A DNA stretch of 64,000 nucleotides from an uncultured Planctomycetota bacterium (GCA_963752285.1 CAVVXN010000005.1:2112001-2176000), one strand, 5' to 3'; numbered from the stretch's first letter, positions 1 through 64,000 are shown. Made by a program: numbers and translations. The notes: a model not told the origin generated them from the sequence alone.

Positions 1-1375
1 GGCACAGCCGGCGCATCAGCCGCTGCGCCGAGACGAGCAGGGTGGAGGACGCGACCATGAACGGGTCCACCCCCATGTCCGTCATACGGGTCAGGGTGCT
101 CGCGGCGTCGTTCGTGTGGAGCGTCGAGAGCACGAGGTGGCCCGTGAGGGCGGCCTTCACGGCGATGTCGATCGTCTCGGTGTCGCGGATCTCGCCGACC
201 ATCACCACGTCCGGGTCCTGACGCAGGATGGAGCGCAGGGCCGAGGAGAACGTGAGCCCGCTCTTGGGGTTCACCTGCACCTGGTTGATGCCCTCGACCT
301 GGTACTCGACGGGGTCCTCGACCGTGACGAAGTTCTGGTCGGGCGTCATGATCTCCTTGACCGCGCTGTAGAGCGTGGTCGTCTTGCCCGAGCCCGTCGG
401 ACCCGTCACGAGGATCATCCCGTACGGCGCGCTGATCGCGTCGCGGAAGTCCTTCAGCGCCTTCGGCTCGAACCCGAGCCCGTCGAGGTTCAGAGCCAGG
501 TTCGTCGCGTCGAGGATACGCAGCACGACCTTCTCGCCGTGCAGCGTGGGGAGGCTCGAGACGCGGAAGTCGATCTGACGCCCCTCCGCCTTCACCTGGA
601 ACTTGCCGTCCTGCGGGCGGCGCTTCTCGGCGATGTCGAGGTCGGCCATGATCTTGAGGCGGCTGGTGATCGCGTTCTGCAGGCGCTTCGGCGGCTCCAT
701 GGCGTCGTGGAGGTTCCCGTCCACGCGGTACCGGACCACCACGCGCTTGTCGAACGGCTCGACGTGGATGTCCGACGCCTTCTGCTTGATCGCGTTGTAG
801 ATGATCAGGTTGACGAGCTTGATGACCGGGGCGGTGTCCTCTTCGGTGGCCGCCTGGGCGATGTCGACGATTTCCTGCGCCTGCTCCTTGAGGACCATCT
901 CGGGGTCCTCGTCGGTGAGCAGCTCCTTCAGGCCGTTGTCGCCCCGCTGGTAGTACTTCTGCTGGAGCTGCATGATCTGCGGTTCCAGCGCCAGCGTGAG
1001 CCGGAGCTCGCAGCTCGTCTTGATCCGCAGGTCGTCGTGCTTGACGACGTCGAACGGGTTCGAGACCGCGACCGTGAGCACCCCGCCGAGCTTCGAGAGG
1101 GGGACGCAGCCCGTCGCGGTCGCGAGATCCTGGTCCACGACCTCCCGCAGGTCGTCCTGGGGCGTCACGCGCTTCAGGTCCACCGGCGGGACGCCCAGGT
1201 GGTCCGCGAGGATCCCGAGCAGCTCCTCCTCGCTGAAGATCTTGCGCTCCAGAAGGAAGTCGGTGACCGACTTCTCCTGTTTTGCCGCGACCTGGCTCGC
1301 CTGTGCGAGCGTCTCCATGTCGGCGAGCCCGCTCTCTTCGAGGATGCGGACGATTCGGCGGCTGAAGCTGACCAT
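1..1375 (-). CDS. pilB: Type IV pilus assembly / GspE-family ATPase (3' end runs off window)
   Basis: Manual translation from ATG 1375 (RBS AGGAGAGG): MVSFSRRIVRIL..., Walker A GPTGSGKTTTLY, LRQDPDVVMVGEIRD, STLHTNDA, AQRLMRRLC; directly downstream of pilT. Confidence 0.9.
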   Translation of the reverse strand, partial: MVSFSRRIVRILEESGLADMETLAQASQVAAKQEKSVTDFLLERKIFSEEELLGILADHLGVPPVDLKRVTPQDDLREVVDQDLATATGCVPLSKLGGVLTVAVSNPFDVVKHDDLRIKTSCELRLTLALEPQIMQLQQKYYQRGDNGLKELLTDEDPEMVLKEQAQEIVDIAQAATEEDTAPVIKLVNLIIYNAIKQKASDIHVEPFDKRVVVRYRVDGNLHDAMEPPKRLQNAITSRLKIMADLDIAEKRRPQDGKFQVKAEGRQIDFRVSSLPTLHGEKVVLRILDATNLALNLDGLGFEPKALKDFRDAISAPYGMILVTGPTGSGKTTTLYSAVKEIMTPDQNFVTVEDPVEYQVEGINQVQVNPKSGLTFSSALRSILRQDPDVVMVGEIRDTETIDIAVKAALTGHLVLSTLHTNDAASTLTRMTDMGVDPFMVASSTLLVSAQRLMRRLC

Positions 1376-1384
1376 CGACCTCTC

Positions 1385-2467
1385 CTAGGCGCGCCCCAGG
1401 ATGCGCTTCAGGTCCTCGGGGTCGCTGCTGTGGGTCAGCGCCGCCTCGAGGGTGATCATGCTGCGGCGGACCAGCTCCCCGAGGGAGTGGTTCATGGTCT
1501 GCATGCCCTGACGTCCACCCGTCTGGATGATGCTGTAGATCTGGTGCGCCTTGTCGTCGCGGATCAGGGCGCGGACGGCCGAGTTCGCGACCATGATCTC
1601 GAGGGCGAGCACGCGACCCGCGCCGCGCGACATGGGCAGGAGCTGCTGGCAGAACACGGCCTGGATGACGAACGAGAGCTGCGTGCGCACCTGCTGCTGC
1701 TGGTGGGACGGGAAGACGTCCACGATGCGGTTGATCGACTGCACCGCGTCGCTGGTGTGCAGCGTGCCGAACGTCAGGTGGCCGGTCTCGGCGATCGTGA
1801 GCGCGGCCTCGATCGTCTCCATGTCGCGCATCTCGCCGACCAGGACCACGTCGGGGTCCTGCCGGAGGGCGCTCCTCAGGGCCCGATGGAATCCCTGCGT
1901 GTCCGAGCCGATCTCGCGCTGGTTGAAGAGGCAGTTCTTGTTGCGGTGGAGGAACTCGATCGGGTCCTCGACCGTCACGACGTGCCCGCAGCGCGTGTTG
2001 TTGATGTGGTCGAGCATCGCGGCGAGCGACGTCGACTTTCCGCTGCCCGTCGCGCCCGTGAAGAGCACCAGACCGCGCGGGAGGCTCCCGATCTCTTCGC
2101 AGATCTTCCGGGGGAGGCCCAGCTCCTCGAAGTTCTTCACGTTGTACGGAATGACGCGCAGCACCGCCGCGACGGTGCCCCGCTGGTAGAAGACGTTCAC
2201 GCGGAACCGGCCCATGCCCTCGACCCCGAACGAGAGGTCGATCTCGTAGTCCTTCTCGAAGCGGGCGATCTGGTCGCCCGTGAGGAAGGAGTAGATGAGG
2301 CTCTTCGTGTCCTCGGGGCGGAGGGGCTCGTACTCGGTGTCGAGCAGCTCGCCGTCCACCCGGATCTTGGGAGGGGAGCCGGCCGAGATGTGGAGGTCCG
2401 ACCCCCCGTTGTCCACGAGGGTCTGCAGGAGCTCCTCGATCGGGATGCTGGCCATGGGGTCCCTCAC
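1385..2467 (-). CDS. pilT: Type IV pilus retraction ATPase PilT
   Basis: GATGSGKSTSLA, LRQDPDVVLVGEMRD, TLHT and an AIRNLIRE-like AVRALIRD motif; start may be 2455. Confidence 0.95.
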   Translation of the reverse strand: MRDPMASIPIEELLQTLVDNGGSDLHISAGSPPKIRVDGELLDTEYEPLRPEDTKSLIYSFLTGDQIARFEKDYEIDLSFGVEGMGRFRVNVFYQRGTVAAVLRVIPYNVKNFEELGLPRKICEEIGSLPRGLVLFTGATGSGKSTSLAAMLDHINNTRCGHVVTVEDPIEFLHRNKNCLFNQREIGSDTQGFHRALRSALRQDPDVVLVGEMRDMETIEAALTIAETGHLTFGTLHTSDAVQSINRIVDVFPSHQQQQVRTQLSFVIQAVFCQQLLPMSRGAGRVLALEIMVANSAVRALIRDDKAHQIYSIIQTGGRQGMQTMNHSLGELVRRSMITLEAALTHSSDPEDLKRILGRA

Positions 2468-2761
2468 CTCTCGGACAGGGCCACACCGCTCAGGCGAGGC
2501 CGGTGCGACCCTATCGACCCGCCGCGAAGGCCGCTTGAACGCCGTTCGGCGCGGGGAAGGCTCGGAGGCGAGGGAAAGCCGCGCCGGGCGGGCGCGTCCC
2601 GCCGGGGGGGGACCGTTCGCGCGGGGCCCCGAAAACGAGGACGGGGGGCGGCCTCGCCGCCCCCCGTCCCAGGAATCCGGGCCGATGGGACCCGGGCCCG
2701 TCGGGTCCCGGCCGACGAGGGCCGAAACGACGCGGGCCCCGGTCGGACCGGTTCGCTCCCG

Positions 2762-3775
2762 TCAGAACTCGACGTGGACCTCGACCCGCCGGTTGCGGGC
2801 GCGGTCGGCCTCGCTCTTCTCCTTGGCGACGATCGGCTCCTCCGACCCGCGGCCGAGGACCTCGAGGTGGCCTGCCGGCACCCCGTGCCGGGAGAGCTCG
2901 GCGGCCACGGTCTGGGCCCGGGCCTGCGAGAGCGCCCGGTTGCTGGGCCACTTCGACCTCTTGATCGGGGTCGAGTCGGTGTGCCCGACGACGCGGACCT
3001 CGCGGGCGCCCGCGCTCTCGAGTGCGCTCGCCGTGGCGAGGAGCGTGGTGGTGATCGTCGCGTCCGGCTTCAGCTTGTCCGAGCCGGGGCGGAAGGCGTC
3101 GGACATCCGGACGATGACCACGTTCCCGTTCTGCTCGACCTCGCCGTGCGTGCTCCGGCGGAGCTGGGCGGCGAACGCCGCGGCGCGCGCCTCCGAGCCG
3201 GCGGCGATCGGGCGGGCGCCGATCGGGGCCGAGGGTCCCGGCTGCGTCGCGGCCTGCTTCATCTGCCGGTCGAGCCGCTGCACGTCGTCCGCGAGCTGGT
3301 TGATGGCGACGTCGAGGTCCGCCCCCGCGCTCGCGTTGTCCATCATGGTGGGCACGGGGTTCACGGCCGGGGCCTGGGCCATGTCCGAGGGGGCCGCGGC
3401 GGGGAAGCCGGAGGCGCCGTCGTCGGCCGACGCGCCGTCCGGGGTGCCGCTCGGGGGGAACGCCGGCTGCGGAGGCGGCGCGGGCGTTCGAGCCACGGTC
3501 ACCGGCCCGTAGGTCGGTGCCGGGGGCGGGGACGAGGGGTAGTACACGGTCCGCGGGGCCGCGGCGACGGCGGACGGGCTCGCCGGCGCGCGCGCGCTCC
3601 GACAGCCGCCGAGGCCGCCCGCGACGAGGGACGTCGCGAGGATCGCGAAGAGGGCGCTCTTTGCCATGGTCGTTCGCTCCGGGGCGCGTCCGTCTCGTGC
3701 GGACGCCGTCATCGACCCTTTCGGGTTGGTCTTCTGGTTGATCTCTCGGTCGGACATCGACTCGGCTTCGGCCAT
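2762..3775 (-). CDS. OmpA/MotB-domain lipoprotein
   Basis: C-terminal VVGHTD...SNRALSQARA...NRRVEV; lipobox-like GGLGGC after the Met at 3667 (alternative start). Confidence 0.85.
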   Translation of the reverse strand: MAEAESMSDREINQKTNPKGSMTASARDGRAPERTTMAKSALFAILATSLVAGGLGGCRSARAPASPSAVAAAPRTVYYPSSPPPAPTYGPVTVARTPAPPPQPAFPPSGTPDGASADDGASGFPAAAPSDMAQAPAVNPVPTMMDNASAGADLDVAINQLADDVQRLDRQMKQAATQPGPSAPIGARPIAAGSEARAAAFAAQLRRSTHGEVEQNGNVVIVRMSDAFRPGSDKLKPDATITTTLLATASALESAGAREVRVVGHTDSTPIKRSKWPSNRALSQARAQTVAAELSRHGVPAGHLEVLGRGSEEPIVAKEKSEADRARNRRVEVHVEF

Positions 3776-3841
3776 CGGGGTCTTCTCGCTTCCGGGGGTG
3801 CGATGGGGGAGGCCGCGGGAGGGGGGGGGAAGCCGCGGGGG

Positions 3842-4798
3842 CTACGTCTTGGGGAGGATGTAGATCTCGACGCGACGGTTCGTCTCCTTCGCGCGCTTCG
3901 TCGTTCCGGTCTCGAGCGGCACCGCGGCGCCGCGACCGACCGTCTCGATCAGCGCCGGCGAGACGCCGGCCTTCGCGAGGAGGTCCTTCACCGAGCTGGC
4001 GCGGGCGAGCGACAAGGCCTCGTTGCTCGGCCAGGGCGAGGACTTGATCGGGTCGCTGTCCGTGTGGCCCTCGACGCGCACGTGGCTGCCGGGGTACTCG
4101 CTCGCGATGAGCTCGCCGAGGCCCACGATCGCCTTCACCGCGGTCATGTCGTAGGCGGGCGAGGCCTTGCCCGCGGGGAACGCGCCGCGCAGGACCACGG
4201 CCACGCGCTCCTCGCCGCCCTGCGTGCTGCGCGTCTCGACGGGAAGCATGATGCCCGCCGCGCGGAGCTTCGCCTCCAGGTCGCGGCGGAACGCTTCGAT
4301 CGCGGCGCTCGGCCGGTACTCGATCGGGGCCTTCTCGACGACGGGGGTCGGCTTCGAGGCCAGGTCCGACACCTGGCTCACGAGGTCCGACACCTGCGAG
4401 CGCAGATGGTTCACCTCGCCGACGCGACGGGCCTGGTCGCGCTGGACGTACTCGAGCTGCTGCTGCGCGAGCTGGCCCCGCACGGCGTCGGCCTGAAGGC
4501 CTTCCGCCTCCTTGCGAAGGAGCGCGGACTCGGTCTTGCTCCGCTGGGCGTCCGCCGTCGCGCTGTCCGCGTTCAGCTGGGCCTCGTGCGCCGCGGTCTC
4601 GGCGGTCGAGGCGCGCTGGCGGGAGTCGATCGCCTCGGCCTCCACGACACGGAGGCGGTCCTTCGCCACGTTCCTCGTCGCGCACCCCGCCTGGAGGAGC
4701 GCCGCGAGGACGCCCGCCCCGGCCAGGACGGCCATCACGCTCCGACCGAGCACGACGGAGGACGTCGCACGTTCGAGCGTCCCGCTTCCACTCGTCAT
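3842..4798 (-). CDS. OmpA/MotB-domain lipoprotein with coiled coil
   Basis: ATG 4798 with GAGGTG RBS; LQAGC lipobox, Ala/Gln/Glu-rich coiled coil, VEGHTD...NEALSLARA...NRRVEI. Confidence 0.85.
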   Translation of the reverse strand: MTSGSGTLERATSSVVLGRSVMAVLAGAGVLAALLQAGCATRNVAKDRLRVVEAEAIDSRQRASTAETAAHEAQLNADSATADAQRSKTESALLRKEAEGLQADAVRGQLAQQQLEYVQRDQARRVGEVNHLRSQVSDLVSQVSDLASKPTPVVEKAPIEYRPSAAIEAFRRDLEAKLRAAGIMLPVETRSTQGGEERVAVVLRGAFPAGKASPAYDMTAVKAIVGLGELIASEYPGSHVRVEGHTDSDPIKSSPWPSNEALSLARASSVKDLLAKAGVSPALIETVGRGAAVPLETGTTKRAKETNRRVEIYILPKT

Positions 4799-4878
4799 CG
4801 AATCACCTCGCATCCGAACACTCCGCACGAGTCCACCGCGCATGGGCACCTCCCTCGAATCCTCGCCGATCCTCATGA

Positions 4879-4952
4879 TCCTTCGCGTCCCTGTCCTTCG
4901 CGTCCCTGTCCTTCGCGTCCCTGTCCTTCGCGTCCCTGTCCTTCGCGTCCCT
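4879..4952. repeat. 15-bp tandem repeat (TCCTTCGCGTCCCTG) x~5
   Basis: Four exact copies plus 14/15 of a fifth, read directly. Confidence 0.95.
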
Positions 4953-5431
4953 CGGGCCCGCGCGCCGGCGGGGCAGGCTCCCCGGCGGCGACCCGGATTC
5001 GGGCGCCCCTCCTGCGCGTCGCGAGCCACTCGGGATTGCAACCCCACCTCCGCGCTCCGTCAAGTCGGAAATACAAGATCTTGGGGCAAAATCAGGGTTC
5101 GCTCCCGAGGGGCGGCGGCTGGGGATCTCGTCGGCGCGCGTCGGGGAACCTCCTCGGACATGGTCTACCGCGCCCCACCGACGCTCCCGGGACACCCGCG
5201 CGACGGCCGCGCCCGGAACGCCTGGTCGCGCGTCGGGAGCGCACGCGCCGAACGAACGGTCCGCGCCGGGGCGCGCGCCGCGGCCCGCGCGCGACACGGG
5301 GTCGCCGCGGCGCGCCTCGCGCGGCGCCGTCACGCCGCGGGCGAGCACGCGGGGGCGGGCCGCCGAACGCGCGACGCGCGGTCCACGATGGCTCGTCCCC
5401 GTCCCGCGCGTGGGCGACGGCGCGCCGTCGG

Positions 5432-6559
5432 CTACCGTCCCCGGACGAAGCGCGGCCACCCCTCGGTGATGAACCACACGACCTGCGGCCCGAAGAGGAG
5501 CAGCGCCGCGCCGCCGAGCGCGAGGAAGGGCCCGAACGGCACGTAGCGGAGCGAGGCGGCGAAGAGATCGAGCCGCTCCCGGTCCTCGTCGCGCGCCTCG
5601 GTCACGTGGACGCGCCACACGCCCGTCTCGGGTCCGGGGGGCGCCGGGAGGATCTCCCCCCGCACCTCGACCAGGGCGTCGTGGTCTTCCAGGATCCCCG
5701 CGGCCGGCAGGGTCATCGACACCTTCGCCGGCCCGGGTGGCGGCGTCCCCGGGCCCTGGAACACGAGGTCCTCGCCCTCGATCCGCGCGCCCGGGAGCTC
5801 GACGGACGGCCCGACCGCCGGGCGCACGACCAGGGGGAACGCGAGCGGCCGCCGGCGGGCCCAGAGGAGGCGGAGGAGGCCGATCGTCGCACCGCCGACG
5901 CACGCGATCACCAGGACGTAGAGCACGCCGAGGGGCCCGACCAGCGCGCCGATCAGCGCGAGGAGCTTCACGTCGCCGAGCCCCATCGCCTCCTTCCGGA
6001 ACGCGAGGGCGCCGAGCCACCGGATGGCGAGGATCACCGCCGCCCCGACCGCGGCGCCGGCCGCCGCGTGCAGCCAGTCGGAGAGCGCGGGCTTGAGCGC
6101 ACCGGCCCACCCCTCCGGGTGGAGCCCCGTGGCGGGCGCCACGAGGATGGCCACGAGGATCCCGGGCTTGCTGATCGCGTCCGGAATGATCTTGTGCTCC
6201 CAGTCGATCAGCGAGATCGCCAGGAGCGCCGCCAGCGCGGCGGCCACGACCCCCGCCGTCACGGGGTCGGCCGGCCACCCGTGCCAGGCGAGCAGGAAGA
6301 GGACGCCCGTCAGGAGCTCCACGAGCGGGTAGCGCGGCGAGATCCGCGTGCCGCACGCGCGGCACCGGCCGCGGAGGAGGATCCAGGAGAGGAGCGGGAC
6401 GTTGTCGAACCACGCGATCGTCGTGCCGCACCGGGGACAGTGCGACCGCGGCAGGACGAGGCTCTCGCCCCGGGGGAGCCGCCACACGACGACGTTCAGG
6501 AACGAGCCCACCGAGAGCCCCGCGAGCGCGAAGAAGGCCGGCAGGAGGGCCTCCCTCAC
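5432..6559 (-). CDS. pilD: Prepilin peptidase/N-methyltransferase with C-terminal insertion
   Basis: GSFLNVVVWRLP, RSHCPRC, GRCRAC, ISPRYPLVE, IDWEHKIIPD, MGLGDVKL, VPFGPFL; GTG start overlaps upstream stop (GTGA). Confidence 0.9.
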   Translation of the reverse strand: MREALLPAFFALAGLSVGSFLNVVVWRLPRGESLVLPRSHCPRCGTTIAWFDNVPLLSWILLRGRCRACGTRISPRYPLVELLTGVLFLLAWHGWPADPVTAGVVAAALAALLAISLIDWEHKIIPDAISKPGILVAILVAPATGLHPEGWAGALKPALSDWLHAAAGAAVGAAVILAIRWLGALAFRKEAMGLGDVKLLALIGALVGPLGVLYVLVIACVGGATIGLLRLLWARRRPLAFPLVVRPAVGPSVELPGARIEGEDLVFQGPGTPPPGPAKVSMTLPAAGILEDHDALVEVRGEILPAPPGPETGVWRVHVTEARDEDRERLDLFAASLRYVPFGPFLALGGAALLLFGPQVVWFITEGWPRFVRGR

Positions 6560-7149
6560 GACCGGACCCCGGGCTCGGGGAAGGCCCCGCCTCCCGTCTC
6601 GACGCGCCAGGCCTCGCCGCAGCGAGCGCACGTCCGGACGGGCCCCTCGCCCCGGAGGATCTCGCCGCACTCGCACGCGTGTCCGACGGCGCGTGCGGGC
6701 GACCCGACGACGAGCGCCCCGGGCGGCACGTCCCTCGTCACGACCGAGCCTGCGCCCACGAACGCGCGCTCCCCCACCGAGACGCCGCAGACGATCGTCG
6801 CATTCGCGCCGATCGTCGCGCGGCGCTCCACCCGCGTGGGCGCGAGCTCCTCCCGCCGGGAGACGTGCGCGCGGGGCGTCCGGACGTTCGTGAAGCTCGC
6901 GTTCGGGCCCACGAAGACCTCGTCGGCGAGCGAGACGCCCGCGTACACGGAGACGTGGTTCTGGACGCGACACCCGCGGCCGATGACCACGCCGGGGCCC
7001 ACGTACACCCCCTGGCCGAGGACCGTGCCCTCGCCGACGCGCGCGCCGGCGCAGACGTGGACGAAGTGCCACGCCATGACCCCGGGCTCGAGGATCGCAC
7101 CGCGGTCCACCACGGCCGTCTCGTGGACGAACGGCTCGCTCGTCGGCAT
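6556..7149 (-). CDS. Hexapeptide-repeat N-acetyltransferase (WbpD/WlbB-like) with C-terminal Zn ribbon
   Basis: WHFVHV, VFVGPNASFTNV, IGANATIVCG, VGSPAR, CECG...CARC. Confidence 0.85.
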   Translation of the reverse strand: MPTSEPFVHETAVVDRGAILEPGVMAWHFVHVCAGARVGEGTVLGQGVYVGPGVVIGRGCRVQNHVSVYAGVSLADEVFVGPNASFTNVRTPRAHVSRREELAPTRVERRATIGANATIVCGVSVGERAFVGAGSVVTRDVPPGALVVGSPARAVGHACECGEILRGEGPVRTCARCGEAWRVETGGGAFPEPGVRS

Positions 7150-7222
7150 CCATCCTCCCGTTCGCACGGCGCCGGGGCGCGATCGCGACCGGCCTCGGCC
7201 GGCCCGGGTCCCGTGTCGGCGA

Positions 7223-7567
7223 TCAGCCCGCGGCGTCCACGAACGCCTGCAGGAGACCGCGCTGCTCGTCCTCCAGGTCGGAGAAGAACACCCCGGTGTC
7301 GTAGCGCCCGTCCTCGGCCCGGTGGCTCCAGACCACGACGCCCGTGGTGTCGAGCCGGACGTCGCCGTCGTGTCCCACGGCGCGCCCGGGCAGGAGCATG
7401 GCCACGCGGATCCGGGTCATGGCGTTGATCGGGTGACGGCACGTGATGCGCGCGCCCGACTCGGAGAGGTCCACCAGCTCGAAGGGCTCCTCGTCCCCCT
7501 GCTCGTTCAGGAGGCGGAGGGGGACCTCGGCTCGGACGCGCTGATGTCGGCGACGCTCGTTTCCCAT
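7223..7567 (-). CDS. PilZ-domain protein (c-di-GMP receptor)
   Basis: ERRRHQR (RxxxR) and DLSESG (DxSxxG) motifs. Confidence 0.9.
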   Translation of the reverse strand: MGNERRRHQRVRAEVPLRLLNEQGDEEPFELVDLSESGARITCRHPINAMTRIRVAMLLPGRAVGHDGDVRLDTTGVVVWSHRAEDGRYDTGVFFSDLEDEQRGLLQAFVDAAG

Positions 7568-7759
7568 CCCGGCCTGCCTCCCCGACCGGCCCCCGGGCCC
7601 GATCGCGCGGCCTGGGAGGCTACCCCCGGGCCCCGGCGCCCGGCCCTGTCGGTCACCCCCGCTAGCATACTACGAAGACCGCAACTCGAAGCGCGCGCGT
7701 GTCCCGACCCCGTGGAAGCGACCCGCGACCGAACCCACGCGCGCCGGAGGAGACCCCTC

Positions 7760-8224
7760 GTGGCCAACTTGAACAAGGTCCTGTTGATCGGCCGGCTCAC
7801 CCGCGATCCCGAGAGCCGCACCACGTCCACCGGTCAGACGGTCGTGAGCTTCGGCCTCGCCGTCAACCGTTCGTACACGCGCCGCGACAGCGGCGAGCGC
7901 GTCGAGGAGACCGCCTTCGTGGACGTGGAGGCCTGGGGCCGCACGGGCGAGACGATCCACCGCTACATGAAGAAGGGCCGGCAGATCTTCATCGAGGGTC
8001 GCCTGCGCTTCGACTCGTGGGAACGGGACGGCCAGCGCCGCTCGAAGCTGTCCGTCGTGGCGGAGAACTTCCAGTTCATCGACAGCCAGCAGGACGGACA
8101 GGGCGGCGGCGGCGGCGGCTACGGCGGCTCGCACGCGCCCGCGCGCACCCAGCCCCAGCCGGCGGGCGTCGGGGAGACGCCTCAGGACGACTACGCGCCC
8201 GTAGACGACGACATCCCGTTCTGA
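7760..8224 (+). CDS. ssb: Single-stranded DNA-binding protein
   Basis: GTG after GGAGGAG; NLNKVLLIGRLTRDPE, IEGRL, Gly-rich linker, C-terminal DDDIPF. Confidence 0.97.
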   Translation: MANLNKVLLIGRLTRDPESRTTSTGQTVVSFGLAVNRSYTRRDSGERVEETAFVDVEAWGRTGETIHRYMKKGRQIFIEGRLRFDSWERDGQRRSKLSVVAENFQFIDSQQDGQGGGGGGYGGSHAPARTQPQPAGVGETPQDDYAPVDDDIPF

Positions 8225-8702
8225 TCGCGTGGGAGGGGGCGCTCCGTCATCATGCTGGCCCGCCCTCCCTCCCCCACCATCCACCGGCGCCCGTAGACGA
8301 CGACATCCCGTTCTGATCGCGTGGGAGGGGGCGCTCCGTCATCATGTCGGCCCGCCCTCCCTCCCCCACCATCCACCGGCGCCCGTAGACGACGACATCC
8401 CGTTTGGATCGCGTGGGAGGGGGCGCTCCGTCATCATGCTGGCCCGCCCTCCCTCCCCCACCATCCACCGGCGCCCGTAGACGACGACATCCCGTTCTGG
8501 ATCGCGTGGGAGGGGGCGCTCCGTCATCATGTTGGCCCGCCCTCCCTCCCCCACCATCCACCGGCGCCCGTAGACGACGACATCCCGTTCTGATCGCGTG
8601 GGAGGGGGCGCTCCGTCATCATGTCGGCCCGCCCTCCCTCCCCCACCATCCACCGGCGCCCGTAGACGACGACATCCCGTTTGGATCGCGTGGGAGGGGG
8701 CG
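8195..8702 (+). repeat. 92-bp tandem array (5 full units + partial sixth) beginning inside the ssb 3' end
   Basis: Unit starts at 8195, 8287, 8379, 8471, 8564, 8656; each begins GCGCCCGTAGACGACGACATCCCGTT. Confidence 0.97.
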
Positions 8703-8775
8703 ACCCGCCACCTCGGTCCGGCTGGGTCGACGATCGCCCGGGTCCCCTCGGGCGATCCCCGGCGGGTCGTGGCTG

Positions 8776-10705
8776 CTACAGCTCGTCGATGTGGCGCTGG
8801 CAGCGCGACTCCAGGCCTTCGGCCCACGCCTTCGCCGACGGCTTCACGTCGAGGCCGCCCAGGGCCTCGGTGAGCATCGCGACGATCCGCGCCTCGTCGT
8901 CGCCGGGGTCGAGGCCCTTCTCCGCCTCCGCGGCCATCTGGGCGCCGCCCTTCGCGTCGCCGCCGAGCGCCTTCGCCACCGCGCCGAAGAGCGCGGCCCT
9001 CGCCCAGGCGGGCTCCGTCGTCGCGACCTTCGTGAACGACTCGACGGCCTTGGCGTGGTCGCCCTCGTAGAGGGCCTTCGCGCCGGACTGGAAGACCTCG
9101 ACGGTCGTGTCCCACCCCTCGTCCCTTCCGGGGACCTTCACCTCGACGTTCCCGTCGCCCTTCTTGATCTCCACGGGGTTGAACGGGAACAGGCGGGTCT
9201 TGTCCTTTTCGCAATCCGACTGGCCGAGCATGGCGAGGGAGAAGTACGCCTTCCCGTCCTTCTGCCAGATGTACGGCTGGATGCCCTGGGGCGAGAAGAA
9301 GGCGCCCTCCACGTTCGTGCGGTAGGTCACGTAGCGGCCCATGAACCCCATGGACTTCAGCGTCACGGGCTCCTCGACCCCGCCGTCCGGGACCGTCGCC
9401 GCGGCCACGTGGCCCCTCGCGGCCGTGTGCCGCGCCTCCAGCACGCCCTTCTGGAACGCCGCGGCCTTCGCGCCGAGCGCCTGACGGAGGCGCGCCTCCA
9501 AGAGGAGCAGCAGCTTCTCCTCGTTCCCGCGCGATCCGTCGCCGGCGCCCTCGCCGACCAGCGCTTTTACCTTGTCCGCGTTCCCTTCGAGCGCGTACGT
9601 CTTCTGGAACCACCAGCCGTGGTCCGCGTCGGCCGTCACGTAGCCCCGCGCGGCCGCCGGATCGCCGAGCAGCAGCTCGATCCCCGCGGCGACGGACTTC
9701 TCGTCGGGCGCCACCTTGAGCAGCCGCTGCAACGCGGCCCGCGCCTCCTTCGCGTCGCCGAGGCGGGCGTGCGCGACCGCGAGCGCCGCGGCTCCGTGCG
9801 GGTCCTTTTCCGCGAGGAGGGCCAGGCCCGGGAGCGCCTTCCCGTATTCGCCCTCCCGGAACGCCATCTCGCCCAGCTTGGCCGCGATCACGGACGACTT
9901 GGTGCTCGCGTAGCCGTCGCTCAGGGCCTTCACGGCGTCGGCCGACTTGCCCTCGCGGTCGAGGATGCTCGCGAGCGTCACGACGAAATGCGCGTCGGCG
10001 CGCGCCGCGACCGCCTTCTTCGCCTCCTCCTCCGCCTCTTTGAGCTTCGTGGCGTCGTCCATGGCGAGGTGGAGGAGCGCCCGCGCGGCCGCGTCGTGCA
10101 GGCCCGGCACGTCGTTCGACCCGAGCGCGTCCTCTACGAACTCCAGCGCGCTCTGCGACCGACCCGACTCGATCAGGAGGTCCGCCTTCGTGACGAGCGC
10201 GACCTCGTTCTTCGGGTCCTTGTCGAGGATCTCGGAGAGCACCCGGTCGGCGAGCGCGTCCTCGCCCGTCTTCACGTAGGACCGGGCGAGCTGGACGCGC
10301 GCCTCGATGGACTCGGGGTCCTTCTTCGCGGCGGACTGGAGCAGCGCGAGCCGCTTCGCCGGATCGTCCTCGAACCGGGCGCGCACGAGGTCGAACACGG
10401 CCGACTTCGCGTGCTTCGCCTCCACCTTCGCGACGATCTTGTCCCAGAGGGTCGCCTCGTCCTTGCCGAGGCCGCGCCAGATGCGGACGTAGAGCTCCCA
10501 GTAGTCCGCGCTGAGGGGCTCCTTCGCGCGCGCCTTCGAGATGGCGCTGTACGCCTTCTTGAGGTCGCCCTGCGCGTAGTGATCCTGGGCCTCGTCGTAC
10601 GCCTTCTTGGCCTCGTCCGGCACGTCGTCCGAGCGGGCGAGCGTCGGGACCGATCACCAGGAGCGCGAGCAGCATCGAGAGGGCGGCGAGTCGGTGACGT
10701 CCCAT
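8776..10705 (-). CDS. Secreted TPR-repeat protein (apparent frameshift after signal peptide)
   Basis: TPR-like helical repeats in 8776-10623; RBS GGAGG + ATG 10705 encodes a signal peptide one base out of frame near 10646-10648. Confidence 0.7.
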
Positions 10706-10829
10706 CGTGCGCCTCCGCGAGCATCCGGGGGGTCGAGGGTACCGCGAACGGCGCGTCCCCGCCTCCCCCGGCCTCCGGACGCGGCGGCCGGGCCTTCCCG
10801 TGGCGCCCCGCCTCGGCTTGAATGCGGGC

Positions 10830-12779
10830 ATGGCTCTCCCCACGAACGCGATCGTCTGGCGTCCCGATCCCGACACGGCGGCCCGAACGCGCGTCCACGC
10901 GCTCATGGACCGCGCGGGCGTCGGATCGTGGGAGGCCCTCCACGCGTGGTCCGTGGCGGACGTCGCGCGGTTCTGGGACGTGGCGCTCGAGCATCTCGGA
11001 CTCTCGTGGTACGAGCCGTATGCGACCACCCTCGACCGCTCCGGCGGCTTCCCCTGGGCACGATGGTTCCTGGGCGGCCGGACGAACATCGTCCTGAACT
11101 GCCTGGACCGGCACGTCGCGGCCGGGCACGGCGAGAGGACGGCCGTGGTGGGCGAGGGCGACGACGGCGCGGTCACGACGTGGAGCTACGAGGCGCTGCA
11201 GGAGGTCACGCGGCGCGCGGCCGCTTGCCTCCTCCGCTTCGGGGTGGGCCCCGGCGACCGCGTGGGCATCTACATGCCGATGGTGCCGGAGGTCGTGGCG
11301 GCGCTCTTCGCCTGCTTCCAGGTGGGCGCGGTCGCGGTCCCCGTGTTCTCGGCCTTCGGCGCGGAGGCGCTGGGGGTCCGCCTCCGCGACGCCGGCGCCG
11401 TGCTGCTCTTCACCGCCGACGGCGGGTTCCGCCGCGGAAAGGCCACGCCGATCAAGCCCTCGGCCGACGCGGCGGTCGCGCTCGCGCCGTCGGTCCGGAG
11501 CGTGGTGGTGCTCCGGCGCACGGGCGCGAACGTGCCCATGACCCCGGGACGCGACCACGCGTGGGAGGACGTCGTTCTCTCGGCCGACCCCTCGGCCGCG
11601 ACCGCGCGCCTCGAGGCCGAGGCGCGCGCGATGATCCTCTACACCTCGGGCACGACCGGTCGTCCGAAGGGCACCGTGCACACGCACGCGGGCTGTCTCG
11701 CCACGATGACGAAGGAGCTCGGCTACGCCTTCGACGTCCACGTGGACGACCGCATGTTCTGGCTGACCGACATCGGCTGGATGATGGGTCCCTGGGAGAT
11801 GATCGGCGTGACGTCGCTCGGCGGGAGCCTCGTCGTCTACGAGGGCGCGCCCAACTGGCCGCGGCCCGACCGGCTCTTCGAGATGGTGGCGCGGCACCGG
11901 ATCACGATCCTGGGCGTCGCCCCGACCGCGGTGCGCCTCCTCCGCACCGCGGGCGACGACCTCGCGGAGCGCCACGACCTCTCGAGCTTGCGGATCCTCG
12001 GCTCGACGGGCGAGCCCTGGGACCCCGACTCCTGGACGTGGTTCCTCGAACGGGTCGGCCGGCGGCGGTGCCCCATCATCAACATCAGCGGCGGAACGGA
12101 GATGGTCGGCTGCCTGCTCTCGCCGACGCCCGTGAACGCGCTCAAGCCCTGCACGCTGCGGGGCCCGGGCCTCGGGATGGACGTGGACGTCTTCGACGAC
12201 GACGGCCGACCCATCCGCGAGGGGATCGGCCACCTCGTCCTGAAGCAGCCCGCGCCGAGCCTCACGAAGTCGTTCCTGAACGACGACGCGCGGTACCTCG
12301 AGACCTACTTCGCCCGGTTCGGCGACGAGGTCTGGTACCACGGCGACTGGGCGCACGTGGACGCCGACGGCTACTGGTTCCTGCACGGGCGTAGCGACGA
12401 CACGGTGAACGTCGCGGGGAAGCGCGTGGGCCCGGCCGAGGTCGAGGCCGCCGTCATCGCACACCCGGACGCCAGCGAGGCCGCGGCGGTCGGCGTCCCC
12501 GACCCGATCAAGGGCGAGACGATCGTCGTGTTCGTCGTGCTGAAGCCCGGTCGAGCGGAGTCGGAGGATCTTCGCGCGGCGCTCTCCGACGCGGTGGTGG
12601 GCGTGCTCGGCAAGACCCTCCGCCCGAAGGAGGTGCGCTTCGTGGACGACCTTCCCAAGACGCGCTCGGCGAAGATCGTCCGGGGCGCGATCCGCCGGCG
12701 CTGGCTCGGCGAGTCGGTGGGCGACCTCCAGAGCGTCCAGAACCCCGAGGCGTTGGACGCCGTCGCGCGCGCGCGGTAG
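10830..12779 (+). CDS. Acetate/short-chain acyl-CoA ligase (AMP-forming)
   Basis: YTSGTTGRPKG, TDIGWMMG, STGEP, GRSDD, LPKTRSAKI. Confidence 0.9.
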   Translation: MALPTNAIVWRPDPDTAARTRVHALMDRAGVGSWEALHAWSVADVARFWDVALEHLGLSWYEPYATTLDRSGGFPWARWFLGGRTNIVLNCLDRHVAAGHGERTAVVGEGDDGAVTTWSYEALQEVTRRAAACLLRFGVGPGDRVGIYMPMVPEVVAALFACFQVGAVAVPVFSAFGAEALGVRLRDAGAVLLFTADGGFRRGKATPIKPSADAAVALAPSVRSVVVLRRTGANVPMTPGRDHAWEDVVLSADPSAATARLEAEARAMILYTSGTTGRPKGTVHTHAGCLATMTKELGYAFDVHVDDRMFWLTDIGWMMGPWEMIGVTSLGGSLVVYEGAPNWPRPDRLFEMVARHRITILGVAPTAVRLLRTAGDDLAERHDLSSLRILGSTGEPWDPDSWTWFLERVGRRRCPIINISGGTEMVGCLLSPTPVNALKPCTLRGPGLGMDVDVFDDDGRPIREGIGHLVLKQPAPSLTKSFLNDDARYLETYFARFGDEVWYHGDWAHVDADGYWFLHGRSDDTVNVAGKRVGPAEVEAAVIAHPDASEAAAVGVPDPIKGETIVVFVVLKPGRAESEDLRAALSDAVVGVLGKTLRPKEVRFVDDLPKTRSAKIVRGAIRRRWLGESVGDLQSVQNPEALDAVARAR

Positions 12780-12808
12780 GTCGCCCGGCGCCCGCGGCCC
12801 GGCGACCG

Positions 12809-13648
12809 CTACCCGGCGGGCAGCACACGATCGGTCGCGAAGGGGCTCGCACGCCGCCAGGCCGCCTCGGGCAGGAGGAGCGCCGCGTTCCGCTCCTTCG
12901 CGAGCGGGTCGGGCCGCGCGAGGATGGCCACGTGGTAGGGCGTCATCACGTCGAGGGCCTCCACGGCGAACCCGACCTCGTCGAGCGCCTCGATCACGAG
13001 CGCCGTGTCGAACACGTGGTGGTGCATGGCGCGGACGCGCGCGTTGTCACGGCACCGGGCGGCGAACGCCTCGGGCCCGCCCGCGGCGCGGTCGCGCGCG
13101 TGGTCGTGGAGGCGCAGGATCTCGTCGAGGTGCGTCATGTCGTCCTCGCCCGTCGCCTGCGACAGGTCGTCCAGGAGGTGCGCCATGCCGGTGACGGGAC
13201 GACGATGGTCGAAGGTCCCGTCGCGGTGCGGGACCACCAGCACGAGTCGGCCGTCGGCGGAGAGGACCCGCCTCCAGGCGCCCAGGGCCTGGAGCGGGTT
13301 GGCGAGGTGCTCGAGCACGTGGGACGCGAGCACGGCCTCGGCCTCGCCGTCCTCCAGGCCCGCGAGGTCGCCCGCCTCCATGACGAGGTCCCGTCCCGAG
13401 GGCCGGCCGTGGGGGTCGGCGCCCTTGCGCGCCGCGCCGGGTTCGTGCTCGGGATGCCAGAGCGTCGCGGCCGCGTGTTCCACGCGGTCGAGAGAGGCGA
13501 GCACGGGATAGAGCGGGATCCGGCCCCGGCGGCTGTAGATCCGGCTGGGCCCTCCGATCTCGAGCGCGCGGCGACCCGCCAGCGCCGCACGGGTCGGGGC
13601 GGCGATCCGGGAACGGCGGCCCAGCACTCGGCGCCAGAGGCCTCGCAT
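12809..13648 (-). CDS. Class I SAM-dependent methyltransferase-domain protein
   Basis: LEIGG, ASHVLEHLANP...W.RVL..G.LVLVVP. Confidence 0.75.
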   Translation of the reverse strand: MRGLWRRVLGRRSRIAAPTRAALAGRRALEIGGPSRIYSRRGRIPLYPVLASLDRVEHAAATLWHPEHEPGAARKGADPHGRPSGRDLVMEAGDLAGLEDGEAEAVLASHVLEHLANPLQALGAWRRVLSADGRLVLVVPHRDGTFDHRRPVTGMAHLLDDLSQATGEDDMTHLDEILRLHDHARDRAAGGPEAFAARCRDNARVRAMHHHVFDTALVIEALDEVGFAVEALDVMTPYHVAILARPDPLAKERNAALLLPEAAWRRASPFATDRVLPAG

Positions 13649-13762
13649 CACGGGGGAGATGGTACGGGTGCGCTCGGGTGTCTCGCCCGGGCCGTGGCGC
13701 GATGGCCCTCGGCGCCCCGAAGTTCCCTCGTCGGGGCGACCGACCCCCGGGATGATCCCCGC

Positions 13763-14275
13763 GTGTCGATCGAGATCCACGTCCCCACGACCCGAACCCT
13801 CGCGGGCGCGGTCCACGCGCTGCTCGACCGCCTCCTCGGCTCGGGCTTCGGCTTCATCGACCGACCCGAGACGTCGTACCTCCTCGTCGAGCTCACGAAC
13901 GTGGACGGCGAGGAGTGGCCGAAGCGGGTGCCCGAGGACACGAGCGCCCAGGAGCTCACGGACGCCATCAAGGCCGACCGCCGGATCGTGCGCGTGAAGA
14001 TCGAGCTCCGACTCGGGAGCTTCCTCCTCTTCCCCGGGTTCGTGATCCTCTGTCGGCCCGACGAGTTCGAGGACTTCGAGGAAGACGCGCGCGCGCGGCA
14101 GATCATCGGCCGCGAGTCGCTCGAGCTCGCCCACGCGTTCCAGGCGCCCGAGCTGATCGTGGCGGGCGACGCCGCCTCGGACTTCCTCGGCACCGAGACC
14201 ACGACGTGGGAGGGATTGAAGGAGCTCCTGGAGGAGGAGGAGATCCCCCACCGCGTGATCACCCTCCCCGGTTGA
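13763..14275 (+). CDS. Hypothetical protein
   Basis: GTG-started ORF with host-like codon usage filling the gap before metG. Confidence 0.6.
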
Positions 14276-14384
14276 GCCGCTCGGAGCCGGGATGGCGCGG
14301 CTCGTCCCGGCGACGCGTGTGCGCGAGGGCGTGCGGTGGACCCCATCGCCGTGCGGCCGGGAGGTGCGGATAGGATCTCGCCCC

Positions 14385-16010
14385 ATGGCCGACCCGCGAA
14401 TCCTCGTCACGAGCGCGCTCCCGTACGCGAACGGGCCGATCCACATCGGACACCTCGTGGAGCACGTCCAGACCGACGTGTGGGCGCGATTCCAGCGTCT
14501 CCAGGGGAAGCGGTGCGTCGCGCTCTGCGCCGACGACACGCACGGAACGGCCACCATGATCCGCGCGCGGCGCGAGGGCCGTCCCGAGACCGAGCTGATC
14601 GAAGAGACGAACCTCGCCCACCAGCGCGACCTCGCGGCGTTCGACGTCGTCTACGACTGGTACTCGAGCACGAACTCCGAGACGAACCGGGCGCTCTGCC
14701 ACCGCGTCTGGCGCTCGCTCACGGACGCGGGCATGGTCGTCCGGCGCGACGTCGAGCAGCTCTTCGACCCGAAGGAGGGCATCTTCCTCGCGGACCGCTT
14801 CGTGAAGGGGACGTGCCCGCGCTGCAAGTCGCCCGACCAGAACGGCGACTCGTGCGAGGTCTGCGGATCGACGTACTCCGCCGCCGAGGTCATCGACCCC
14901 GTGAGCGTCTACTCGGGGGCGACGCCCGAGCGGCGGAGCCACGAGCACGTGTTCGTCCGGATCGAGGACCTCCACGACTTCCTCGCGGGCTGGGTGCGCG
15001 GGGACGACCACCTGCAGCCCGAGATCGCGAACTTCCTCGAGGCGAACTTCCTCGGCGAGCCGCTCCGCGACTGGGACGTCTCCCGTCCGGCTCCCTACTT
15101 CGGCTTCGAGATCCCGGACGCGCCGGGAAACTACTGGTACGTGTGGTACGACGCGCCACTCGGGTACGTGGCGACGACCAAGGACTGGTGTGCGCAGGCG
15201 GGCGAGCGCTTCGAGGACTGGTGGGGCCCCGAGACCGAGATCCGGCACTTCATCGGCAAGGACATCGTCTACTTCCACACCCTCTTCTGGCCGTCCATGC
15301 TCCGGACCGCGGACCTCGCGCTGCCGAATCGCGTGCAGGTCCACGGGTTCTTGACCGTCGGCGGCGGGAAGATGTCGAAGTCGAAGGGGGCGCTGGTCAC
15401 GGCCGAGGCGTTCGCCCGGGAGGTCGACCCGGCCGCGCTCCGCTACTTCTACGCGAGCAAGCTGACCTCCGGCGTGGACGACGTCGCGCTCGATCCCGAC
15501 GAGCTCGCGGCGAAGGTCAACAGCGACCTCGTGGGAAAGGTCGTGAACCTCGCGAGCCGCACGGCCCGCTTCGTCGCAACGACGGGCCTGTCGTCGGTCT
15601 GGCCGTCCGACGACGGCCTCTTCGCGCGCGCTGCGGACGAGGGGGACGCCGTGGCCGAGGCGTACGCGCGCTGCGACACGGCCCGCGCGATGCGCACCGT
15701 GATGGCGATGGCGGACCGCGCCAACGTGTACGTCGAGCAGAAGGAGCCCTGGCGCCTCAAGAAGGAGCCGGGCCGCGAGAAGGAGGTCCAGGACGTCTCC
15801 ACGGTCGCCCTGAACCTGTTCCGACAAATCGCCGTCTACCTCGCGCCCGTCCTCCCCCGTCTCGCGGAGCAGACGGGGCGCCTGCTCGGCCGCCCGATCG
15901 AGCGTTTCGCCGAGTCGAAGACCCCCCTCCTCGGATCACCGGTAGCCCGCTTCGAGCCGATGTTCCAACGCCTCGAGCCCAAAACGATCCGAGCGCTCCT
16001 CGCCCCCTGA
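14385..16010 (+). CDS. metG: Methionine--tRNA ligase (no C-terminal tRNA-binding domain)
   Basis: [23 protein letters not shown] Zn knuckle, YVWYDA, KMSKS. Confidence 0.97.
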
Positions 16011-16025
16011 CCCCGAGGCCCCCCC

Positions 16026-16337
16026 GCGACGCGGCCCCGCCAAAGGCGGGCCCGCGAGCCCCCCCCGCCGCGCCCCCTCCCCGCGATGCGGCCCCGCCAA
16101 AGGCGGGCCCGCGAGCCCCCCGCGACGCCGCCCCCCCGCCAGCGATGCGGCCCCGCCAAAGGCGGGCCCGCGAGCCCCCCGCACGCCGCCCCCCGCGATG
16201 CGGCCCCGCCCAAGGCGGGCCCGCGAGCCCGCACCCGCCGCGCCCCCCCGCGATGCGGCCCCGCCGAAGGCGGGCCCGCGAGCCCACCCGCCGCGCCCCC
16301 CGCGATGCGGCCCCGCCGAAGGCGGGCCCGCGAGCCC
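16026..16337. repeat. Six-copy palindromic (REP/BIME-like) array between convergent genes
   Basis: 36-bp core GCGAYGCGGCCCCGCCNAAGGCGGGCCCGCGAGCCC at 16026, 16083, 16142, 16195, 16250, 16302. Confidence 0.9.
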
Positions 16338-16446
16338 CCCCCGCGCCCGCACGCCATCGGGTCGCTGAGGGGCCAAAGGAGTGGTCATGACGACGACGCC
16401 GCGTGCGAATGCACGCAAGGAGGAGGAAGGGCCGCGAACTGGCCCC

Positions 16447-17631
16447 TCAGCGACCCGAGCCGTCGCGGTCTAGGAAACGGGTGATGAGAAGGCGCTGAAT
16501 CTCGCTAGTCCCCTCCCCAATCTCACAAAGCTTCGCGTCCCGGAAAATCCGCTCGACCGGCGTGTCGCGCGTGAAGCCCATCCCACCGAGCACCTGGATC
16601 GCGCCGTGGGCCGCACGCATCGCGGCCTCGCTCGCGAAGAGCTTCGCGTAGGACGCGTTCCGCGCATACGGGAGCCCGTGGTCCTTGCGCCAGGCGGCCT
16701 CGTACACGAGGTTCCGCGCGGCCTGGATCTCGACCGCCATGTCGGCCAGTCGGTGACCGACCTGCTGCATGTCGATCAGGCGTTCGCCGAACTGCCGGCG
16801 CTCCCGCGCGTACGGGAGGGCCACGTCGAGCGCGCCCTGCGCGAGGCCGAGCGCCATGGCGCCGATCGAGATGCGCCCCCCCTCGAGCGTCTTCATGAAC
16901 GCGACGAAGCCCTCGCCGGGGTCGCCGAGCCGGTTCTCCTTGGGGATCTCGCAGTCCTGGAAGAAGAGCTCGCGCGTGTCGGAGCCGCGGAGGCCGAGCT
17001 TGTCCTCGAGCTTGCCATACACGAGCCCGGGCGTGCCCTTCTCGACCACGAACGCGCTGATCTGGTCGGTGTCGCCGACCTCGCCTCCGGTGCGCGCCGT
17101 GAACGTGATGACGCCCGCGTGCGTGCCGTTCGTGCAGTAGAGCTTCGAGCCGTTGACCACCCAGTGGTCGCCCGCGTCCCGCGCGGTGGTCCGGGTCGCC
17201 TTCGCGTCGGAGCCCGCCTCGGGCTCGGTCAGGCCGAAGGCGGCGAGCATCTCGCCCGAGGCGAGGCGCGGCACCCACCTTTGCCGCTGCGCCTCGGTCC
17301 CGAAGTGGAAGATCGGACCCGTGCCGAGCGACGTGTGCGCCGCGACGGTGATGCCGGTCGTGCCGCAGACGCGCGAGAGCTCCTCGACCACGATCGAGTA
17401 CGCGACGTAGTCGAGGCCGGCTCCCCCCACGTCCTCGGGGAACGGGACCCCGAGCAGCCCGAGCTCGGCGAGCTTCGGGATCGTCTCGTGCGGAAACCGC
17501 TTCTCCTCGTCGAGCGTGGCGGCGAGGGGCGCGACCTCGGCCAGGGCGAAGTCCCGCACCATCCGGCGGACCTCGACGTGCTCTTCGGTGAGGAAGGGGC
17601 TCGGCGTGCTGGCCACGTCGGCGATCGTCAT
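16447..17631 (-). CDS. Acyl-CoA dehydrogenase
   Basis: [41 protein letters not shown]. Confidence 0.95.
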
Positions 17632-18077
17632 CCGACCGGTCTCCTTCCGGGGTCGTCCCCGCCACGGCGTCTCTGGACCACGGCCTCGCGGATCCAGCGG
17701 GCGACCTCGGCCAGGGGCGTCCCGGGACCGAAGAGTCGTCCGACGCCGTGCTCCCGGAGCGCCTGGGCGTCGGCCTCGGGGATGATACCGCCCCCCGTCA
17801 GGAGGATCGCCTCCGCGCCCTGCTGCACCAGGAGGTCGTGGACGCGCGGGAAGATCGTCATGTGGGCCCCGGAGTGGACCGAGAGGCCGATCACGTCCAC
17901 GTCCTCCTGGAGGGCCGCCTCGACGATCATCTCGGGCGTCTGCCGCAGGCCCGTGTAGATCACCTCGAAGCCCGCGTCGCGAAGCCCCGCCGCGACGACC
18001 TTCGCGCCGCGGTCGTGCCCGTCGAGCCCCGCCTTCGCCACGAGGACGCGGATGGGTCGCTCGTCGCCCGCGCTCAT
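17628..18077 (-). CDS. Stand-alone cobalamin-binding subunit of an acyl-CoA mutase
   Basis: [15 protein letters not shown] (DxHxxG), [14 protein letters not shown]. Confidence 0.93.
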
Positions 18078-19021
18078 CGTCCCTCCTCCTCGAGCAGCGA
18101 CCGCGCGGCGCCGCGCGGCGTCACGTCCCCCGAGAGGACGCGCTCGGCCCACCGGTCGAGGGCCACGTCGCCGTGCCCCCAGAACCGCTCGGCCCGCGCG
18201 CGGTCCACGGCCGCACGGATCCGGTGACGCGCCCGCGAGAGACGGCGGGGCCGAAGGTCGGCCGCCTCGGCGCCGAGCACGCGACGGTCGATCGCCTCCA
18301 AGAGCGCCGCGACGCCCTCGCCCGTGGTCGCGACGGTTAGGAGCACCGGCGGCGGCTCCCGGTCCGCGAGGCCGAGGCCCGAGCGAAGCGTGTTCACCAT
18401 GCGCTCCGCGCCCTCGCGGTCGGCCTGGTTCACGACGATCAGGTCCGCGGCCTCGAGGAGGCCGGCCTTCATGGCCTGGACCTCGTCGCCGCCACCGGGC
18501 GCGAGCACGAGCACCGTCGTGTCGGCCGCGCGCGCGATCTCGACCTCGGCCTGGCCGACGCCGACCGTCTCGATCAGGACGGGGTCGAAGCCCGCGGCCT
18601 CGAGGACGTCCGCGAGGTCCTCGGTCGCGGCGCTGAGCCCGCCGAACGCGCCGCGGGTCGCGAGGGAGCGCACGAAGACGTCGGGGTCGCCGGCGAGGTC
18701 GCCGAGGCGCACGCGGTCGCCGAGGAGCGCACCGCCCCGAAAGGGGCTCGTCGGGTCCACGGCGAGGACGCCGACCCGCCGGCCGAGCCCGCGCCACGAG
18801 ACGGCGAGGCGTCCGAGGAGCGTGGACTTCCCCACACCCGGCGGCCCGGTCACCCCCACGCGGTGCGCGGGCGCCCGCCCGACGCGGAGGGCGTCGAGGA
18901 GCGCCGCGCCTTCGTCCGCGTCGTTCTCGACGACGGTCAGCGCGCGGGCGAGCGCGCGGAGGTCCCGCGCGAGCACGGCCCGGGCGAGGCTCTCGGGCGT
19001 CGTCTCGCCGCGGCCGCCCAT
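18074..19021 (-). CDS. meaB: Mutase-associated GTPase MeaB/ArgK
   Basis: [52 protein letters not shown]. Confidence 0.93.
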
Positions 19022-20169
19022 CAGTCCCGGAGGTACGAGCGCGCGATCACGAGGCGCTGGATCTCGGTCGTGCCCTCGTAGATCTCGGTGACCCGCGCGT
19101 CGCGAAAGTAGCGCTCGACGGGCCACTCTCGCGTGTAGCCCGCGCCCCCGAAGATCTGAACCGCCTCCTTCGCGCAGAAGTTCGCGGTGGTCGAGGCGGC
19201 GAGCTTGGCCATGGCCGCCTCGCGGGCGTGCTTCTGTCCCTGGTCCTTCATCCACGCGGCGCGGTACGTCAAGAGGCGGGCGGCCTCGAGGCGCGTCGCC
19301 ATCTCCGCGATCTTCATCTGGATCGCGCCGAAGCTCCCGATCGGCTCGCCGAACTGCTGGCGCTCCTTCGCGTACCGGATCGACGCGTCGAGGCAGGCGT
19401 CGGCGATGCCGACGGCCTGGGACGCGATCCCGATCCGGCCCCCGTCGAGGAGCGAGAGGGCGATCCGGAAGCCGCGGTCCAGCTCGCCGAGGACGTTCTC
19501 GGCCGGGACCCGGAGGCCGTCCAGGTGGATCTCGACGGTGTTGGAGCCGCGGATGCCGAGCTTCTTCTCCTTCTTGCCCGGCCGGTAGCCCTCCCAGGTG
19601 GTCTCGACGAGGAAGGCCGTCACCCCGTCGTTCCCCCCGTCCGGGTCGGTCCGCGCGAAGACCACGGTCAGGTTCGCGACGTCGCCGTGCGAGATCCAGA
19701 GCTTCGCCCCGTCGAGGACGTAGCCCCCGTTCCCGTCGGGCGTCGCGCGGCAGCGGAGGGAGCCCGCGTCGGAGCCCGAGCCCGCCTCCGAGAGCGCGTA
19801 CGCCCCGAGCCACTCGCCGTTCGCGAGGCGCGGGAGGTAGCGCTGTTTCTGCTCCTCGGTCCCGAAGCGGACCACGCTCTCGCACGCGAGGCTGTTGTGG
19901 ACGGACACGGTGACGCCCGTGCTCGCGCAGGCGCGGTTCAGCTCCACGAGGACGATCGACGACGCGAGCGCGCCGAGCTCGGTCCCGCCGTACGCCTCCG
20001 GCACCGACATCCCGAGGAAGCCCTGCTCCGCGCAGAGACGCACCGACTCGGCGACGTGCGTCTCCTCCGCGTCCGCCTTCGCGGCGCGGGGGGCCAGCTC
20101 CTCCGTCGCGAACGCGCGCGCCGCGTCCCGGAGGAGGACCAGGTCCTCGGAGAGGTCGAACTCCATCAT
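19021..20169 (-). CDS. Acyl-CoA dehydrogenase
   Basis: [36 protein letters not shown]. Confidence 0.95.
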
Positions 20170-20280
20170 GGTCTCCGGCGGGGCGGGTCGGGCCCCGGTG
20201 GCCAAAGGGTACGGGGCCCCACGACCGGGCCCCACCGCGGGTCGGGGCCCTCCCCGCGGGAGCGTGGTAGGGGGAGGCGC

Positions 20281-21093
20281 ATGTCGGAGGCGAATCTCGT
20301 CGCCCGCTGCTCCGCCTGTGGCCGGGAGGCGCCGCGCGAGGAGATGTTCGGGCTGGAGCCCGACCTCCTCTGCGACCGATGCGCCCAGCGGGTACGGGAG
20401 CGGCTCCGTCCGAGCGCCCCCGGCCGCCTCGCGAACGTCTTCGCGGGGGGGCCGACGCCCGTCACGGCGATCCTCCTCGGGGCGGCGATCGCCCTCTTCG
20501 CCATCCAGAACCTCGAGAACCCCGTCCCCCGCTGGCTCGGGCTGCTCCTCCCCTACGGGCGCACGGGCGACATCGCGACGGGCCAGGCGTGGCGGCTCGT
20601 CAGCTCGGCGCTGCTCCACGGGGGCTTCCTCCACATCCTCTTCGACGGCATGTGGTTCTGGGCCCTCGGCCGGGCCGTCGAGGGGACGCGCGGCTCCGGG
20701 GCGTTCCTCTGGATCTTCGTCGCGAGCGCCACCTTCTCGTCCGCTGCGCAGTGGTACGCCCTCCCCGGCGGCGGGATCGGTCTCTCGGGCGTCCTCTACG
20801 CGCTCGCGGGCTACCTCTGGATGCGCCGGCGGGTGGACGCGGTGGCGGCGAGCGCCATGAACCCGTCCACCGCGCGGATGCTCGGCGCGTGGCTCGTGAT
20901 CTGCTTCGTGCTCCCGATGAACATCGGGAACTGGGCGCACACCGGCGGCCTCGCCTGGGGGCTCGGCGCCGGCTGGCTCTCCCACCAGCGCCCGGCGGTC
21001 CGCTGGCCGGGAACCGCGGTCCTCGCCCTCGCGACGCTGGCGGCGGCCTACTGGGTCTCGACCGGTCACTCCGTCCGGGGCATGGTCGCCTGA
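20281..21093 (+). CDS. Rhomboid intramembrane protease with N-terminal CxxC..CxxC
   Basis: WRLVSSALLH, GLSG catalytic Ser, NWAHTGG His. Confidence 0.9.
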   Translation: MSEANLVARCSACGREAPREEMFGLEPDLLCDRCAQRVRERLRPSAPGRLANVFAGGPTPVTAILLGAAIALFAIQNLENPVPRWLGLLLPYGRTGDIATGQAWRLVSSALLHGGFLHILFDGMWFWALGRAVEGTRGSGAFLWIFVASATFSSAAQWYALPGGGIGLSGVLYALAGYLWMRRRVDAVAASAMNPSTARMLGAWLVICFVLPMNIGNWAHTGGLAWGLGAGWLSHQRPAVRWPGTAVLALATLAAAYWVSTGHSVRGMVA

Positions 21094-21117
21094 GCCCCGC
21101 CGGGCCGGCGGGCGGCC

Positions 21118-21975
21118 TCAGGCCTTCGCATACTCGTAGAAGCCCCGGCCGCTCTTCCGGCCGAGACGGCCCGCGTGGACCATCTTCTTGAGCAACGGGG
21201 ACGGCCGGTACTTCGCGTCGCCGAGTTCCCGGTGGAGCACCTCCATGATCGCGAGGCACACGTCGAGCCCGATCAGGTCGGCCAGCGCGAGGGGCCCCAT
21301 CGGGTGGTTCATGCCGAGCTTCATGATCTCGTCGATGTTCTCGGGCTCGGCCACGCCCTCCATCACGCAGGTCACGGCCTCGTTGATCATGGGCATCAGG
21401 ATGCGGTTGCTGACGAAGCCGGGGTAGTCGTTCGCGACGACCGGCGTCTTGCCGAGCGCCAGGGTCGCGGCGCGGACCCGCTCGTACGTCTCGTCGCTCG
21501 TCTGGAGGCCGCGCACGATCTCGACCAGGCGCATGAGGGGCACCGGGTTCATGAAGTGCATGCCGATGAACCGGTCCGGCCGCGCGGTCGCCGCGGCGAG
21601 CTCGGTGATCCAGATGCTCGAGGTGTTCGTGGCCAGGATCGACGTCTCGGAGAGGACCCGGTCGAGCGCCGCGAGGGCCGCCTTCTTGGCGTCCGCGTTC
21701 TCGTAGATCGCCTCGACGACGAGGTCGCAGCCGGAGAAGTCGTCCCAACCCGGGGCCCGCGCGATCCGCCCGTACGCCGCCTCCGCGTCGGCCGGGGCGA
21801 TCTTCTGCTTCTCCACGAGCTTCCCGAGGCTCTTCTGGACGCCCTTCAGGCCCCGGACGAGCGCGGCGGGGTCGGCGTCGTGGATCACGACGGGCGTCCC
21901 CGCCTGCGCGAAGACCTGCGCGATCCCCGAGCCCATCGTCCCCGCACCGACCACGCCGACCCGCTTGAAGTCCAT
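21118..21975 (-). CDS. hbd: 3-hydroxybutyryl-CoA dehydrogenase
   Basis: [38 protein letters not shown]; start may be 22017. Confidence 0.93.
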
Positions 21976-22031
21976 CGTCCGGCTCCTCGTCGCCTCCGCC
22001 GCCTGGGCCCCGCTCATCGTGTCCCCCTCCC

Positions 22032-23210
22032 TCACCGCTCGACCGCGAGGGCGACCGCGTTCCCGCCGCCGAGGCAGAGGGAGGCGAAGCCCCTGTGCGC
22101 GTCCTGGTGCTTCATGGCGTAGAGCAGGGTCGTCAGGATGCGCGCGCCGCTCGCCCCGATCGGGTGGCCGAGCGCGACCGCCCCGCCGTTGACGTTGGTC
22201 CGCTCGGGACGGAGGCCGACCTCCTTGGTGACGCCGCAGGCCGCCGAGGCGAAGGCCTCGTTCAGCTCGACGAGGTCGAAGTCCCCGACCTTCAGGCCCG
22301 TCTTCTCGACGAGCTTCTGGATCGCGATGACCGGAGCGTACATGACCCACTTCGGCTCGGTGCCGCCGGTCGTGTAGGCGGTGATCCTGGCGAGGGGCTC
22401 GAGGCCGCGGCGCTTCGCCTCGTCGGCGCTCATGATCACGAGGGCGGACGCGCCGTCGCTGATCTGCGAGGCGTTGCCCGGCGTGACGGTGCCGTCCTTC
22501 TTGAACGCGGGGCGGAGCTTCCCGAGGGCGGCGGCCGTGACGTCGGCGCGGATCCCCTCGTCCTCCTTCACGATCGTGACGTTGCCCTTCCGGTCCTTCA
22601 CCTCGACGGGGACGATCTCGTCCTGGAAGCGCCCCTCCCTCGTGGCCTCGGCGGCCCGGCGGTGGCTCTCTGCGGAGAACGCGTCCATGTCCTCGCGCGT
22701 CACGTGGCAGCGCTCGGCGATCAGCTCGCCGGTGATGCCCATGTGGAAGTCGTTGTAGATGTCCCAGAGCCCGTCGTGGACCATCGAGTCCACGAGCTTT
22801 CCGTCGCCGAGTCGGAGCCCGTCGCGGACGCCGCGCGCGAGGTAGGGCGCGTTCGTCATGCTCTCCTGGCCGCCGGCCACGATCACCTTCGCCTCGCCCA
22901 GCCGGATCTCGTTGGCCGCGAGCATCACGGACTTCAAGCCCGAGCCGCAGACCTTGTTGACGGTGAAGGCGCCGACCGAGTCCGGGATCCCGGCGCCGAG
23001 CTGGGCCTGGCGGGCGGGGTTCTGTCCGAGCCCGGCCTGGAGCACGGTGCCCATGATGACCTCGTCCACGTCCTTCGGATCGACCTTCGCGCGCCGGAGC
23101 GCCTCCCGGATCGCGAGGCTTCCGAGCTGGGGCGACGTGAACGAGGCGAGCCCGCCCTGGAAGCGCCCGATCGGCGTGCGGCAGGCGGAGACGATGACGG
23201 CGTCCGGCAT
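22032..23210 (-). CDS. Acetyl-CoA C-acetyltransferase (thiolase)
   Basis: [25 protein letters not shown]. Confidence 0.96.
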
Positions 23211-23391
23211 GGGTCCACTCCGGGTACGGGAAGGAGACGAGCACGGCGGCGTTCGAGGGGAACGCGAGCCCGACGACCCGCGATTCTACGGATCGCGGGC
23301 GATCGCCCGAACCCCTGCGCGAGCGTCCGGTCCCGTCCGGTGGGCGCCCGCGCGGTCCACGGTGCCGACCGGTCCGGGCCGCCGGGGACGA

Positions 23392-23946
23392 CTACTCGAA
23401 GCGCGTGTGGATGCGCGCCAGGTCGCGCTCGGTGAGGTCGAGCGCGTCCATCAGGTCCACGACCACCTGGTCGAGCACCAGCAGCAGGGCCTGCTCGTAC
23501 AGGGAGCCGAGCGGGAGGTACGGCTCCGCGCGGCGCTTGCGGGCCTCGACGACCGCGCGGTCGTCGATGCCGAGCACGACGTCGGCGGCGCGGGCGGCGC
23601 GGCTCTGCCGGTTGGCCGTGACGATGACGACCCGCGCGTGCGCCGCGCGGGCGATCTCGATGTAGAACGAGAGGATCGGCGACGCGCCCGTCCGGGACCC
23701 GATCACGAGGACGTCGCCCTGGCGAATCGCGGGCGTGATGACGTCACCGACGTGGTAGACGCGGCGGCCGAGGTGCATCAGGCGCATCGCGAAGCCGCGC
23801 ATCATGAGACCGGTGCGGCCGAGGCCGGTCACGAAGGCGCGATTCGACTCGAGGATCTCCTTCTCGAAGGACGCGATCTCGCGCGCCTTGACGCCTCCGA
23901 GCACGCGGACGAGGTCCTGGGCCGCCTCTTCGAGCCGTCGCATCAT
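23392..23946 (-). CDS. SIS-domain sugar-phosphate isomerase (6-phospho-3-hexuloisomerase-like)
   Basis: G.GRTGLMMRGFAMRLMHLG, PLGSLYEQ, H..FE C-terminus typical of HxlB. Confidence 0.85.
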   Translation of the reverse strand: MMRRLEEAAQDLVRVLGGVKAREIASFEKEILESNRAFVTGLGRTGLMMRGFAMRLMHLGRRVYHVGDVITPAIRQGDVLVIGSRTGASPILSFYIEIARAAHARVVIVTANRQSRAARAADVVLGIDDRAVVEARKRRAEPYLPLGSLYEQALLLVLDQVVVDLMDALDLTERDLARIHTRFE

Positions 23947-23964
23947 GGAGCGCCTCCCGCCTCG

Positions 23965-24813
23965 TCAGTCTTCGAAGACCAGGGTGTCGAGCGGGAAGAG
24001 ACAACCGTCCGTGCAGCAGAGGCGGTACTGGACGCTCCCGTCGGGCTGGCGCTGCTTCAGGTTGCAGCCGAAGCACACGCCGAAGCCGCAGCCCATGTAC
24101 TCCTCGGTGGCCGCCTCGCACGCGATGTGGCGGGGACCCAGGCGGTCCTGCAGCGCGCGGAACATGGATACCGGCCCGCAGGCGAACACGTAGTCGCCGG
24201 GGGTCAGCCGGCCGCGCTCGATCAGCTCGTCCACGAGGTCGGTCACGAGGCCCTTCCGCCCGACGGAACCGTCATCGGTGGTCACGAGGACCCGGCAGCC
24301 GTGGGGCGCGGCCTCGTCGGTCGGGACGCAGTGGTCGGCGTCCCGGGCGCCGTAGCAGACGGTGACGTCGCGCATCCCCTCCTCGTGGAGGTGCTCCGCC
24401 ACGATCTTGACGGGCCCGACGCCGACGCCCCCCGCCACGAGGACCGCGCGGCGCGCCGCGTCGGGGACGTGGATGGAGTTCCCGAGGGGCCCCACGAAGT
24501 CGATCTTCTGGCGGGCCCGCATCTGGCTGAGCTGGAGGGTGCCCGGGCCGATCACGTCGTAGAGGACGCAGAAGCCCGTCGCGGCGCCGGCGTGGCGGAT
24601 CACCCGGTGGACCGACATCGGGCGCCGGAGCAGCGGCACGATCGAGTCCGAGGTCCTGAGGTTCACGAAGTGGCCCGGCCGGATCGCGGGCGCGACCTCG
24701 GGGGCGTGGACCTTCATGATCCAGGTCGCGGGGGCGATCCGGCGGTTCTCGAGGATCTCCGCGACGAGCTGGCGGGCGTGGCCCGGTGCCTTTGTCGTGG
24801 CCGGAGGCGCCAT
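23965..24813 (-). CDS. pyrK: Dihydroorotate dehydrogenase electron-transfer subunit
   Basis: LRRPMS, GPLGN, AGGVGVGP, ACGP, MGCGFGVCFGC...C.DG. Confidence 0.85.
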   Translation of the reverse strand: MAPPATTKAPGHARQLVAEILENRRIAPATWIMKVHAPEVAPAIRPGHFVNLRTSDSIVPLLRRPMSVHRVIRHAGAATGFCVLYDVIGPGTLQLSQMRARQKIDFVGPLGNSIHVPDAARRAVLVAGGVGVGPVKIVAEHLHEEGMRDVTVCYGARDADHCVPTDEAAPHGCRVLVTTDDGSVGRKGLVTDLVDELIERGRLTPGDYVFACGPVSMFRALQDRLGPRHIACEAATEEYMGCGFGVCFGCNLKQRQPDGSVQYRLCCTDGCLFPLDTLVFED

Positions 24814-24937
24814 GGGGCCAGACGATACCCCGGGCGGGCCCCGCTCGGGGGATTCGCCCACGCGCCGCGCGGTCCACGCAGGGGTCGGGCACTGTCCGTT
24901 CTGGCCGGACCTCGGGTCCGCGCCTTCAATGCCCGGC

Positions 24938-25960
24938 ATGGAGTACGTCCCCAAGGCCTGCGGCTTCGTCCTCGTCCGCGAGGGAAACGAGGGGTGGGAG
25001 TACCTGCTCCTCACGAACGCGAAGCACGGCACGCCGGGGCTACCGAAGGGCCACGTCCAAGAGGGGGAAACGGAGATGGAGACGGCCCTCCGCGAAGCGC
25101 GCGAGGAGACCGGGCTCCCGATCCTCCGCCCGGATCCCTGGTTCCGCACCGAGCTCCGCTACCCGGTCACGCGGAACGGGCGCGCCTACGAGAAGACGGT
25201 CGTGTTGTTCGTCGCCCGAACGGGGCACGAGGACGTGCTCCTCTCGGACGAGCACGCGGCGTACGCGTGGCTCCCGCTCTACGACGCGCTCCAGGGCCTG
25301 CCCTTCGAGAACGTCCGGCGCGCGGTACGCGAGGCAGCGCTCTTCCTGAAGGACGCCGTGCTCTTCGAGGTCGAACCGGCCTCGGCGGTCGATGCGGAGG
25401 AGCACCTGAAGACCCTCCCGGGAGCGAACGAGGACCTGCTCGCGCACGTCCGCGGGGGCGCGGTCCTCGCGCGGGCCTTCGCGCGGCAGCTCATGGCCGC
25501 GGGACGGCGGGTGCACGAGGAGGCGACCGCGGCGGGCGCGCTGCTCCACGACGCGGGGCGATTCCTCGGCCGGCACCGCGACCACCAGCTCGCGGGCCTC
25601 GAGCACCTGCGGTCTACGGCGCTCGCGCCCTACGGCTTCGCGTGCATCTCGCACTTCACGAAGGGCGCGCTCCCCGAGGAGCTGGCGCGCGCCGGCGTGG
25701 ACGAGGAGACCCTCGCCGCGTTCCGCCGGGGGGTGGACCTCTCGACCCTCACGTGGGAGGAGCACTGCGTGGCCCTCGCGGACGCCTGCATGCGCCAGGG
25801 CGATCCGACGCCGCCGCGGGTGCGCTTCGAGGACCTGCGGAAGCGCTACGACAGTCCCGCGATCGTGGACCTCCAGGAGCGACGCACGGACGCCATCCGC
25901 CGGACGATCGAGGCCGCGAGCGGCGAGGACCCGCTGAAGCTCGTGGGCCTGGCGGGCTGA
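24938..25960 (+). CDS. NUDIX hydrolase (Ap4A-hydrolase-like) fused to HD domain
   Basis: PKGHVQEGETEMETALREAREETGL Nudix box, LSDEH; then H...ALLHDAGR...H...H...ALAD. Confidence 0.85.
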   Translation: MEYVPKACGFVLVREGNEGWEYLLLTNAKHGTPGLPKGHVQEGETEMETALREAREETGLPILRPDPWFRTELRYPVTRNGRAYEKTVVLFVARTGHEDVLLSDEHAAYAWLPLYDALQGLPFENVRRAVREAALFLKDAVLFEVEPASAVDAEEHLKTLPGANEDLLAHVRGGAVLARAFARQLMAAGRRVHEEATAAGALLHDAGRFLGRHRDHQLAGLEHLRSTALAPYGFACISHFTKGALPEELARAGVDEETLAAFRRGVDLSTLTWEEHCVALADACMRQGDPTPPRVRFEDLRKRYDSPAIVDLQERRTDAIRRTIEAASGEDPLKLVGLAG

Positions 25961-25980
25961 GGGGCCCCGGAGCGCAAGCG

Positions 25981-26541
25981 CTATCGATCCGAGGGCCCCT
26001 CTGCGTCCTCGGGGGCGACGACGGTCTGGGTAACGCCCGCGTCCCAGAACGCGTCCTGGACGAACGAGACGACCTCCGGCGCGGAGCTCATCGCGCCTCC
26101 GAGCGCGTGGATCACGCCGATGCTCTTGGCGGGGTCCTCGGCGCGGATCGCCTTCACGGCCTCCGCGAAGGACCGGGACACGCTCTCGTACTCGGGCTGG
26201 AGCCGGTTCCAGATGCCGTGGGCCTCGATCAGCTGGGTGTCGGGCGCGGGGTGGGCGAGGAGCCACTCGGTGCGGCCGAGGGTCAGGCGCGCGACGGGGA
26301 GCTGACCGGGCTTCGGCGGGATCGGCTCGAGCACGACCACGATCGCCTGCTCGGGCGCCACCTCCTCGTAGCGAAGGGGCCGGGGGAGCTTCGGGACGTG
26401 GTCCGCGCGGTCGCCGCGGGGTGAGAGCACGAGCTGGTCGAGGAGGACGAGGACCACCAGGGCCGCGCCGACACCCAGGAAGACCGTCCACCCGGTCCCC
26501 AGCCGGCGGCGCGGTCGCGGCACTCTCGGCACGAGTCCCAT
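25981..26541 (-). CDS. Hypothetical single-pass membrane protein (weakly ExbD-like)
   Basis: N-terminal TM helix; C-terminal V..VQDA...AG pattern. Confidence 0.5.
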   Translation of the reverse strand: MGLVPRVPRPRRRLGTGWTVFLGVGAALVVLVLLDQLVLSPRGDRADHVPKLPRPLRYEEVAPEQAIVVVLEPIPPKPGQLPVARLTLGRTEWLLAHPAPDTQLIEAHGIWNRLQPEYESVSRSFAEAVKAIRAEDPAKSIGVIHALGGAMSSAPEVVSFVQDAFWDAGVTQTVVAPEDAEGPSDR

Positions 26542-26694
26542 GCTGGCCGGGCGGGCCCGCTCCGGCAAGCGCACAGGCGGCCCTTGGCGGGCGGGCTGCG
26601 GTGGGCGCGACGCCGGGGCGCCGGGCGCCGCGGGGGATGGACGAGCGTCGGGTTGTACGATCGCGGCCCCGCGCGTCCGGGGTGGGGCGCGCGG

Positions 26695-28479
26695 GTGGTC
26701 GATCCCGTGGCGCCTCCGGCGGAGGGGCCCGATCCCGAGGTGCTCGTGAAGACCTTTCGTGCCGACGCGGTGGCGCTCCTCGCAGGCGCGTCCGGGCTGA
26801 GCGTGGAGCGGGTGGCGGGCCTCCTCGAGGAGGCGCCCCCCGAACGGGGCACGTTCGCGCTCCCGTGCTTCACCCTGTCGAAGGAGCGCCGGATGGCGCC
26901 CCAGAGGATCGCGACCGAGGTGGCCGCGGCCGCGCGGCCCTCGGGCCGCATCCGCGAGGTCCGCGCGGACGGGCCCTACGTGAACGTGGCCGTCGACCCG
27001 ACGGCGCTCGCGAGGGACACCCTCGGTCTCGTGCAGCACGAGGGGCGCGCGTTCGGAGGGAGCGACGAGGGACGCGGCCGGACCGTGGTCGTGGACTACT
27101 CGAGCCCCAACGTGGCGAAGCCCCTCGCGTTCCACCACCTGCGGTCCACGATGATCGGACACAGCCTCTGCGCGATCTATCGCGCCGGCGGGTGGCGGGT
27201 CGTGGGCGTGAACCACCTCGGAGACTGGGGCACGGGCTTCGGGAAGCTCCTGCTCGCGTGGGAGCGACACGGGGACGAGGCCGATCTCGCCGAACTCTCG
27301 CCCGGGGCGCTGAACGCGCTCTACGTCCGGATCAACCGGGAGATCGAGGAGGAGCGGAAGGCGGGGAGCACGGCGCTGGAGGAGGCCGCACGGGCCTGGT
27401 TCAAGCGCCTGGAGGACGGCGACGCGGATGCGCGGCGGCTCTGGCGCCGGTTCACGGAGATCAGCCGGGCGGAGTTCGATGCGGTCTACCGGCTTCTCGG
27501 GGTCGAGTTCGACCACGTCTGGGGGGAGTCGCACTACGAGGACCGCATGGACGCGGTCTTGGAGATGCTCCGGGACAAGGGGCTCCTCGAGACGAGCGAG
27601 GGGGCCGAGGTCGTGCGGCTGGACGGCGACGGGATGCCCCCGTGCCTGATCCGGAAGGCCGACGGGGCGACGCTGTACGCGACGCGGGATCTCGCAGCGG
27701 CGATGCTCCGGCACGAGGCCTTCCAGTTCGACCGGGCCCTCTACGTGACGGACCGCGGGCAGGCCCTTCACTTCCGGCAGCTCGTGCGCGTGCTCGAGAT
27801 GGCCGGCCTTTCGTGGGCGTCGTCCATCCGGCACGTCCCGTTCGGGGTCATCCGGATGGGCGGGAAGCGCGCGAAGACCCGGGAGGGGTCGGTCGTGCTC
27901 CTCGCGGACGTCCTCGAGGCCGCGATCCAGAAGGTGAGGGGCCTGATCTCGGAGAAGAACCCGGGGCTTTGCGACGCCGAGGGCGTGGCGGAGGACGTCG
28001 GGGTGGGCGCGGTCGTGTTCAACGACCTGAAGAACCGGCGGGAGACGGACATCGACTTCGACCTCGACCAGGTCGTGTCCTTCGAGGGCAAGACGGGTCC
28101 CTACGTGATGTACAGCCACGCGCGGGCGTGCTCGATCCTCCAGAAAGCCGGGGAGGCGGTGCGCCCCGCGGACCGGGTCCAGGCCGAGCTGCTCTCGGAC
28201 CCGACGGAGGAGATGCTGGTGCGCCTCGTGGCCTTCTTCCCCGAGCGCGTGGACCAGGCGCGCGAGAAGGACGAGCCGAGCGAGGTGGCGCGTCACCTCC
28301 TCGAGCTCTGCGAGGCGTTCCACGCGTACCACACGAAGGGTGGGCGGGACCGCACGCTCCGGGTCCTCGCAGAGGACGCGGAGACGCGGGCGGCGAGGCT
28401 CGTCCTCACGGACGCCGTGCGGCAGACGCTCGCGAGCGGGCTCGGACTCCTCGGGATCAAGGCGCCGGCCGCGATGTGA
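26695..28479 (+). CDS. argS: Arginine--tRNA ligase (start uncertain)
   Basis: VDYSSPNVAKPLAFHHLRST, NHLGDWGT, YATRDLA, FEGKTGPYVMYSHAR, LGIKAPAAM. Confidence 0.95.
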   Translation: MVDPVAPPAEGPDPEVLVKTFRADAVALLAGASGLSVERVAGLLEEAPPERGTFALPCFTLSKERRMAPQRIATEVAAAARPSGRIREVRADGPYVNVAVDPTALARDTLGLVQHEGRAFGGSDEGRGRTVVVDYSSPNVAKPLAFHHLRSTMIGHSLCAIYRAGGWRVVGVNHLGDWGTGFGKLLLAWERHGDEADLAELSPGALNALYVRINREIEEERKAGSTALEEAARAWFKRLEDGDADARRLWRRFTEISRAEFDAVYRLLGVEFDHVWGESHYEDRMDAVLEMLRDKGLLETSEGAEVVRLDGDGMPPCLIRKADGATLYATRDLAAAMLRHEAFQFDRALYVTDRGQALHFRQLVRVLEMAGLSWASSIRHVPFGVIRMGGKRAKTREGSVVLLADVLEAAIQKVRGLISEKNPGLCDAEGVAEDVGVGAVVFNDLKNRRETDIDFDLDQVVSFEGKTGPYVMYSHARACSILQKAGEAVRPADRVQAELLSDPTEEMLVRLVAFFPERVDQAREKDEPSEVARHLLELCEAFHAYHTKGGRDRTLRVLAEDAETRAARLVLTDAVRQTLASGLGLLGIKAPAAM

Positions 28480-28525
28480 TGGGGTCTCAGCCCGGGGTCG
28501 GCGGGGAGCGCGGGGACGCCGCGCG

Positions 28526-28924
28526 TCAGCGCAGTGTCGAGATGTAGGCCTCGAGGGCGTTCAGGTCGTCGCTCCCGAGGTCGGGCGCCTTGCCCCTCGC
28601 CTTCTCCTCGATCATCTCGCGCATCTTCTGCTGGCCGGTGATGACTCTGTCCGCGTCCGGGTCGTACTTCGGGTACTCCTTCAGGCGGACCGAGCGCATC
28701 CGGTTGGGGCCCTGGCCGTGGCACTGGATGCACGCCTTCTGGCCTTCGACCCAGGGCTTGGACCAGAGGTCCCGGCCGTGCTCGACGGCGTCGTTGAGCT
28801 TCTTGCGGGCGACCTCGGGAGAGACGCGGGGATTGTCGCCCCGGGCAGCGCGCACGAAGAGCACGGCGCCAAGGAGCCCGGCCGCGAGCGGGACGGCGAG
28901 GACGAGAAGGGTAGAGCGGGTCAT
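28526..28924 (-). CDS. Exported mono-heme cytochrome c
   Basis: Signal peptide and CIQCH heme-binding motif. Confidence 0.8.
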   Translation of the reverse strand: MTRSTLLVLAVPLAAGLLGAVLFVRAARGDNPRVSPEVARKKLNDAVEHGRDLWSKPWVEGQKACIQCHGQGPNRMRSVRLKEYPKYDPDADRVITGQQKMREMIEEKARGKAPDLGSDDLNALEAYISTLR

Positions 28925-29110
28925 GGGGACCTCCGGGGGGGCGGCACCGGCTTGCGAGGGGGAGGATCATAGGCGGGGGGGAGCGGGACCGAGGAGCGGG
29001 ACCCTGGCCCCCCCGGCCCGCGGCCAACGCTTCGGGCCAGGTACGCCCTCCGGTGCTACCTTCAGCCGTTTCCCGGCGCTCGCGGCCTACCGCGCGCCAG
29101 GCCCCCTCCC

Positions 29111-30367
29111 ATGCACTTCCACGGCACCGAGCCCGCCCAGGCCCTCCTCCCGCGCCCCCCGGCCGCGGCCGGGGCCCCCGTGCGCGTGGCCGAGGAGGGC
29201 GCCCCGCCCGGTACCCGGCGGCGGCTAAGGCTCCAGTTCCTCCGGGCCCTGCTTCGCGCTCTCTCGGACGACCAGACCTACGATCTCCGCCGGAACCCGA
29301 GCCTCGGGGTGGGCTTCCTGATGGCGATCCCGATCCCGGTGATCGCGTGGGCGGCGGGCTCCCCGGCCTGGCTCATGTGCCTCTCCCTGCCCGCCCCGCT
29401 CTTCTGGGCGGTGGTGGTCGGCGCGGCGGGGCGGGTCGGGATGAAGGCGGTCGAGCAGACGGAGAGGCTCCGGCACGAGATCGAGAAGACCCGGGTTCAG
29501 GCGCTCGCGGCGCAGGAGACCTACGAGGTCGCGCTCGACGAGGAGGTGCAGCGTCGCCGGGCGCTCGAGGTTCGAGAGCAGGAGGTCCTCTCCGAGCTCA
29601 AGCTTGCGGAAACCGTCCACCGCACGCTCGTGCCCGCGAGCCTCCAGCGGGAGGACGTCGAGGTCGCGGTCCGGCACATCCCGACGGAATTCGTCGGGGG
29701 CGACTACCTCTTCTCCGCCGTCGTGGACGACCGCTATCTCTATCTCGCGATCGGGGACGTCTCGGGCCACGGCGTGGCCGCGGCCCTGGTGGTGGCCCGG
29801 ATCCACGGGTTGATCCGCCGGCTGACGCTGGAGAACCGGTCTCGTCCCGTGACGATTCTCGAGCGCCTGAACCGGGCCACGGTCCAGATCTTCGAACGCA
29901 CCTACTTCTTCATGACCTTCGCGGTCTTCCGGCTGGACCTGCGCACGGGGCGCCTTCGGTACGCAACGGCCGGGCATCCCGCCCAGGCCCTCCTCCGGGC
30001 GAACGGCCGGGTCGAGCTCCTTCGCACGCCGAACCGCTTGCTCGGGATCGACAGCGACATCTTCGACGCCGCGCGTCCGTCGGACCACGTGGACCTCGCG
30101 CCGGGTGACAGCCTCGTGCTCTTCACCGATGGGCTCTTCGAGATCCTCAGCGGGAAGGACGGCCGGGTGCTGGGCGAGCAGGGCCTCCACGAGCGCATCG
30201 CGTCGCTCTCGGGGCTCACGCCGGCCCTGATCGCAGGCGAGATCCTGCAGGATCTCGCCGACTTCCAGGGCCGCTCGAAGTTCCCGGACGACGTGTCTCT
30301 GATGGTCGCGACCTACCGGGGCCCCGTGACCGAGACGCCGACCGACGTGGACGACCGCGAACCCTGA
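29111..30367 (+). CDS. Membrane-anchored PP2C/SpoIIE-family phosphatase
   Basis: Two TM helices, coiled coil, VGGDY, GDVSGHG, AGHP, FTDGL, DDVS. Confidence 0.9.
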   Translation: MHFHGTEPAQALLPRPPAAAGAPVRVAEEGAPPGTRRRLRLQFLRALLRALSDDQTYDLRRNPSLGVGFLMAIPIPVIAWAAGSPAWLMCLSLPAPLFWAVVVGAAGRVGMKAVEQTERLRHEIEKTRVQALAAQETYEVALDEEVQRRRALEVREQEVLSELKLAETVHRTLVPASLQREDVEVAVRHIPTEFVGGDYLFSAVVDDRYLYLAIGDVSGHGVAAALVVARIHGLIRRLTLENRSRPVTILERLNRATVQIFERTYFFMTFAVFRLDLRTGRLRYATAGHPAQALLRANGRVELLRTPNRLLGIDSDIFDAARPSDHVDLAPGDSLVLFTDGLFEILSGKDGRVLGEQGLHERIASLSGLTPALIAGEILQDLADFQGRSKFPDDVSLMVATYRGPVTETPTDVDDREP

Positions 30368-31383
30368 TGCACCTCGCGTACCCGCCTCGGCTCGCGCTCG
30401 CGAACACGCCGACGCCCCTCGAGCGCCTCGCACGGACGAGCGAACGTCTCGGGATCGACCTCTTCGTCAAGCGCGACGACCTGACAGGCGCCGCCCTCTC
30501 GGGCAACAAGGTGCGGAAGCTCGAGTACCTCGCGGCGGCGGCGCGCGAGGCGCGAGCCGACACGCTCGTCACCTGCGGCGCAGTCAACTCGAACCACGCA
30601 CGGGCCACCGCCGTGGTCGCCGCTCGCCTCGGGATGCGCTCGCACCTCCTCCTGCGGGGCGAGAATCGCTCCCCACCCGACGGGAACCTCCTCCTCGACC
30701 GTCTCCTGGGCGCTGGGACGACCTTCATCCCGCTCGAGGCCTGGCCCGAGCGCAATGCGCGCATGGAAGAGATCGGGGCGGACCTCGCCCGACGGGGCCG
30801 AGCCGCGTACGTGATCCCGGAGGGCGGCTCGAACGCCCTCGGGGCCCTGGGCTACGCCCGCGCGTTTACCGAGATCCTTGGCCAGACGGACGCGAACGGC
30901 CGTCGCCTACGCCGCATCGTCCACGCGGCCGGTAGCGGCGGCACGACCGCCGGCCTCGCGCTCGGTGCGGCGGCCCTCGGGCGCGACGACGTCGAGATCG
31001 TGGGCGTAGCGGTCTGCGACGACCGCGCCTGGTTCGACCAGCGCGTCACGCACATCCTGGACGAGGCCGTGTCCCGAGGGTTCACCGACACGGCCGTTCG
31101 AGCCAGGTGTCGATGGACGATCCTCGAGGGCCACAAGGGCCGAGGCTACGGGCTCACCACGACCGACGAGATCCGAGGCCTCGCCCGGCTCGCCCGGACC
31201 GAGGGTTTGATCCTCGACCCGGTCTACACGAACAAGGCGTTCGGAGGCCTCGAGGCCCTCGCGAGGAGCGAGGCTTGGGATGGGCGCGAAGCCACCGTGT
31301 TCCTCCACACCGGAGGGATCTTCGGGCTCTTCGCGCACGCCGCATCCATCGAGCAGATCGCCGGGGACGACCTGTTCTCCTGA
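30367..31383 (+). CDS. D-cysteine desulfhydrase family PLP enzyme
   Basis: KRDDLTG...GNKVRKLEYL, SNHARA, PEGGSN, LDPVYT.KA, FLHTGG. Confidence 0.92.
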   Translation: MHLAYPPRLALANTPTPLERLARTSERLGIDLFVKRDDLTGAALSGNKVRKLEYLAAAAREARADTLVTCGAVNSNHARATAVVAARLGMRSHLLLRGENRSPPDGNLLLDRLLGAGTTFIPLEAWPERNARMEEIGADLARRGRAAYVIPEGGSNALGALGYARAFTEILGQTDANGRRLRRIVHAAGSGGTTAGLALGAAALGRDDVEIVGVAVCDDRAWFDQRVTHILDEAVSRGFTDTAVRARCRWTILEGHKGRGYGLTTTDEIRGLARLARTEGLILDPVYTNKAFGGLEALARSEAWDGREATVFLHTGGIFGLFAHAASIEQIAGDDLFS

Positions 31384-31408
31384 GCGCCGAGCCGGGTCGT
31401 CCGGGGGC

Positions 31409-32539
31409 TCAACGCCCGTCGGCCTCCGGCGGCGGCCGGGGATCGACGGGCGTGCTTCCGGGCTTTCCGACCGACCGACCGGGCCGCTCGCCCGGGTCTC
31501 GATCCTTCCGCCCCGGCGGTCCGCGCCGCCCGGCGGGCTTCGGCGTCCTCCCGACCGCCCGGAGCAACCACCCCGGTCGATCGAGGTCCAGCGTCGAGTC
31601 CGGGGGCGGCTTCGGAACGAGCACGTGGCCCGTCTTCACGTCGAAGAAGACCGGCTGGTCGGCCCCGTTGAAGCGCAGGAGCTCGAGGTCCCCCCTGTCG
31701 TACGAAACGTGACACGACGGGCAACCCCACGCGAGGTCGCGCAGCTCTCGACCGCTCCCGAACCGGTGCGGTCTCAAATGACAGAGATCCACGGCCGGCC
31801 GCTCGCAAGCGCCGAACTCACAAAGTCCCCCCGAGCGCGCGGCGATGCCCCGCTCCGTCTCCGCGGCGACCCCGCGATCGTGAGGGCGAAGCTCAGTCGG
31901 CGGCATCCGACGCTTGCGCGGACGGACCGCCGCCGGATCGTGAGCGAGCCGATAAGAAAGCGCGAGCACCGACAGGAGCTGCCCGTTGTCGAGCTGGCGC
32001 CGCGCACGACGCGACGCCTCGATGCGGCAGAACTGGAGGTCGTCGATCGTCTTTGGACCGACCTCGGCCCGAAACGACTTGACCCACTGCTCGGGACACC
32101 GCTCCCGCTCGGAGGCGATGCGCTTTCGCACGCGGCGCTCGACGTCCACGGCGCGCTTGGTCTTCGCCATCTCGAGCCAGGCGTCGTCCGCGAAGAGCAG
32201 GTGCGCCGGGTCCCGGTAGATCCGCCCGAGCGCGACGACGGACCGGAACGTGACCTCGCCTCCGCGGAGCGCCGCCTCCACGCCATCGAGAGCCTCGAGC
32301 GCGAACCCCGCAAGCATCAGGTCGTACGCACGCGACTCGTCGAACCCGAGACGCCCGGCGAGGCCCGGGACGGACGACGCGGCGTAGTAGCGGTGCGCGT
32401 TCTTCCGGTGCAGCCGCGCGTAGAGCTTCGCGAGCTGGATGTCCTGCTCGAGAACGCCGTCCCGCATGCCGCGGAGCGCCGCGACGGCCTCCTCGTCGGG
32501 CTCGGCTTCGAAAGAGCGGCGATCGACCCGGAACAACAT
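31409..32539 (-). CDS. HNH endonuclease-domain protein
   Basis: C-terminal CEFGAC...H.RP...G......L...CPSCH; long helical N-terminus. Confidence 0.7.
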   Translation of the reverse strand: MLFRVDRRSFEAEPDEEAVAALRGMRDGVLEQDIQLAKLYARLHRKNAHRYYAASSVPGLAGRLGFDESRAYDLMLAGFALEALDGVEAALRGGEVTFRSVVALGRIYRDPAHLLFADDAWLEMAKTKRAVDVERRVRKRIASERERCPEQWVKSFRAEVGPKTIDDLQFCRIEASRRARRQLDNGQLLSVLALSYRLAHDPAAVRPRKRRMPPTELRPHDRGVAAETERGIAARSGGLCEFGACERPAVDLCHLRPHRFGSGRELRDLAWGCPSCHVSYDRGDLELLRFNGADQPVFFDVKTGHVLVPKPPPDSTLDLDRPGWLLRAVGRTPKPAGRRGPPGRKDRDPGERPGRSVGKPGSTPVDPRPPPEADGR

Positions 32540-32712
32540 GACGAACAGAAACCTATCCGCCCCCCCCGACACTCCCAAGAGCCCGAGAATCAGGCCTCCG
32601 AGGAGCCCCACCCCAGGCCAGCACGGCTCCAACCCGCAGGCCCTCGCCACCGCGCCCCCCCCCACGCGCCTCTCCCAAGACTCCCTGGGAACCCGGGCCC
32701 CCCTTCGCTACG

Positions 32713-33255
32713 GTGGCCCTCCTCGGGGAGGGACGACCGGTGAGACGCGTGACAAGGACGCACAGCGCCCCTTTCGCGCTCGCGCTGCTGACGCTGCTGC
32801 TCCTCGCGGCGTGCGCGGCCGGACCGGGGAGCGAGTGGGCGAGGACCGACCCGCCCGCGGGCTTCTTCACCGGACTCTGGCACGGTCTGATCCTCGTCGT
32901 GGCGCTCGTGGTCTCGTTCTTCACCGGGACGGTTCGGGTCTACGAGACCCACAACGTCGGAACGGCTTACGACATCGGCTTCGTGCTCGGCACGATGCTC
33001 CTATACGGCAGCGGCATTCGCATCACGTTCCACCGCGCGCGCAGAAGGGGCCACGTGGTCGTCCACCCGACGAGCGACGACGTCGCCGGCCGCGTCGAGA
33101 AACGCGTTCGCCAGAAGCTCTCGGGCCTCCTCACCGATGACGAGCTCGATCAGCTCGGTGAGAAGGTGGTGCGTGACGTCCGCGCACGACTGCGCCGCTG
33201 GCTCGAGGACGACGAGGACGACCCGACGAGACCGCCCCCTACCGAACCCGGATGA
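32713..33255 (+). CDS. Hypothetical membrane lipoprotein
   Basis: LLAAC, AGFFTGLWHG, YETHN.G..YDIGF; start uncertain. Confidence 0.7.
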   Translation: MALLGEGRPVRRVTRTHSAPFALALLTLLLLAACAAGPGSEWARTDPPAGFFTGLWHGLILVVALVVSFFTGTVRVYETHNVGTAYDIGFVLGTMLLYGSGIRITFHRARRRGHVVVHPTSDDVAGRVEKRVRQKLSGLLTDDELDQLGEKVVRDVRARLRRWLEDDEDDPTRPPPTEPG

Positions 33256-33300
33256 CACCGACCGCACGGCCGCCCAGCAGCGCGCCCGCGGACGAGCCGG

Positions 33301-34470
33301 TCACCGCCTCGCCCCCTCCCGAAGCGTCCGCGCCCGCGCGAGGACCACGTCCCACCGAAACGCCGGCCCGGGGTCTACCTTGCGAACATCGACGTGCCAG
33401 TGCCCGAGCACGCCGGAGAAGCCCTGGCGCGCGGCGTCGGAGAGGACCGCGGTGTCGACGTGTCCCTCGGCGTCGCGCGGCGCGTCGAGCGGCATCTGCG
33501 GGAACACCACGGAGAGCGTCGCGAGGAGGCGCGCCAGCGCCTCGTACTGCTCCGGCGTGAGGTCGTACTGCCAGAGCCGCACCCCGTGGACGACCCCCTC
33601 GGCGATTCCGTCCGTCGCTGGCCGGGCCACGAGATCGGCCGGGAGCGCCCCCAACCGCACCCCGTCCGGGATCCGAAGACGCACGCCCGCCTCGTCCGGC
33701 ACGTACCACCGATCGAGCTCCGCGCGGTCCGGATACGCTCCGATGTTCGCGATCTCTACCCCCACGGACGCGTCGTTCGCGACGGTCGCGTGCCACGCGC
33801 GCTCCTTCACGTCGAGGGTCTGGTAGATCGTCCCGTCCACGTCGAGGAGGAAGTGCGTCGAGAGGCCGCGCACGTCGTGCAGGATCTCGAAGCATCGGGC
33901 GGACGTGCCCGCCGCGTCGTAGTGGAGCACCACCTGACGTACGACGTCCCGAAGGTCCGCGAGGCGCCAGCCCTGCGAACGCACCCGGGCCTCCACCTGC
34001 GCCGGGAGCCCCCGCCGGAGCGTCCCGAAGCGCATCGCCTCCGAGCCCGCCGACGGCAACGTCGTTCCGATCGCGAAGTGCCGCTCCGCGCGGTACGCGT
34101 CGTAGCCGCCCGGGTCGGTCCACAGGACGACCCGCGTCCCCGTGTGGAACAGGTGCCCGCACGCGACGATCTCGTCACCCCGCCTCACGAGCTCCGACCC
34201 CAGGGCCGCTTTCGTGTCACCGTGGACCGCGCGCTGCCCATTCGACGCCCGGGGCGCCGTACGTGTTGGGACCCCGCGAGGCGCAACGCTCCCCGGCGCA
34301 ACGGAGGTCGCGCGGGTCCCCGCCGACGAGGCCGCCCCCCCGCCGCATCGCGGCGCGCACGGCCGCCCCCGCCCGACGCAGCCGACGAGCGCGAGGACCA
34401 CGAGCAGACACGCCAGCGTGCACACGGGCGGACACGCAGGCGCGGACCGGACGAACGACGCATGGGGCAT
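33301..34470 (-). CDS. N-acetylmuramoyl-L-alanine amidase (Amidase_2)
   Basis: VVLHYD, LSTHFLLD.DGTIYQ, AWHA, SVGVEIAN, GHWHV...KVDPG. Confidence 0.9.
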   Translation of the reverse strand: MPHASFVRSAPACPPVCTLACLLVVLALVGCVGRGRPCAPRCGGGAASSAGTRATSVAPGSVAPRGVPTRTAPRASNGQRAVHGDTKAALGSELVRRGDEIVACGHLFHTGTRVVLWTDPGGYDAYRAERHFAIGTTLPSAGSEAMRFGTLRRGLPAQVEARVRSQGWRLADLRDVVRQVVLHYDAAGTSARCFEILHDVRGLSTHFLLDVDGTIYQTLDVKERAWHATVANDASVGVEIANIGAYPDRAELDRWYVPDEAGVRLRIPDGVRLGALPADLVARPATDGIAEGVVHGVRLWQYDLTPEQYEALARLLATLSVVFPQMPLDAPRDAEGHVDTAVLSDAARQGFSGVLGHWHVDVRKVDPGPAFRWDVVLARARTLREGARR

Positions 34471-34549
34471 CGAGCGGAGGATAGGGGCGAGGGCCCCCGG
34501 CCCGGCGGCGCGCTCCAGGCCGGAGGGGACGTCGGCCGATGAAGAGGCG

Positions 34550-35038
34550 ATGCGGCGCCTCCTCCCCAGCCTCCGCGTCCGCTTCCGCCGGCGGCTCCGG
34601 CGGCGAGTCGTCCTCGCGACGCTCGTGCTGGGCGCCGGCGGCGCGCTCGCGTGGCTCGCGCTCGTGCCCCGCTCCCTCTACGGCGGAGAGGTCTCGGGAA
34701 TCTACACGCACCTCTCGCTCGCGCCCGGGCGCTACTGGAGGCTCTCCAGAACGATCGAGACGAGCCTCCGCTTCGCCGACGACCACGGCGTCCGAAGCAC
34801 GGCGGGAGAGCCCACGTGCGAGGTGATCTGGATCGACCCGCAGACATCCGCGCTCTCGCGTTCGCCGCTCCCCGTGACGCCCGTCGTCGAGGACGGGAAG
34901 GCCCTGCGATGGGATCTCCGGCTCCACGTGCCGCGCGGCCTCTGGTTCTTCGGCGCGGCGATCCGCGGCACGTACCTGGACGGGACGGGCGCGTCCCACC
35001 CGATGGACTCGGAGCTCGGCGGCTACGCCCGACTCTGA
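34550..35038 (+). CDS. Hypothetical membrane-anchored protein
   Basis: ATG after GAAGAGG; Arg-rich N-terminus followed by a hydrophobic helix. Confidence 0.55.
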   Translation: MRRLLPSLRVRFRRRLRRRVVLATLVLGAGGALAWLALVPRSLYGGEVSGIYTHLSLAPGRYWRLSRTIETSLRFADDHGVRSTAGEPTCEVIWIDPQTSALSRSPLPVTPVVEDGKALRWDLRLHVPRGLWFFGAAIRGTYLDGTGASHPMDSELGGYARL

Positions 35039-35072
35039 TCCGGCGCGCGTCATGCCGGTCCAGCCGGCGCGG

Positions 35073-35128
35073 GTGGACCGCGCGGGGCCCAGTCGACGGA
35101 CTGAGCGGCAGGAGTCTGGCTTCGTGCG
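35073..35128 (+). repeat. Dispersed ~56-nt intergenic element, copy A
   Basis: GTGGACCGCGCGGGGCCC..TCGACG...CAGGAG...GCT.C.TGCG aligns with 37847 and 38630. Confidence 0.75.
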
Positions 35129-35140
35129 CCGGCCTCCGGG

Positions 35141-36316
35141 TCAGGGCCAGCGGACCCGACCGATCTCGCGCCACGGCACGACGTCGGCGGAGGAGCGGCG
35201 CTGACGCTCCGATCCTCCGTAGACGAGGACGCCAGGGCCTACGCGGCGGCTCCGCCCCAGGGCGTCCGGCAGCCGATCCAGGCCCGCGAAGGCGTCCGCG
35301 GCGATCGTCGCACCGGACTTGCACTCCACGCCGCGGATCTCCTCGCCCCCGTCGACGAGCAAGTCGATCTCGATCCCTCGCGTCTCCCGCAGGTGGAAGA
35401 GGGTGACCGACTGGCCGCGGTTCGCATGCGACTTCGAGACCTCCGCCGCGACCCAGCTCTCGAAGATCGCCCCGCGGAGCGGGTGCGTGCGGAGCTGGTC
35501 CACCGTCCGGATGCCGAGGAGCTGGCAGAGCAGCCCCGTGTCCAACCAGTGGACCTTGGCCGTCTTGACGAGCCGCTTCCGCGGGCTCCGCGCCCACGCG
35601 GGGACGCGGAACACGAGGAAGCTCGCCTCCAGCACCGACAGCCACGACCTCGCGGTGTTGTGCGACACGCCGGCGTCGGCCCCGAGAGCGGAGAGGTTCA
35701 GCTCCCGGGCCGTGCGCCCGGCGAGGAGGCGCATGAACGTGGTGAACGCCTCCAGGTCGCCGACGGCGAGGAGGCGCCGCACGTCGCGCTGTAGATACGT
35801 CGACACGTAGTCCGCGAGCCACCGCGGTGCCGGGATGCGTTGATCGTGGATACGCGGGAAGCCCCCGGCGAGGAGCGCGGGGAAGAGCTCGGTCGGCGCA
35901 CGAGGAAACCGTGCCAGCTCGTCGAACGCCAGGGGCAGGAGGTGGAGCACGGCCGTCCGGCCGGCCAGGGTCTGCGCGACGGATCCCGACAAGCCGAAGT
36001 GCTCGGAACCGGTGAGGATCCACCGGCCCGGCACCGGTCGTTCGTCCACCTCCGCCTGGAGGTAGGAGAGGAGCGCGGGAACGTACTGCACCTCATCCAG
36101 CACGGCCCCCGGGGCGTGCTGGGCGAGGAATCCGCGGGGGTCGTCCGACGCGTACGCGCGATCGTCGAGACGTTCGAAACTGACGTAGGCCTTCCGCGGG
36201 AAGACGTGGCGGCAGAGGGTGGTCTTGCCGGACTGCCGCGGACCGGTCACGGTGACGACGGGGTACGCGCGGGCCGCGCGCACGAGTACCGGAGCGAGGG
36301 CCCGGCGTACGTACAT
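35141..36316 (-). CDS. AAA ATPase with DUF4143-type C-terminal domain
   Basis: GPRQSGKTTL, LDEVQ, LTGS, GGFP, YLQRDVR, EIDLL..ECK. Confidence 0.9.
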   Translation of the reverse strand: MYVRRALAPVLVRAARAYPVVTVTGPRQSGKTTLCRHVFPRKAYVSFERLDDRAYASDDPRGFLAQHAPGAVLDEVQYVPALLSYLQAEVDERPVPGRWILTGSEHFGLSGSVAQTLAGRTAVLHLLPLAFDELARFPRAPTELFPALLAGGFPRIHDQRIPAPRWLADYVSTYLQRDVRRLLAVGDLEAFTTFMRLLAGRTARELNLSALGADAGVSHNTARSWLSVLEASFLVFRVPAWARSPRKRLVKTAKVHWLDTGLLCQLLGIRTVDQLRTHPLRGAIFESWVAAEVSKSHANRGQSVTLFHLRETRGIEIDLLVDGGEEIRGVECKSGATIAADAFAGLDRLPDALGRSRRVGPGVLVYGGSERQRRSSADVVPWREIGRVRWP

Positions 36317-36418
36317 ACACGGATTGCAGACTTACAATCGGTGAAAGTCCGAGATCCCGGCCTGGGGCGGCGCGTCCGGACGGCGCTCTGAAGCGGCGTA
36401 GACTCCGAAGCCAGGGAC

Positions 36419-37819
36419 ATGCGACGTCTGGTCTTGCTCCTGACCCTCGGCCTCGCGCTCTTCGGCGCGGGGGTCCTCGTGGGCCGCGCGATCCCCGGTC
36501 CGGCGCCGGACGGCGCGACGCGCCCGGCGACGTACGACGCCCCGGCCTTCGAGGAGCGGGCTCCCGCCGTGGCCCCCGATCCCGACAAGTCGCCGCCGCC
36601 AATCGCGGCCCCCCCTCCGCACGCCGAGCCCCCGGCCCCGCCGGCGCTCGAGGGCCACGCCCAGAGCCTCCGCGACCGGATCGCCTCCCTCGCGCGCCGC
36701 CACGCGAAGGAAATGGAGACGGAGGCGCCCCTCACGGACCCAGGGCTCGACGAGGCCATCCGGCAGATCGACCGAGGGCTCGCGAAGATCCGCCAGACCG
36801 AGCAGGAGGATACCGAGGAGGCGGTCGACGACGCGGCCTACGACCTCGCCCAGTACGAGGCTGCGCGGCACGCGATCGGCACGCTCGCGAGCGCGCGGTC
36901 CCTGGTGCTCCAGTCGCGCGGAGCGGCGGTCGAGCTGACGCGCCCCGGCGGGTCCGCGAGCGTGGTGAGCGACGTCCCGATCGACGTCCAGACGCAGCTT
37001 CGGCCGGGCGAGATCCCGACATCCTACGCAACGGTGGGCGTGGTCCCGCCGGGCCTGGTGCTGGTCGTGGAGCGGATCCGGCTCCGCGCGAAGTGCGGCA
37101 CGAGCAGCGGCTACCCGGGTTCCGTCATGGTGCAGATCGACGGCTCCGACGTCCTCGCGTGCCGCCACCACTGGGGAGACTACGAGGTCACGCTCGAGGG
37201 CTCGGCGGTCTTCCGTCCTCTCCGCGGCGAGATCCGGCTCGTCGCCTACGATTCGGTTGCCGAGGCGACGATCACCGCGCGGCTCGTCCCGGTGGACGAA
37301 GCGCCCGATTCCGAGCGGGCGAGCCTCCAGCTCACGGAGGCCGGGGCCGGCGTACGACATGCGGGCCCGGTGCTCCTCCAGGTGGCGAACTCGCGCGCCA
37401 ACCCGGTGTCGCTCGACCTCACGGGCGAGACGAGCCGTTCGCCGTCCGTCTACGAACCCTACCCGCCACGGTGGTCCGCGAGCTCGGTCTGGAACGCGAC
37501 GCCGCACACGTCCACGCCTCTCGTCCACGCCGAGGGGCAGGGCCCGGCGTGGGGCGCGCCGCTCCGCGCAGCGCGCGTCGAGTGGCGGATGGCGGCGCTC
37601 CCCGGCCGAGAGGCGGTCTTCGAGGCGTACGTGCGAGGCCGCGCGGTCGTCCGCGCGAAGGCCGAAGCGGGGGCCGAGAAGCACGGGACCTGGACGCTCG
37701 ACGAGGCCACAGCGAACGCGTTCGGCCCCGCGCGAGACGCCCACGGCCTGCCCTTCGAGGGAATCATCTGCCAAGGCTGCGTCGGCGAGGCGGTCTTCAC
37801 GCTCGAGCCCCCGCCGTAG
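36419..37819 (+). CDS. Hypothetical exported protein
   Basis: Signal/anchor helix, Pro-rich linker, 466-aa ORF with host codon bias. Confidence 0.7.
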   Translation: MRRLVLLLTLGLALFGAGVLVGRAIPGPAPDGATRPATYDAPAFEERAPAVAPDPDKSPPPIAAPPPHAEPPAPPALEGHAQSLRDRIASLARRHAKEMETEAPLTDPGLDEAIRQIDRGLAKIRQTEQEDTEEAVDDAAYDLAQYEAARHAIGTLASARSLVLQSRGAAVELTRPGGSASVVSDVPIDVQTQLRPGEIPTSYATVGVVPPGLVLVVERIRLRAKCGTSSGYPGSVMVQIDGSDVLACRHHWGDYEVTLEGSAVFRPLRGEIRLVAYDSVAEATITARLVPVDEAPDSERASLQLTEAGAGVRHAGPVLLQVANSRANPVSLDLTGETSRSPSVYEPYPPRWSASSVWNATPHTSTPLVHAEGQGPAWGAPLRAARVEWRMAALPGREAVFEAYVRGRAVVRAKAEAGAEKHGTWTLDEATANAFGPARDAHGLPFEGIICQGCVGEAVFTLEPPP

Positions 37820-37846
37820 GGACGCGCCGTTCGCGCCCGCGTCGGC

Positions 37847-37903
37847 GTGGACCGCGCGGGGCCCCATCGACGAGGCGAGCAGCGGAAGGACGGCTCCGTG
37901 CGC
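37847..37903 (+). repeat. Dispersed ~56-nt intergenic element, copy B
   Basis: First 27 nt (GTGGACCGCGCGGGGCCCCATCGACGA) identical to the copy at 38630. Confidence 0.8.
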
Positions 37904-37921
37904 TCGTCCGGACGCGCCGCC

Positions 37922-38560
37922 TCACCGGAACGTGGCGGTCACCTCGGTCCCCAGTCCGGCACAGCGTAGGCAACGCCGTCGGAGGGGTTCGCCCGAGGGT
38001 CCGGGCACGGTCTCAACGCCAGCGCCCTGGCACGCCGGGCAGGGCGTGTGCTCCCGCGGCCCGGCCTCGAACACATCGGTGTTCTCCGCGAAGTACGCGA
38101 ACAGCCACTCGGCTCTCGTCCCGGGATCCGCGCTCTCCCACCACTGATCCCGCGTGGGAGGGTTCGGCCCGTCGTACTCGGGGCTGGGCCGTCGCTCCGG
38201 CGTGGGCGGCGGGCGGGGTCCCACGGCGTGGACGACGAACGTGCCGCTCGAGTAGGAGGCGGTGATCCAGGTCCGGCGCGTGCTGGCCTCCCACCGCTCG
38301 CGCGCGCGGGCGGGGGTGACGCGCTCTTCCCCCGAGAGACGGTCCGCGAGGGCCGCGAAGGCGAGGTCCGACAGATCCCGACGCGCAAAGGACACGGCGT
38401 CCTGGATCGACCAGGCCTCCGGTGCTCGCGACGCCACCTGCTTCTGGATGAGGCCTCGCACGATCTGGGCAAACGCCTCGGTGGATGGGGAGGGCGCTTC
38501 CTCGCGCCGACCGCAGCCGGCAAGCAGCAGCGCAGTGAGGAGGACGCTGGTTCGCTTCAT
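37922..38560 (-). CDS. Lipoprotein with C-terminal DnaJ-type Zn-finger motifs
   Basis: MKRTSVLLTALLLAGC; CPACQGAG...CLRCAGLG. Confidence 0.75.
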   Translation of the reverse strand: MKRTSVLLTALLLAGCGRREEAPSPSTEAFAQIVRGLIQKQVASRAPEAWSIQDAVSFARRDLSDLAFAALADRLSGEERVTPARARERWEASTRRTWITASYSSGTFVVHAVGPRPPPTPERRPSPEYDGPNPPTRDQWWESADPGTRAEWLFAYFAENTDVFEAGPREHTPCPACQGAGVETVPGPSGEPLRRRCLRCAGLGTEVTATFR

Positions 38561-38629
38561 CCCGAAGACGTGGTTCGTCTCAGCGGCCCAGGATACTCGC
38601 GCGGCATCGATCGCGCTCACGGTGTGGTC

Positions 38630-38685
38630 GTGGACCGCGCGGGGCCCCATCGACGAAATGCGCGACAGGAGCCTCGCTCCTTGCG
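38630..38685 (+). repeat. Dispersed ~56-nt intergenic element, copy C
   Basis: Aligns with copies A and B; AGGAGC-CTC-GCTCCT hairpin. Confidence 0.8.
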
Positions 38686-38825
38686 GCCCCGAACGCGCCC
38701 GCGCGAGGGCCATCGGCGCCGAATCGGTCGGCTCCGAGCCCGCGCCCGAGAGACCCCTCGGGTGGAGGACCTCTTCTGTCGCGTGCTACCTTCCCGCGCG
38801 CGCGGTGCGGCGTGGAGGGATCGCC

Positions 38826-39561
38826 TTGAGGTCCGAAGCTGCGCGTCGTTCGTTCGTCTCTTCGGTGATCCTGTCCTGCTTCGGCCTGCTGGCCGGCTGC
38901 GGAGGCGGGTCGACGGGCCCGGCCTCGCTCCGCGTCGTCTCGGTCACGGGTCCCCTCCAGGCGAACGGCGAGACGGCATTCGTCGCGTCGGGGGACGGGT
39001 TCTCGGGCCCGACCGCGACGGTGCGCTTCGTCGCGGCGCGGGCACGCCCTTCCTCCACGGGACCTCGGCCGTGCTCTCGACGAGAGGCGCCGTCGACTCG
39101 GCGACGAGACTCAGCGGGATCCACGGCACGATGCCCCCCCTCGCCTCGCTCGCGGCCACGGCGTCGTCACCGAAGCCGGCGCCGGCGGCCCTCGCGCGCG
39201 GCGCCCTGACCGTGGGGACGGACGGCAGCGTGGCCGCCGTGATGTCGGTCCGGTTCGCGAGGGGGACACCAACACGCCGCCCGTCCTGTCCGCCCTGCTC
39301 CAGCACCCGAGCTCGCTGCTCGGCGACCCGGACTGGTACGTGGTCCTGTGGGACGGAACGTACGTGACCCGGCTCGACGTGGGCGACGCACGGATCGGCT
39401 ACGGAATCCACATGGACGACTCGATCGAGTCCCCGGTGGAGGACTTCACCGCCTCGGACGCCGGCACGTGGACGCTGACGCGAAGCGCACCGGCCCTTCC
39501 CAACGTGCAGTGGGGCGGCATGCCCTCGAGCCCGGTCCCGATCGTCTGGGCGAACTACTGA
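38826..39561 (+). pseudogene. Frameshifted lipoprotein gene
   Basis: GGAGG + TTG, LLAGC lipobox; protein-like sequence continues across frame changes to ...PIVWANY-stop. Confidence 0.5.
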
Positions 39562-39868
39562 GCTGCCGTTCGCGAGCGCGAGAGGAAGACCAGGTTCTCG
39601 AGGGCCGGCCAGGCAGCTCGAGCGCGATCGGAAGCGGGACCGAGCCATGGACCGCGCGGGCCCCCACCGGGACCGAACCGACGCGCACGCGCCCCGCGGG
39701 GTTTCGTTCCAGGGGGGCGCGGGGTCCCATTCGAAGGGGCCGCGGGGTCCCTCTTCAGGAGGCCGCGGATCCTCCTTCGGGACGCCGCCTCAACTCTCGC
39801 GACGCGCGCGCCTCCGGTCCGCGCCCGACCGCACCGGCGGTATCATCCCGCCCTCCGACGCCCGCCGT

Positions 39869-39945
39869 GTCCCCGTAGCTCAGATGGATAGAGCACCGGT
39901 TTCCTAAACCGGGGGTCGCAGGTTCGAGTCCTGCCGGGGATACCA
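39869..39945 (+). tRNA. tRNA-Arg (anticodon CCT)
   Basis: GTCCCCG acceptor stem, TAGCTCAG D-arm, CCGGT-TTCCTAA-ACCGG anticodon arm, GGTTCGAGTCC T-arm, encoded CCA. Confidence 0.97.
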
Positions 39946-40245
39946 CCTCGCGCTCCGCATGAAATGGCCCCGTGTGGGACGCTCAGCCGCCGCGTGCTCT
40001 CGACGGCGCACACCCCTCCGGTCCGCGGAACTTCCCGATCCACCCCCGATCAACGCCCGATTCCGGCGGCGTGCTGGTACGGGTGCTGGGACAGGGGAGA
40101 TCCCTACGTCCCGGATATTCTCCCCCATCAACGTCCGATCGGCACCGGATTCGCCGGGGCGTGAGAGGCTATTGAGGGCGGCCTCCCGGGGGCCGACCAC
40201 GCAGCGGATCACGGGAGCCAGCAGGCCGGCACGAGGTAGACCACC

Positions 40246-40620
40246 ATGGGGCATCTGCGGCTCGGGGAACTTCCCCGAACCAGGAAGTGGCAGCAGGTCG
40301 TCGCTCTCATTGATGGCGGCGCCGGCACCGCCCAGATCGCCACGGCAACGATCTCCGCCGCGGACAAGGGTCTCAATCTCGCCGGCGAGGATGAGGGCCT
40401 CGTCGAGACGATCTGGCTGCTAACGCAGCTTCCCTTGGCGGCTCAGTCGGACGACTTCGCCGGCGCTCTGCGCGATGCGGGGCTCGACGTCGGCGACGCC
40501 CCCACCCTGATGGAGGTCGTCGGCGCGATCTCGGACGCTGTCGATCGGCGGTTAGCTTCGAACGGGGGCGAACAGACCTCGGCGAGATGGCCGAGATGGC
40601 CGCGGCTGAGACCCTCACCG
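40246..40620 (+). pseudogene. Truncated, frameshifted hypothetical gene (MGHLRLGELPRTRKWQQVV...)
   Basis: Frame change near 40570 (continues DLGEMAEMAAAETL), then joins the AAA ORF. Confidence 0.55.
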
Positions 40621-41405
40621 ACGCGTCCCCGCGTCCCGCCGGCGATCGGTTCGCCATCCTCTCGGGGCGCCTCGACGGCGCGAAGCGCACCATGGTCTAC
40701 GGCCCCGGTGGAGCCGGGAAGTCCACGCTGGCCTCCCTCACCCCCAGCCCGGTTGTCCTCGACGTCGAGGGCGGCACGAAGGGGATCGAGGTCGCCCGCG
40801 TCCTCGACGGCATCGAGACGTGGCAGGGCCTGCGGGAGTGCCTGCAGTCCGACGCGCTGGACGGCTACTCCACGATCGTGATCGACTCGGTCACGAAGGC
40901 CGAGGAGATGGCCGTCGCCCACACGCTCGCGACCGTCCCCAACGAGCGCGGCCAGAGGATGCGGAACCTCTCCGAGTACGGATTCGGGAAGGGGGACCGC
41001 CACCTCTACGACACCTTCCTCCACCTCCTCATGGACCTGGACCGGCACGTGCGCGCCGGACGCAACGTCGTGCTCGTGGCGCACGTGTGCACGACGCCCG
41101 TCCCCAACCCCATGTCGGACGACTGGCTCCAGTACCAGCCGCGCCTGCAGACAACGAAGAAGGGCGACAACTCGATCCGGGAGCGGACATTCGAGTGGTG
41201 CGACCACGTGCTCTTCCTGGGCTACGACGTCGCCGTCGCCGAGGGCGGCAAGGGTATCGGGGAAGGGACGCGCACGATCTGGACGTCGGAGCGCCCCACG
41301 CACCGCGCGAAGGTGCGCGGCGTGGAGCGTGAGATCGAGCCGCGCCCGTTCGAGGGCCCGCGCGACGGAGCGATCTGGCAGCTGCTCCTCGGAGGTGCCC
41401 GATGA
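40587..41405 (+). CDS. Phage AAA_24/Sak4-like ATPase (chimeric N-terminus)
   Basis: YGPGGAGKSTLA, LDVEGG, IVIDSVT, LVAH, EWCDHVLF. Confidence 0.8.
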   Translation: MAEMAAAETLTDASPRPAGDRFAILSGRLDGAKRTMVYGPGGAGKSTLASLTPSPVVLDVEGGTKGIEVARVLDGIETWQGLRECLQSDALDGYSTIVIDSVTKAEEMAVAHTLATVPNERGQRMRNLSEYGFGKGDRHLYDTFLHLLMDLDRHVRAGRNVVLVAHVCTTPVPNPMSDDWLQYQPRLQTTKKGDNSIRERTFEWCDHVLFLGYDVAVAEGGKGIGEGTRTIWTSERPTHRAKVRGVEREIEPRPFEGPRDGAIWQLLLGGAR

Positions 41406-42040
41406 GGCGCCTCGACCGCCCGGGGATCTTCAAGGCCCGGCCGCTCAGCTGGGCCGTTCGCACGGCGGAGAGCGGCGCCGTCTCGATCAGCGCCGAGTAC
41501 CTGGTCCTGGCGCAGCTCGACGGGACGGAGTGGATCGACTGGTCCGAGGCCGAGGAGCACACCGTCTTCGGCGACACCTACGTCGTGAAACGCGACGGCA
41601 CCGTGAACACGTCCGGCGTCGAGCAGCTCGTCGCCGCACTCGGGTGGAACGGGGACCTGCGCTCCGTCGTCGGGCGGCCGCCGCAGGTGGTCGTCCAGAT
41701 CAACGTGAAGGACGAGGAGTACCAGGGGAAGCGCCGCGTCCCCCCCACGGTCCGCGAGGGGCTCGAGGCCGTCCGGCTCTCGGGCCTAACCAACATGCTC
41801 GACCGGCCGGCGGTGGCACGGATCGCCGCCGAGATGGGCTACGACGCCTGCGCGCGCTGGGTCCACCGCAACCGCGATCTCTACGCGCGCGGCGTCTTCC
41901 ACGGGTTCGAGGCCGGCGACGACGGGGAGGGGATGCGAGGAACATCTACACGACGACGGCGCTTCACACGCGGAGTTCGCAGGCCCCGCAGTCACCTGGA
42001 CTCACGGGACTTTGGATGTGGTCCGGGGACGGGGGGTTGA
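41402..42040 (+). pseudogene. Phage ssDNA-binding-like protein truncated and fused to a DUF5049-like copy
   Basis: ...VKDEEYQGK then RVPPTVREGLEAVRLSGLTNMLD, near-identical to 51683-51901. Confidence 0.65.
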
Positions 42041-42120
42041 CGACCGCCTTGGATGGGGCTCTACTCCGGCTGTGGGGCGCCCAGGGGAAGGGCCTCAGGA
42101 GCCCCGCGCCGGAGAAGACG

Positions 42121-42456
42121 ATAATCACGCTACTGAGCTACTTCACCTACGCCCTGGCGAGCGGGCAGACCTTCGTGACCGAGTGGATGCGCATTCCTGA
42201 CGGTTACCAGAACTGGCAACTCGTCGTGGCCCAGTACGGGAAGATCTCAACCACGACTGTCACCTTTCAGTTGCAGACCTGCTGGGACACGGCGAGCCCA
42301 CAGGACATCGGTACGAGCATTCTCCTCGGCGGCCTGCTGGGACCGGACCCGCAGGACATCAGCTCGGGGATGGGCCCGATGGTCCGCGTGCGCCTCGTCG
42401 CGGGCGACGACTCGGTCGGGACCATCTCCGTCTACCTCACGCCGAAGAGCGAGTAG
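42121..42456 (+). CDS. Hypothetical cargo protein (ATA at apparent start)
   Basis: GGAG RBS 7 nt before ATA ATC ACG; beta-rich open frame to TAG, followed by the next gene's RBS. Confidence 0.5.
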   Translation: MITLLSYFTYALASGQTFVTEWMRIPDGYQNWQLVVAQYGKISTTTVTFQLQTCWDTASPQDIGTSILLGGLLGPDPQDISSGMGPMVRVRLVAGDDSVGTISVYLTPKSE

Positions 42457-42466
42457 GAGGGGGGCC

Positions 42467-43483
42467 ATGCCGGGCAAGTTCAAGCCGGGGGACGCAGTCC
42501 CGCCGGGAATCAGGAGCCTTCTCGACGCCGCGAAGGCTTTGCGCCCCGGAGTGGAACACCCGACGCTGCCGCCGGGAGTCGCAGCGCGACCGTTGGGCGC
42601 TGGGCCGACTGGCGAGGCGTTTCGCGGTCTTGCCCCCGGTCTAGCGGGCGCAGGGGCTGCGCGCGTGGGGCGGAAGTGTTGCCAAGACTCGGCTGCCCGG
42701 GTTGCGCAGCAGCTGGGCCTCTCGGCCTCCCAACTCCCTCGCGTGGTTCCTCCGGCGCCAGGGGAAACCCTGACCGAGCCCCGTCCAGACGTTCTGATTC
42801 CGGGGATTCCCGACTTTCTGATTCCGGGGATTCCCGGTGATGGAAATGGTGGCGGTGGTGGGTGCTCCGGCAGCCATTGCGAGTTGGTCGTCTTTACCTC
42901 GGACGAGCAGCTGGAGGCGATGGATGAGATTGGCACGCATCTGATGTCGGTCAGGGACCGGGCGTTCGAGGCGCGACAGCAGAACCCTCGTACTGCGCTG
43001 GCCATCCCGGATCCGCACTTGGGAGGCCCTCGGCGCTCGACTGCGCCGTTCTCTGGCGGGCCGATCCCGGGCACGACAGTCCAGGTTGCATCAGCCTTCA
43101 TGGCCGTATTGTTCTACGATTGCGAGTGCGTGCAGGTGGCCGAGATCCTCTGGGACATTGAGGATGAAATCGCACCGGACGGAACCATTCACTGGCGACC
43201 TGACGCGCAGGAGGAGGTCGCGAAGATCACGATCGGGAATCGCCTGAATGACGAGGCAGACAAATTCAACGGCTCTTGCTGGAAGGCCGTCGTTGACACG
43301 CCTGCCCACCATCAGCGGATGTGGGCCGGGCAGCGTCCTAGGCCCGACCCAAAGCCGAGGGACGGCCTGTGGCGCATCACCGGGCATGTTCGTTGGGCGA
43401 ATGGCTCGGAGTGCGTAAAGAAGGAATACGTGCGCGTCGCGCAGGGTGTCCCGCGACGCGTGGTCATGGTGGGGGCCCGTTAG
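42467..43483 (+). CDS. Hypothetical cargo protein
   Basis: 338-aa ORF with GGAGG RBS and lower GC3. Confidence 0.65.
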   Translation: MPGKFKPGDAVPPGIRSLLDAAKALRPGVEHPTLPPGVAARPLGAGPTGEAFRGLAPGLAGAGAARVGRKCCQDSAARVAQQLGLSASQLPRVVPPAPGETLTEPRPDVLIPGIPDFLIPGIPGDGNGGGGGCSGSHCELVVFTSDEQLEAMDEIGTHLMSVRDRAFEARQQNPRTALAIPDPHLGGPRRSTAPFSGGPIPGTTVQVASAFMAVLFYDCECVQVAEILWDIEDEIAPDGTIHWRPDAQEEVAKITIGNRLNDEADKFNGSCWKAVVDTPAHHQRMWAGQRPRPDPKPRDGLWRITGHVRWANGSECVKKEYVRVAQGVPRRVVMVGAR

Positions 43484-43511
43484 CGTGGGTCTGCCTCGTA
43501 AGAGAGTTCTG

Positions 43512-44024
43512 ATGGCGTCCCCAGCGGGAAGTTTCGGCCTCCGCGCCGGGACTCGGGCGCTGCGCGTGGGTTTGCTGCTACCTACTCTGCTTGCCGCCGT
43601 CTCGGGCTGCTCATCTCAGGCTCTTAGTGAACGAGGTACAATTTGCAGCCTTTGTGTCCGGGACGACGGATCTGTGAGGCTGCTGGAGCGCGACAGGGCG
43701 GCGAGGGCGCGAAGGTCAGCTCGCGTCGCGGCCGTTACACAGGATCCCTGCATACGCCGGATGCTGGAGAGTGGAATTATCGAGGTCGGCATGCGCGTCG
43801 AGGAGATACGTGCCTCTTGGGGAGCCGACGCCACGGACCCGATAGACGAGGACGGGCCTAGCTGCCACGTGATTGACTACGTGACTACCGGCATGAAGCC
43901 AGAGTCCTGGACGGTCCTCTTCCGGGGCGTGGAGTTGAGCTATGCCTGCATGGCGGCGTGCCAGCGCTGGGAGGATGGGCGTTTGGTGGGAATCTCGTGC
44001 AGGGGAACCAGTCGCACTGAGTAA
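43512..44024 (+). CDS. Hypothetical cargo lipoprotein
   Basis: LLAAVSGC lipobox; GMRVEEIRASWG SmpA-like motif. Confidence 0.55.
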   Translation: MASPAGSFGLRAGTRALRVGLLLPTLLAAVSGCSSQALSERGTICSLCVRDDGSVRLLERDRAARARRSARVAAVTQDPCIRRMLESGIIEVGMRVEEIRASWGADATDPIDEDGPSCHVIDYVTTGMKPESWTVLFRGVELSYACMAACQRWEDGRLVGISCRGTSRTE

Positions 44025-44169
44025 GTTGGTCGAGCTCGACCTCCCCCCATCGACGTAGCCGTCAGATAGTCGGTCGAGATCTTGTAGCCGAGAATGCCAG
44101 CGGAACTCGGGGACGATCTATGGTAGGATGCGCGCGCGCCGATCCCAGCCGGCGCGAGCCGAGGCACCG

Positions 44170-44652
44170 ATGCCTTCGAAGCCGCGCACGCTCGCTGGGA
44201 TCCTACGCAGCCGCCGCCACGCGGACCGGGAGTACAACCGGGCGCGTCGCGACCCCGTCGTGGCCCGGATCCACGGGTCCGCCCGCTGGCAGGCCGTACG
44301 GGCCCAGGTGCTCCGCGACGAGCCCGTCTGCAGGGAGTGCGCACGCCTTGGGCTGACCGAGCCCGCTACCCAGGTGGACCACGTCGTCCCCCTGGCCGTG
44401 GCCCCCCAGCTCGCGTTCGATCGGGCCAACCTCGCCCCGACCTGCACCGCCTGCCACGCCCGCAAGAGCCAGGCCGAGCGAGTGAGGCTGAAGGGAGGGG
44501 TAGGGGGGAGTAAGGGCTCTCAGGCCGAGGGCGCCACGAGCGGGGCGCGGGGCATGCGTCGATTTTCACGGGATAGCCAAAACGTCTCCGGCGGCCGGGA
44601 GAGCCCTGGAAATGGACCTCCGCGGGGGTCCCCTCCCGGGAGCCGGCCGTGA
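44170..44652 (+). CDS. Phage-type HNH endonuclease, copy 1
   Basis: CREC...VDHVVP...NLAPTCTACHARK. Confidence 0.9.
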   Translation: MPSKPRTLAGILRSRRHADREYNRARRDPVVARIHGSARWQAVRAQVLRDEPVCRECARLGLTEPATQVDHVVPLAVAPQLAFDRANLAPTCTACHARKSQAERVRLKGGVGGSKGSQAEGATSGARGMRRFSRDSQNVSGGRESPGNGPPRGSPPGSRP

Positions 44653-44909
44653 TGCGCGTGGGACTGAAGTCCGCGAAGGGCGCCCTGTACGCCCTGGTCC
44701 GCGCCGTCGAGCAGGACGGCGAGCGGATCGTCCTGACCCGCCGCGGGCGCCCCGTCGCCGCCCTGCTCCCCGTGGGGGCGATCGAGGCGCTCGACCTCCT
44801 CGGGCGCCTGCTCCCCGACGTGGCCGACGTGGCGGCCGGGCTCGGCGACCCGGACCCCGAGGCCCCGGGCCTGGGCCCCGCCCCGGGCCCCGCGGAGGCG
44901 GCGCCGTGA
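44649..44909 (+). CDS. Phd/YefM-family antitoxin-like protein
   Basis: LVRAVE.DGERIVLTRRGRPVAALLP. Confidence 0.85.
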   Translation: MMRVGLKSAKGALYALVRAVEQDGERIVLTRRGRPVAALLPVGAIEALDLLGRLLPDVADVAAGLGDPDPEAPGLGPAPGPAEAAP

Positions 44910-45169
44910 CCGCCCCCGCCCCCCGCGCCGTCGCCGTCCGGCGCCTGCGGGCGACGCTCCGGGCCGTGGTCCGGGCCGTCGAGGAGGGCGGCGAGCCGGT
45001 GGTCCTCACCCGTCACGGCCGCCCGGTCGCCGCTCTCGTCCCCGTGGAGACGCTGGATCTGCTCTCTCCGGACGCCCCGACTGCTCTGCGCTCTCCGCTC
45101 TCGGCCGCTCTCGGCTCGCCTCCCGCCGACCAGAGCCCGGCCGCCACCCCGTCCCCGGAGGCCCCCTGA
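44906..45169 (+). CDS. Second Phd/YefM-family antitoxin-like protein
   Basis: LRATLRAVVRAVEEGGEPVVLTRHGRPVAALVP; GTGA and TGATG coupling to neighbours. Confidence 0.85.
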   Translation: MTAPAPRAVAVRRLRATLRAVVRAVEEGGEPVVLTRHGRPVAALVPVETLDLLSPDAPTALRSPLSAALGSPPADQSPAATPSPEAP

Positions 45170-46370
45170 TGGTCGCCCCCTCCTCGAATCTCGGCCGGGT
45201 CCGCCTGGAGACCCGCCGCGTCGCCGACCTCGTGCCGGCGGCCTACAACCCGAGAATCATCTCGACCGAGGCTCTCGCCGGCCTCGGGGAGTCGATCGGC
45301 CGCTACGGGCTCGTGCAGCCGATCATCGTGAACGTCCGCAGCGGCAACGTAGTCGGCGGCCACCAGCGGCTGAAGGTGCTGGAGGCGAAGGGGGTCGAGA
45401 GCACCGACGTCGTCGTGATCGACGTCGAGGAGGCCGAGGAGAAGGCGCTCAACCTCGCGCTGAACTCGCCTCGGATCTCGGGCGAGTGGACGGCCGACGC
45501 GCTGGGCCTCCTCGAGGAGGTCGTGGGCGCGCTTCCCGACCTCGGCGACGCGCTGCTCCTCTCCGGCCTCCGGGGCGACCTGGAGAAGCTCTTCCCGCAG
45601 GAGGCCGGCGACATCGTCGAGGATCCGGTCCCCGATCCCCCGGACGACCCGATCACGAAACCGGGCGACCTGATCGTGCTCGGGAGCCACCGGCTCCTCT
45701 GCGGGGACTCGGGGAGCGAGGAGGACCTCGATCGGCTGCTCGCCGGCGCGCCGGTCCATCTGCTGAACACCGACCCTCCGTACAACGTGAAGGTCGAACC
45801 GCGGTCCAACAACGCGATCCGCGCTGGGCTCTCCTCGTTCCAGGCACCCGAGAAGCGCCACCACCAGGCGCTCGATCTCGCGCGACACCCCGAGAAGGCA
45901 AAGCCCACGCACCGGAAGATGCGCGCGAAGGACCGGCCGCTGGAGAACGACTTCCTCTCCGACGAGGAGTTCGAGCAGCGCCTGCGGGCGTGGTTCGGAA
46001 ACGCCTCGCGCGTGATGCTGCCCGGGCGCGCGGCCTACATCTGGGGCGGCTACGCGAACGTGGCGAACTACCCGCCGGCCTTGAAGGAGGCCGGCTTCTA
46101 CTTCTCCCAGACGATCATCTGGGACAAGCAGCACCCCGTGCTCACGCGCAAGGACTTCATGGGTGCGCACGAGTGGTGCTTCTACTCGTGGAAGATCGGC
46201 GCCGCGCACGCGTTCTACGGGCCGCCGAACGTGCCGGACCTGTGGAGCCTGAAGAAGATCTCGCCCCAGAAGATGGTCCATCTCACGGAGAAGCCCGTCG
46301 AGCTCGCCGCCCGCGCGCTCCAGTACTCCTCGAAGAAGGGCGAGAACGTGCTCGACCTCTTCGGCGGCTC
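45169..46370 (+). pseudogene. ParB-N / N4-N6 DNA methyltransferase, truncated copy
   Basis: YNPR..GGHQR, TDPPYN, breaks at DLFGGS relative to the intact copy at 55029. Confidence 0.85.
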
Positions 46371-46479
46371 TCGGGGACCTCGATCGACTTGAAGGCGCGG
46401 TAGACCCGCGAGCGCGAGAGCAGTTCGGGGCGCTTGGCCACCATGTGCATGGCGTGGCGGAAGATCAGGGCGGCCTGGC
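46369..46479 (-). pseudogene. Inverted terminase large subunit fragment
   Basis: Reverse complement encodes QAALIFRHAMHMVAKRPELLSRSRVYRAFKSIEVPE, matching 57633-57742. Confidence 0.85.
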
Positions 46480-46821
46480 ACCACCTCGAAGAGGTCCCGA
46501 TCGGCACGCTCGGGGACGCCTACCTCCACGAGCACGGGCCCCTTTGCCCTCGGGGCCCGGGCGGCCTCGAGCTGGCGGACCCAGCGCCCCAGCGTGACCG
46601 TCGCGATGCCGACCTCCCGGCAGAACGCCACGCGGCTCTGGCCAGACTCCCGCCAACGCGTCACGACCTCGCCGATCGCCGTGAGCCGCGCCTCCCCTCG
46701 TAGCGCCCGCATCCGTTGGCCCAGGCTCCCCGGCTCGTTCGCTCGATCCGCCATGTCGACCTCCGGCCGACATCATGCCCGCGCCGGGAGTCCGCGGAAC
46801 CTGGGATGACGGGACGCATAC
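46480..46821 (-). mobile_element. IS66-family remnant (left end + truncated TnpA)
   Basis: WRESGQSRVAFCREVGI...W HTH ORF from 46754; end GTATGCGTCC at 46821 abuts the interrupted HNH. Confidence 0.7.
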
Positions 46822-46974
46822 CTCGTCGCGGAGGACCTGGGCCCGGACAGCCTGCCACCGTGCGGAACCGTGGATGCGCGCAATGACCGGGTCGCGGCGG
46901 GCGCGGTTGTACTCCCGGTCCGCGTGGCGGCGGCTACGGAGGATCCCAGCGAGCGTCTTCGGCTTCGACGGCAT
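46822..46974 (-). pseudogene. HNH endonuclease copy 3, interrupted
   Basis: MPSKPKTLAGILRSRRHADREYN...VLRDE, near-identical to copies 1 and 2. Confidence 0.9.
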
Positions 46975-47165
46975 GGAGGCCTCGGGGCGAGCCCGCTGGG
47001 ATGAGCGCGACGGGAATCTACCACGCAGGAAGATCATAGGCGCGGTCGAAAGCCAGGCAGTCTGGCCCGTGCCCAGACGAATCGCATGCGACTTCTGCAG
47101 GGGCAGAGCGCCGGCGGAGGCGGGCAGATTCAGCAGATGCAGGCCACACGTTTTCCACCCGAGAG

Positions 47166-49127
47166 CTACTCAGGTATCTCGATGTCGTAGTCACCTTCTC
47201 CGGCAGCCAAGACAAGGAGTCCCACAGCACGGACTCCTCCGTTCGTTGCGGGCCCGCCCAGCACCCTCGGCCCCAAGTTCACATCCTCGTGATAATAGAC
47301 AGCGTATGTCCCCGGCGCGATGGGACCTACGGTCGTCCTCTGCCCCCACATCAAGGGCACAATCAGGCCATTCCTGTCTTCTTGCGTTGGCAGCCGGAGT
47401 TCGGCATGCCCGATGAGTGCAGTAACGTCTCCCCTTCGCAGTGCGATCCGCGCGACCGCCCATGTTCCCGGCGCGTTGTGCAGGAGGACGTCACGTGAGC
47501 CCACTTGCACGCGCGCGACGTCGAGCGTACGACGCATTTCGTACGGGGTGAAGGTGTAAGGGAACGTCGCAGCGCAGCCTAGATCAGACCCGGGCGGAAG
47601 GGGTATCGTTAGAGCCCAACGCCCATCGGGGTGAACCTCTGTCACCCAGAACTGGCCTGGCATGGCCAGGACGATCTCAGAGCGTTTCTCCTGGAAGTCA
47701 CGCCATGGTCGAGCTTGGATAACCACGCGCTGGCCCGCAACCGACGTGGGTCCCTCGAGTCTACCGGACAGCACACCGGCGGAGTCCACGCGCAACTCCT
47801 GTACCTCGATGTCCCCGGGCACTTTGAACCCCGAACCCCACGCATTGCGGTACGGGTCGGTGCTGACCTCGTAAACGCCGGGCCGTAGAGCGGAGGTCAG
47901 AAGCTCACCGTTTAGGTTGGTAGTCCAAGAGTCGGCGTGCGCAGTGGACGCACTCCCGCTGGGGTGGAACTCGGTAATGCCAGTATTGACATCCTCAGCA
48001 GGCTCTCCGGTCGCAAGTCGGCGGTAGCCTATGCCCAGATTCGGAAGTGCGGTCCCGTCCCGACCCACGAACCTGAGCCGGACGCGGTGACGCACGCCGA
48101 TGACAAGCCGGAGATCCGAGTCTGACCCGGCCTCCGCGAGGCTCTGCCACTCAAAAACTATCGGCCCTAGGTTCGGTTCCTTCACGATGGCGGTCACCGG
48201 CCCGTGCCGGTCGATCCGTAGCATCACCGGATCCCCATCGACCACCGTCGATCCCTCTGCGCTGCCAACCGCTTGGGTGATCACCGTAACCCCCACCCGC
48301 TTCCCGGAAAGCTCTGGGTTGTCACCCGAATCCACATAGACGGGGACCATGTCCACTGGCGAGTCGCGTGGCAGCACCAAACGTATCGTCTTCTCCTGCC
48401 CAGGCTGCACGGTCAACTGCTGCGGGACGGCGCTGAGCCGTCCCTCGGCGCCCGCCTGAACGTGAACGAACCCGACTACACCTGAGATACGTACCCGCCC
48501 CAAGCCGTCCGTCAGGTAAGGCCCCGTTCCCCATGCACTGACCGGACTCGTCCGGCACGGCACTCCAGCGAGAGGGTTCCCAGCGTCGTCCACAACCTCG
48601 ATGAGAACGCTCCCAGTTTCGAAGGCGATGACTCGGAGACGACGCTCGGCAGAGTCCGGCTCACTAGCGATGGTGACCTTGTTGAGTACGTGCGGTCCGG
48701 ACAAGAAGCCGGCCGGTTCGTCCACATAGGAAAGGCCCCAGGTAGCCGGCCCTTCGGCGGGCACATGGAGCCTATAGAGGGAGCCACGGGCCTCCGCCTG
48801 CACGGGTGTTGCTCCCACGCCGTCGAGCCTCAGCGCGGACAGCTGTCCTCCTGACACTGCGTTGCCCCGCCGATCCACGACCTCCACGGCAACCAGGATC
48901 GCTCGCTCGTCGGGCGACGCGTGTTCAGCTTGTTCCGCGGGTCTAGCATCCCCCCGCCCTTCAAGGCCGGGGTTGTCCACCTTCGTATCGACAGGCACAG
49001 GCTGTTGCGCCACGCTCCAACGCTTCTGTTCGTTGCGACAGAACAGCATGAGGCCGAGGACCAAGAAGATTCCGAGTATGGCAACTACGGTCAACCTGCG
49101 AGCCCTGGTAGCAAGGCCTCTAAACAT
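47166..49127 (-). CDS. Membrane-anchored protein with carboxypeptidase-regulatory-like beta repeats (cargo)
   Basis: TM helix; VVDRRGNAVSG, VVDDAGNPLAG, TDGLGRV, LRPGVYEV repeats. Confidence 0.7.
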   Translation of the reverse strand: MFRGLATRARRLTVVAILGIFLVLGLMLFCRNEQKRWSVAQQPVPVDTKVDNPGLEGRGDARPAEQAEHASPDERAILVAVEVVDRRGNAVSGGQLSALRLDGVGATPVQAEARGSLYRLHVPAEGPATWGLSYVDEPAGFLSGPHVLNKVTIASEPDSAERRLRVIAFETGSVLIEVVDDAGNPLAGVPCRTSPVSAWGTGPYLTDGLGRVRISGVVGFVHVQAGAEGRLSAVPQQLTVQPGQEKTIRLVLPRDSPVDMVPVYVDSGDNPELSGKRVGVTVITQAVGSAEGSTVVDGDPVMLRIDRHGPVTAIVKEPNLGPIVFEWQSLAEAGSDSDLRLVIGVRHRVRLRFVGRDGTALPNLGIGYRRLATGEPAEDVNTGITEFHPSGSASTAHADSWTTNLNGELLTSALRPGVYEVSTDPYRNAWGSGFKVPGDIEVQELRVDSAGVLSGRLEGPTSVAGQRVVIQARPWRDFQEKRSEIVLAMPGQFWVTEVHPDGRWALTIPLPPGSDLGCAATFPYTFTPYEMRRTLDVARVQVGSRDVLLHNAPGTWAVARIALRRGDVTALIGHAELRLPTQEDRNGLIVPLMWGQRTTVGPIAPGTYAVYYHEDVNLGPRVLGGPATNGGVRAVGLLVLAAGEGDYDIEIPE

Positions 49128-49230
49128 CACACTCGTCTCCGAGATGGAAGCGTGGCTGCACACGCTGCCCCGTGGGGACCTGCGCGTGCGGCCACGCAGT
49201 GCAGCCGTAGATGCAAGGCGGCTCGCCTAG

Positions 49231-49977
49231 TCAGGGGGTGTAGCCAATGTTGACGTCGATCCTGGTCGTCTGGCTGAAGGAAGCGTGGACCGAGTGCAAG
49301 GGAATGCAGCTCGGGGGATCCGGATCCGGGGGGTTTGATCCCGTCCAGCTACCGTACGTGGAGTTGCCAGCTTCGGAGATAACGTACGGGGCGCTGGTGA
49401 AGGTGTACGGACCATCGGTACCCGTATAGGGCGTGCTGTTGATCTGGTCGGAGGTGTGCGGGGTCGGTGGCTGCGACCAGATGCTCGAGGTTCTGCTGTC
49501 GAGCGTCCCAGTAGGGGGAGTCGTAGAGGGTGGCGAGCCGACTTGCCCGCGGACGTAGAAGTACTGCAGATTGAGCGCGTAGCTGCCGCTGAACTGGCCG
49601 CCGCATGCGGTGGTGCAGCTCGCGGAGCCAGAAGGCGTCCACACCACAGCACCCCCGATCGTGTAGGTACCGGGCGGGTCCCCGCTCGGAGTCATGCTGA
49701 CCCGCTGGCTGTTGGGCCGTACGTCCCCGGCACCGCAGCTCTCCGGGCCGTGCTGGTCATTGCCGCTTTGGACGAGATTCCAGGTGGTCTGGTTCCAGAC
49801 GGTGTTGCCGTTCTGGCCGTAGGTGCGATTGGGCCCGGTGATGGACTGCCAGATGTCGCCAGACATCACGAAGCCGGTATTGGAAGTCGCGGTGAAACTC
49901 GCCGTGTACGCCAGCGCGCCGGCACCTCCCAACAGCCCCATCGCCAGCAGACACACGCTCATTTGCCAGAATCTCAT
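49231..49977 (-). CDS. Secreted Thr/Ser/Gly-rich hypothetical protein (cargo)
   Basis: GGAGG RBS; signal peptide MRFWQMSVCLLAMGLLGGAGALA. Confidence 0.75.
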   Translation of the reverse strand: MRFWQMSVCLLAMGLLGGAGALAYTASFTATSNTGFVMSGDIWQSITGPNRTYGQNGNTVWNQTTWNLVQSGNDQHGPESCGAGDVRPNSQRVSMTPSGDPPGTYTIGGAVVWTPSGSASCTTACGGQFSGSYALNLQYFYVRGQVGSPPSTTPPTGTLDSRTSSIWSQPPTPHTSDQINSTPYTGTDGPYTFTSAPYVISEAGNSTYGSWTGSNPPDPDPPSCIPLHSVHASFSQTTRIDVNIGYTP

Positions 49978-50149
49978 GTTTCCTCCTTGCTCGTTCCTTC
50001 TCCGGCCGTCGGGCCTCCCCCACACGGGCAGGCCTCATCCAGCCGCCACGGCAGGGTTGCCCCCCCCCCCAGTCACAGTTCTGTCACGGCCGGGGTGGGC
50101 ATGAACCGCTTCTGAACATGTCCCGCCGAGGCCCCTTGGCCGGGCAGAG

Positions 50150-50281
50150 CTACTGCACCTCCCCCTCGAACAGCACCCGCCCGTCCCGGTCGTGGAGCGT
50201 CACCCGCACGACCTCGCCCTCCGGGAGCCGCCCGTCGATCCGGATCTGCCGGGCGACCTGCCAGTCATGCACGCTGTTCAA
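50150..50281 (-). CDS. Small hypothetical protein (43 aa)
   Basis: TTG after GAGGGAAGGA; ...RIDGRLPEGEVVRVTLHDRDGRVLFEGEVQ with high GC3. Confidence 0.4.
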   Translation of the reverse strand: MNSVHDWQVARQIRIDGRLPEGEVVRVTLHDRDGRVLFEGEVQ

Positions 50282-50372
50282 CGTCCTTCCCTCAGCGCCT
50301 CGCGTCCCGTTCGATCTTCACCGCCACCTGATCGCTGTCTGCGCGCGACTCGATCCGCGTCACACCGAAGAG

Positions 50373-50549
50373 ATGAACAGTAGCAGTCTCCCTCTCAACA
50401 CGTACGTCCGGGCCGAGGCCTGCGGACTGCTCTGGCCCCGGTGCCCGACCTGCGCCCGGGACGACCGGCCGGCGGGGAGCGCCGCCGGGTGCCGATGCTG
50501 CCGGGAGTTCGTGGAGGTCCACGGCCCCCGGGAGAGCGGGTGGATCTGA
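50373..50549 (+). CDS. Small Cys-rich hypothetical protein
   Basis: CPTC...CRCC in a 58-aa ORF. Confidence 0.4.
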   Translation: MNSSSLPLNTYVRAEACGLLWPRCPTCARDDRPAGSAAGCRCCREFVEVHGPRESGWI

Positions 50550-50692
50550 TGCGCCCCTTCCAACCCCCTAGCGGCCCACGGACAGCCATTTTCAGGCCTC
50601 GGGGGCGGTCGAATCCTCTTGAGGTGCCCCCCGACCAGAGCCCTTATGCGACTCGACCGGCGGGGAGCGCCCCCGCCGCAAGGAGACTGACA

Positions 50693-51070
50693 ATGGCGAC
50701 GAAGAGCACGAAGAAGAAGGCCACCCGGAAGAAGGCGGCGAAGCGCCCGGCCCGGAAGGCCAAGGCCGCCCCCAGGCCGAAGGCCCCGGCGAAGGCGAAG
50801 GCCGCGCCGGCGAAGGCCGACGCGCCCGTCCGCGAGCGCGACCCGCGCCTGCCCCGCCCGGGCGGGGTCCTCACCCGCACGTTCCAGGGCAAGGAGCACC
50901 GGGTCCAGGTCCTCGACGCGGGCTTCCTCTACGACGGGAAGACGTGGCGCAGTCTCTCGGCGATCGCGAAGGCGATCTCCGGGACCGCGTGGAACGGGTA
51001 CCTGTTCTGGGGCCTCCAGAAGCGCGCGAAGGCGCCGGCCCAGAACGGCCAGACGGGCGGTGCCGAGTGA
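50693..51070 (+). CDS. DUF2924-like protein with Lys/Ala-rich N-terminus
   Basis: AGGAG RBS; PGGVLTRTFQGKEHRV.V...GF.YDG...SLSAIAKAISGTAWNGYLFWGL. Confidence 0.85.
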   Translation: MATKSTKKKATRKKAAKRPARKAKAAPRPKAPAKAKAAPAKADAPVRERDPRLPRPGGVLTRTFQGKEHRVQVLDAGFLYDGKTWRSLSAIAKAISGTAWNGYLFWGLQKRAKAPAQNGQTGGAE

Positions 51071-51402
51071 CGCGCCGCACGACCGACCCCCGCCCCCTCC
51101 TTCGGGAGGGGGCGATGTACTGGGCCGACAACGGCCGGCGGATCTGTGCACGCTGCGCGGGCTCCTCCGCGCTCTACACGGGGCGCGACATCTCGGGGCA
51201 GCCCATCGAGCGGGCCTCGCTCCGCGACTCGGTGGACTGGCTCTCCTCGCTGGGATCCCTGCTCGCCTGCGAGCAGGGCTGCACGGTTCTCGGGCTGATC
51301 GCCGGCCGGGACGGGTGGCCGATGCCGCACCAGGGTCCGGTGCCAGAGGACGTGACCGCAGCGGTCGAGGACGCCATGCGGCGGATGGGCGGTGCCCGAT
51401 GA
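51067..51402 (+). CDS. Hypothetical phage protein
   Basis: Coupled GTGA start; DNGRRICARCAG. Confidence 0.65.
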   Translation: MTRRTTDPRPLLREGAMYWADNGRRICARCAGSSALYTGRDISGQPIERASLRDSVDWLSSLGSLLACEQGCTVLGLIAGRDGWPMPHQGPVPEDVTAAVEDAMRRMGGAR

Positions 51403-51686
51403 CCGTCCCCTACGAGGTCAGGGTCGCGCCGGGGATCTGGATCCGCGTGGCCACGCTTGCCGAGGCGTCGCTGGCCGTCTGCCAGCACCGTGACGCCTAC
51501 AACTTCGGCTCCTCGAAGTGGGGCCAGGAGAGCGCGCCCGTCCGGGCCATCGGGACCACGAGAGCCATCGCCCGCGTCTCGTACAACGGCCGGGTCTGGA
51601 CACCCGAGCGCGACTGGCAGCGTCGATCGGAGATCACCGGCGCCGCCCTCCACGGGGCACCCCTCGCGAAGGGGGGGGCCCGGTGA
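51399..51686 (+). CDS. Hypothetical phage protein
   Basis: Coupled ATGA start; ARVSYNGRVW. Confidence 0.65.
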   Translation: MTVPYEVRVAPGIWIRVATLAEASLAVCQHRDAYNFGSSKWGQESAPVRAIGTTRAIARVSYNGRVWTPERDWQRRSEITGAALHGAPLAKGGAR

Positions 51687-51901
51687 CGGCGGGCGGCGCG
51701 GTCCGCGTGCCCCCCGACGTCCGCGAGGGGCTCGAGGCCGTCCGGCTCTCGGGCCTCACGAACATGCTCGACCGCCCGGCGGTGGCCCGGATCGCCGCCG
51801 CCATGGGCTACGACGCCTGCGCGCGATGGGTCCTGGAGCACCGGGGGCTGTACGCGCGCGGGGTCTTCTACGGCTTCGAGGCCGAGGACGGCTGGGGTTG
51901 A
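51683..51901 (+). CDS. DUF5049-like protein
   Basis: LEAVRLSGLTNMLDRPAVARIA..MGY. Confidence 0.75.
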   Translation: MTAGGAVRVPPDVREGLEAVRLSGLTNMLDRPAVARIAAAMGYDACARWVLEHRGLYARGVFYGFEAEDGWG

Positions 51902-52144
51902 CGGCCCTGAGGGGGGGACTGGGGGGGCCGTCCGGCCTGCGGGCCGCCCACCGGGCCCCGATCGACGGTGCAGCATTCGCGTTCTCGTAATGTTTGCGTG
52001 TCACCTTCCGGGGGTGACACACTGGGCAACGTGCCACAATCCCCGGGAAACCAGAGCACGGACGCCCCGTGCTGCGATGTCGGGCTCCAACTCGGCTGGA
52101 CGCGGCGCGGTTCGCCCGTATCCCCCATCAGGAGGCTTCTAGTC

Positions 52145-52990
52145 ATGCGCGCGCCGCTCCAAGGGCAGAACTGGTGTCGCGCCTTCGCGCGCGCCAACGT
52201 GCGGTTGCTGGCCGGTACTGGGCTCGCCTTCATGCTGATGCTTGGCCCGGGGAACGTGCGCGCGGACGATCCGCCGCCTCCCACAGGTGACGGCACCATA
52301 TGCTTCCAGATCAAGGGAACCGCTGGGGCCCAGGAGTCTGGAGAGATCAACTTCACGGCCTCGAAGAAGTCCAAGGACGATCCGGGCACGCCAGACACGG
52401 ATGAGGGCCAACTGAGTATCAGTGAGCCTATTCCCCAGCATGCAAGCCTCGAGGCAATCGTCGGGCTCATCGCCGATTCGTTGAACGAGGCGGGATGGAC
52501 CTCGCCCGAGGACTACGTCATCGCGGGCAACTGCATCAAGTTGAAGGACGTGAATGGGATTGATGGTGACCCTGGTGATACGTTGGTCGTCATGTCCTGG
52601 GCAACAAGTCGTGTCGATCTGCCAGTAACAGGCAGAAAGGTCAAGGTCACGGACAAGGGCGGGCCGAACCGAGGCCGTGGTGGATTCCTGTACATCGTCG
52701 GTGGGGGGCCGTTCATCAATTCCGCAGGAGAGAACGAAGTGGCAGTCGCTGACGTCATCGTGCCCTTCAACGATGAGGACAGCATCGTGGACATCATGGG
52801 CCACGCCGTGTTCCTGATGCGGAATAGCGGATGGTCCGTGGACTATGCCGCCGGGACTGCGGAGTTTGTAGTGCATACGCTGCCTGGCGGGCACATCATC
52901 GACGATTTGACTCTCTCGATTGAGTATGTCGATGGGGATACTCCACCGGAGTTGGAATGGCACTGGTCCATCGAGTTCGTGGACGACTGA
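52145..52990 (+). CDS. Secreted hypothetical protein (cargo, paralog 1)
   Basis: Signal peptide ending VRA-DD; lower GC3; similar to 53003-53788. Confidence 0.75.
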   Translation: MRAPLQGQNWCRAFARANVRLLAGTGLAFMLMLGPGNVRADDPPPPTGDGTICFQIKGTAGAQESGEINFTASKKSKDDPGTPDTDEGQLSISEPIPQHASLEAIVGLIADSLNEAGWTSPEDYVIAGNCIKLKDVNGIDGDPGDTLVVMSWATSRVDLPVTGRKVKVTDKGGPNRGRGGFLYIVGGGPFINSAGENEVAVADVIVPFNDEDSIVDIMGHAVFLMRNSGWSVDYAAGTAEFVVHTLPGGHIIDDLTLSIEYVDGDTPPELEWHWSIEFVDD

Positions 52991-53002
52991 GGGAGCAGAC
53001 CC

Positions 53003-53788
53003 ATGCGCACATTTATCTCGGCTCTTGCTGTCCTCATGCTGCCTCTGTTGGCCCAAGCTGACGGCACAGGGACGGTCACATTCTACGTGCTCTGTGGTAC
53101 CAAGGGCATGGACTCCCAGATCGAGGCCCAGGATGGAACGACCGTGCGGTTGACTGCGAAGAAGGGCACCAAGGTCTTGGACGACACCTTCACTTTCCCG
53201 AAGGGTTCCACGGCCGCGACCGCCGTGGATCATTATGCTGCTGCCTTAGCTGCTGCTGGATTCGTTGAGGGCACAGACTTCGTCAAAGCAGGGAACTCTA
53301 TCAAGTTCAAGAACCCGGATCACATTGACGGCGGAACCCAGAATCGCTGCCAATACTCCGTTACATACCGCGTATCTGGCGGTGTCGGGGTCGGTAGTGC
53401 CCCTGTGACTGGGGCTGAAGTCAAGATCGGAAAGAACGCCCCGGCAGGGGGAAGCTTCATCATCACCGGCCTCGGGCTCGCTCCGCTCCCCGGGGGCGGG
53501 TATCAAGCGCGAAGCGCCCACGCCCAGGTTGAGGTTCATCCAACAGACACTGATGTCGAGACTATGGAGCGGGTTGCTGGGCGCCTTGTCTCTTTGGGGT
53601 GGAGCGCTGAGTACTCCTCGTCGGCAGGGGTTATCCGTATCACTACGCTTCCCGATGGCACCCAGCTGACTGCGCTTACATGTGCGTTCCTTGATGATGG
53701 GCAATTCGCCGCGGGCGGTATCTGTTCGGAGACTGAGCCCGTGCGACCTGAGGCACTCCACTGGCGTTGCGCAATCGTTCGCGATTAG
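53003..53788 (+). CDS. Secreted hypothetical protein (cargo, paralog 2)
   Basis: Signal peptide MRTFISALAVLMLPLLAQA; GGGAG RBS. Confidence 0.8.
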   Translation: MRTFISALAVLMLPLLAQADGTGTVTFYVLCGTKGMDSQIEAQDGTTVRLTAKKGTKVLDDTFTFPKGSTAATAVDHYAAALAAAGFVEGTDFVKAGNSIKFKNPDHIDGGTQNRCQYSVTYRVSGGVGVGSAPVTGAEVKIGKNAPAGGSFIITGLGLAPLPGGGYQARSAHAQVEVHPTDTDVETMERVAGRLVSLGWSAEYSSSAGVIRITTLPDGTQLTALTCAFLDDGQFAAGGICSETEPVRPEALHWRCAIVRD

Positions 53789-54032
53789 AGCCCGTAACCG
53801 GCCACGGGCATCGCATCGCACCTGTACGTCGGCGCGATGGACCTGTGCAGGGGGCTCCATTACCGCGGGCATGGACGAGTTGCTCATGGCACTGGGTGGA
53901 GGCAGCTAGCAAATCGACTCGTGTCTCGGCTGGTTGGAGCCGCAGTGTTGCCGTTGTAGTGAGTTTGGCTGCTCCACTCCTGTATGGTAGGCTGTTGGCG
54001 CGCTCATCCCAGCGGGCGCGCCCCGAGGCACC

Positions 54033-54446
54033 ATGCCGTCGAAGCCGCGCACGCTCGCTGGGATCCTACGCAGCCGCCGCCACGCGGACCGGGAGTACAA
54101 CCTCGCCCGCCGCGACCCGGCCGTGGCCCGGATCCATGGGTCCGCCCGCTGGCAGGCCGTGCGTGCCCAGGTGCTCCGCGACGAGCCCCTCTGCCGGGAG
54201 TGCGCACGCCTCGGCTTGACCGAGCCCGCCACGCAGGTGGACCACGTCGTCCCCCTGGCCGTGGCCCCCGAACTCGCGTTCGTGCGGTCCAACCTCGCGC
54301 CGACCTGCACGGCCTGCCACGCGCGCAAGTCGGCGTCGGATCGGCGTCGAGCGGGCGTCGATCCGGGGGAGGGGGGGGCCTCCGAGCTCTCAGGCCGAGG
54401 GGCCCACGAGCGGGGCGCGGGGCATGCGTCGATTTTCACGGGATAG
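54033..54446 (+). CDS. Phage-type HNH endonuclease, copy 2
   Basis: CREC...VDHVVP...NLAPTCTACHARK. Confidence 0.9.
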   Translation: MPSKPRTLAGILRSRRHADREYNLARRDPAVARIHGSARWQAVRAQVLRDEPLCRECARLGLTEPATQVDHVVPLAVAPELAFVRSNLAPTCTACHARKSASDRRRAGVDPGEGGASELSGRGAHERGAGHASIFTG

Positions 54447-54518
54447 CCAAAACGCCTCCGGCGGGCCGGAGAGCCCTGAAACTAGCCCTCCGACGTATGT
54501 ACCCCCCAAGGGGGCCGC

Positions 54519-54779
54519 ATGACCGGCGTCCCGCTCAAGGCCGCCCAGCGGGACCTGATGGCCCTGGTCCGCGCCGTCGAGGAGGACGGCGAGCGGATCG
54601 TCCTGACCCGCCGCGGGCGCCCCGTCGCCGCCCTGCTCCCCGTGGGGGCGATCGAGGCGCTCGACCTCCTCGGGCGGCTGCTCCCCGACGTGGCCGACGT
54701 GGCCGCTGGGTTCGGCGAGACGGACCCGGAGGCCCCGGGCCTGGGGCCGGCCCCGGGCTCCGAGGAGGCGGCGCCGTGA
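54519..54779 (+). CDS. Phd/YefM-family antitoxin-like protein
   Basis: Near-identical to 44649-44909. Confidence 0.85.
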   Translation: MTGVPLKAAQRDLMALVRAVEEDGERIVLTRRGRPVAALLPVGAIEALDLLGRLLPDVADVAAGFGETDPEAPGLGPAPGSEEAAP

Positions 54780-55029
54780 CCAGCCCCGCCCCCCGCACCG
54801 TCGCCGTCCGGCGCCTCCGGGCGACGCTCCGGGCCGTCGTCCGGGCCGTCCAGGAGGGCGGCGAGCGCGTGGTCCTCACCCGCCACGGGCGTCCGGTCGC
54901 CGCTCTCGTCCCCCTGGATCTGCTGGAACCGCTCCCCCCGGCGCTCTGCGCTCTCCGCTCTCGGCCGCTCTCGGCTCGCCTCCCGCCGACGAGAGCCCGG
55001 CCGCCACCCAGTCCCCGGAGGCCTCGTGA
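54776..55029 (+). pseudogene. Second Phd/YefM-like gene with frameshifted tail
   Basis: Homologous to 44906-45169, but the TGA at 55027 is out of frame. Confidence 0.65.
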
Positions 55030-56402
55030 TGGTCGCCCCCTCGAACCTCGGCCGCGTCCGCCTGGAGACCCGCCGCCTCTCGGACCTCGTGCCCGCGGCC
55101 TACAACCCGAGAGTCATCTCGACCGAGGCCCTCGCCGGCCTCGGCGAGTCGATCGGCCGCTACGGTCTGGTGCAGCCGATCATCGTGAACGACCGCAGCG
55201 GCAACGTCGTCGGCGGCCACCAGCGGTTGAAGGTGCTGGAGGCGAAGGGCGTCGAGGCGACCGACGTCGTCGTGATCGACGTCGAGGAGGCCGAGGAGAA
55301 GGCCCTCAACCTCGCTCTCAACTCCCCCCGCATCTCGGGCGAGTGGACCGCCGACGCGCTCGGCCTGCTCGAGGAGGTCGTCGGCGCGCTGCCCGACCTC
55401 GGCGACGCACTGCTCCTCTCCGGCCTCCGGGGCGACCTGGAGAAGCTCTTCCCGCAGGAAGCCGGCGACATCGTCGAGGACGAGGTCCCCGAGCCCCCCG
55501 ACGACCCGGTCACGAAGCCCGGCGACCTCTGGGTGCTGGGGAGCCACCGGCTCCTCTGCGGCGACTCAGGCGACGAGACGGACCTCGACCGGCTGCTCGC
55601 CAGCGCGCCGGTCCACCTGCTCAACACCGACCCGCCCTACAACGTGAAGGTCGAGCCGAGAAGCAACAACGCGATCCGTGCCGGGCTCTCGTCCTTCTCC
55701 GCACCCGAGAAGCGACACCACCAGGCGCTCGACCTCGCGCGCCATCCCGAGAAGGCGAAGCCCACGCACCGCAAGATGCGGGCGAAGGACCGGCCGCTGG
55801 AGAACGACTTCCTCTCCGACGAAGAGTTCGAGAAGCGGCTGCGCGCGTGGTTCGGCAACGCCTCGCGCGTCATGCTCCCCGGGCGTGCGGCCTACATCTG
55901 GGGTGGCTACGCGAACGTGGCGAACTACCCGCCGGCCCTGAAGGAGGCAGGCTTCTACTTCTCCCAGACCATCATCTGGGACAAGCAGCACCCGGTTCTC
56001 ACGCGCAAGGACTTCATGGGTGCGCACGAGTGGTGCTTCTACTCGTGGAAGGTCGGCGCCGCGCACGCGTTCTACGGGCCGCCGAACGTGCCGGACCTCT
56101 GGGCGATCAAGAAGGTGAACCCGCAGTCGATGGTCCACCTGACCGAGAAGCCCATCGAGCTCGCCGCCCGCGCGCTCCAGTACTCCTCGAAGAAGGGCGA
56201 GAACGTGCTCGATCTCTTCGGCGGCTCGGGCTCGACGCTCATGGCCTGCGAGCAGCTCGGCCGGCGCGCGTTCCTCATGGAGCTCGACCCGGCCTACACC
56301 GACGTGATCGTCGAGCGCTGGCAGACGGCGACGGGCCAGAAGGCGAAGCGGGAGAGCGCGAAGCCGCCCGCGCGCAAGGCGCGGAGGAAGGCGAAGATCT
56401 GA
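55029..56402 (+). CDS. ParB-N domain fused to N4/N6 DNA methyltransferase
   Basis: YNPR, GGHQRL, TDPPYN, HLTEKP, DLFGGSGST, MELDP. Confidence 0.93.
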   Translation: MVAPSNLGRVRLETRRLSDLVPAAYNPRVISTEALAGLGESIGRYGLVQPIIVNDRSGNVVGGHQRLKVLEAKGVEATDVVVIDVEEAEEKALNLALNSPRISGEWTADALGLLEEVVGALPDLGDALLLSGLRGDLEKLFPQEAGDIVEDEVPEPPDDPVTKPGDLWVLGSHRLLCGDSGDETDLDRLLASAPVHLLNTDPPYNVKVEPRSNNAIRAGLSSFSAPEKRHHQALDLARHPEKAKPTHRKMRAKDRPLENDFLSDEEFEKRLRAWFGNASRVMLPGRAAYIWGGYANVANYPPALKEAGFYFSQTIIWDKQHPVLTRKDFMGAHEWCFYSWKVGAAHAFYGPPNVPDLWAIKKVNPQSMVHLTEKPIELAARALQYSSKKGENVLDLFGGSGSTLMACEQLGRRAFLMELDPAYTDVIVERWQTATGQKAKRESAKPPARKARRKAKI

Positions 56403-56740
56403 TGCTGTACCTGGCCTCTCCGTACTCCCACTCCGACCCGGCCGTCCGGGCGACCCGCTACCAGCAGGCGTGCTGGCACGCCGTGCGCCTGATGCGAGGC
56501 GGCCGGCTCGTGTACTCACCCATCGTCCACAGCCACGCGCTCGCGGAGCTGGGCCTGCCGGGCGACTGGCCGTTCTGGGCCGAGCACAACCGCGAGATGA
56601 TGGCGGCATGCCGCGAGCTCGTGGTGCTCGCGCTCGACGGGTGGAAGGGGAGCCGGGGCGTCGCCGCCGAGATCGGGATCGCGACGGAGCTCGGGATCCC
56701 CGTGCGCTTCGAGGCGCCCAGCGAGGTGGCCCATGCCTAA
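56402..56740 (+). CDS. DUF1937-like protein
   Basis: MLYLASPYSH...SPIVHSH...DGW..S.GV..EI. Confidence 0.85.
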   Translation: MLYLASPYSHSDPAVRATRYQQACWHAVRLMRGGRLVYSPIVHSHALAELGLPGDWPFWAEHNREMMAACRELVVLALDGWKGSRGVAAEIGIATELGIPVRFEAPSEVAHA

Positions 56741-57224
56741 GCCCGGCCCCGCCCGGACGCCGACGAAGAAGCTCGCGCTGCGCGGGAGCTGGCGGGCGGC
56801 CACGCGCTCCGGCGAACCCCGGCCCGAGCCCGAGGCGCCGCCTCGCCCCGCCGCGCTCCCCCCCGCGGCCGCCGCCGTGTGGGACGAGGTCCTCCCGCAG
56901 CTCGGGGCCGCCGGGCTCCTCGGCCGCGTGGACGGGCGCTCCTTCACCCGCTACTGCGAGCTCTTCCCCGTGTGGGACGACCTCATGGCGTTCCTTCGGA
57001 AGTCCGGCCACGCCCACCCCGTGAAGAACGCGAAGGGCGAGGTCGTGGGCGTCCGCCCGTACCCGCAGCTTCGGCTCGCGCTCCAGGTCTCCGAGCACCT
57101 CCTGCGCCTGGAGAGCCAGTTCGGGATGACGCCGGCGGCGCGCGCGCGGCTCGTGGTCGAGCCGCTCCTGCCGCCGACGCCCGCCCTCGAGCACTACTTC
57201 CAGCCCCGGAGGCTCGGCCGATGA
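56733..57224 (+). CDS. Phage terminase small subunit (P27 family)
   Basis: PGP..TPT..L.LRG, W, YC, FGMTPAARARL. Confidence 0.9.
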   Translation: MPKPGPARTPTKKLALRGSWRAATRSGEPRPEPEAPPRPAALPPAAAAVWDEVLPQLGAAGLLGRVDGRSFTRYCELFPVWDDLMAFLRKSGHAHPVKNAKGEVVGVRPYPQLRLALQVSEHLLRLESQFGMTPAARARLVVEPLLPPTPALEHYFQPRRLGR

Positions 57225-58672
57225 GCGCCCCGGATCCCGCGGCCCCAATCGCCTCCTGGGGCGACGCCGCCCTCGAGCAGGTCTGCCGGACGGAGATCCC
57301 CGGCTACGACCCGTGGGCGACGGCGCTCCCGTCGCATCGCTTCGACGTCTCGCTCGCGCGCCGCGCAATCGGCTTCTTCCACGACATGCTCCTGTTCGTG
57401 GAGGGCGAGCGCGCCGGCGAGCCCTTCGACCTGGAGCCCTGGCAGGCGGCGATCGTCGGGAACCTGTTCGGGTGGGTGGACGCCGAGAGCGGGCTTCGGC
57501 GCTACCGCGAGGCGCTCGTGTTCGTCGCTCGGAAGAACGGCAAGACGTCGCTGGCCGCCGGCCTCGCCCTCTACCTCCTCCTCTGCGACGGGGAGCCCGG
57601 CGGGCAGGTGTACTCGGCGGCCGCCGAGCAGAGCCAGGCCGCGCTGATCTTCCGCCACGCCATGCACATGGTGGCGAAGCGCCCCGAGCTCCTGACCCGC
57701 ACGCGCGTCTACCGCGCCTTCAAGTCGATCGAGGTCCCCGAGACGGGCTCGATCTTCCGGGCGCTGACCGCCGACGCCCAGACGAAGCACGGCCTCTCGG
57801 TCCACGGCGCCGTGATCGACGAGCTCCACGCGCACCCCACGCGCGACCTCGTGGACGTGCTCCAGACGGGCACCGGGTCTCGGCGCCAGCCGATGACGGT
57901 CCACATCACGACGTCTGACTACGAGCGCGTGTCGATCTGCAACGAGAAGTACGACTACGCGACGAAGGTGCGCGACGGTGCGCTCGCCGACCCCTCGTTC
58001 CTGCCCGTGATCTACGAGGCCGCGATCGAGGATCCGTGGGACTCGCCGGAGACTTGGCGCAAGGCCAACCCGAACCTCGGCGTCTCCGTGAAGGAGGACT
58101 ACCTGGAGCGCGAGTGCGCCCGGGCGAAGGAGTCGCCCGCGTACCTGAACACGTTCCTGAGGCTCCACTTGAACATCCGGACCAACGCCGACGTCGCCGC
58201 CTTCGACATGCGCCAGTGGGAGGCGTGCCGGGGCGAGCGGAGCTTCCACCAGCTCGCCACCGACCTCGAGGGGCACGAGTGCTTCGCGGGGCTCGACCTC
58301 GCGAGCACGGAGGACCTGACGGCGCTCGTGCTCGTGTTCCCCGACGACGGGAACGCCGTGCTCCCCTTCTTCTGGTGCCCGAAGGAGGGGGCCGTCAACC
58401 GGGAGCGGCGCCACCGCGTGCCCTACACGGGGTGGGCGCGGGACGGGTTCCTCCACCTCACGGACGGGAACGCCACGGACTTCGACCACGTCGAGCGCAC
58501 CGTGATCGAGCTCTCGAAGCGCTACCGGATCAATTGACTGGGCTTCGACCGCTTCGGGGCCTCCCAGGTCGTGAACCACCTGCAGGACGCCGGCGTCGAG
58601 GTCGTGCTCTTCGGGCAGGGCTACGTGTCGATGAACGCGCCCTCGAAGCACCTCGACGTCCTCGTGCGCTCA
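57221..58672 (+). pseudogene. Phage terminase large subunit, internal TGA and truncated
   Basis: LEPWQ, ARKNGKT, IDELH, ANPNLG, GLDLAST; TGA at 58535-58537 then in-frame LGFDRFGA...QGY.SMNAPSK until ~58672. Confidence 0.88.
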
Positions 58673-58689
58673 CGCGCACGCACGCCCTC

Positions 58690-59478
58690 CCGGGGGGCGC
58701 CGCCTTCCTCACCGCCTGCTACGAGCAGGCCCGGCACAAGGCGCACTACGCGAAGCGGCCACAGGGAACTCGGCTCGAGTCGGTTACATGCAAGTCAGCA
58801 AGCGCCGCCATGTGTCGGGAGTTGGGAGTTTCTCACCCGCGCACGTGGGTGGGTTCCCTTGACGCAACCGCGGCGTTGCCGCTGGTGTTGAAGCCGGATA
58901 ACGGTTCCTGCGGCCGTGGAATCCGGCTCCTGACGGCACCCCACGACAGAAAGCGGTTTTGCCCGCATGACCGAGTCCCCCCCGGCTACGTTGCCCAGGA
59001 GTACGTCTCGAGCCCGGTGGGCATGCCCCTCAGCCTCCGCGTGATCACGGTCCGCACGAGAGTTCTCGCTGCGGCGGTCCTCTACCGATCCGATGGACTG
59101 ACGTCAAACGCCACACGTGGGGGGGACATCGTTCCTGTCTTCGGTCCTCACGCGACCTCGCATCTCCACCCACAAGAGGCATCGGTCCTCGATCGCGTCG
59201 GGCTCGCCGTCGGGAAGGGGGAACTGCCGGAGCCTGTGACCTCCATGGTCACGCGGGTTGCCGCTTGGCTCGCCGGACGCGGGGTCCAGATCTGCGGACA
59301 CGACCTGATCCCTGGGCTGGACGGCACTTGGCGATACATCGAATCTAACGCCTATCCGGGTTACTTGGTGCTGCTGGCGACGCACGGCATCGGCACAGGC
59401 CAGTTGGTGCCTGGCTACTGGCTCGGTGGCCAGTTGATCGCCCAGGCCCTAGAGCAGGAGTTTGCTCCCAGGATCTAG
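58690..59478 (+). CDS. RimK-like ATP-grasp protein (N-terminus missing or uncertain)
   Basis: PLVLKPDNGSCGRGI, YVAQEYV, SNATRGG, GHDLI, IESNAYPG. Confidence 0.75.
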   Translation, partial: PGGAAFLTACYEQARHKAHYAKRPQGTRLESVTCKSASAAMCRELGVSHPRTWVGSLDATAALPLVLKPDNGSCGRGIRLLTAPHDRKRFCPHDRVPPGYVAQEYVSSPVGMPLSLRVITVRTRVLAAAVLYRSDGLTSNATRGGDIVPVFGPHATSHLHPQEASVLDRVGLAVGKGELPEPVTSMVTRVAAWLAGRGVQICGHDLIPGLDGTWRYIESNAYPGYLVLLATHGIGTGQLVPGYWLGGQLIAQALEQEFAPRI

Positions 59479-59521
59479 GCCCTGGCGGCCTCCCCCGGAC
59501 TGAACCGGCGCACTTCAACGC

Positions 59522-60868
59522 CTACTTACACGGCCTCGTATCCTTCGCGACTGTGTAGAGAGCCAGGTCGGCGGCTCGGCGCACGGACTCTGGAAGGTCG
59601 CTTCGGATCCTCCGGAGGAGGTCGACGACGGCCGCGCGCTCCTGCTGGAGCTCCGTGAGGGCGTCGGGTATCCACCTTCGATCCCGAAGCGGGACACTCC
59701 CGTCCTGGAGGACATCGCCGAGGACACGGATCGCGGCCGGTGCCTCCTTCGAGTCCCGCATACCAAGCGTCAGTGCGGCGCTCATACGCAACCAGTAGTG
59801 CGCCTGCGCGTCCGCCCGCAGGCTCATCAAAGTGGGCCGGACGCGAGGCCCCCAGGTCGAGAGGCGGCTGAGCGCGCGGATCGCCTGCCCGCGCAGCCCT
59901 ACTGCAAGGTCCGACGAATCGGCGAACGCGAGCAACTTGCCCTCGAACTCGGTCGCGCGCGCCGGCAGCGCCACGGCCAGAACGGTCAGGCCCAGGACAC
60001 GCAGTATCGGCACGGGCTCGGCGTCGAGCCGCTCTTCCAGGCGTCCGGCGACCGGCTCTGCATCTGCCCCCAGATCTGTCAGCCCCTCGAGGGCAGCCGC
60101 GCGACGCACCAAGTCCGTGCTTTCGAGCGCCTGCCGCGTGAGCTCATGGATCTGCTTGCCCGTCAGAGCCTGGATGGCTTCGAGCAACAATCCAGCGAAG
60201 GGCTCGTCCTGTGTCTCAGAGTAGGTACGCTCCAGCGCGGCAAGAAGTGCCGGTTCCGTGCCTCGTCGAGCGCGGATGAAAGTCGTAAGCCCGGCCCACG
60301 TCATCATTTCGCGGCGCCCGGAGAGCTGGTTGCGCTCTTCCAAGACGGCAACCAAGTCGCCTTCGGTCAGGGGCGCGCGAAAAGGGTCGCGAGAGAGCAG
60401 CTTGAGCGCCTCACCCCGTAGTGCGGGGTTCCGACGCGTGTTTCTGATGAAGCCCGCCACGAAGGTCAGGGCTGATGGATTTCGGCAACCGAGCATCGTA
60501 AGGGCTCGAAGCGCCTGCTCCACCTCGTCCAGTTCCTCTGCGTCAAGACGCGCCGCGACGAGTACGACCAACGCGTCGGGAGCCACGGCAGCAGTTCCCA
60601 CCGTCTCGAGCGCGAGTCTCCTGACCGAAGCCTCCTCCGACTCCGCGAGCAGATCGGACGCGAGCCGAAGGGAGCCAGGCAATCGCTCCCACAGTTCGTA
60701 GGCGGCAGCGACCCTTCCCGCCCTGACCGCGGTCACGAGCTCGCGCACTTCCTCGTCACTATCCGGAGCTCCGCGCACGTTGATTACGCCGCCCATCAGC
60801 AGACCGAAGAGGAGGGTGAGGATCTGGAGAAGTAGTCGCCCATGGCTAGCCGTCCACGGATGTTTCAT
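59522..60868 (-). CDS. Exported HEAT-repeat protein
   Basis: Signal/anchor helix; VRRLALE, VRRAAALEGL, LRGQAIRAL, VRRAADLAL repeats. Confidence 0.75.
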   Translation of the reverse strand: MKHPWTASHGRLLLQILTLLFGLLMGGVINVRGAPDSDEEVRELVTAVRAGRVAAAYELWERLPGSLRLASDLLAESEEASVRRLALETVGTAAVAPDALVVLVAARLDAEELDEVEQALRALTMLGCRNPSALTFVAGFIRNTRRNPALRGEALKLLSRDPFRAPLTEGDLVAVLEERNQLSGRREMMTWAGLTTFIRARRGTEPALLAALERTYSETQDEPFAGLLLEAIQALTGKQIHELTRQALESTDLVRRAAALEGLTDLGADAEPVAGRLEERLDAEPVPILRVLGLTVLAVALPARATEFEGKLLAFADSSDLAVGLRGQAIRALSRLSTWGPRVRPTLMSLRADAQAHYWLRMSAALTLGMRDSKEAPAAIRVLGDVLQDGSVPLRDRRWIPDALTELQQERAAVVDLLRRIRSDLPESVRRAADLALYTVAKDTRPCK

Positions 60869-61238
60869 TGCGCGGCTCCTCCTCCGGTGGATGCGAAGAC
60901 ATCGCGTGCCCAAGCACGGGGGCGACGACATCCTCCAGGATGCGGTCCATGGCGACGTTGATGTCCTCCTGACGCCGGTATATCTGAGGGAAGACGTTAA
61001 TCTCAAGGAGGAACGCGGCAAGTTCCCGTGCTCGCCCAGTCACGAGCACGTCCAAGGCCCACAGGCACATCACGGGGCGATCCGCGCCGGCGAGAGCCAC
61101 CATCGTCATCGTGGCGTGCACCGCCTGCAACACTTGCTCGCGGGTGGCCTGCCACGAGTCGTCGGCCGCCTCGAGTTCTCTAAGCTCGAACAGCCGCGGC
61201 TTCACTCCCATCCGAGTGCTATGGGACGAATTGCACAA

Positions 61239-62247
61239 CCTGGGTATCGGGATGATGACGGTCGGCACTACCCCTTGGGGTCGCGGGCGTACAGCGCCTC
61301 GTACGTGAGGGTCCCAACGTGCGGCACCAGCCCCAGAAGGCGCTGGAAGGCTGCCCCCAGGTTGCGGCGCCGGTTGTACCGGAACGCGAACTCGTCCAGG
61401 TAGGCCTGAAGGTGCTTCGCCCTCATGGCGCCGTGGTGCGTGCCATGAAGCCAGGCCTTGAGGTTGCCGATGGCCATGTGGAATGCGGGGAGGACGTCCT
61501 CCCTCGTGATCCCCCGCCGCCCGACGACCTGCACGCGGTGCCGGTAGCCCCTCAACTCGTCATAGCCCTGGTGCCCGTCCGTGACGATCGTGGCCCCCGG
61601 CTCCACGACGGCCCGGACGAAGGCATGCAACGTCGCCCGGTCGGCCGCCTGGATCACCCGCAGACGAATCCGCTGGGGGGCCTTGCCACGGCACTCCACC
61701 GCCCCGACGACAAGGGTCTTCCCGAGGGCTCCCCGCCCACGAGGGCCGCTTTGCGGCCCGCCGAGGTAGGTCTCGTCCACCTCGACCCGGCCCCGCAGGG
61801 GCTCGCGGCCGGGCGCCACCATGGCCCGGCGCAGCTTGTGGAGCATCGTGAAGGCCGTTTCGTACGACAGGCCGAGTTGCCGGGAGAGTTCCAGGGCGGA
61901 GATCCCGCTCTTGCTCGACACGAGCAGCCATGCCGCCCAGAGCCACGCACGCGAGCTCACCTTGCTCTTGTGCAGGGCAGTACCCGCCGTCACGGACGCG
62001 ATGTGTCCGCAGCCGGCGCACTCCAGAGCTCTTCGGTCCTTCCGGGCGTAAGAGCGACCCTCGCCGCACCGGGGGCACCGGAAACCGTCCGGCCAGCGGC
62101 ACTCCACCAGATAGGCGTGGCATGCCTCTTCGGTGGCGAAGCGGTCCTGGAACTCAAGCAGCGTCCGGGGGAAGGACGGCCGGCGCGCGGTCATACCGGG
62201 ACCAAATACCACCGGTGGGGTCTTCCGTCAACATCCCGATACCCAGG
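61239..62247 (-). mobile_element. IS1595-family insertion sequence (1009 bp)
   Basis: 23-bp TIRs CCTGGGTATCGGGATG[A/T]TGACGG; 8-bp TSD TTGCACAA at 61231-61238 and 62248-62255. Confidence 0.95.
61268..62212 (-). CDS. IS1595-family transposase
   Basis: RWPDGFRCPRC Zn ribbon, VEVDETYLGG, TDGHQGY, KHLQAYLDEFAFRYNRR. Confidence 0.95.
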   Translation of the reverse strand: MVFGPGMTARRPSFPRTLLEFQDRFATEEACHAYLVECRWPDGFRCPRCGEGRSYARKDRRALECAGCGHIASVTAGTALHKSKVSSRAWLWAAWLLVSSKSGISALELSRQLGLSYETAFTMLHKLRRAMVAPGREPLRGRVEVDETYLGGPQSGPRGRGALGKTLVVGAVECRGKAPQRIRLRVIQAADRATLHAFVRAVVEPGATIVTDGHQGYDELRGYRHRVQVVGRRGITREDVLPAFHMAIGNLKAWLHGTHHGAMRAKHLQAYLDEFAFRYNRRRNLGAAFQRLLGLVPHVGTLTYEALYARDPKG

Positions 62248-63001
62248 TTGCACAATTGCGATTCCAAACGGTCTGGAGCGAAGGGCGTCGGCGCCAGACG
62301 CACCAGGACCAAGGGCAGCACGTGATAGCTGAGCACTCTTCGCCCCGTCACGAGCACATACGCGCGAAAGTCTACTTTGCGCCCTTCATGCAGGAGGGGG
62401 TTCTGCAGGAGCTCCTGTATCACGTATCCGCCGCTGGACGTAAGGAGCGAGAAGGGCGTAACCAGCATCTGAGTGCCTACGCCCCGCGTACCCGCGCTCC
62501 GCTTGGCCAGCAGCGTCAGCTTCGGCAAGTCGAGCTCGGAGAAGCTCTCGTAACCCTCAGGTGGAAGCCACGTGCGTGGTCTCGGCACCTCTAGACTTGT
62601 GACCCGCGCGAAGTCCCTGCAGGCCAGTTCGAGATTGCGCTTCAGACCGTACCGGACGAGTGTAGGCTGATAGTTCGTCCACAGCCCGAGTTCGCCCGCC
62701 TCACGGAGCGCCCGGTAGGCCACGCGGTCGTACGGCATGGACCGTTGCGCGGTGCCGTGGACGGGACAGCTGATGAAGACCGGCGACCTTGAGCTCACAC
62801 CGAGATAACACAGGGCCTGCACGGGGGAGTGGTCCACCCGAACGCGAAGCCCGCGCGACGCCGGGCCTAGATCCAGATCTCCCAATGTGACCGGCCAACT
62901 GGACAGTCCTCCCCTCGCAAGTGCAGCCGCGATTCGCCGAGGCGCTGCCGCCTGCGATGTCGGAGTGAGGAGCGCTAGCATTGCTTGTGGCCCTGCGACT
63001 C

Positions 63002-63238
63002 TCAGTCGCTGCGGCGCCGGAGTATGAAGACGCTCGTGCCAGGGATGCCCGTCACGAGCTCCCAGCCCTCCGCTCCGAGCGGAGCCAGCACGTCCTTGAT
63101 CTGCGCCACGAGCGACTCATCTGATCCAGGGGGCAGCACGACACCTCTATACTCCCAACGGTGGCCCGCCGTCGAACGCCCTGGTTGGGCCGCCCGCTTC
63201 TTCTCGCTCGTCATGATGCACCCCCGTTGTGTGGTCAT
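63002..63238 (-). CDS. Small DUF4177-like protein
   Basis: WEYR...L..LGAEGWELV......FILRR. Confidence 0.7.
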   Translation of the reverse strand: MTTQRGCIMTSEKKRAAQPGRSTAGHRWEYRGVVLPPGSDESLVAQIKDVLAPLGAEGWELVTGIPGTSVFILRRRSD

Positions 63239-64000
63239 CGATTCTGACTGCGCTTAGTGGATCCGTCAAGACCGCCGCCGCCCGGGCATCCACCGGGGCT
63301 CGGGGACTCCCGATAGCCGCCACGTTCTGACGGCGTGAATCCGCCCCGGCGTCGCAACGGTCTCCTGCCTCCCTGCGCAAGACCCCGGAGCAGAGGCGCC
63401 CCCGGGCGCTGGGTGCCGTTCCCCGTCCTCCGCGGAGGAGGGGACCGTGTGCCAGCAGGCGCGCGTGGGCCGGCATTTCCGGGGGCAGCCCGAGCCCTGG
63501 CCGGCGTGGGCGCCTCCTGTCCCTGCGTGTTGATGGGCAGTCCCCTTCCTGCGGCCCAGTCGATGCGGTGATCCTCAAGGCCCAGCGGCATATGCGGGGC
63601 ACCCTCGGCATCCATCTCAAGGGCGCGTCGGGCGATCTTCTCCTTCTGACTGCGGAGCTTCCGATGTAGCGAGTGCACCATGTCGGTGAACCGACTGCTA
63701 AGCGGAGAGAAGGTGAAGTCCCAATTGATGGCCTCTTCCATCGGGTCAGGGAAGTCCCATGAGTACGGATACGGTTTCACCTTCTCGAACGTCCGGGAAG
63801 AGTCAAAGTTCAGGACACCACGCCGCACTTGGCCGCGCTTCTGTTTCCGTTGGAGCGCGGCGTAAAGGACGCTGGCATCGCCTGCGACGGCCGTGTCCAG
63901 CGTCTTCTTGCCGTTCCACTTGACAACCTCCTCTGGCGAGGTTGCCTCAAGGACTAGTCGGACATTGGGGTGTGTCGTTGGTTTGCGGAACTTTTGGAGG
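63235..64000 (-). CDS. Hypothetical protein, 5' end outside window
   Basis: Frame of ORF 63235..63828 stays open to the window edge (LQKFRKPTTHPNVRLV...). Confidence 0.5.
   Translation of the reverse strand, partial: LQKFRKPTTHPNVRLVLEATSPEEVVKWNGKKTLDTAVAGDASVLYAALQRKQKRGQVRRGVLNFDSSRTFEKVKPYPYSWDFPDPMEEAINWDFTFSPLSSRFTDMVHSLHRKLRSQKEKIARRALEMDAEGAPHMPLGLEDHRIDWAAGRGLPINTQGQEAPTPARARAAPGNAGPRAPAGTRSPPPRRTGNGTQRPGAPLLRGLAQGGRRPLRRRGGFTPSERGGYRESPSPGGCPGGGGLDGSTKRSQNR

Follow-up and report, generated by a model that had tools for sequence, protein, structure and literature searches.

Cargo genes that are exchanged at one fixed spot, here just 5' of a phage HNH endonuclease gene, follow a pattern that is well known in phages and seldom described for Planctomycetota. 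In published accounts, morons are described as genes of deviant GC content that bring expression signals of their own and often act at the membrane or in exclusion (PMC3594210), P2 and P4 hotspots as adjoining cos (bioRxiv 10.1101/2021.01.21.427644), and many phages as encoding an HNH protein adjoining cos and the terminase genes (PMC3592412).

We analyzed a stretch of 64,000 nucleotides from an uncultured Planctomycetota bacterium (the window). With a probability of about 85%, we conclude that its island at 40 to 58.7 kb consists of the remains of three or more incomplete genomes, all belonging to a single family of temperate HK97-like tailed phages of Planctomycetota. The same probability applies to our conclusion that these HK97-like prophages have decayed and that the variable slot in each copy is a classic hotspot for morons (accessory genes). 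For comparison, we used nine related loci (L001, L002, and so on), all from Planctomycetota metagenome-assembled genomes (MAGs). They were found via two peptide patterns in the HNH N terminus, so this sample (n = 9) is biased to copies that keep that end.

Three partial copies of one backbone

A preliminary description of the window had proposed three related phage-like modules with near-identical backbones. The modules were recovered as self-BLAST matches at 41.7 to 58.7 kb, all with E values of 1e-54 or lower, which is far beyond chance. Self-BLAST and a repeat search matched 44119-46370 of copy 1 to 53983-56227 of copy 2 (88.5% over 2261 nt). By the same searches, 41734-41927 of copy 1 also matches 51703-51896 of copy 2 (85.6%), and the inverted copy 3 (46822-47030) matches both copy 2 (54185-53978; 85.6%) and copy 1 (44121-44322; 83.7%). 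Backbone identity is 84 to 92%, and therefore the copies are related but not near-identical. Pfam found every domain that had been named: DUF5049 (twice), HNH (twice), PhdYeFM (two per copy), ParB_N with N6_N4_Mtase (twice), DUF1937, Terminase_4, TerL_ATPase/TerL_nuclease, and DUF2924. The island boundary and copy 1 have the following features.

39869-39945, + strand: tRNA-Arg (CCT) (ARAGORN, Rfam), at the boundary between housekeeping genes and the island
40587-41405, + strand: Sak4-like AAA_24 recombination ATPase (Pfam AAA_24 6.4e-27; PHROG 124 1.1e-26), in the copy 1 phage replication/recombination module
41402-42040, + strand: DUF5049-domain protein (Pfam DUF5049 2e-09)
41931-44118, + strand: slot 1 (GC 0.649), with three ORFs
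42016-42456, + strand: slot 1 ORF of 146 aa, no exported-type N terminus
42467-43483, + strand: slot 1 ORFan of 338 aa, no exported-type N terminus
43446-44024, + strand: slot 1 lipoprotein-like ORF, with lipobox LAAVSGC after an internal Met
44121-44169, + strand: right-border control region, with the extended -10-like motif TGGTAGGAT, a 7-bp hairpin (44136-44156), GAGG, and then ATG
44170-44652, + strand: HNH endonuclease (Pfam HNH 1.2e-07; PHROG 144 1.1e-25), its start being the ATG conserved between copies
44649-45168, + strand: two tandem Phd/YefM-like genes (44649-44909 and ~44906-45168; Pfam PhdYeFM 2.4e-09 and 7.4e-12; internal repeat family)
45169-46392, + strand: truncated ParB_N-N6/N4 DNA methyltransferase (Pfam, PHROG, self-BLAST)

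Homology of the copy 1 DUF5049 protein to copy 2, L001, and L007 covers the domain only, stopping at ~41930-41956. At the other end, homology of the methyltransferase is lost at 46370 (407 aa versus 458 aa in copy 2), where the cut gene abuts an inverted scrap of terL. The tRNA-Arg gene may be an old integration site. Apart from one chance 14-mer, neither it nor its 3' flank has a second copy of at least 14 nt, and there is no att repeat.

Copy 2 extends into the terminase genes.

50405-51901, + strand: copy 2 left arm (Pfam, alignment to related loci)
50405-50546, + strand: last ~46 codons of a Prim-Pol/D5 primase gene
50441-51070, + strand: DUF2924 protein, start uncertain
50944-51402, + strand: 152-aa protein
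51518-51901, + strand: DUF5049 protein
51897-53982, + strand: slot 2 (GC 0.614), with two paralogous signal-peptide proteins
51968-52990, + strand: first slot 2 paralogue, with signal peptide, probable start further in
53003-53788, + strand: second slot 2 paralogue, with signal peptide
53985-54032, + strand: right-border control region, with TGGTAGGCT, a hairpin (54000-54020), GAGG, and then ATG
54033-54446, + strand: HNH endonuclease (Pfam HNH 9.1e-08; PHROG 144)
54519-55028, + strand: two tandem Phd/YefM-like genes (Pfam)
55026-56402, + strand: intact ParB_N-methyltransferase of 458 aa (Pfam, PHROG)
56399-56740, + strand: DUF1937/nucleoside 2-deoxyribosyltransferase-like protein (Pfam, PHROG)
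56733-57224, + strand: terminase small subunit, Terminase_4/P27 type (Pfam 1.2e-14; PHROG 83 4.8e-21)
57221-58671, + strand: defective terminase large subunit gene (ATG at 57221; premature TGA at 58535-58537)

The second Phd/YefM-like gene of copy 2 has a 10-nt deletion in its 3' tail relative to copy 1 (repeat offsets 9870 versus 9860). The terminase genes are of the HK97-like tailed phage type (Terminase_4 1.2e-14; TerL_ATPase 6.7e-32; PHROG 9 1.4e-134), and TerL is defective. Its homology to relatives is lost at ~58672, about 200 nt before the gene end, and Pfam covers only positions 11 to 173 of the 286 in the nuclease domain. Past the equivalent of ~58672, L001, L002, and L008 still align with one another.

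Copy 3 lies inverted between copies 1 and 2.

46369-46479, - strand: internal terL fragment (92% identical to 57633-57743, 97% to L001)
46480-46754, - strand: tentative IS-type HTH transposase gene fragment (weak Pfam HTH_Tnp_1 match, 0.0026, under the curated cut-off; sequence reading)
46822-47030, - strand: HNH 5' stump with -10-like motif and hairpin (ATG at 46974; hairpin at 46988-47008 with one mismatched pair)
47031-50149, - strand: slot 3 (GC 0.641), with two ORFs
47166-49163, - strand: slot 3 protein of 665 aa, with N-terminal anchor and CarboxypepD_reg-like domains
49231-50025, - strand: slot 3 signal-peptide protein (heuristic and reading by eye)
50150-50281, - strand: 3' end (43 codons) of a small conserved gene, cut at ~50283, that forms the left slot border in relatives

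The HNH gene attributed to copy 3 is present, but alignment reduces it to a 51-codon 5' fragment. The IS fragment sits between this stump and the terL scrap. The small gene has tblastn matches in L001, L002, L003, L005, L006, L007 (twice), and L008.

All three junctions (46370, 50283-50405, and 58672) are abrupt, as they would be if mixed-strain variants of one prophage, or multicopy repeats, had been misjoined during assembly. The related records are also MAGs; binning may have put two strain variants together as L002 and L003. However, the copies differ by 8 to 16%, far above strain variation, and their left arms and cargo differ as well. The IS fragment at one junction is what a real rearrangement would give, and the longest contig in the cluster records of the window's proteins is 2.35 Mb. 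Furthermore, L007, from another genome, likewise has an HNH stump and a second slot within 20 kb. An assembly artefact is therefore very unlikely.

Related loci and the intact phage layout

Four of the nine related loci (L001, L002, L003, and L008) are contiguous prophages. Each has a Prim-Pol/D5 or helicase gene, DUF2924, the small gene, a variable slot, HNH, phd, ParB-methyltransferase, terS, and TerL, and their TerL ORFs (672 to 678 aa) have a whole nuclease domain. In L001, L002, and L003 a portal gene follows (2e-74), and then an S49 protease gene (L002 and L003) or an HK97 capsid gene (L001). The L008 contig stops ~320 nt past terL, and tail genes are beyond the stretches fetched for the relatives. 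The gene order in intact relatives is replication genes, DUF2924, (DUF5049), a small gene of ~100 aa, the variable slot, HNH, phd, phd, ParB-methyltransferase, (DUF1937), terS, terL, portal, protease, and capsid, with the head layout of the family probably being terS(P27)-TerL-portal-S49 protease-HK97 capsid. The backbone is of an ordinary phage type: TerL is 42% identical to that of Streptococcus phage Javan122, which has the same gene order (MTase, HNH, MTase, terS, terL, portal, Clp protease, capsid).

As had been noted before, no capsid, portal, or tail gene was found in the window, and there is no portal, prohead protease, HK97-fold capsid, or tail gene contiguous with its terminase. The portal, protease, and capsid are missing because copy 2 stops inside terL. 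Since relatives have the structural genes that the window lacks, the window holds remnants and not a complete prophage. There is also no integrase (Pfam, 36 to 64 kb), and no att repeat, repressor, or tail gene in the window. Therefore, the assignment to a phage rests on homology to relatives.

The preliminary description had instead raised the possibility of a phage-satellite or transfer-agent-like system. On this view, working elements would lack structural genes by design and use the slot to ship exported cargo. This would fit a window with HNH, terS, and part of terL but no portal, capsid, or tail gene. It would also fit intact cargo ORFs and several copies per genome (three loci are in one MAG, and two copies are inside the 20 kb of L007). 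However, the same backbone is joined to a full terL in L001, L002, L003, and L008 and continues to portal and protease or capsid in L001 to L003. In the window, terL is interrupted by a premature stop and breaks off partway through the gene, where relatives carry on, and the methyltransferase, HNH, primase, and small genes are truncated too, at unrelated positions. The short units have no integrase or replication initiator of their own, and cargo elsewhere is often cytoplasmic. From these sequence comparisons, a satellite or transfer-agent origin appears largely refuted, and we consider it extremely unlikely.

The variable slot and its borders

A fixed position with differing content had been proposed for the window, and the related loci support it. 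Comparison of 13 slot or upstream sequences (tblastx, E ≤ 1e-5) gave no match in 76 of 78 pairs, and the right border is invariant in all 12 copies (three in the window and nine related loci). Constant content in other copies, which had been named as grounds for rejecting such a slot, is not what the related loci have. L002 and L003 are 93.6 to 95.0% identical on both sides of the slot but unrelated across the 1.3 to 1.8 kb between, so that their difference is confined to the slot. Six window cargo proteins had no match in any of the nine loci, and the sole cargo match within the window is between the two paralogues inside copy 2. The slot, which is 1.3 to 3.8 kb long in L002, L003, and L008, has HNH as its right neighbor and either the small gene or DUF5049 as its left neighbor in the three window copies, L001 to L003, and L005 to L008. 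Its left border is at two places: it follows DUF5049 in copies 1 and 2, and the small gene in the others. No empty slot was found among the 12 copies, and accretion of extra DNA is thus something that we infer.

The slots are also distinct in composition. The three in the window have lower GC than the backbone (0.72 to 0.73), and the same was true of each of the 11 slots whose left border is defined (0.61 to 0.68 versus 0.70 to 0.78). Slot GC is 4 to 15 points under both backbone and chromosome. Every cargo ORF has the same orientation as HNH, as first described. A crude heuristic (hydrophobicity and reading by eye, with no trained predictor) gave exported-type N termini (signal peptides, a lipobox, or a membrane anchor) for five of the seven window cargo ORFs, and exported or lipoprotein-like cargo is also in L001, L003/L005, and L007a. 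The idea that the slot delivers exported proteins is only partly supported. Slots elsewhere encode GmrSD, DUF2130, MerR, and cytoplasmic-looking proteins, so the slot does not hold only exported proteins.

Three cargo proteins that were searched by word index had zero or one non-self relative each among 5.8e9 proteins. These include the 338-aa slot 1 protein (none, and no usable match in an Atlas search) and a 248-aa form of the slot 3 signal-peptide protein (one). Slot 1 cargo had no PADLOC, Pfam, or PHROG match at E ≤ 0.001; weaker than that cut-off, the sole match was of the 146-aa ORF to PHROG 26027 (0.0049). The slot 2 paralogues are 27.5% identical to each other, and a search of 1.84e9 gave 19 representatives of their family at E ≤ 1e-3. 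Predicting cargo structure had been recommended, and an AF2 model of this family (pLDDT 77.2) had no fold match with a TM score above 0.27. The 665-aa slot 3 protein resembles Planctomycetota CarboxypepD_reg clusters (score 0.95). PADLOC matched none of the seven window cargo proteins, and the only clear defense cargo is in one slot elsewhere (L006), where PADLOC found a GmrSD/HEC-05-like enzyme.

Homology was said to resume shortly before the HNH ATG, and in the three window copies it does so at TATGGTAGG or GTGGTAGAT, 45 to 48 nt upstream. A TG-N-TA extended -10-like motif marks this point in 12 of 12 copies and is followed by a conserved 5' hairpin, with pairing in 83 of 84 cells. The closing pair is C-G in seven copies and G-C in five, the one covarying pair. 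G-U pairs in the hairpin point to an RNA of the sense strand. This border is probably sharp because expression of HNH and its downstream genes appears to depend on everything from the extended -10-like element onward (TG-N-TA-NNN-T, the 5' RNA hairpin, and the Shine-Dalgarno sequence). At 41.7 to 54.3 kb, a consensus scan, which does not cover planctomycetal promoter rules, found no full sigma-70 site (0.8 expected), and terminator-like sites were not enriched (7 versus 4.9 expected). A leader of ~120 nt is common to copy 3 and L007a, ahead of unrelated first cargo genes, which hints that ORFs were swapped behind a common expression signal.

The hairpin might instead be the recombination site of an integron-like, site-specific cassette system. 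The border that it adjoins is at exactly the same base in all 12 copies, the hairpin has its one compensatory pair, and two tyrosine recombinase genes are near the slot in L001. However, motif and hairpin occur once per HNH copy and nowhere else, being missing from the left border and from the gaps that separate cargo genes, and the left border varies in place. The small gene of L001 is split by a separate 3.1-kb insertion, which has inverted ends of its own and carries the two recombinase genes. With this insertion and the L007a integrase gene (~450 nt 5' of the small gene) as the exceptions, no recombinase is beside the slot in 10 of 12 HNH-bearing copies. G-U pairs also suit a role as RNA and not as DNA, and we find an integron-like system barely credible. 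Equally implausible is that the cargo is host DNA trapped between tandem prophages, with the slot as attachment junction: the copies are tandem or inverted beside a tRNA gene and the 665-aa protein is of a type common in Planctomycetota chromosomes, but the slots of L002, L003, and L008 are each internal to a single contiguous prophage, with replication genes on one side and the HNH-terL block on the other, and the scarcity of relatives of the three searched cargo proteins, the low slot GC, and the lack of an att repeat also argue against it.

On our reading, the moron hotspot lies at the seam where early/replication genes give way to an HNH-led block, which leads into packaging and head genes. 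The preliminary description had placed the slot beside the packaging site. It does adjoin HNH, which Kala et al. (2014) reportedly found to assist cos cleavage, but terS is ~2.7 kb away from the slot, and no cos was located. Foreign genes of lower GC would have been added or swapped at the seam, probably by illegitimate recombination and then homologous exchange via the conserved flanks. The cargo probably serves the lysogen through envelope or surface proteins that exclude superinfecting phages or remodel the surface, through defense enzymes such as GmrSD, and through regulators. All seven window cargo ORFs are open, whereas neighboring phage genes are truncated, which fits host-level selection that keeps cargo after the prophage dies. 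It is possible, though on balance doubtful, that the family has a dedicated expression slot that preferentially captures envelope-targeted proteins, which would remodel the unusual planctomycetal cell surface (e.g., for exclusion of superinfecting phages) and be kept by the host after decay. If so, the cargo families would be new classes of phage-borne surface factors, one example being the two-lobed, ~260-aa secreted family without a fold match.

Comparison with known systems

Satellites (PICI, cf-PICI, and P4-like) and gene transfer agents resemble the window units in that these are short, have no structural genes, and keep packaging genes of the terS/HNH type. However, the relatives have this backbone joined to a complete terL, which in three of four is followed by portal and protease or capsid, whereas the window copies end inside genes. 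The units have no satellite-type set of integrase, primase, or regulator genes. A gene transfer agent, as a head-tail structural cluster that lacks replication and lysogeny genes, differs further, because the window has no structural genes but does have replication genes (Sak4 and the primase stump).

Cos-adjacent hotspots of P2-like prophages and P4-like satellites are single sites of turnover at a fixed place near packaging functions, with conserved flanks (bioRxiv 10.1101/2021.01.21.427644), and the slot is alike in this. Cargo there is useful to the lysogen (same source), and here the L006 slot has its GmrSD/HEC-05-like enzyme. However, this HK97-like family is unrelated to P2-like phages, the distance to terS and the lack of a located cos differ, and most of the cargo encodes exported proteins of unknown function instead of recognized defense systems (PADLOC, 0/7 in the window).

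The HK97-type packaging module is alike in having HNH 5' of a P27-type terS, a Terminase_1-type TerL, and the HK97-family portal, protease, and capsid. Two Phd/YefM-like genes, ParB-methyltransferase, and DUF1937 between HNH and terS set this family apart, and the window copies are defective.

Unlike morons, which are scattered single-gene inserts, the cargo here is one to four genes at one recurrent position in a planctomycetal host; the consensus scan detected no promoter and no excess of terminators, and there is no empty-site relative among the 12 copies. Even so, the slot shares with the morons of HK97, HK022, and lambda-like phages (PMC3594210) extra genes between conserved neighbors, GC unlike the backbone, content that varies among close relatives, and many membrane, lipoprotein, or exported products.

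Three related backbones and their relatives

The window has a GC content of ~72%, and housekeeping genes occupy its first 35 kb (MetRS, ArgRS, thiolase, acyl-CoA dehydrogenases, and acetyl-CoA synthetase). Two tandem arrays were seen in passing: a 92-nt unit repeated 5.5 times at 96% identity (8195-8702), directly downstream of an SSB-domain region and unrelated to the variable interval described below, and a GC-rich array of ~6 copies with a 53- to 57-nt period and 87 to 88% identity (16019-16347), between the MetRS and acyl-CoA dehydrogenase genes.

A preliminary description had proposed three related phage backbones at ~41.7 to 58.7 kb (copies 1, 2, and 3, the last inverted). Self-comparison bore this out. 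The segment 44119-46370 matched 53983-56227 at 88.5% identity, the DUF5049 segment 41734-41927 matched 51703-51896 (85.6%), inverted 46822-47030 matched the start of both HNH regions (84 to 86%), and inverted 46369-46479 matched an internal terL piece at 57633-57743 (92%). All domains named earlier were found again with Pfam and PHROGs, which added a Sak4-like ATPase gene.

Features of the phage region (window coordinates)
39869-39945, tRNA-Arg(CCT), after which the phage-type genes begin
40587-41405, Sak4-like ATPase gene
44649-45168, two tandem Phd/YefM-like genes in the copy 1 backbone (also present in L001-L003, three of the related loci below)
54519-55028, two tandem Phd/YefM-like genes in the copy 2 backbone (likewise in L001-L003)
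50281-50150, minus strand, end of the small conserved gene in copy 3 (last 43 codons)

The small conserved gene, a 152-aa protein, and most genes of the variable interval had no family in PHROGs or Pfam. No integrase, att site, or cos site was found, and a repeat search revealed no att repeats of the tRNA. No toxin partner was recognizable for the Phd/YefM-like pairs, a conserved component of the phage backbone, which could be regulators or anti-defense proteins; the second gene of the copy 2 pair differs from its copy 1 counterpart by a 10-nt deletion that shifts the 3' tail.

We collected relatives by scanning genome contigs with two peptide patterns from the HNH N terminus. The nine loci recovered (L001 to L009), ascertained through that N terminus, all come from Planctomycetota MAGs. 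Four of them (L001, L002, L003, and L008) are contiguous prophages with the gene order helicase or Prim-Pol/D5 primase, DUF2924, unknown genes, a small ~100-aa gene, a variable stretch, HNH, phd, ParB-MTase, (DUF1937), terS, and TerL. Their TerL ORFs are 672 to 678 aa long with a complete nuclease domain. A portal gene follows terL in L001, L002, and L003, and then an S49 protease gene (L002 and L003) or an HK97-family capsid gene (L001); the L008 contig stops ~320 nt past terL. When the copy 2 backbone was searched as DNA against a phage collection, no close relative appeared; the matches, at 64 to 76%, were all short and lay in the terL and MTase genes of unrelated phages.

Two relatives had further features. 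In L001, the small conserved gene is split by a 3.1-kb insertion (5073-8219) with inverted ends CTATGC..GCATAG, whose two tyrosine recombinase genes lie on the opposite strand; L007 has the uninterrupted form of the site (18075-18150). This insertion is a separate mobile element, not part of the variable interval. In L004, a complete HNH gene with the promoter-like motif and hairpin described below (9951-10504) is surrounded by IS91, IS1595, and integrase genes, and the 10 kb to each side contain no other gene of the phage backbone. This HNH gene is probably a further remnant.

The window copies are broken at several points. Copy 2 begins with the final ~46 primase codons (from 50405), and its terL covers only positions 11 to 173 of the 286 in the nuclease model. 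A TGA at 58535-58537, through which relatives read, interrupts this gene, and similarity is lost wholly at ~58672, beyond which L001, L002, and L008 keep aligning with one another. We considered a terL frameshift and rejected it, as ORF 58036-59478 resembles relatives only via DNA conservation in another frame; the real lesion is the stop codon plus truncation. Copy 1 breaks off within the MTase gene at 46370 (407 aa versus 458 aa). Copy 3, on the minus strand, keeps the small-gene end, the genes of its variable interval, 51 HNH codons, a fragment whose transposase HTH match is weak (below the Pfam cutoff), and a terL scrap. The portal, capsid, and tail genes are missing from the window because they were deleted, not by design.

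Past the terL break (58672-64000), GC falls to 0.65 to 0.69. This stretch holds a 499-aa ORF without a family (59522-61021, minus), a tubulin-tyrosine-ligase/ATP-grasp-like gene (62154-62981, minus), and an IS1595-family insertion sequence with 44-nt inverted ends (61229-62257; transposase 61268-62212, minus). An IS1595 transposase gene also lies near the solitary L004 HNH gene.

Across the HNH-MTase region that they share, copy 1 has 87.7% identity to L001 and 89.0% to copy 2. Because it is almost equally near to both, and the three copies are 8 to 16% apart, they are not recent duplicates. The same divergence makes an assembly error unlikely, as do the 2.35-Mb contig listed for the window's proteins and the occurrence of similar stumps in L007.

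An exchangeable slot

The variable interval, or slot, lies between DUF5049 or the small gene on the left and HNH on the right, and its genes are termed cargo. Between copies 1 and 2, homology ends right after the DUF5049 domain, and in all three copies it is back at TATGGTAGG or GTGGTAGAT, 45 to 48 nt ahead of the HNH ATG. The left border varies, falling after the DUF5049 domain in copies 1 and 2 and after the small gene in the others. Window slots are 2.1 to 3.1 kb long with a GC content of 0.61 to 0.65, versus 0.72 to 0.73 for the backbone, and slot GC was below that of its own backbone in each of the 11 slots whose left border is defined. Every window cargo ORF was co-oriented with HNH, as described before.

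The proposal that slot content is exchanged was supported by two comparisons. We compared 13 slot or upstream sequences by tblastx (E<=1e-5): the three window slots, eight slots of seven loci, and the sequence upstream of HNH in L004 and L009. Nothing was common to 76 of the 78 pairs. One exception was L003 and L005, with the same MerR protein and small exported protein. The other was copy 3 and L007a (one of two slots in L007), which have a ~120-nt leader ahead of unrelated first genes (window 49960-50090, minus; L007 8030-8148). This leader ends in GGAGAAGGA, was found in only 2 of the 13 slots, and may act as a shared expression signal, with ORFs being swapped behind it. At the start of slot L007a, a ~42-aa ORF with the lipobox LLGAAGC was read from the alignment (L007 7560-7690), a further item of exported-type cargo in this slot. 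The second comparison was between L002 and L003, which come from the same MAG and may be strain variants. Their flanks are 93.6 to 95.0% identical, and the 1.8 kb and 1.3 kb in between are unrelated, with break points at the small-gene stop and the TG-N-TA motif of the right border.

Right border of the slot

Similarity starts at TG-N-TA in 12 of 12 copies, mostly as TGGTAGNNT and otherwise as TGCTATGAT, TGATATGAT, or TGGTATCCT. It is followed by ~7 variable bases, a 7-bp stem with the loop ATCCCAGC, GAGG, and the ATG.

Hairpins between the -10-like motif and the HNH start (window coordinates)
44136-44156, copy 1
54000-54020, copy 2
46988-47008, minus strand, copy 3

There is one such hairpin per locus in L001 to L009. 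The stem was paired in 83 of 84 cells, the sole unpaired cell being in decayed copy 3. Its closing pair is C-G in seven copies and G-C in five, and G-U occurs in three pairs, which fits a sense-strand RNA. Scores for pairing or covariation as high as those observed arose in only 2 of 500 shuffles, and pairing in slid controls fell to 26 to 64%. Support from covariation is modest, with one covarying pair among related sequences. In an Rfam search of the whole window, the hairpin had no family (the tRNA was the only match), and a generic promoter scan found nothing, with terminator-like sites not in excess.

Each HNH copy has a single instance of the motif, and the window and loci contain no others, which argues against a cassette recombination site. 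We rejected an integron-like cassette reading, since the hairpin is present only once per copy. We read the border as a putative extended -10 promoter, 5'-terminal hairpin, and Shine-Dalgarno sequence. Selection for this unit would give the slot its base-sharp right border.

Cargo and the nature of the elements

The six main window cargo proteins are mutually unrelated, save for the copy 2 pair (paralogues, 27.5% identity). The first description of the cargo as mostly exported was supported in part. By eye and a hydrophobicity heuristic, five of seven window ORFs look exported or anchored (one lipobox, three signal peptides, and one N-terminal anchor). Slots L001 and L007a have signal-peptide or lipoprotein-like cargo; L007b (the other L007 slot) and L008 have cargo without export signals. 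Elsewhere, we found DUF2130 (L002), MerR (L003 and L005), and a GmrSD/HEC-05-type enzyme (L006). PADLOC, run on 32 cargo and 5 backbone proteins, matched the L006 enzyme (GmrSD/HEC-05), DUF2130 (weakly, LmuB-like), MerR (HTH), and backbone MTases, with no match among the window cargo.

Three cargo proteins had zero or one nonself relative in a 5.8-billion-protein word index, a word- and length-limited search that distant relatives may escape. The copy 2 pair (340 and 261 aa) falls into a small family of signal-peptide proteins of ~260 aa; full HMMER gave 19 representatives for the family of the 340-aa protein (E<=1e-3). An AlphaFold model of the 261-aa protein (18-row alignment; pLDDT, 77.2; pTM, 0.74) is mixed alpha/beta, with no match above TM 0.27 in PDB or BFVD. 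A 338-aa ORFan had no usable match in the Atlas, and the 665-aa anchored protein resembles Planctomycetota multidomain CarboxypepD_reg proteins.

All seven window cargo ORFs are open beside broken phage genes, which would fit retention by host-level selection. By analogy with known morons, many of which are membrane or exported proteins with roles in phage exclusion or cell-surface alteration (PMC3594210), we propose that cargo may serve the lysogen, acting at the cell envelope.

The locus is ordinary phage biology, that is, defective prophages with a moron/accessory-gene hotspot, and no new type of mobile element emerges from it. A satellite or transfer-agent-like system, suggested in the preliminary description, did not hold up: the same backbone runs into a full TerL in L001, L002, L003, and L008, and the window copies are truncated forms. 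By the membership tests, the locus is not a satellite, a GTA, or an integron.

Its usefulness comes from the host phylum, which is probably Planctomycetota. The best 15 of 38 matches of a literature search for Planctomycetes, prophage, and terminase included no dedicated study. The locus offers clean, base-precise cassette turnover beside a promoter-like motif and 5' hairpin that are both conserved. The small gene and HNH form a marker pair with which the accessory genes of planctomycetal phages can be harvested, and the locus also supplies a few orphan exported proteins with a possible role at the planctomycetal envelope.

Among known phages, Streptococcus phage Javan122 has a TerL with 42% identity and the same layout (MTase, HNH, MTase, terS, terL, portal, Clp protease, and capsid). 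Kala et al. in 2014 reportedly described a role in cos cleavage for HNH proteins encoded near cos and terminase. Such a position of the HNH gene is common in phages (PMC3592412). The closest analogues of the slot are the morons of HK97- and lambda-type phages and the cos-adjacent hotspots of P2 and P4 (bioRxiv 10.1101/2021.01.21.427644).
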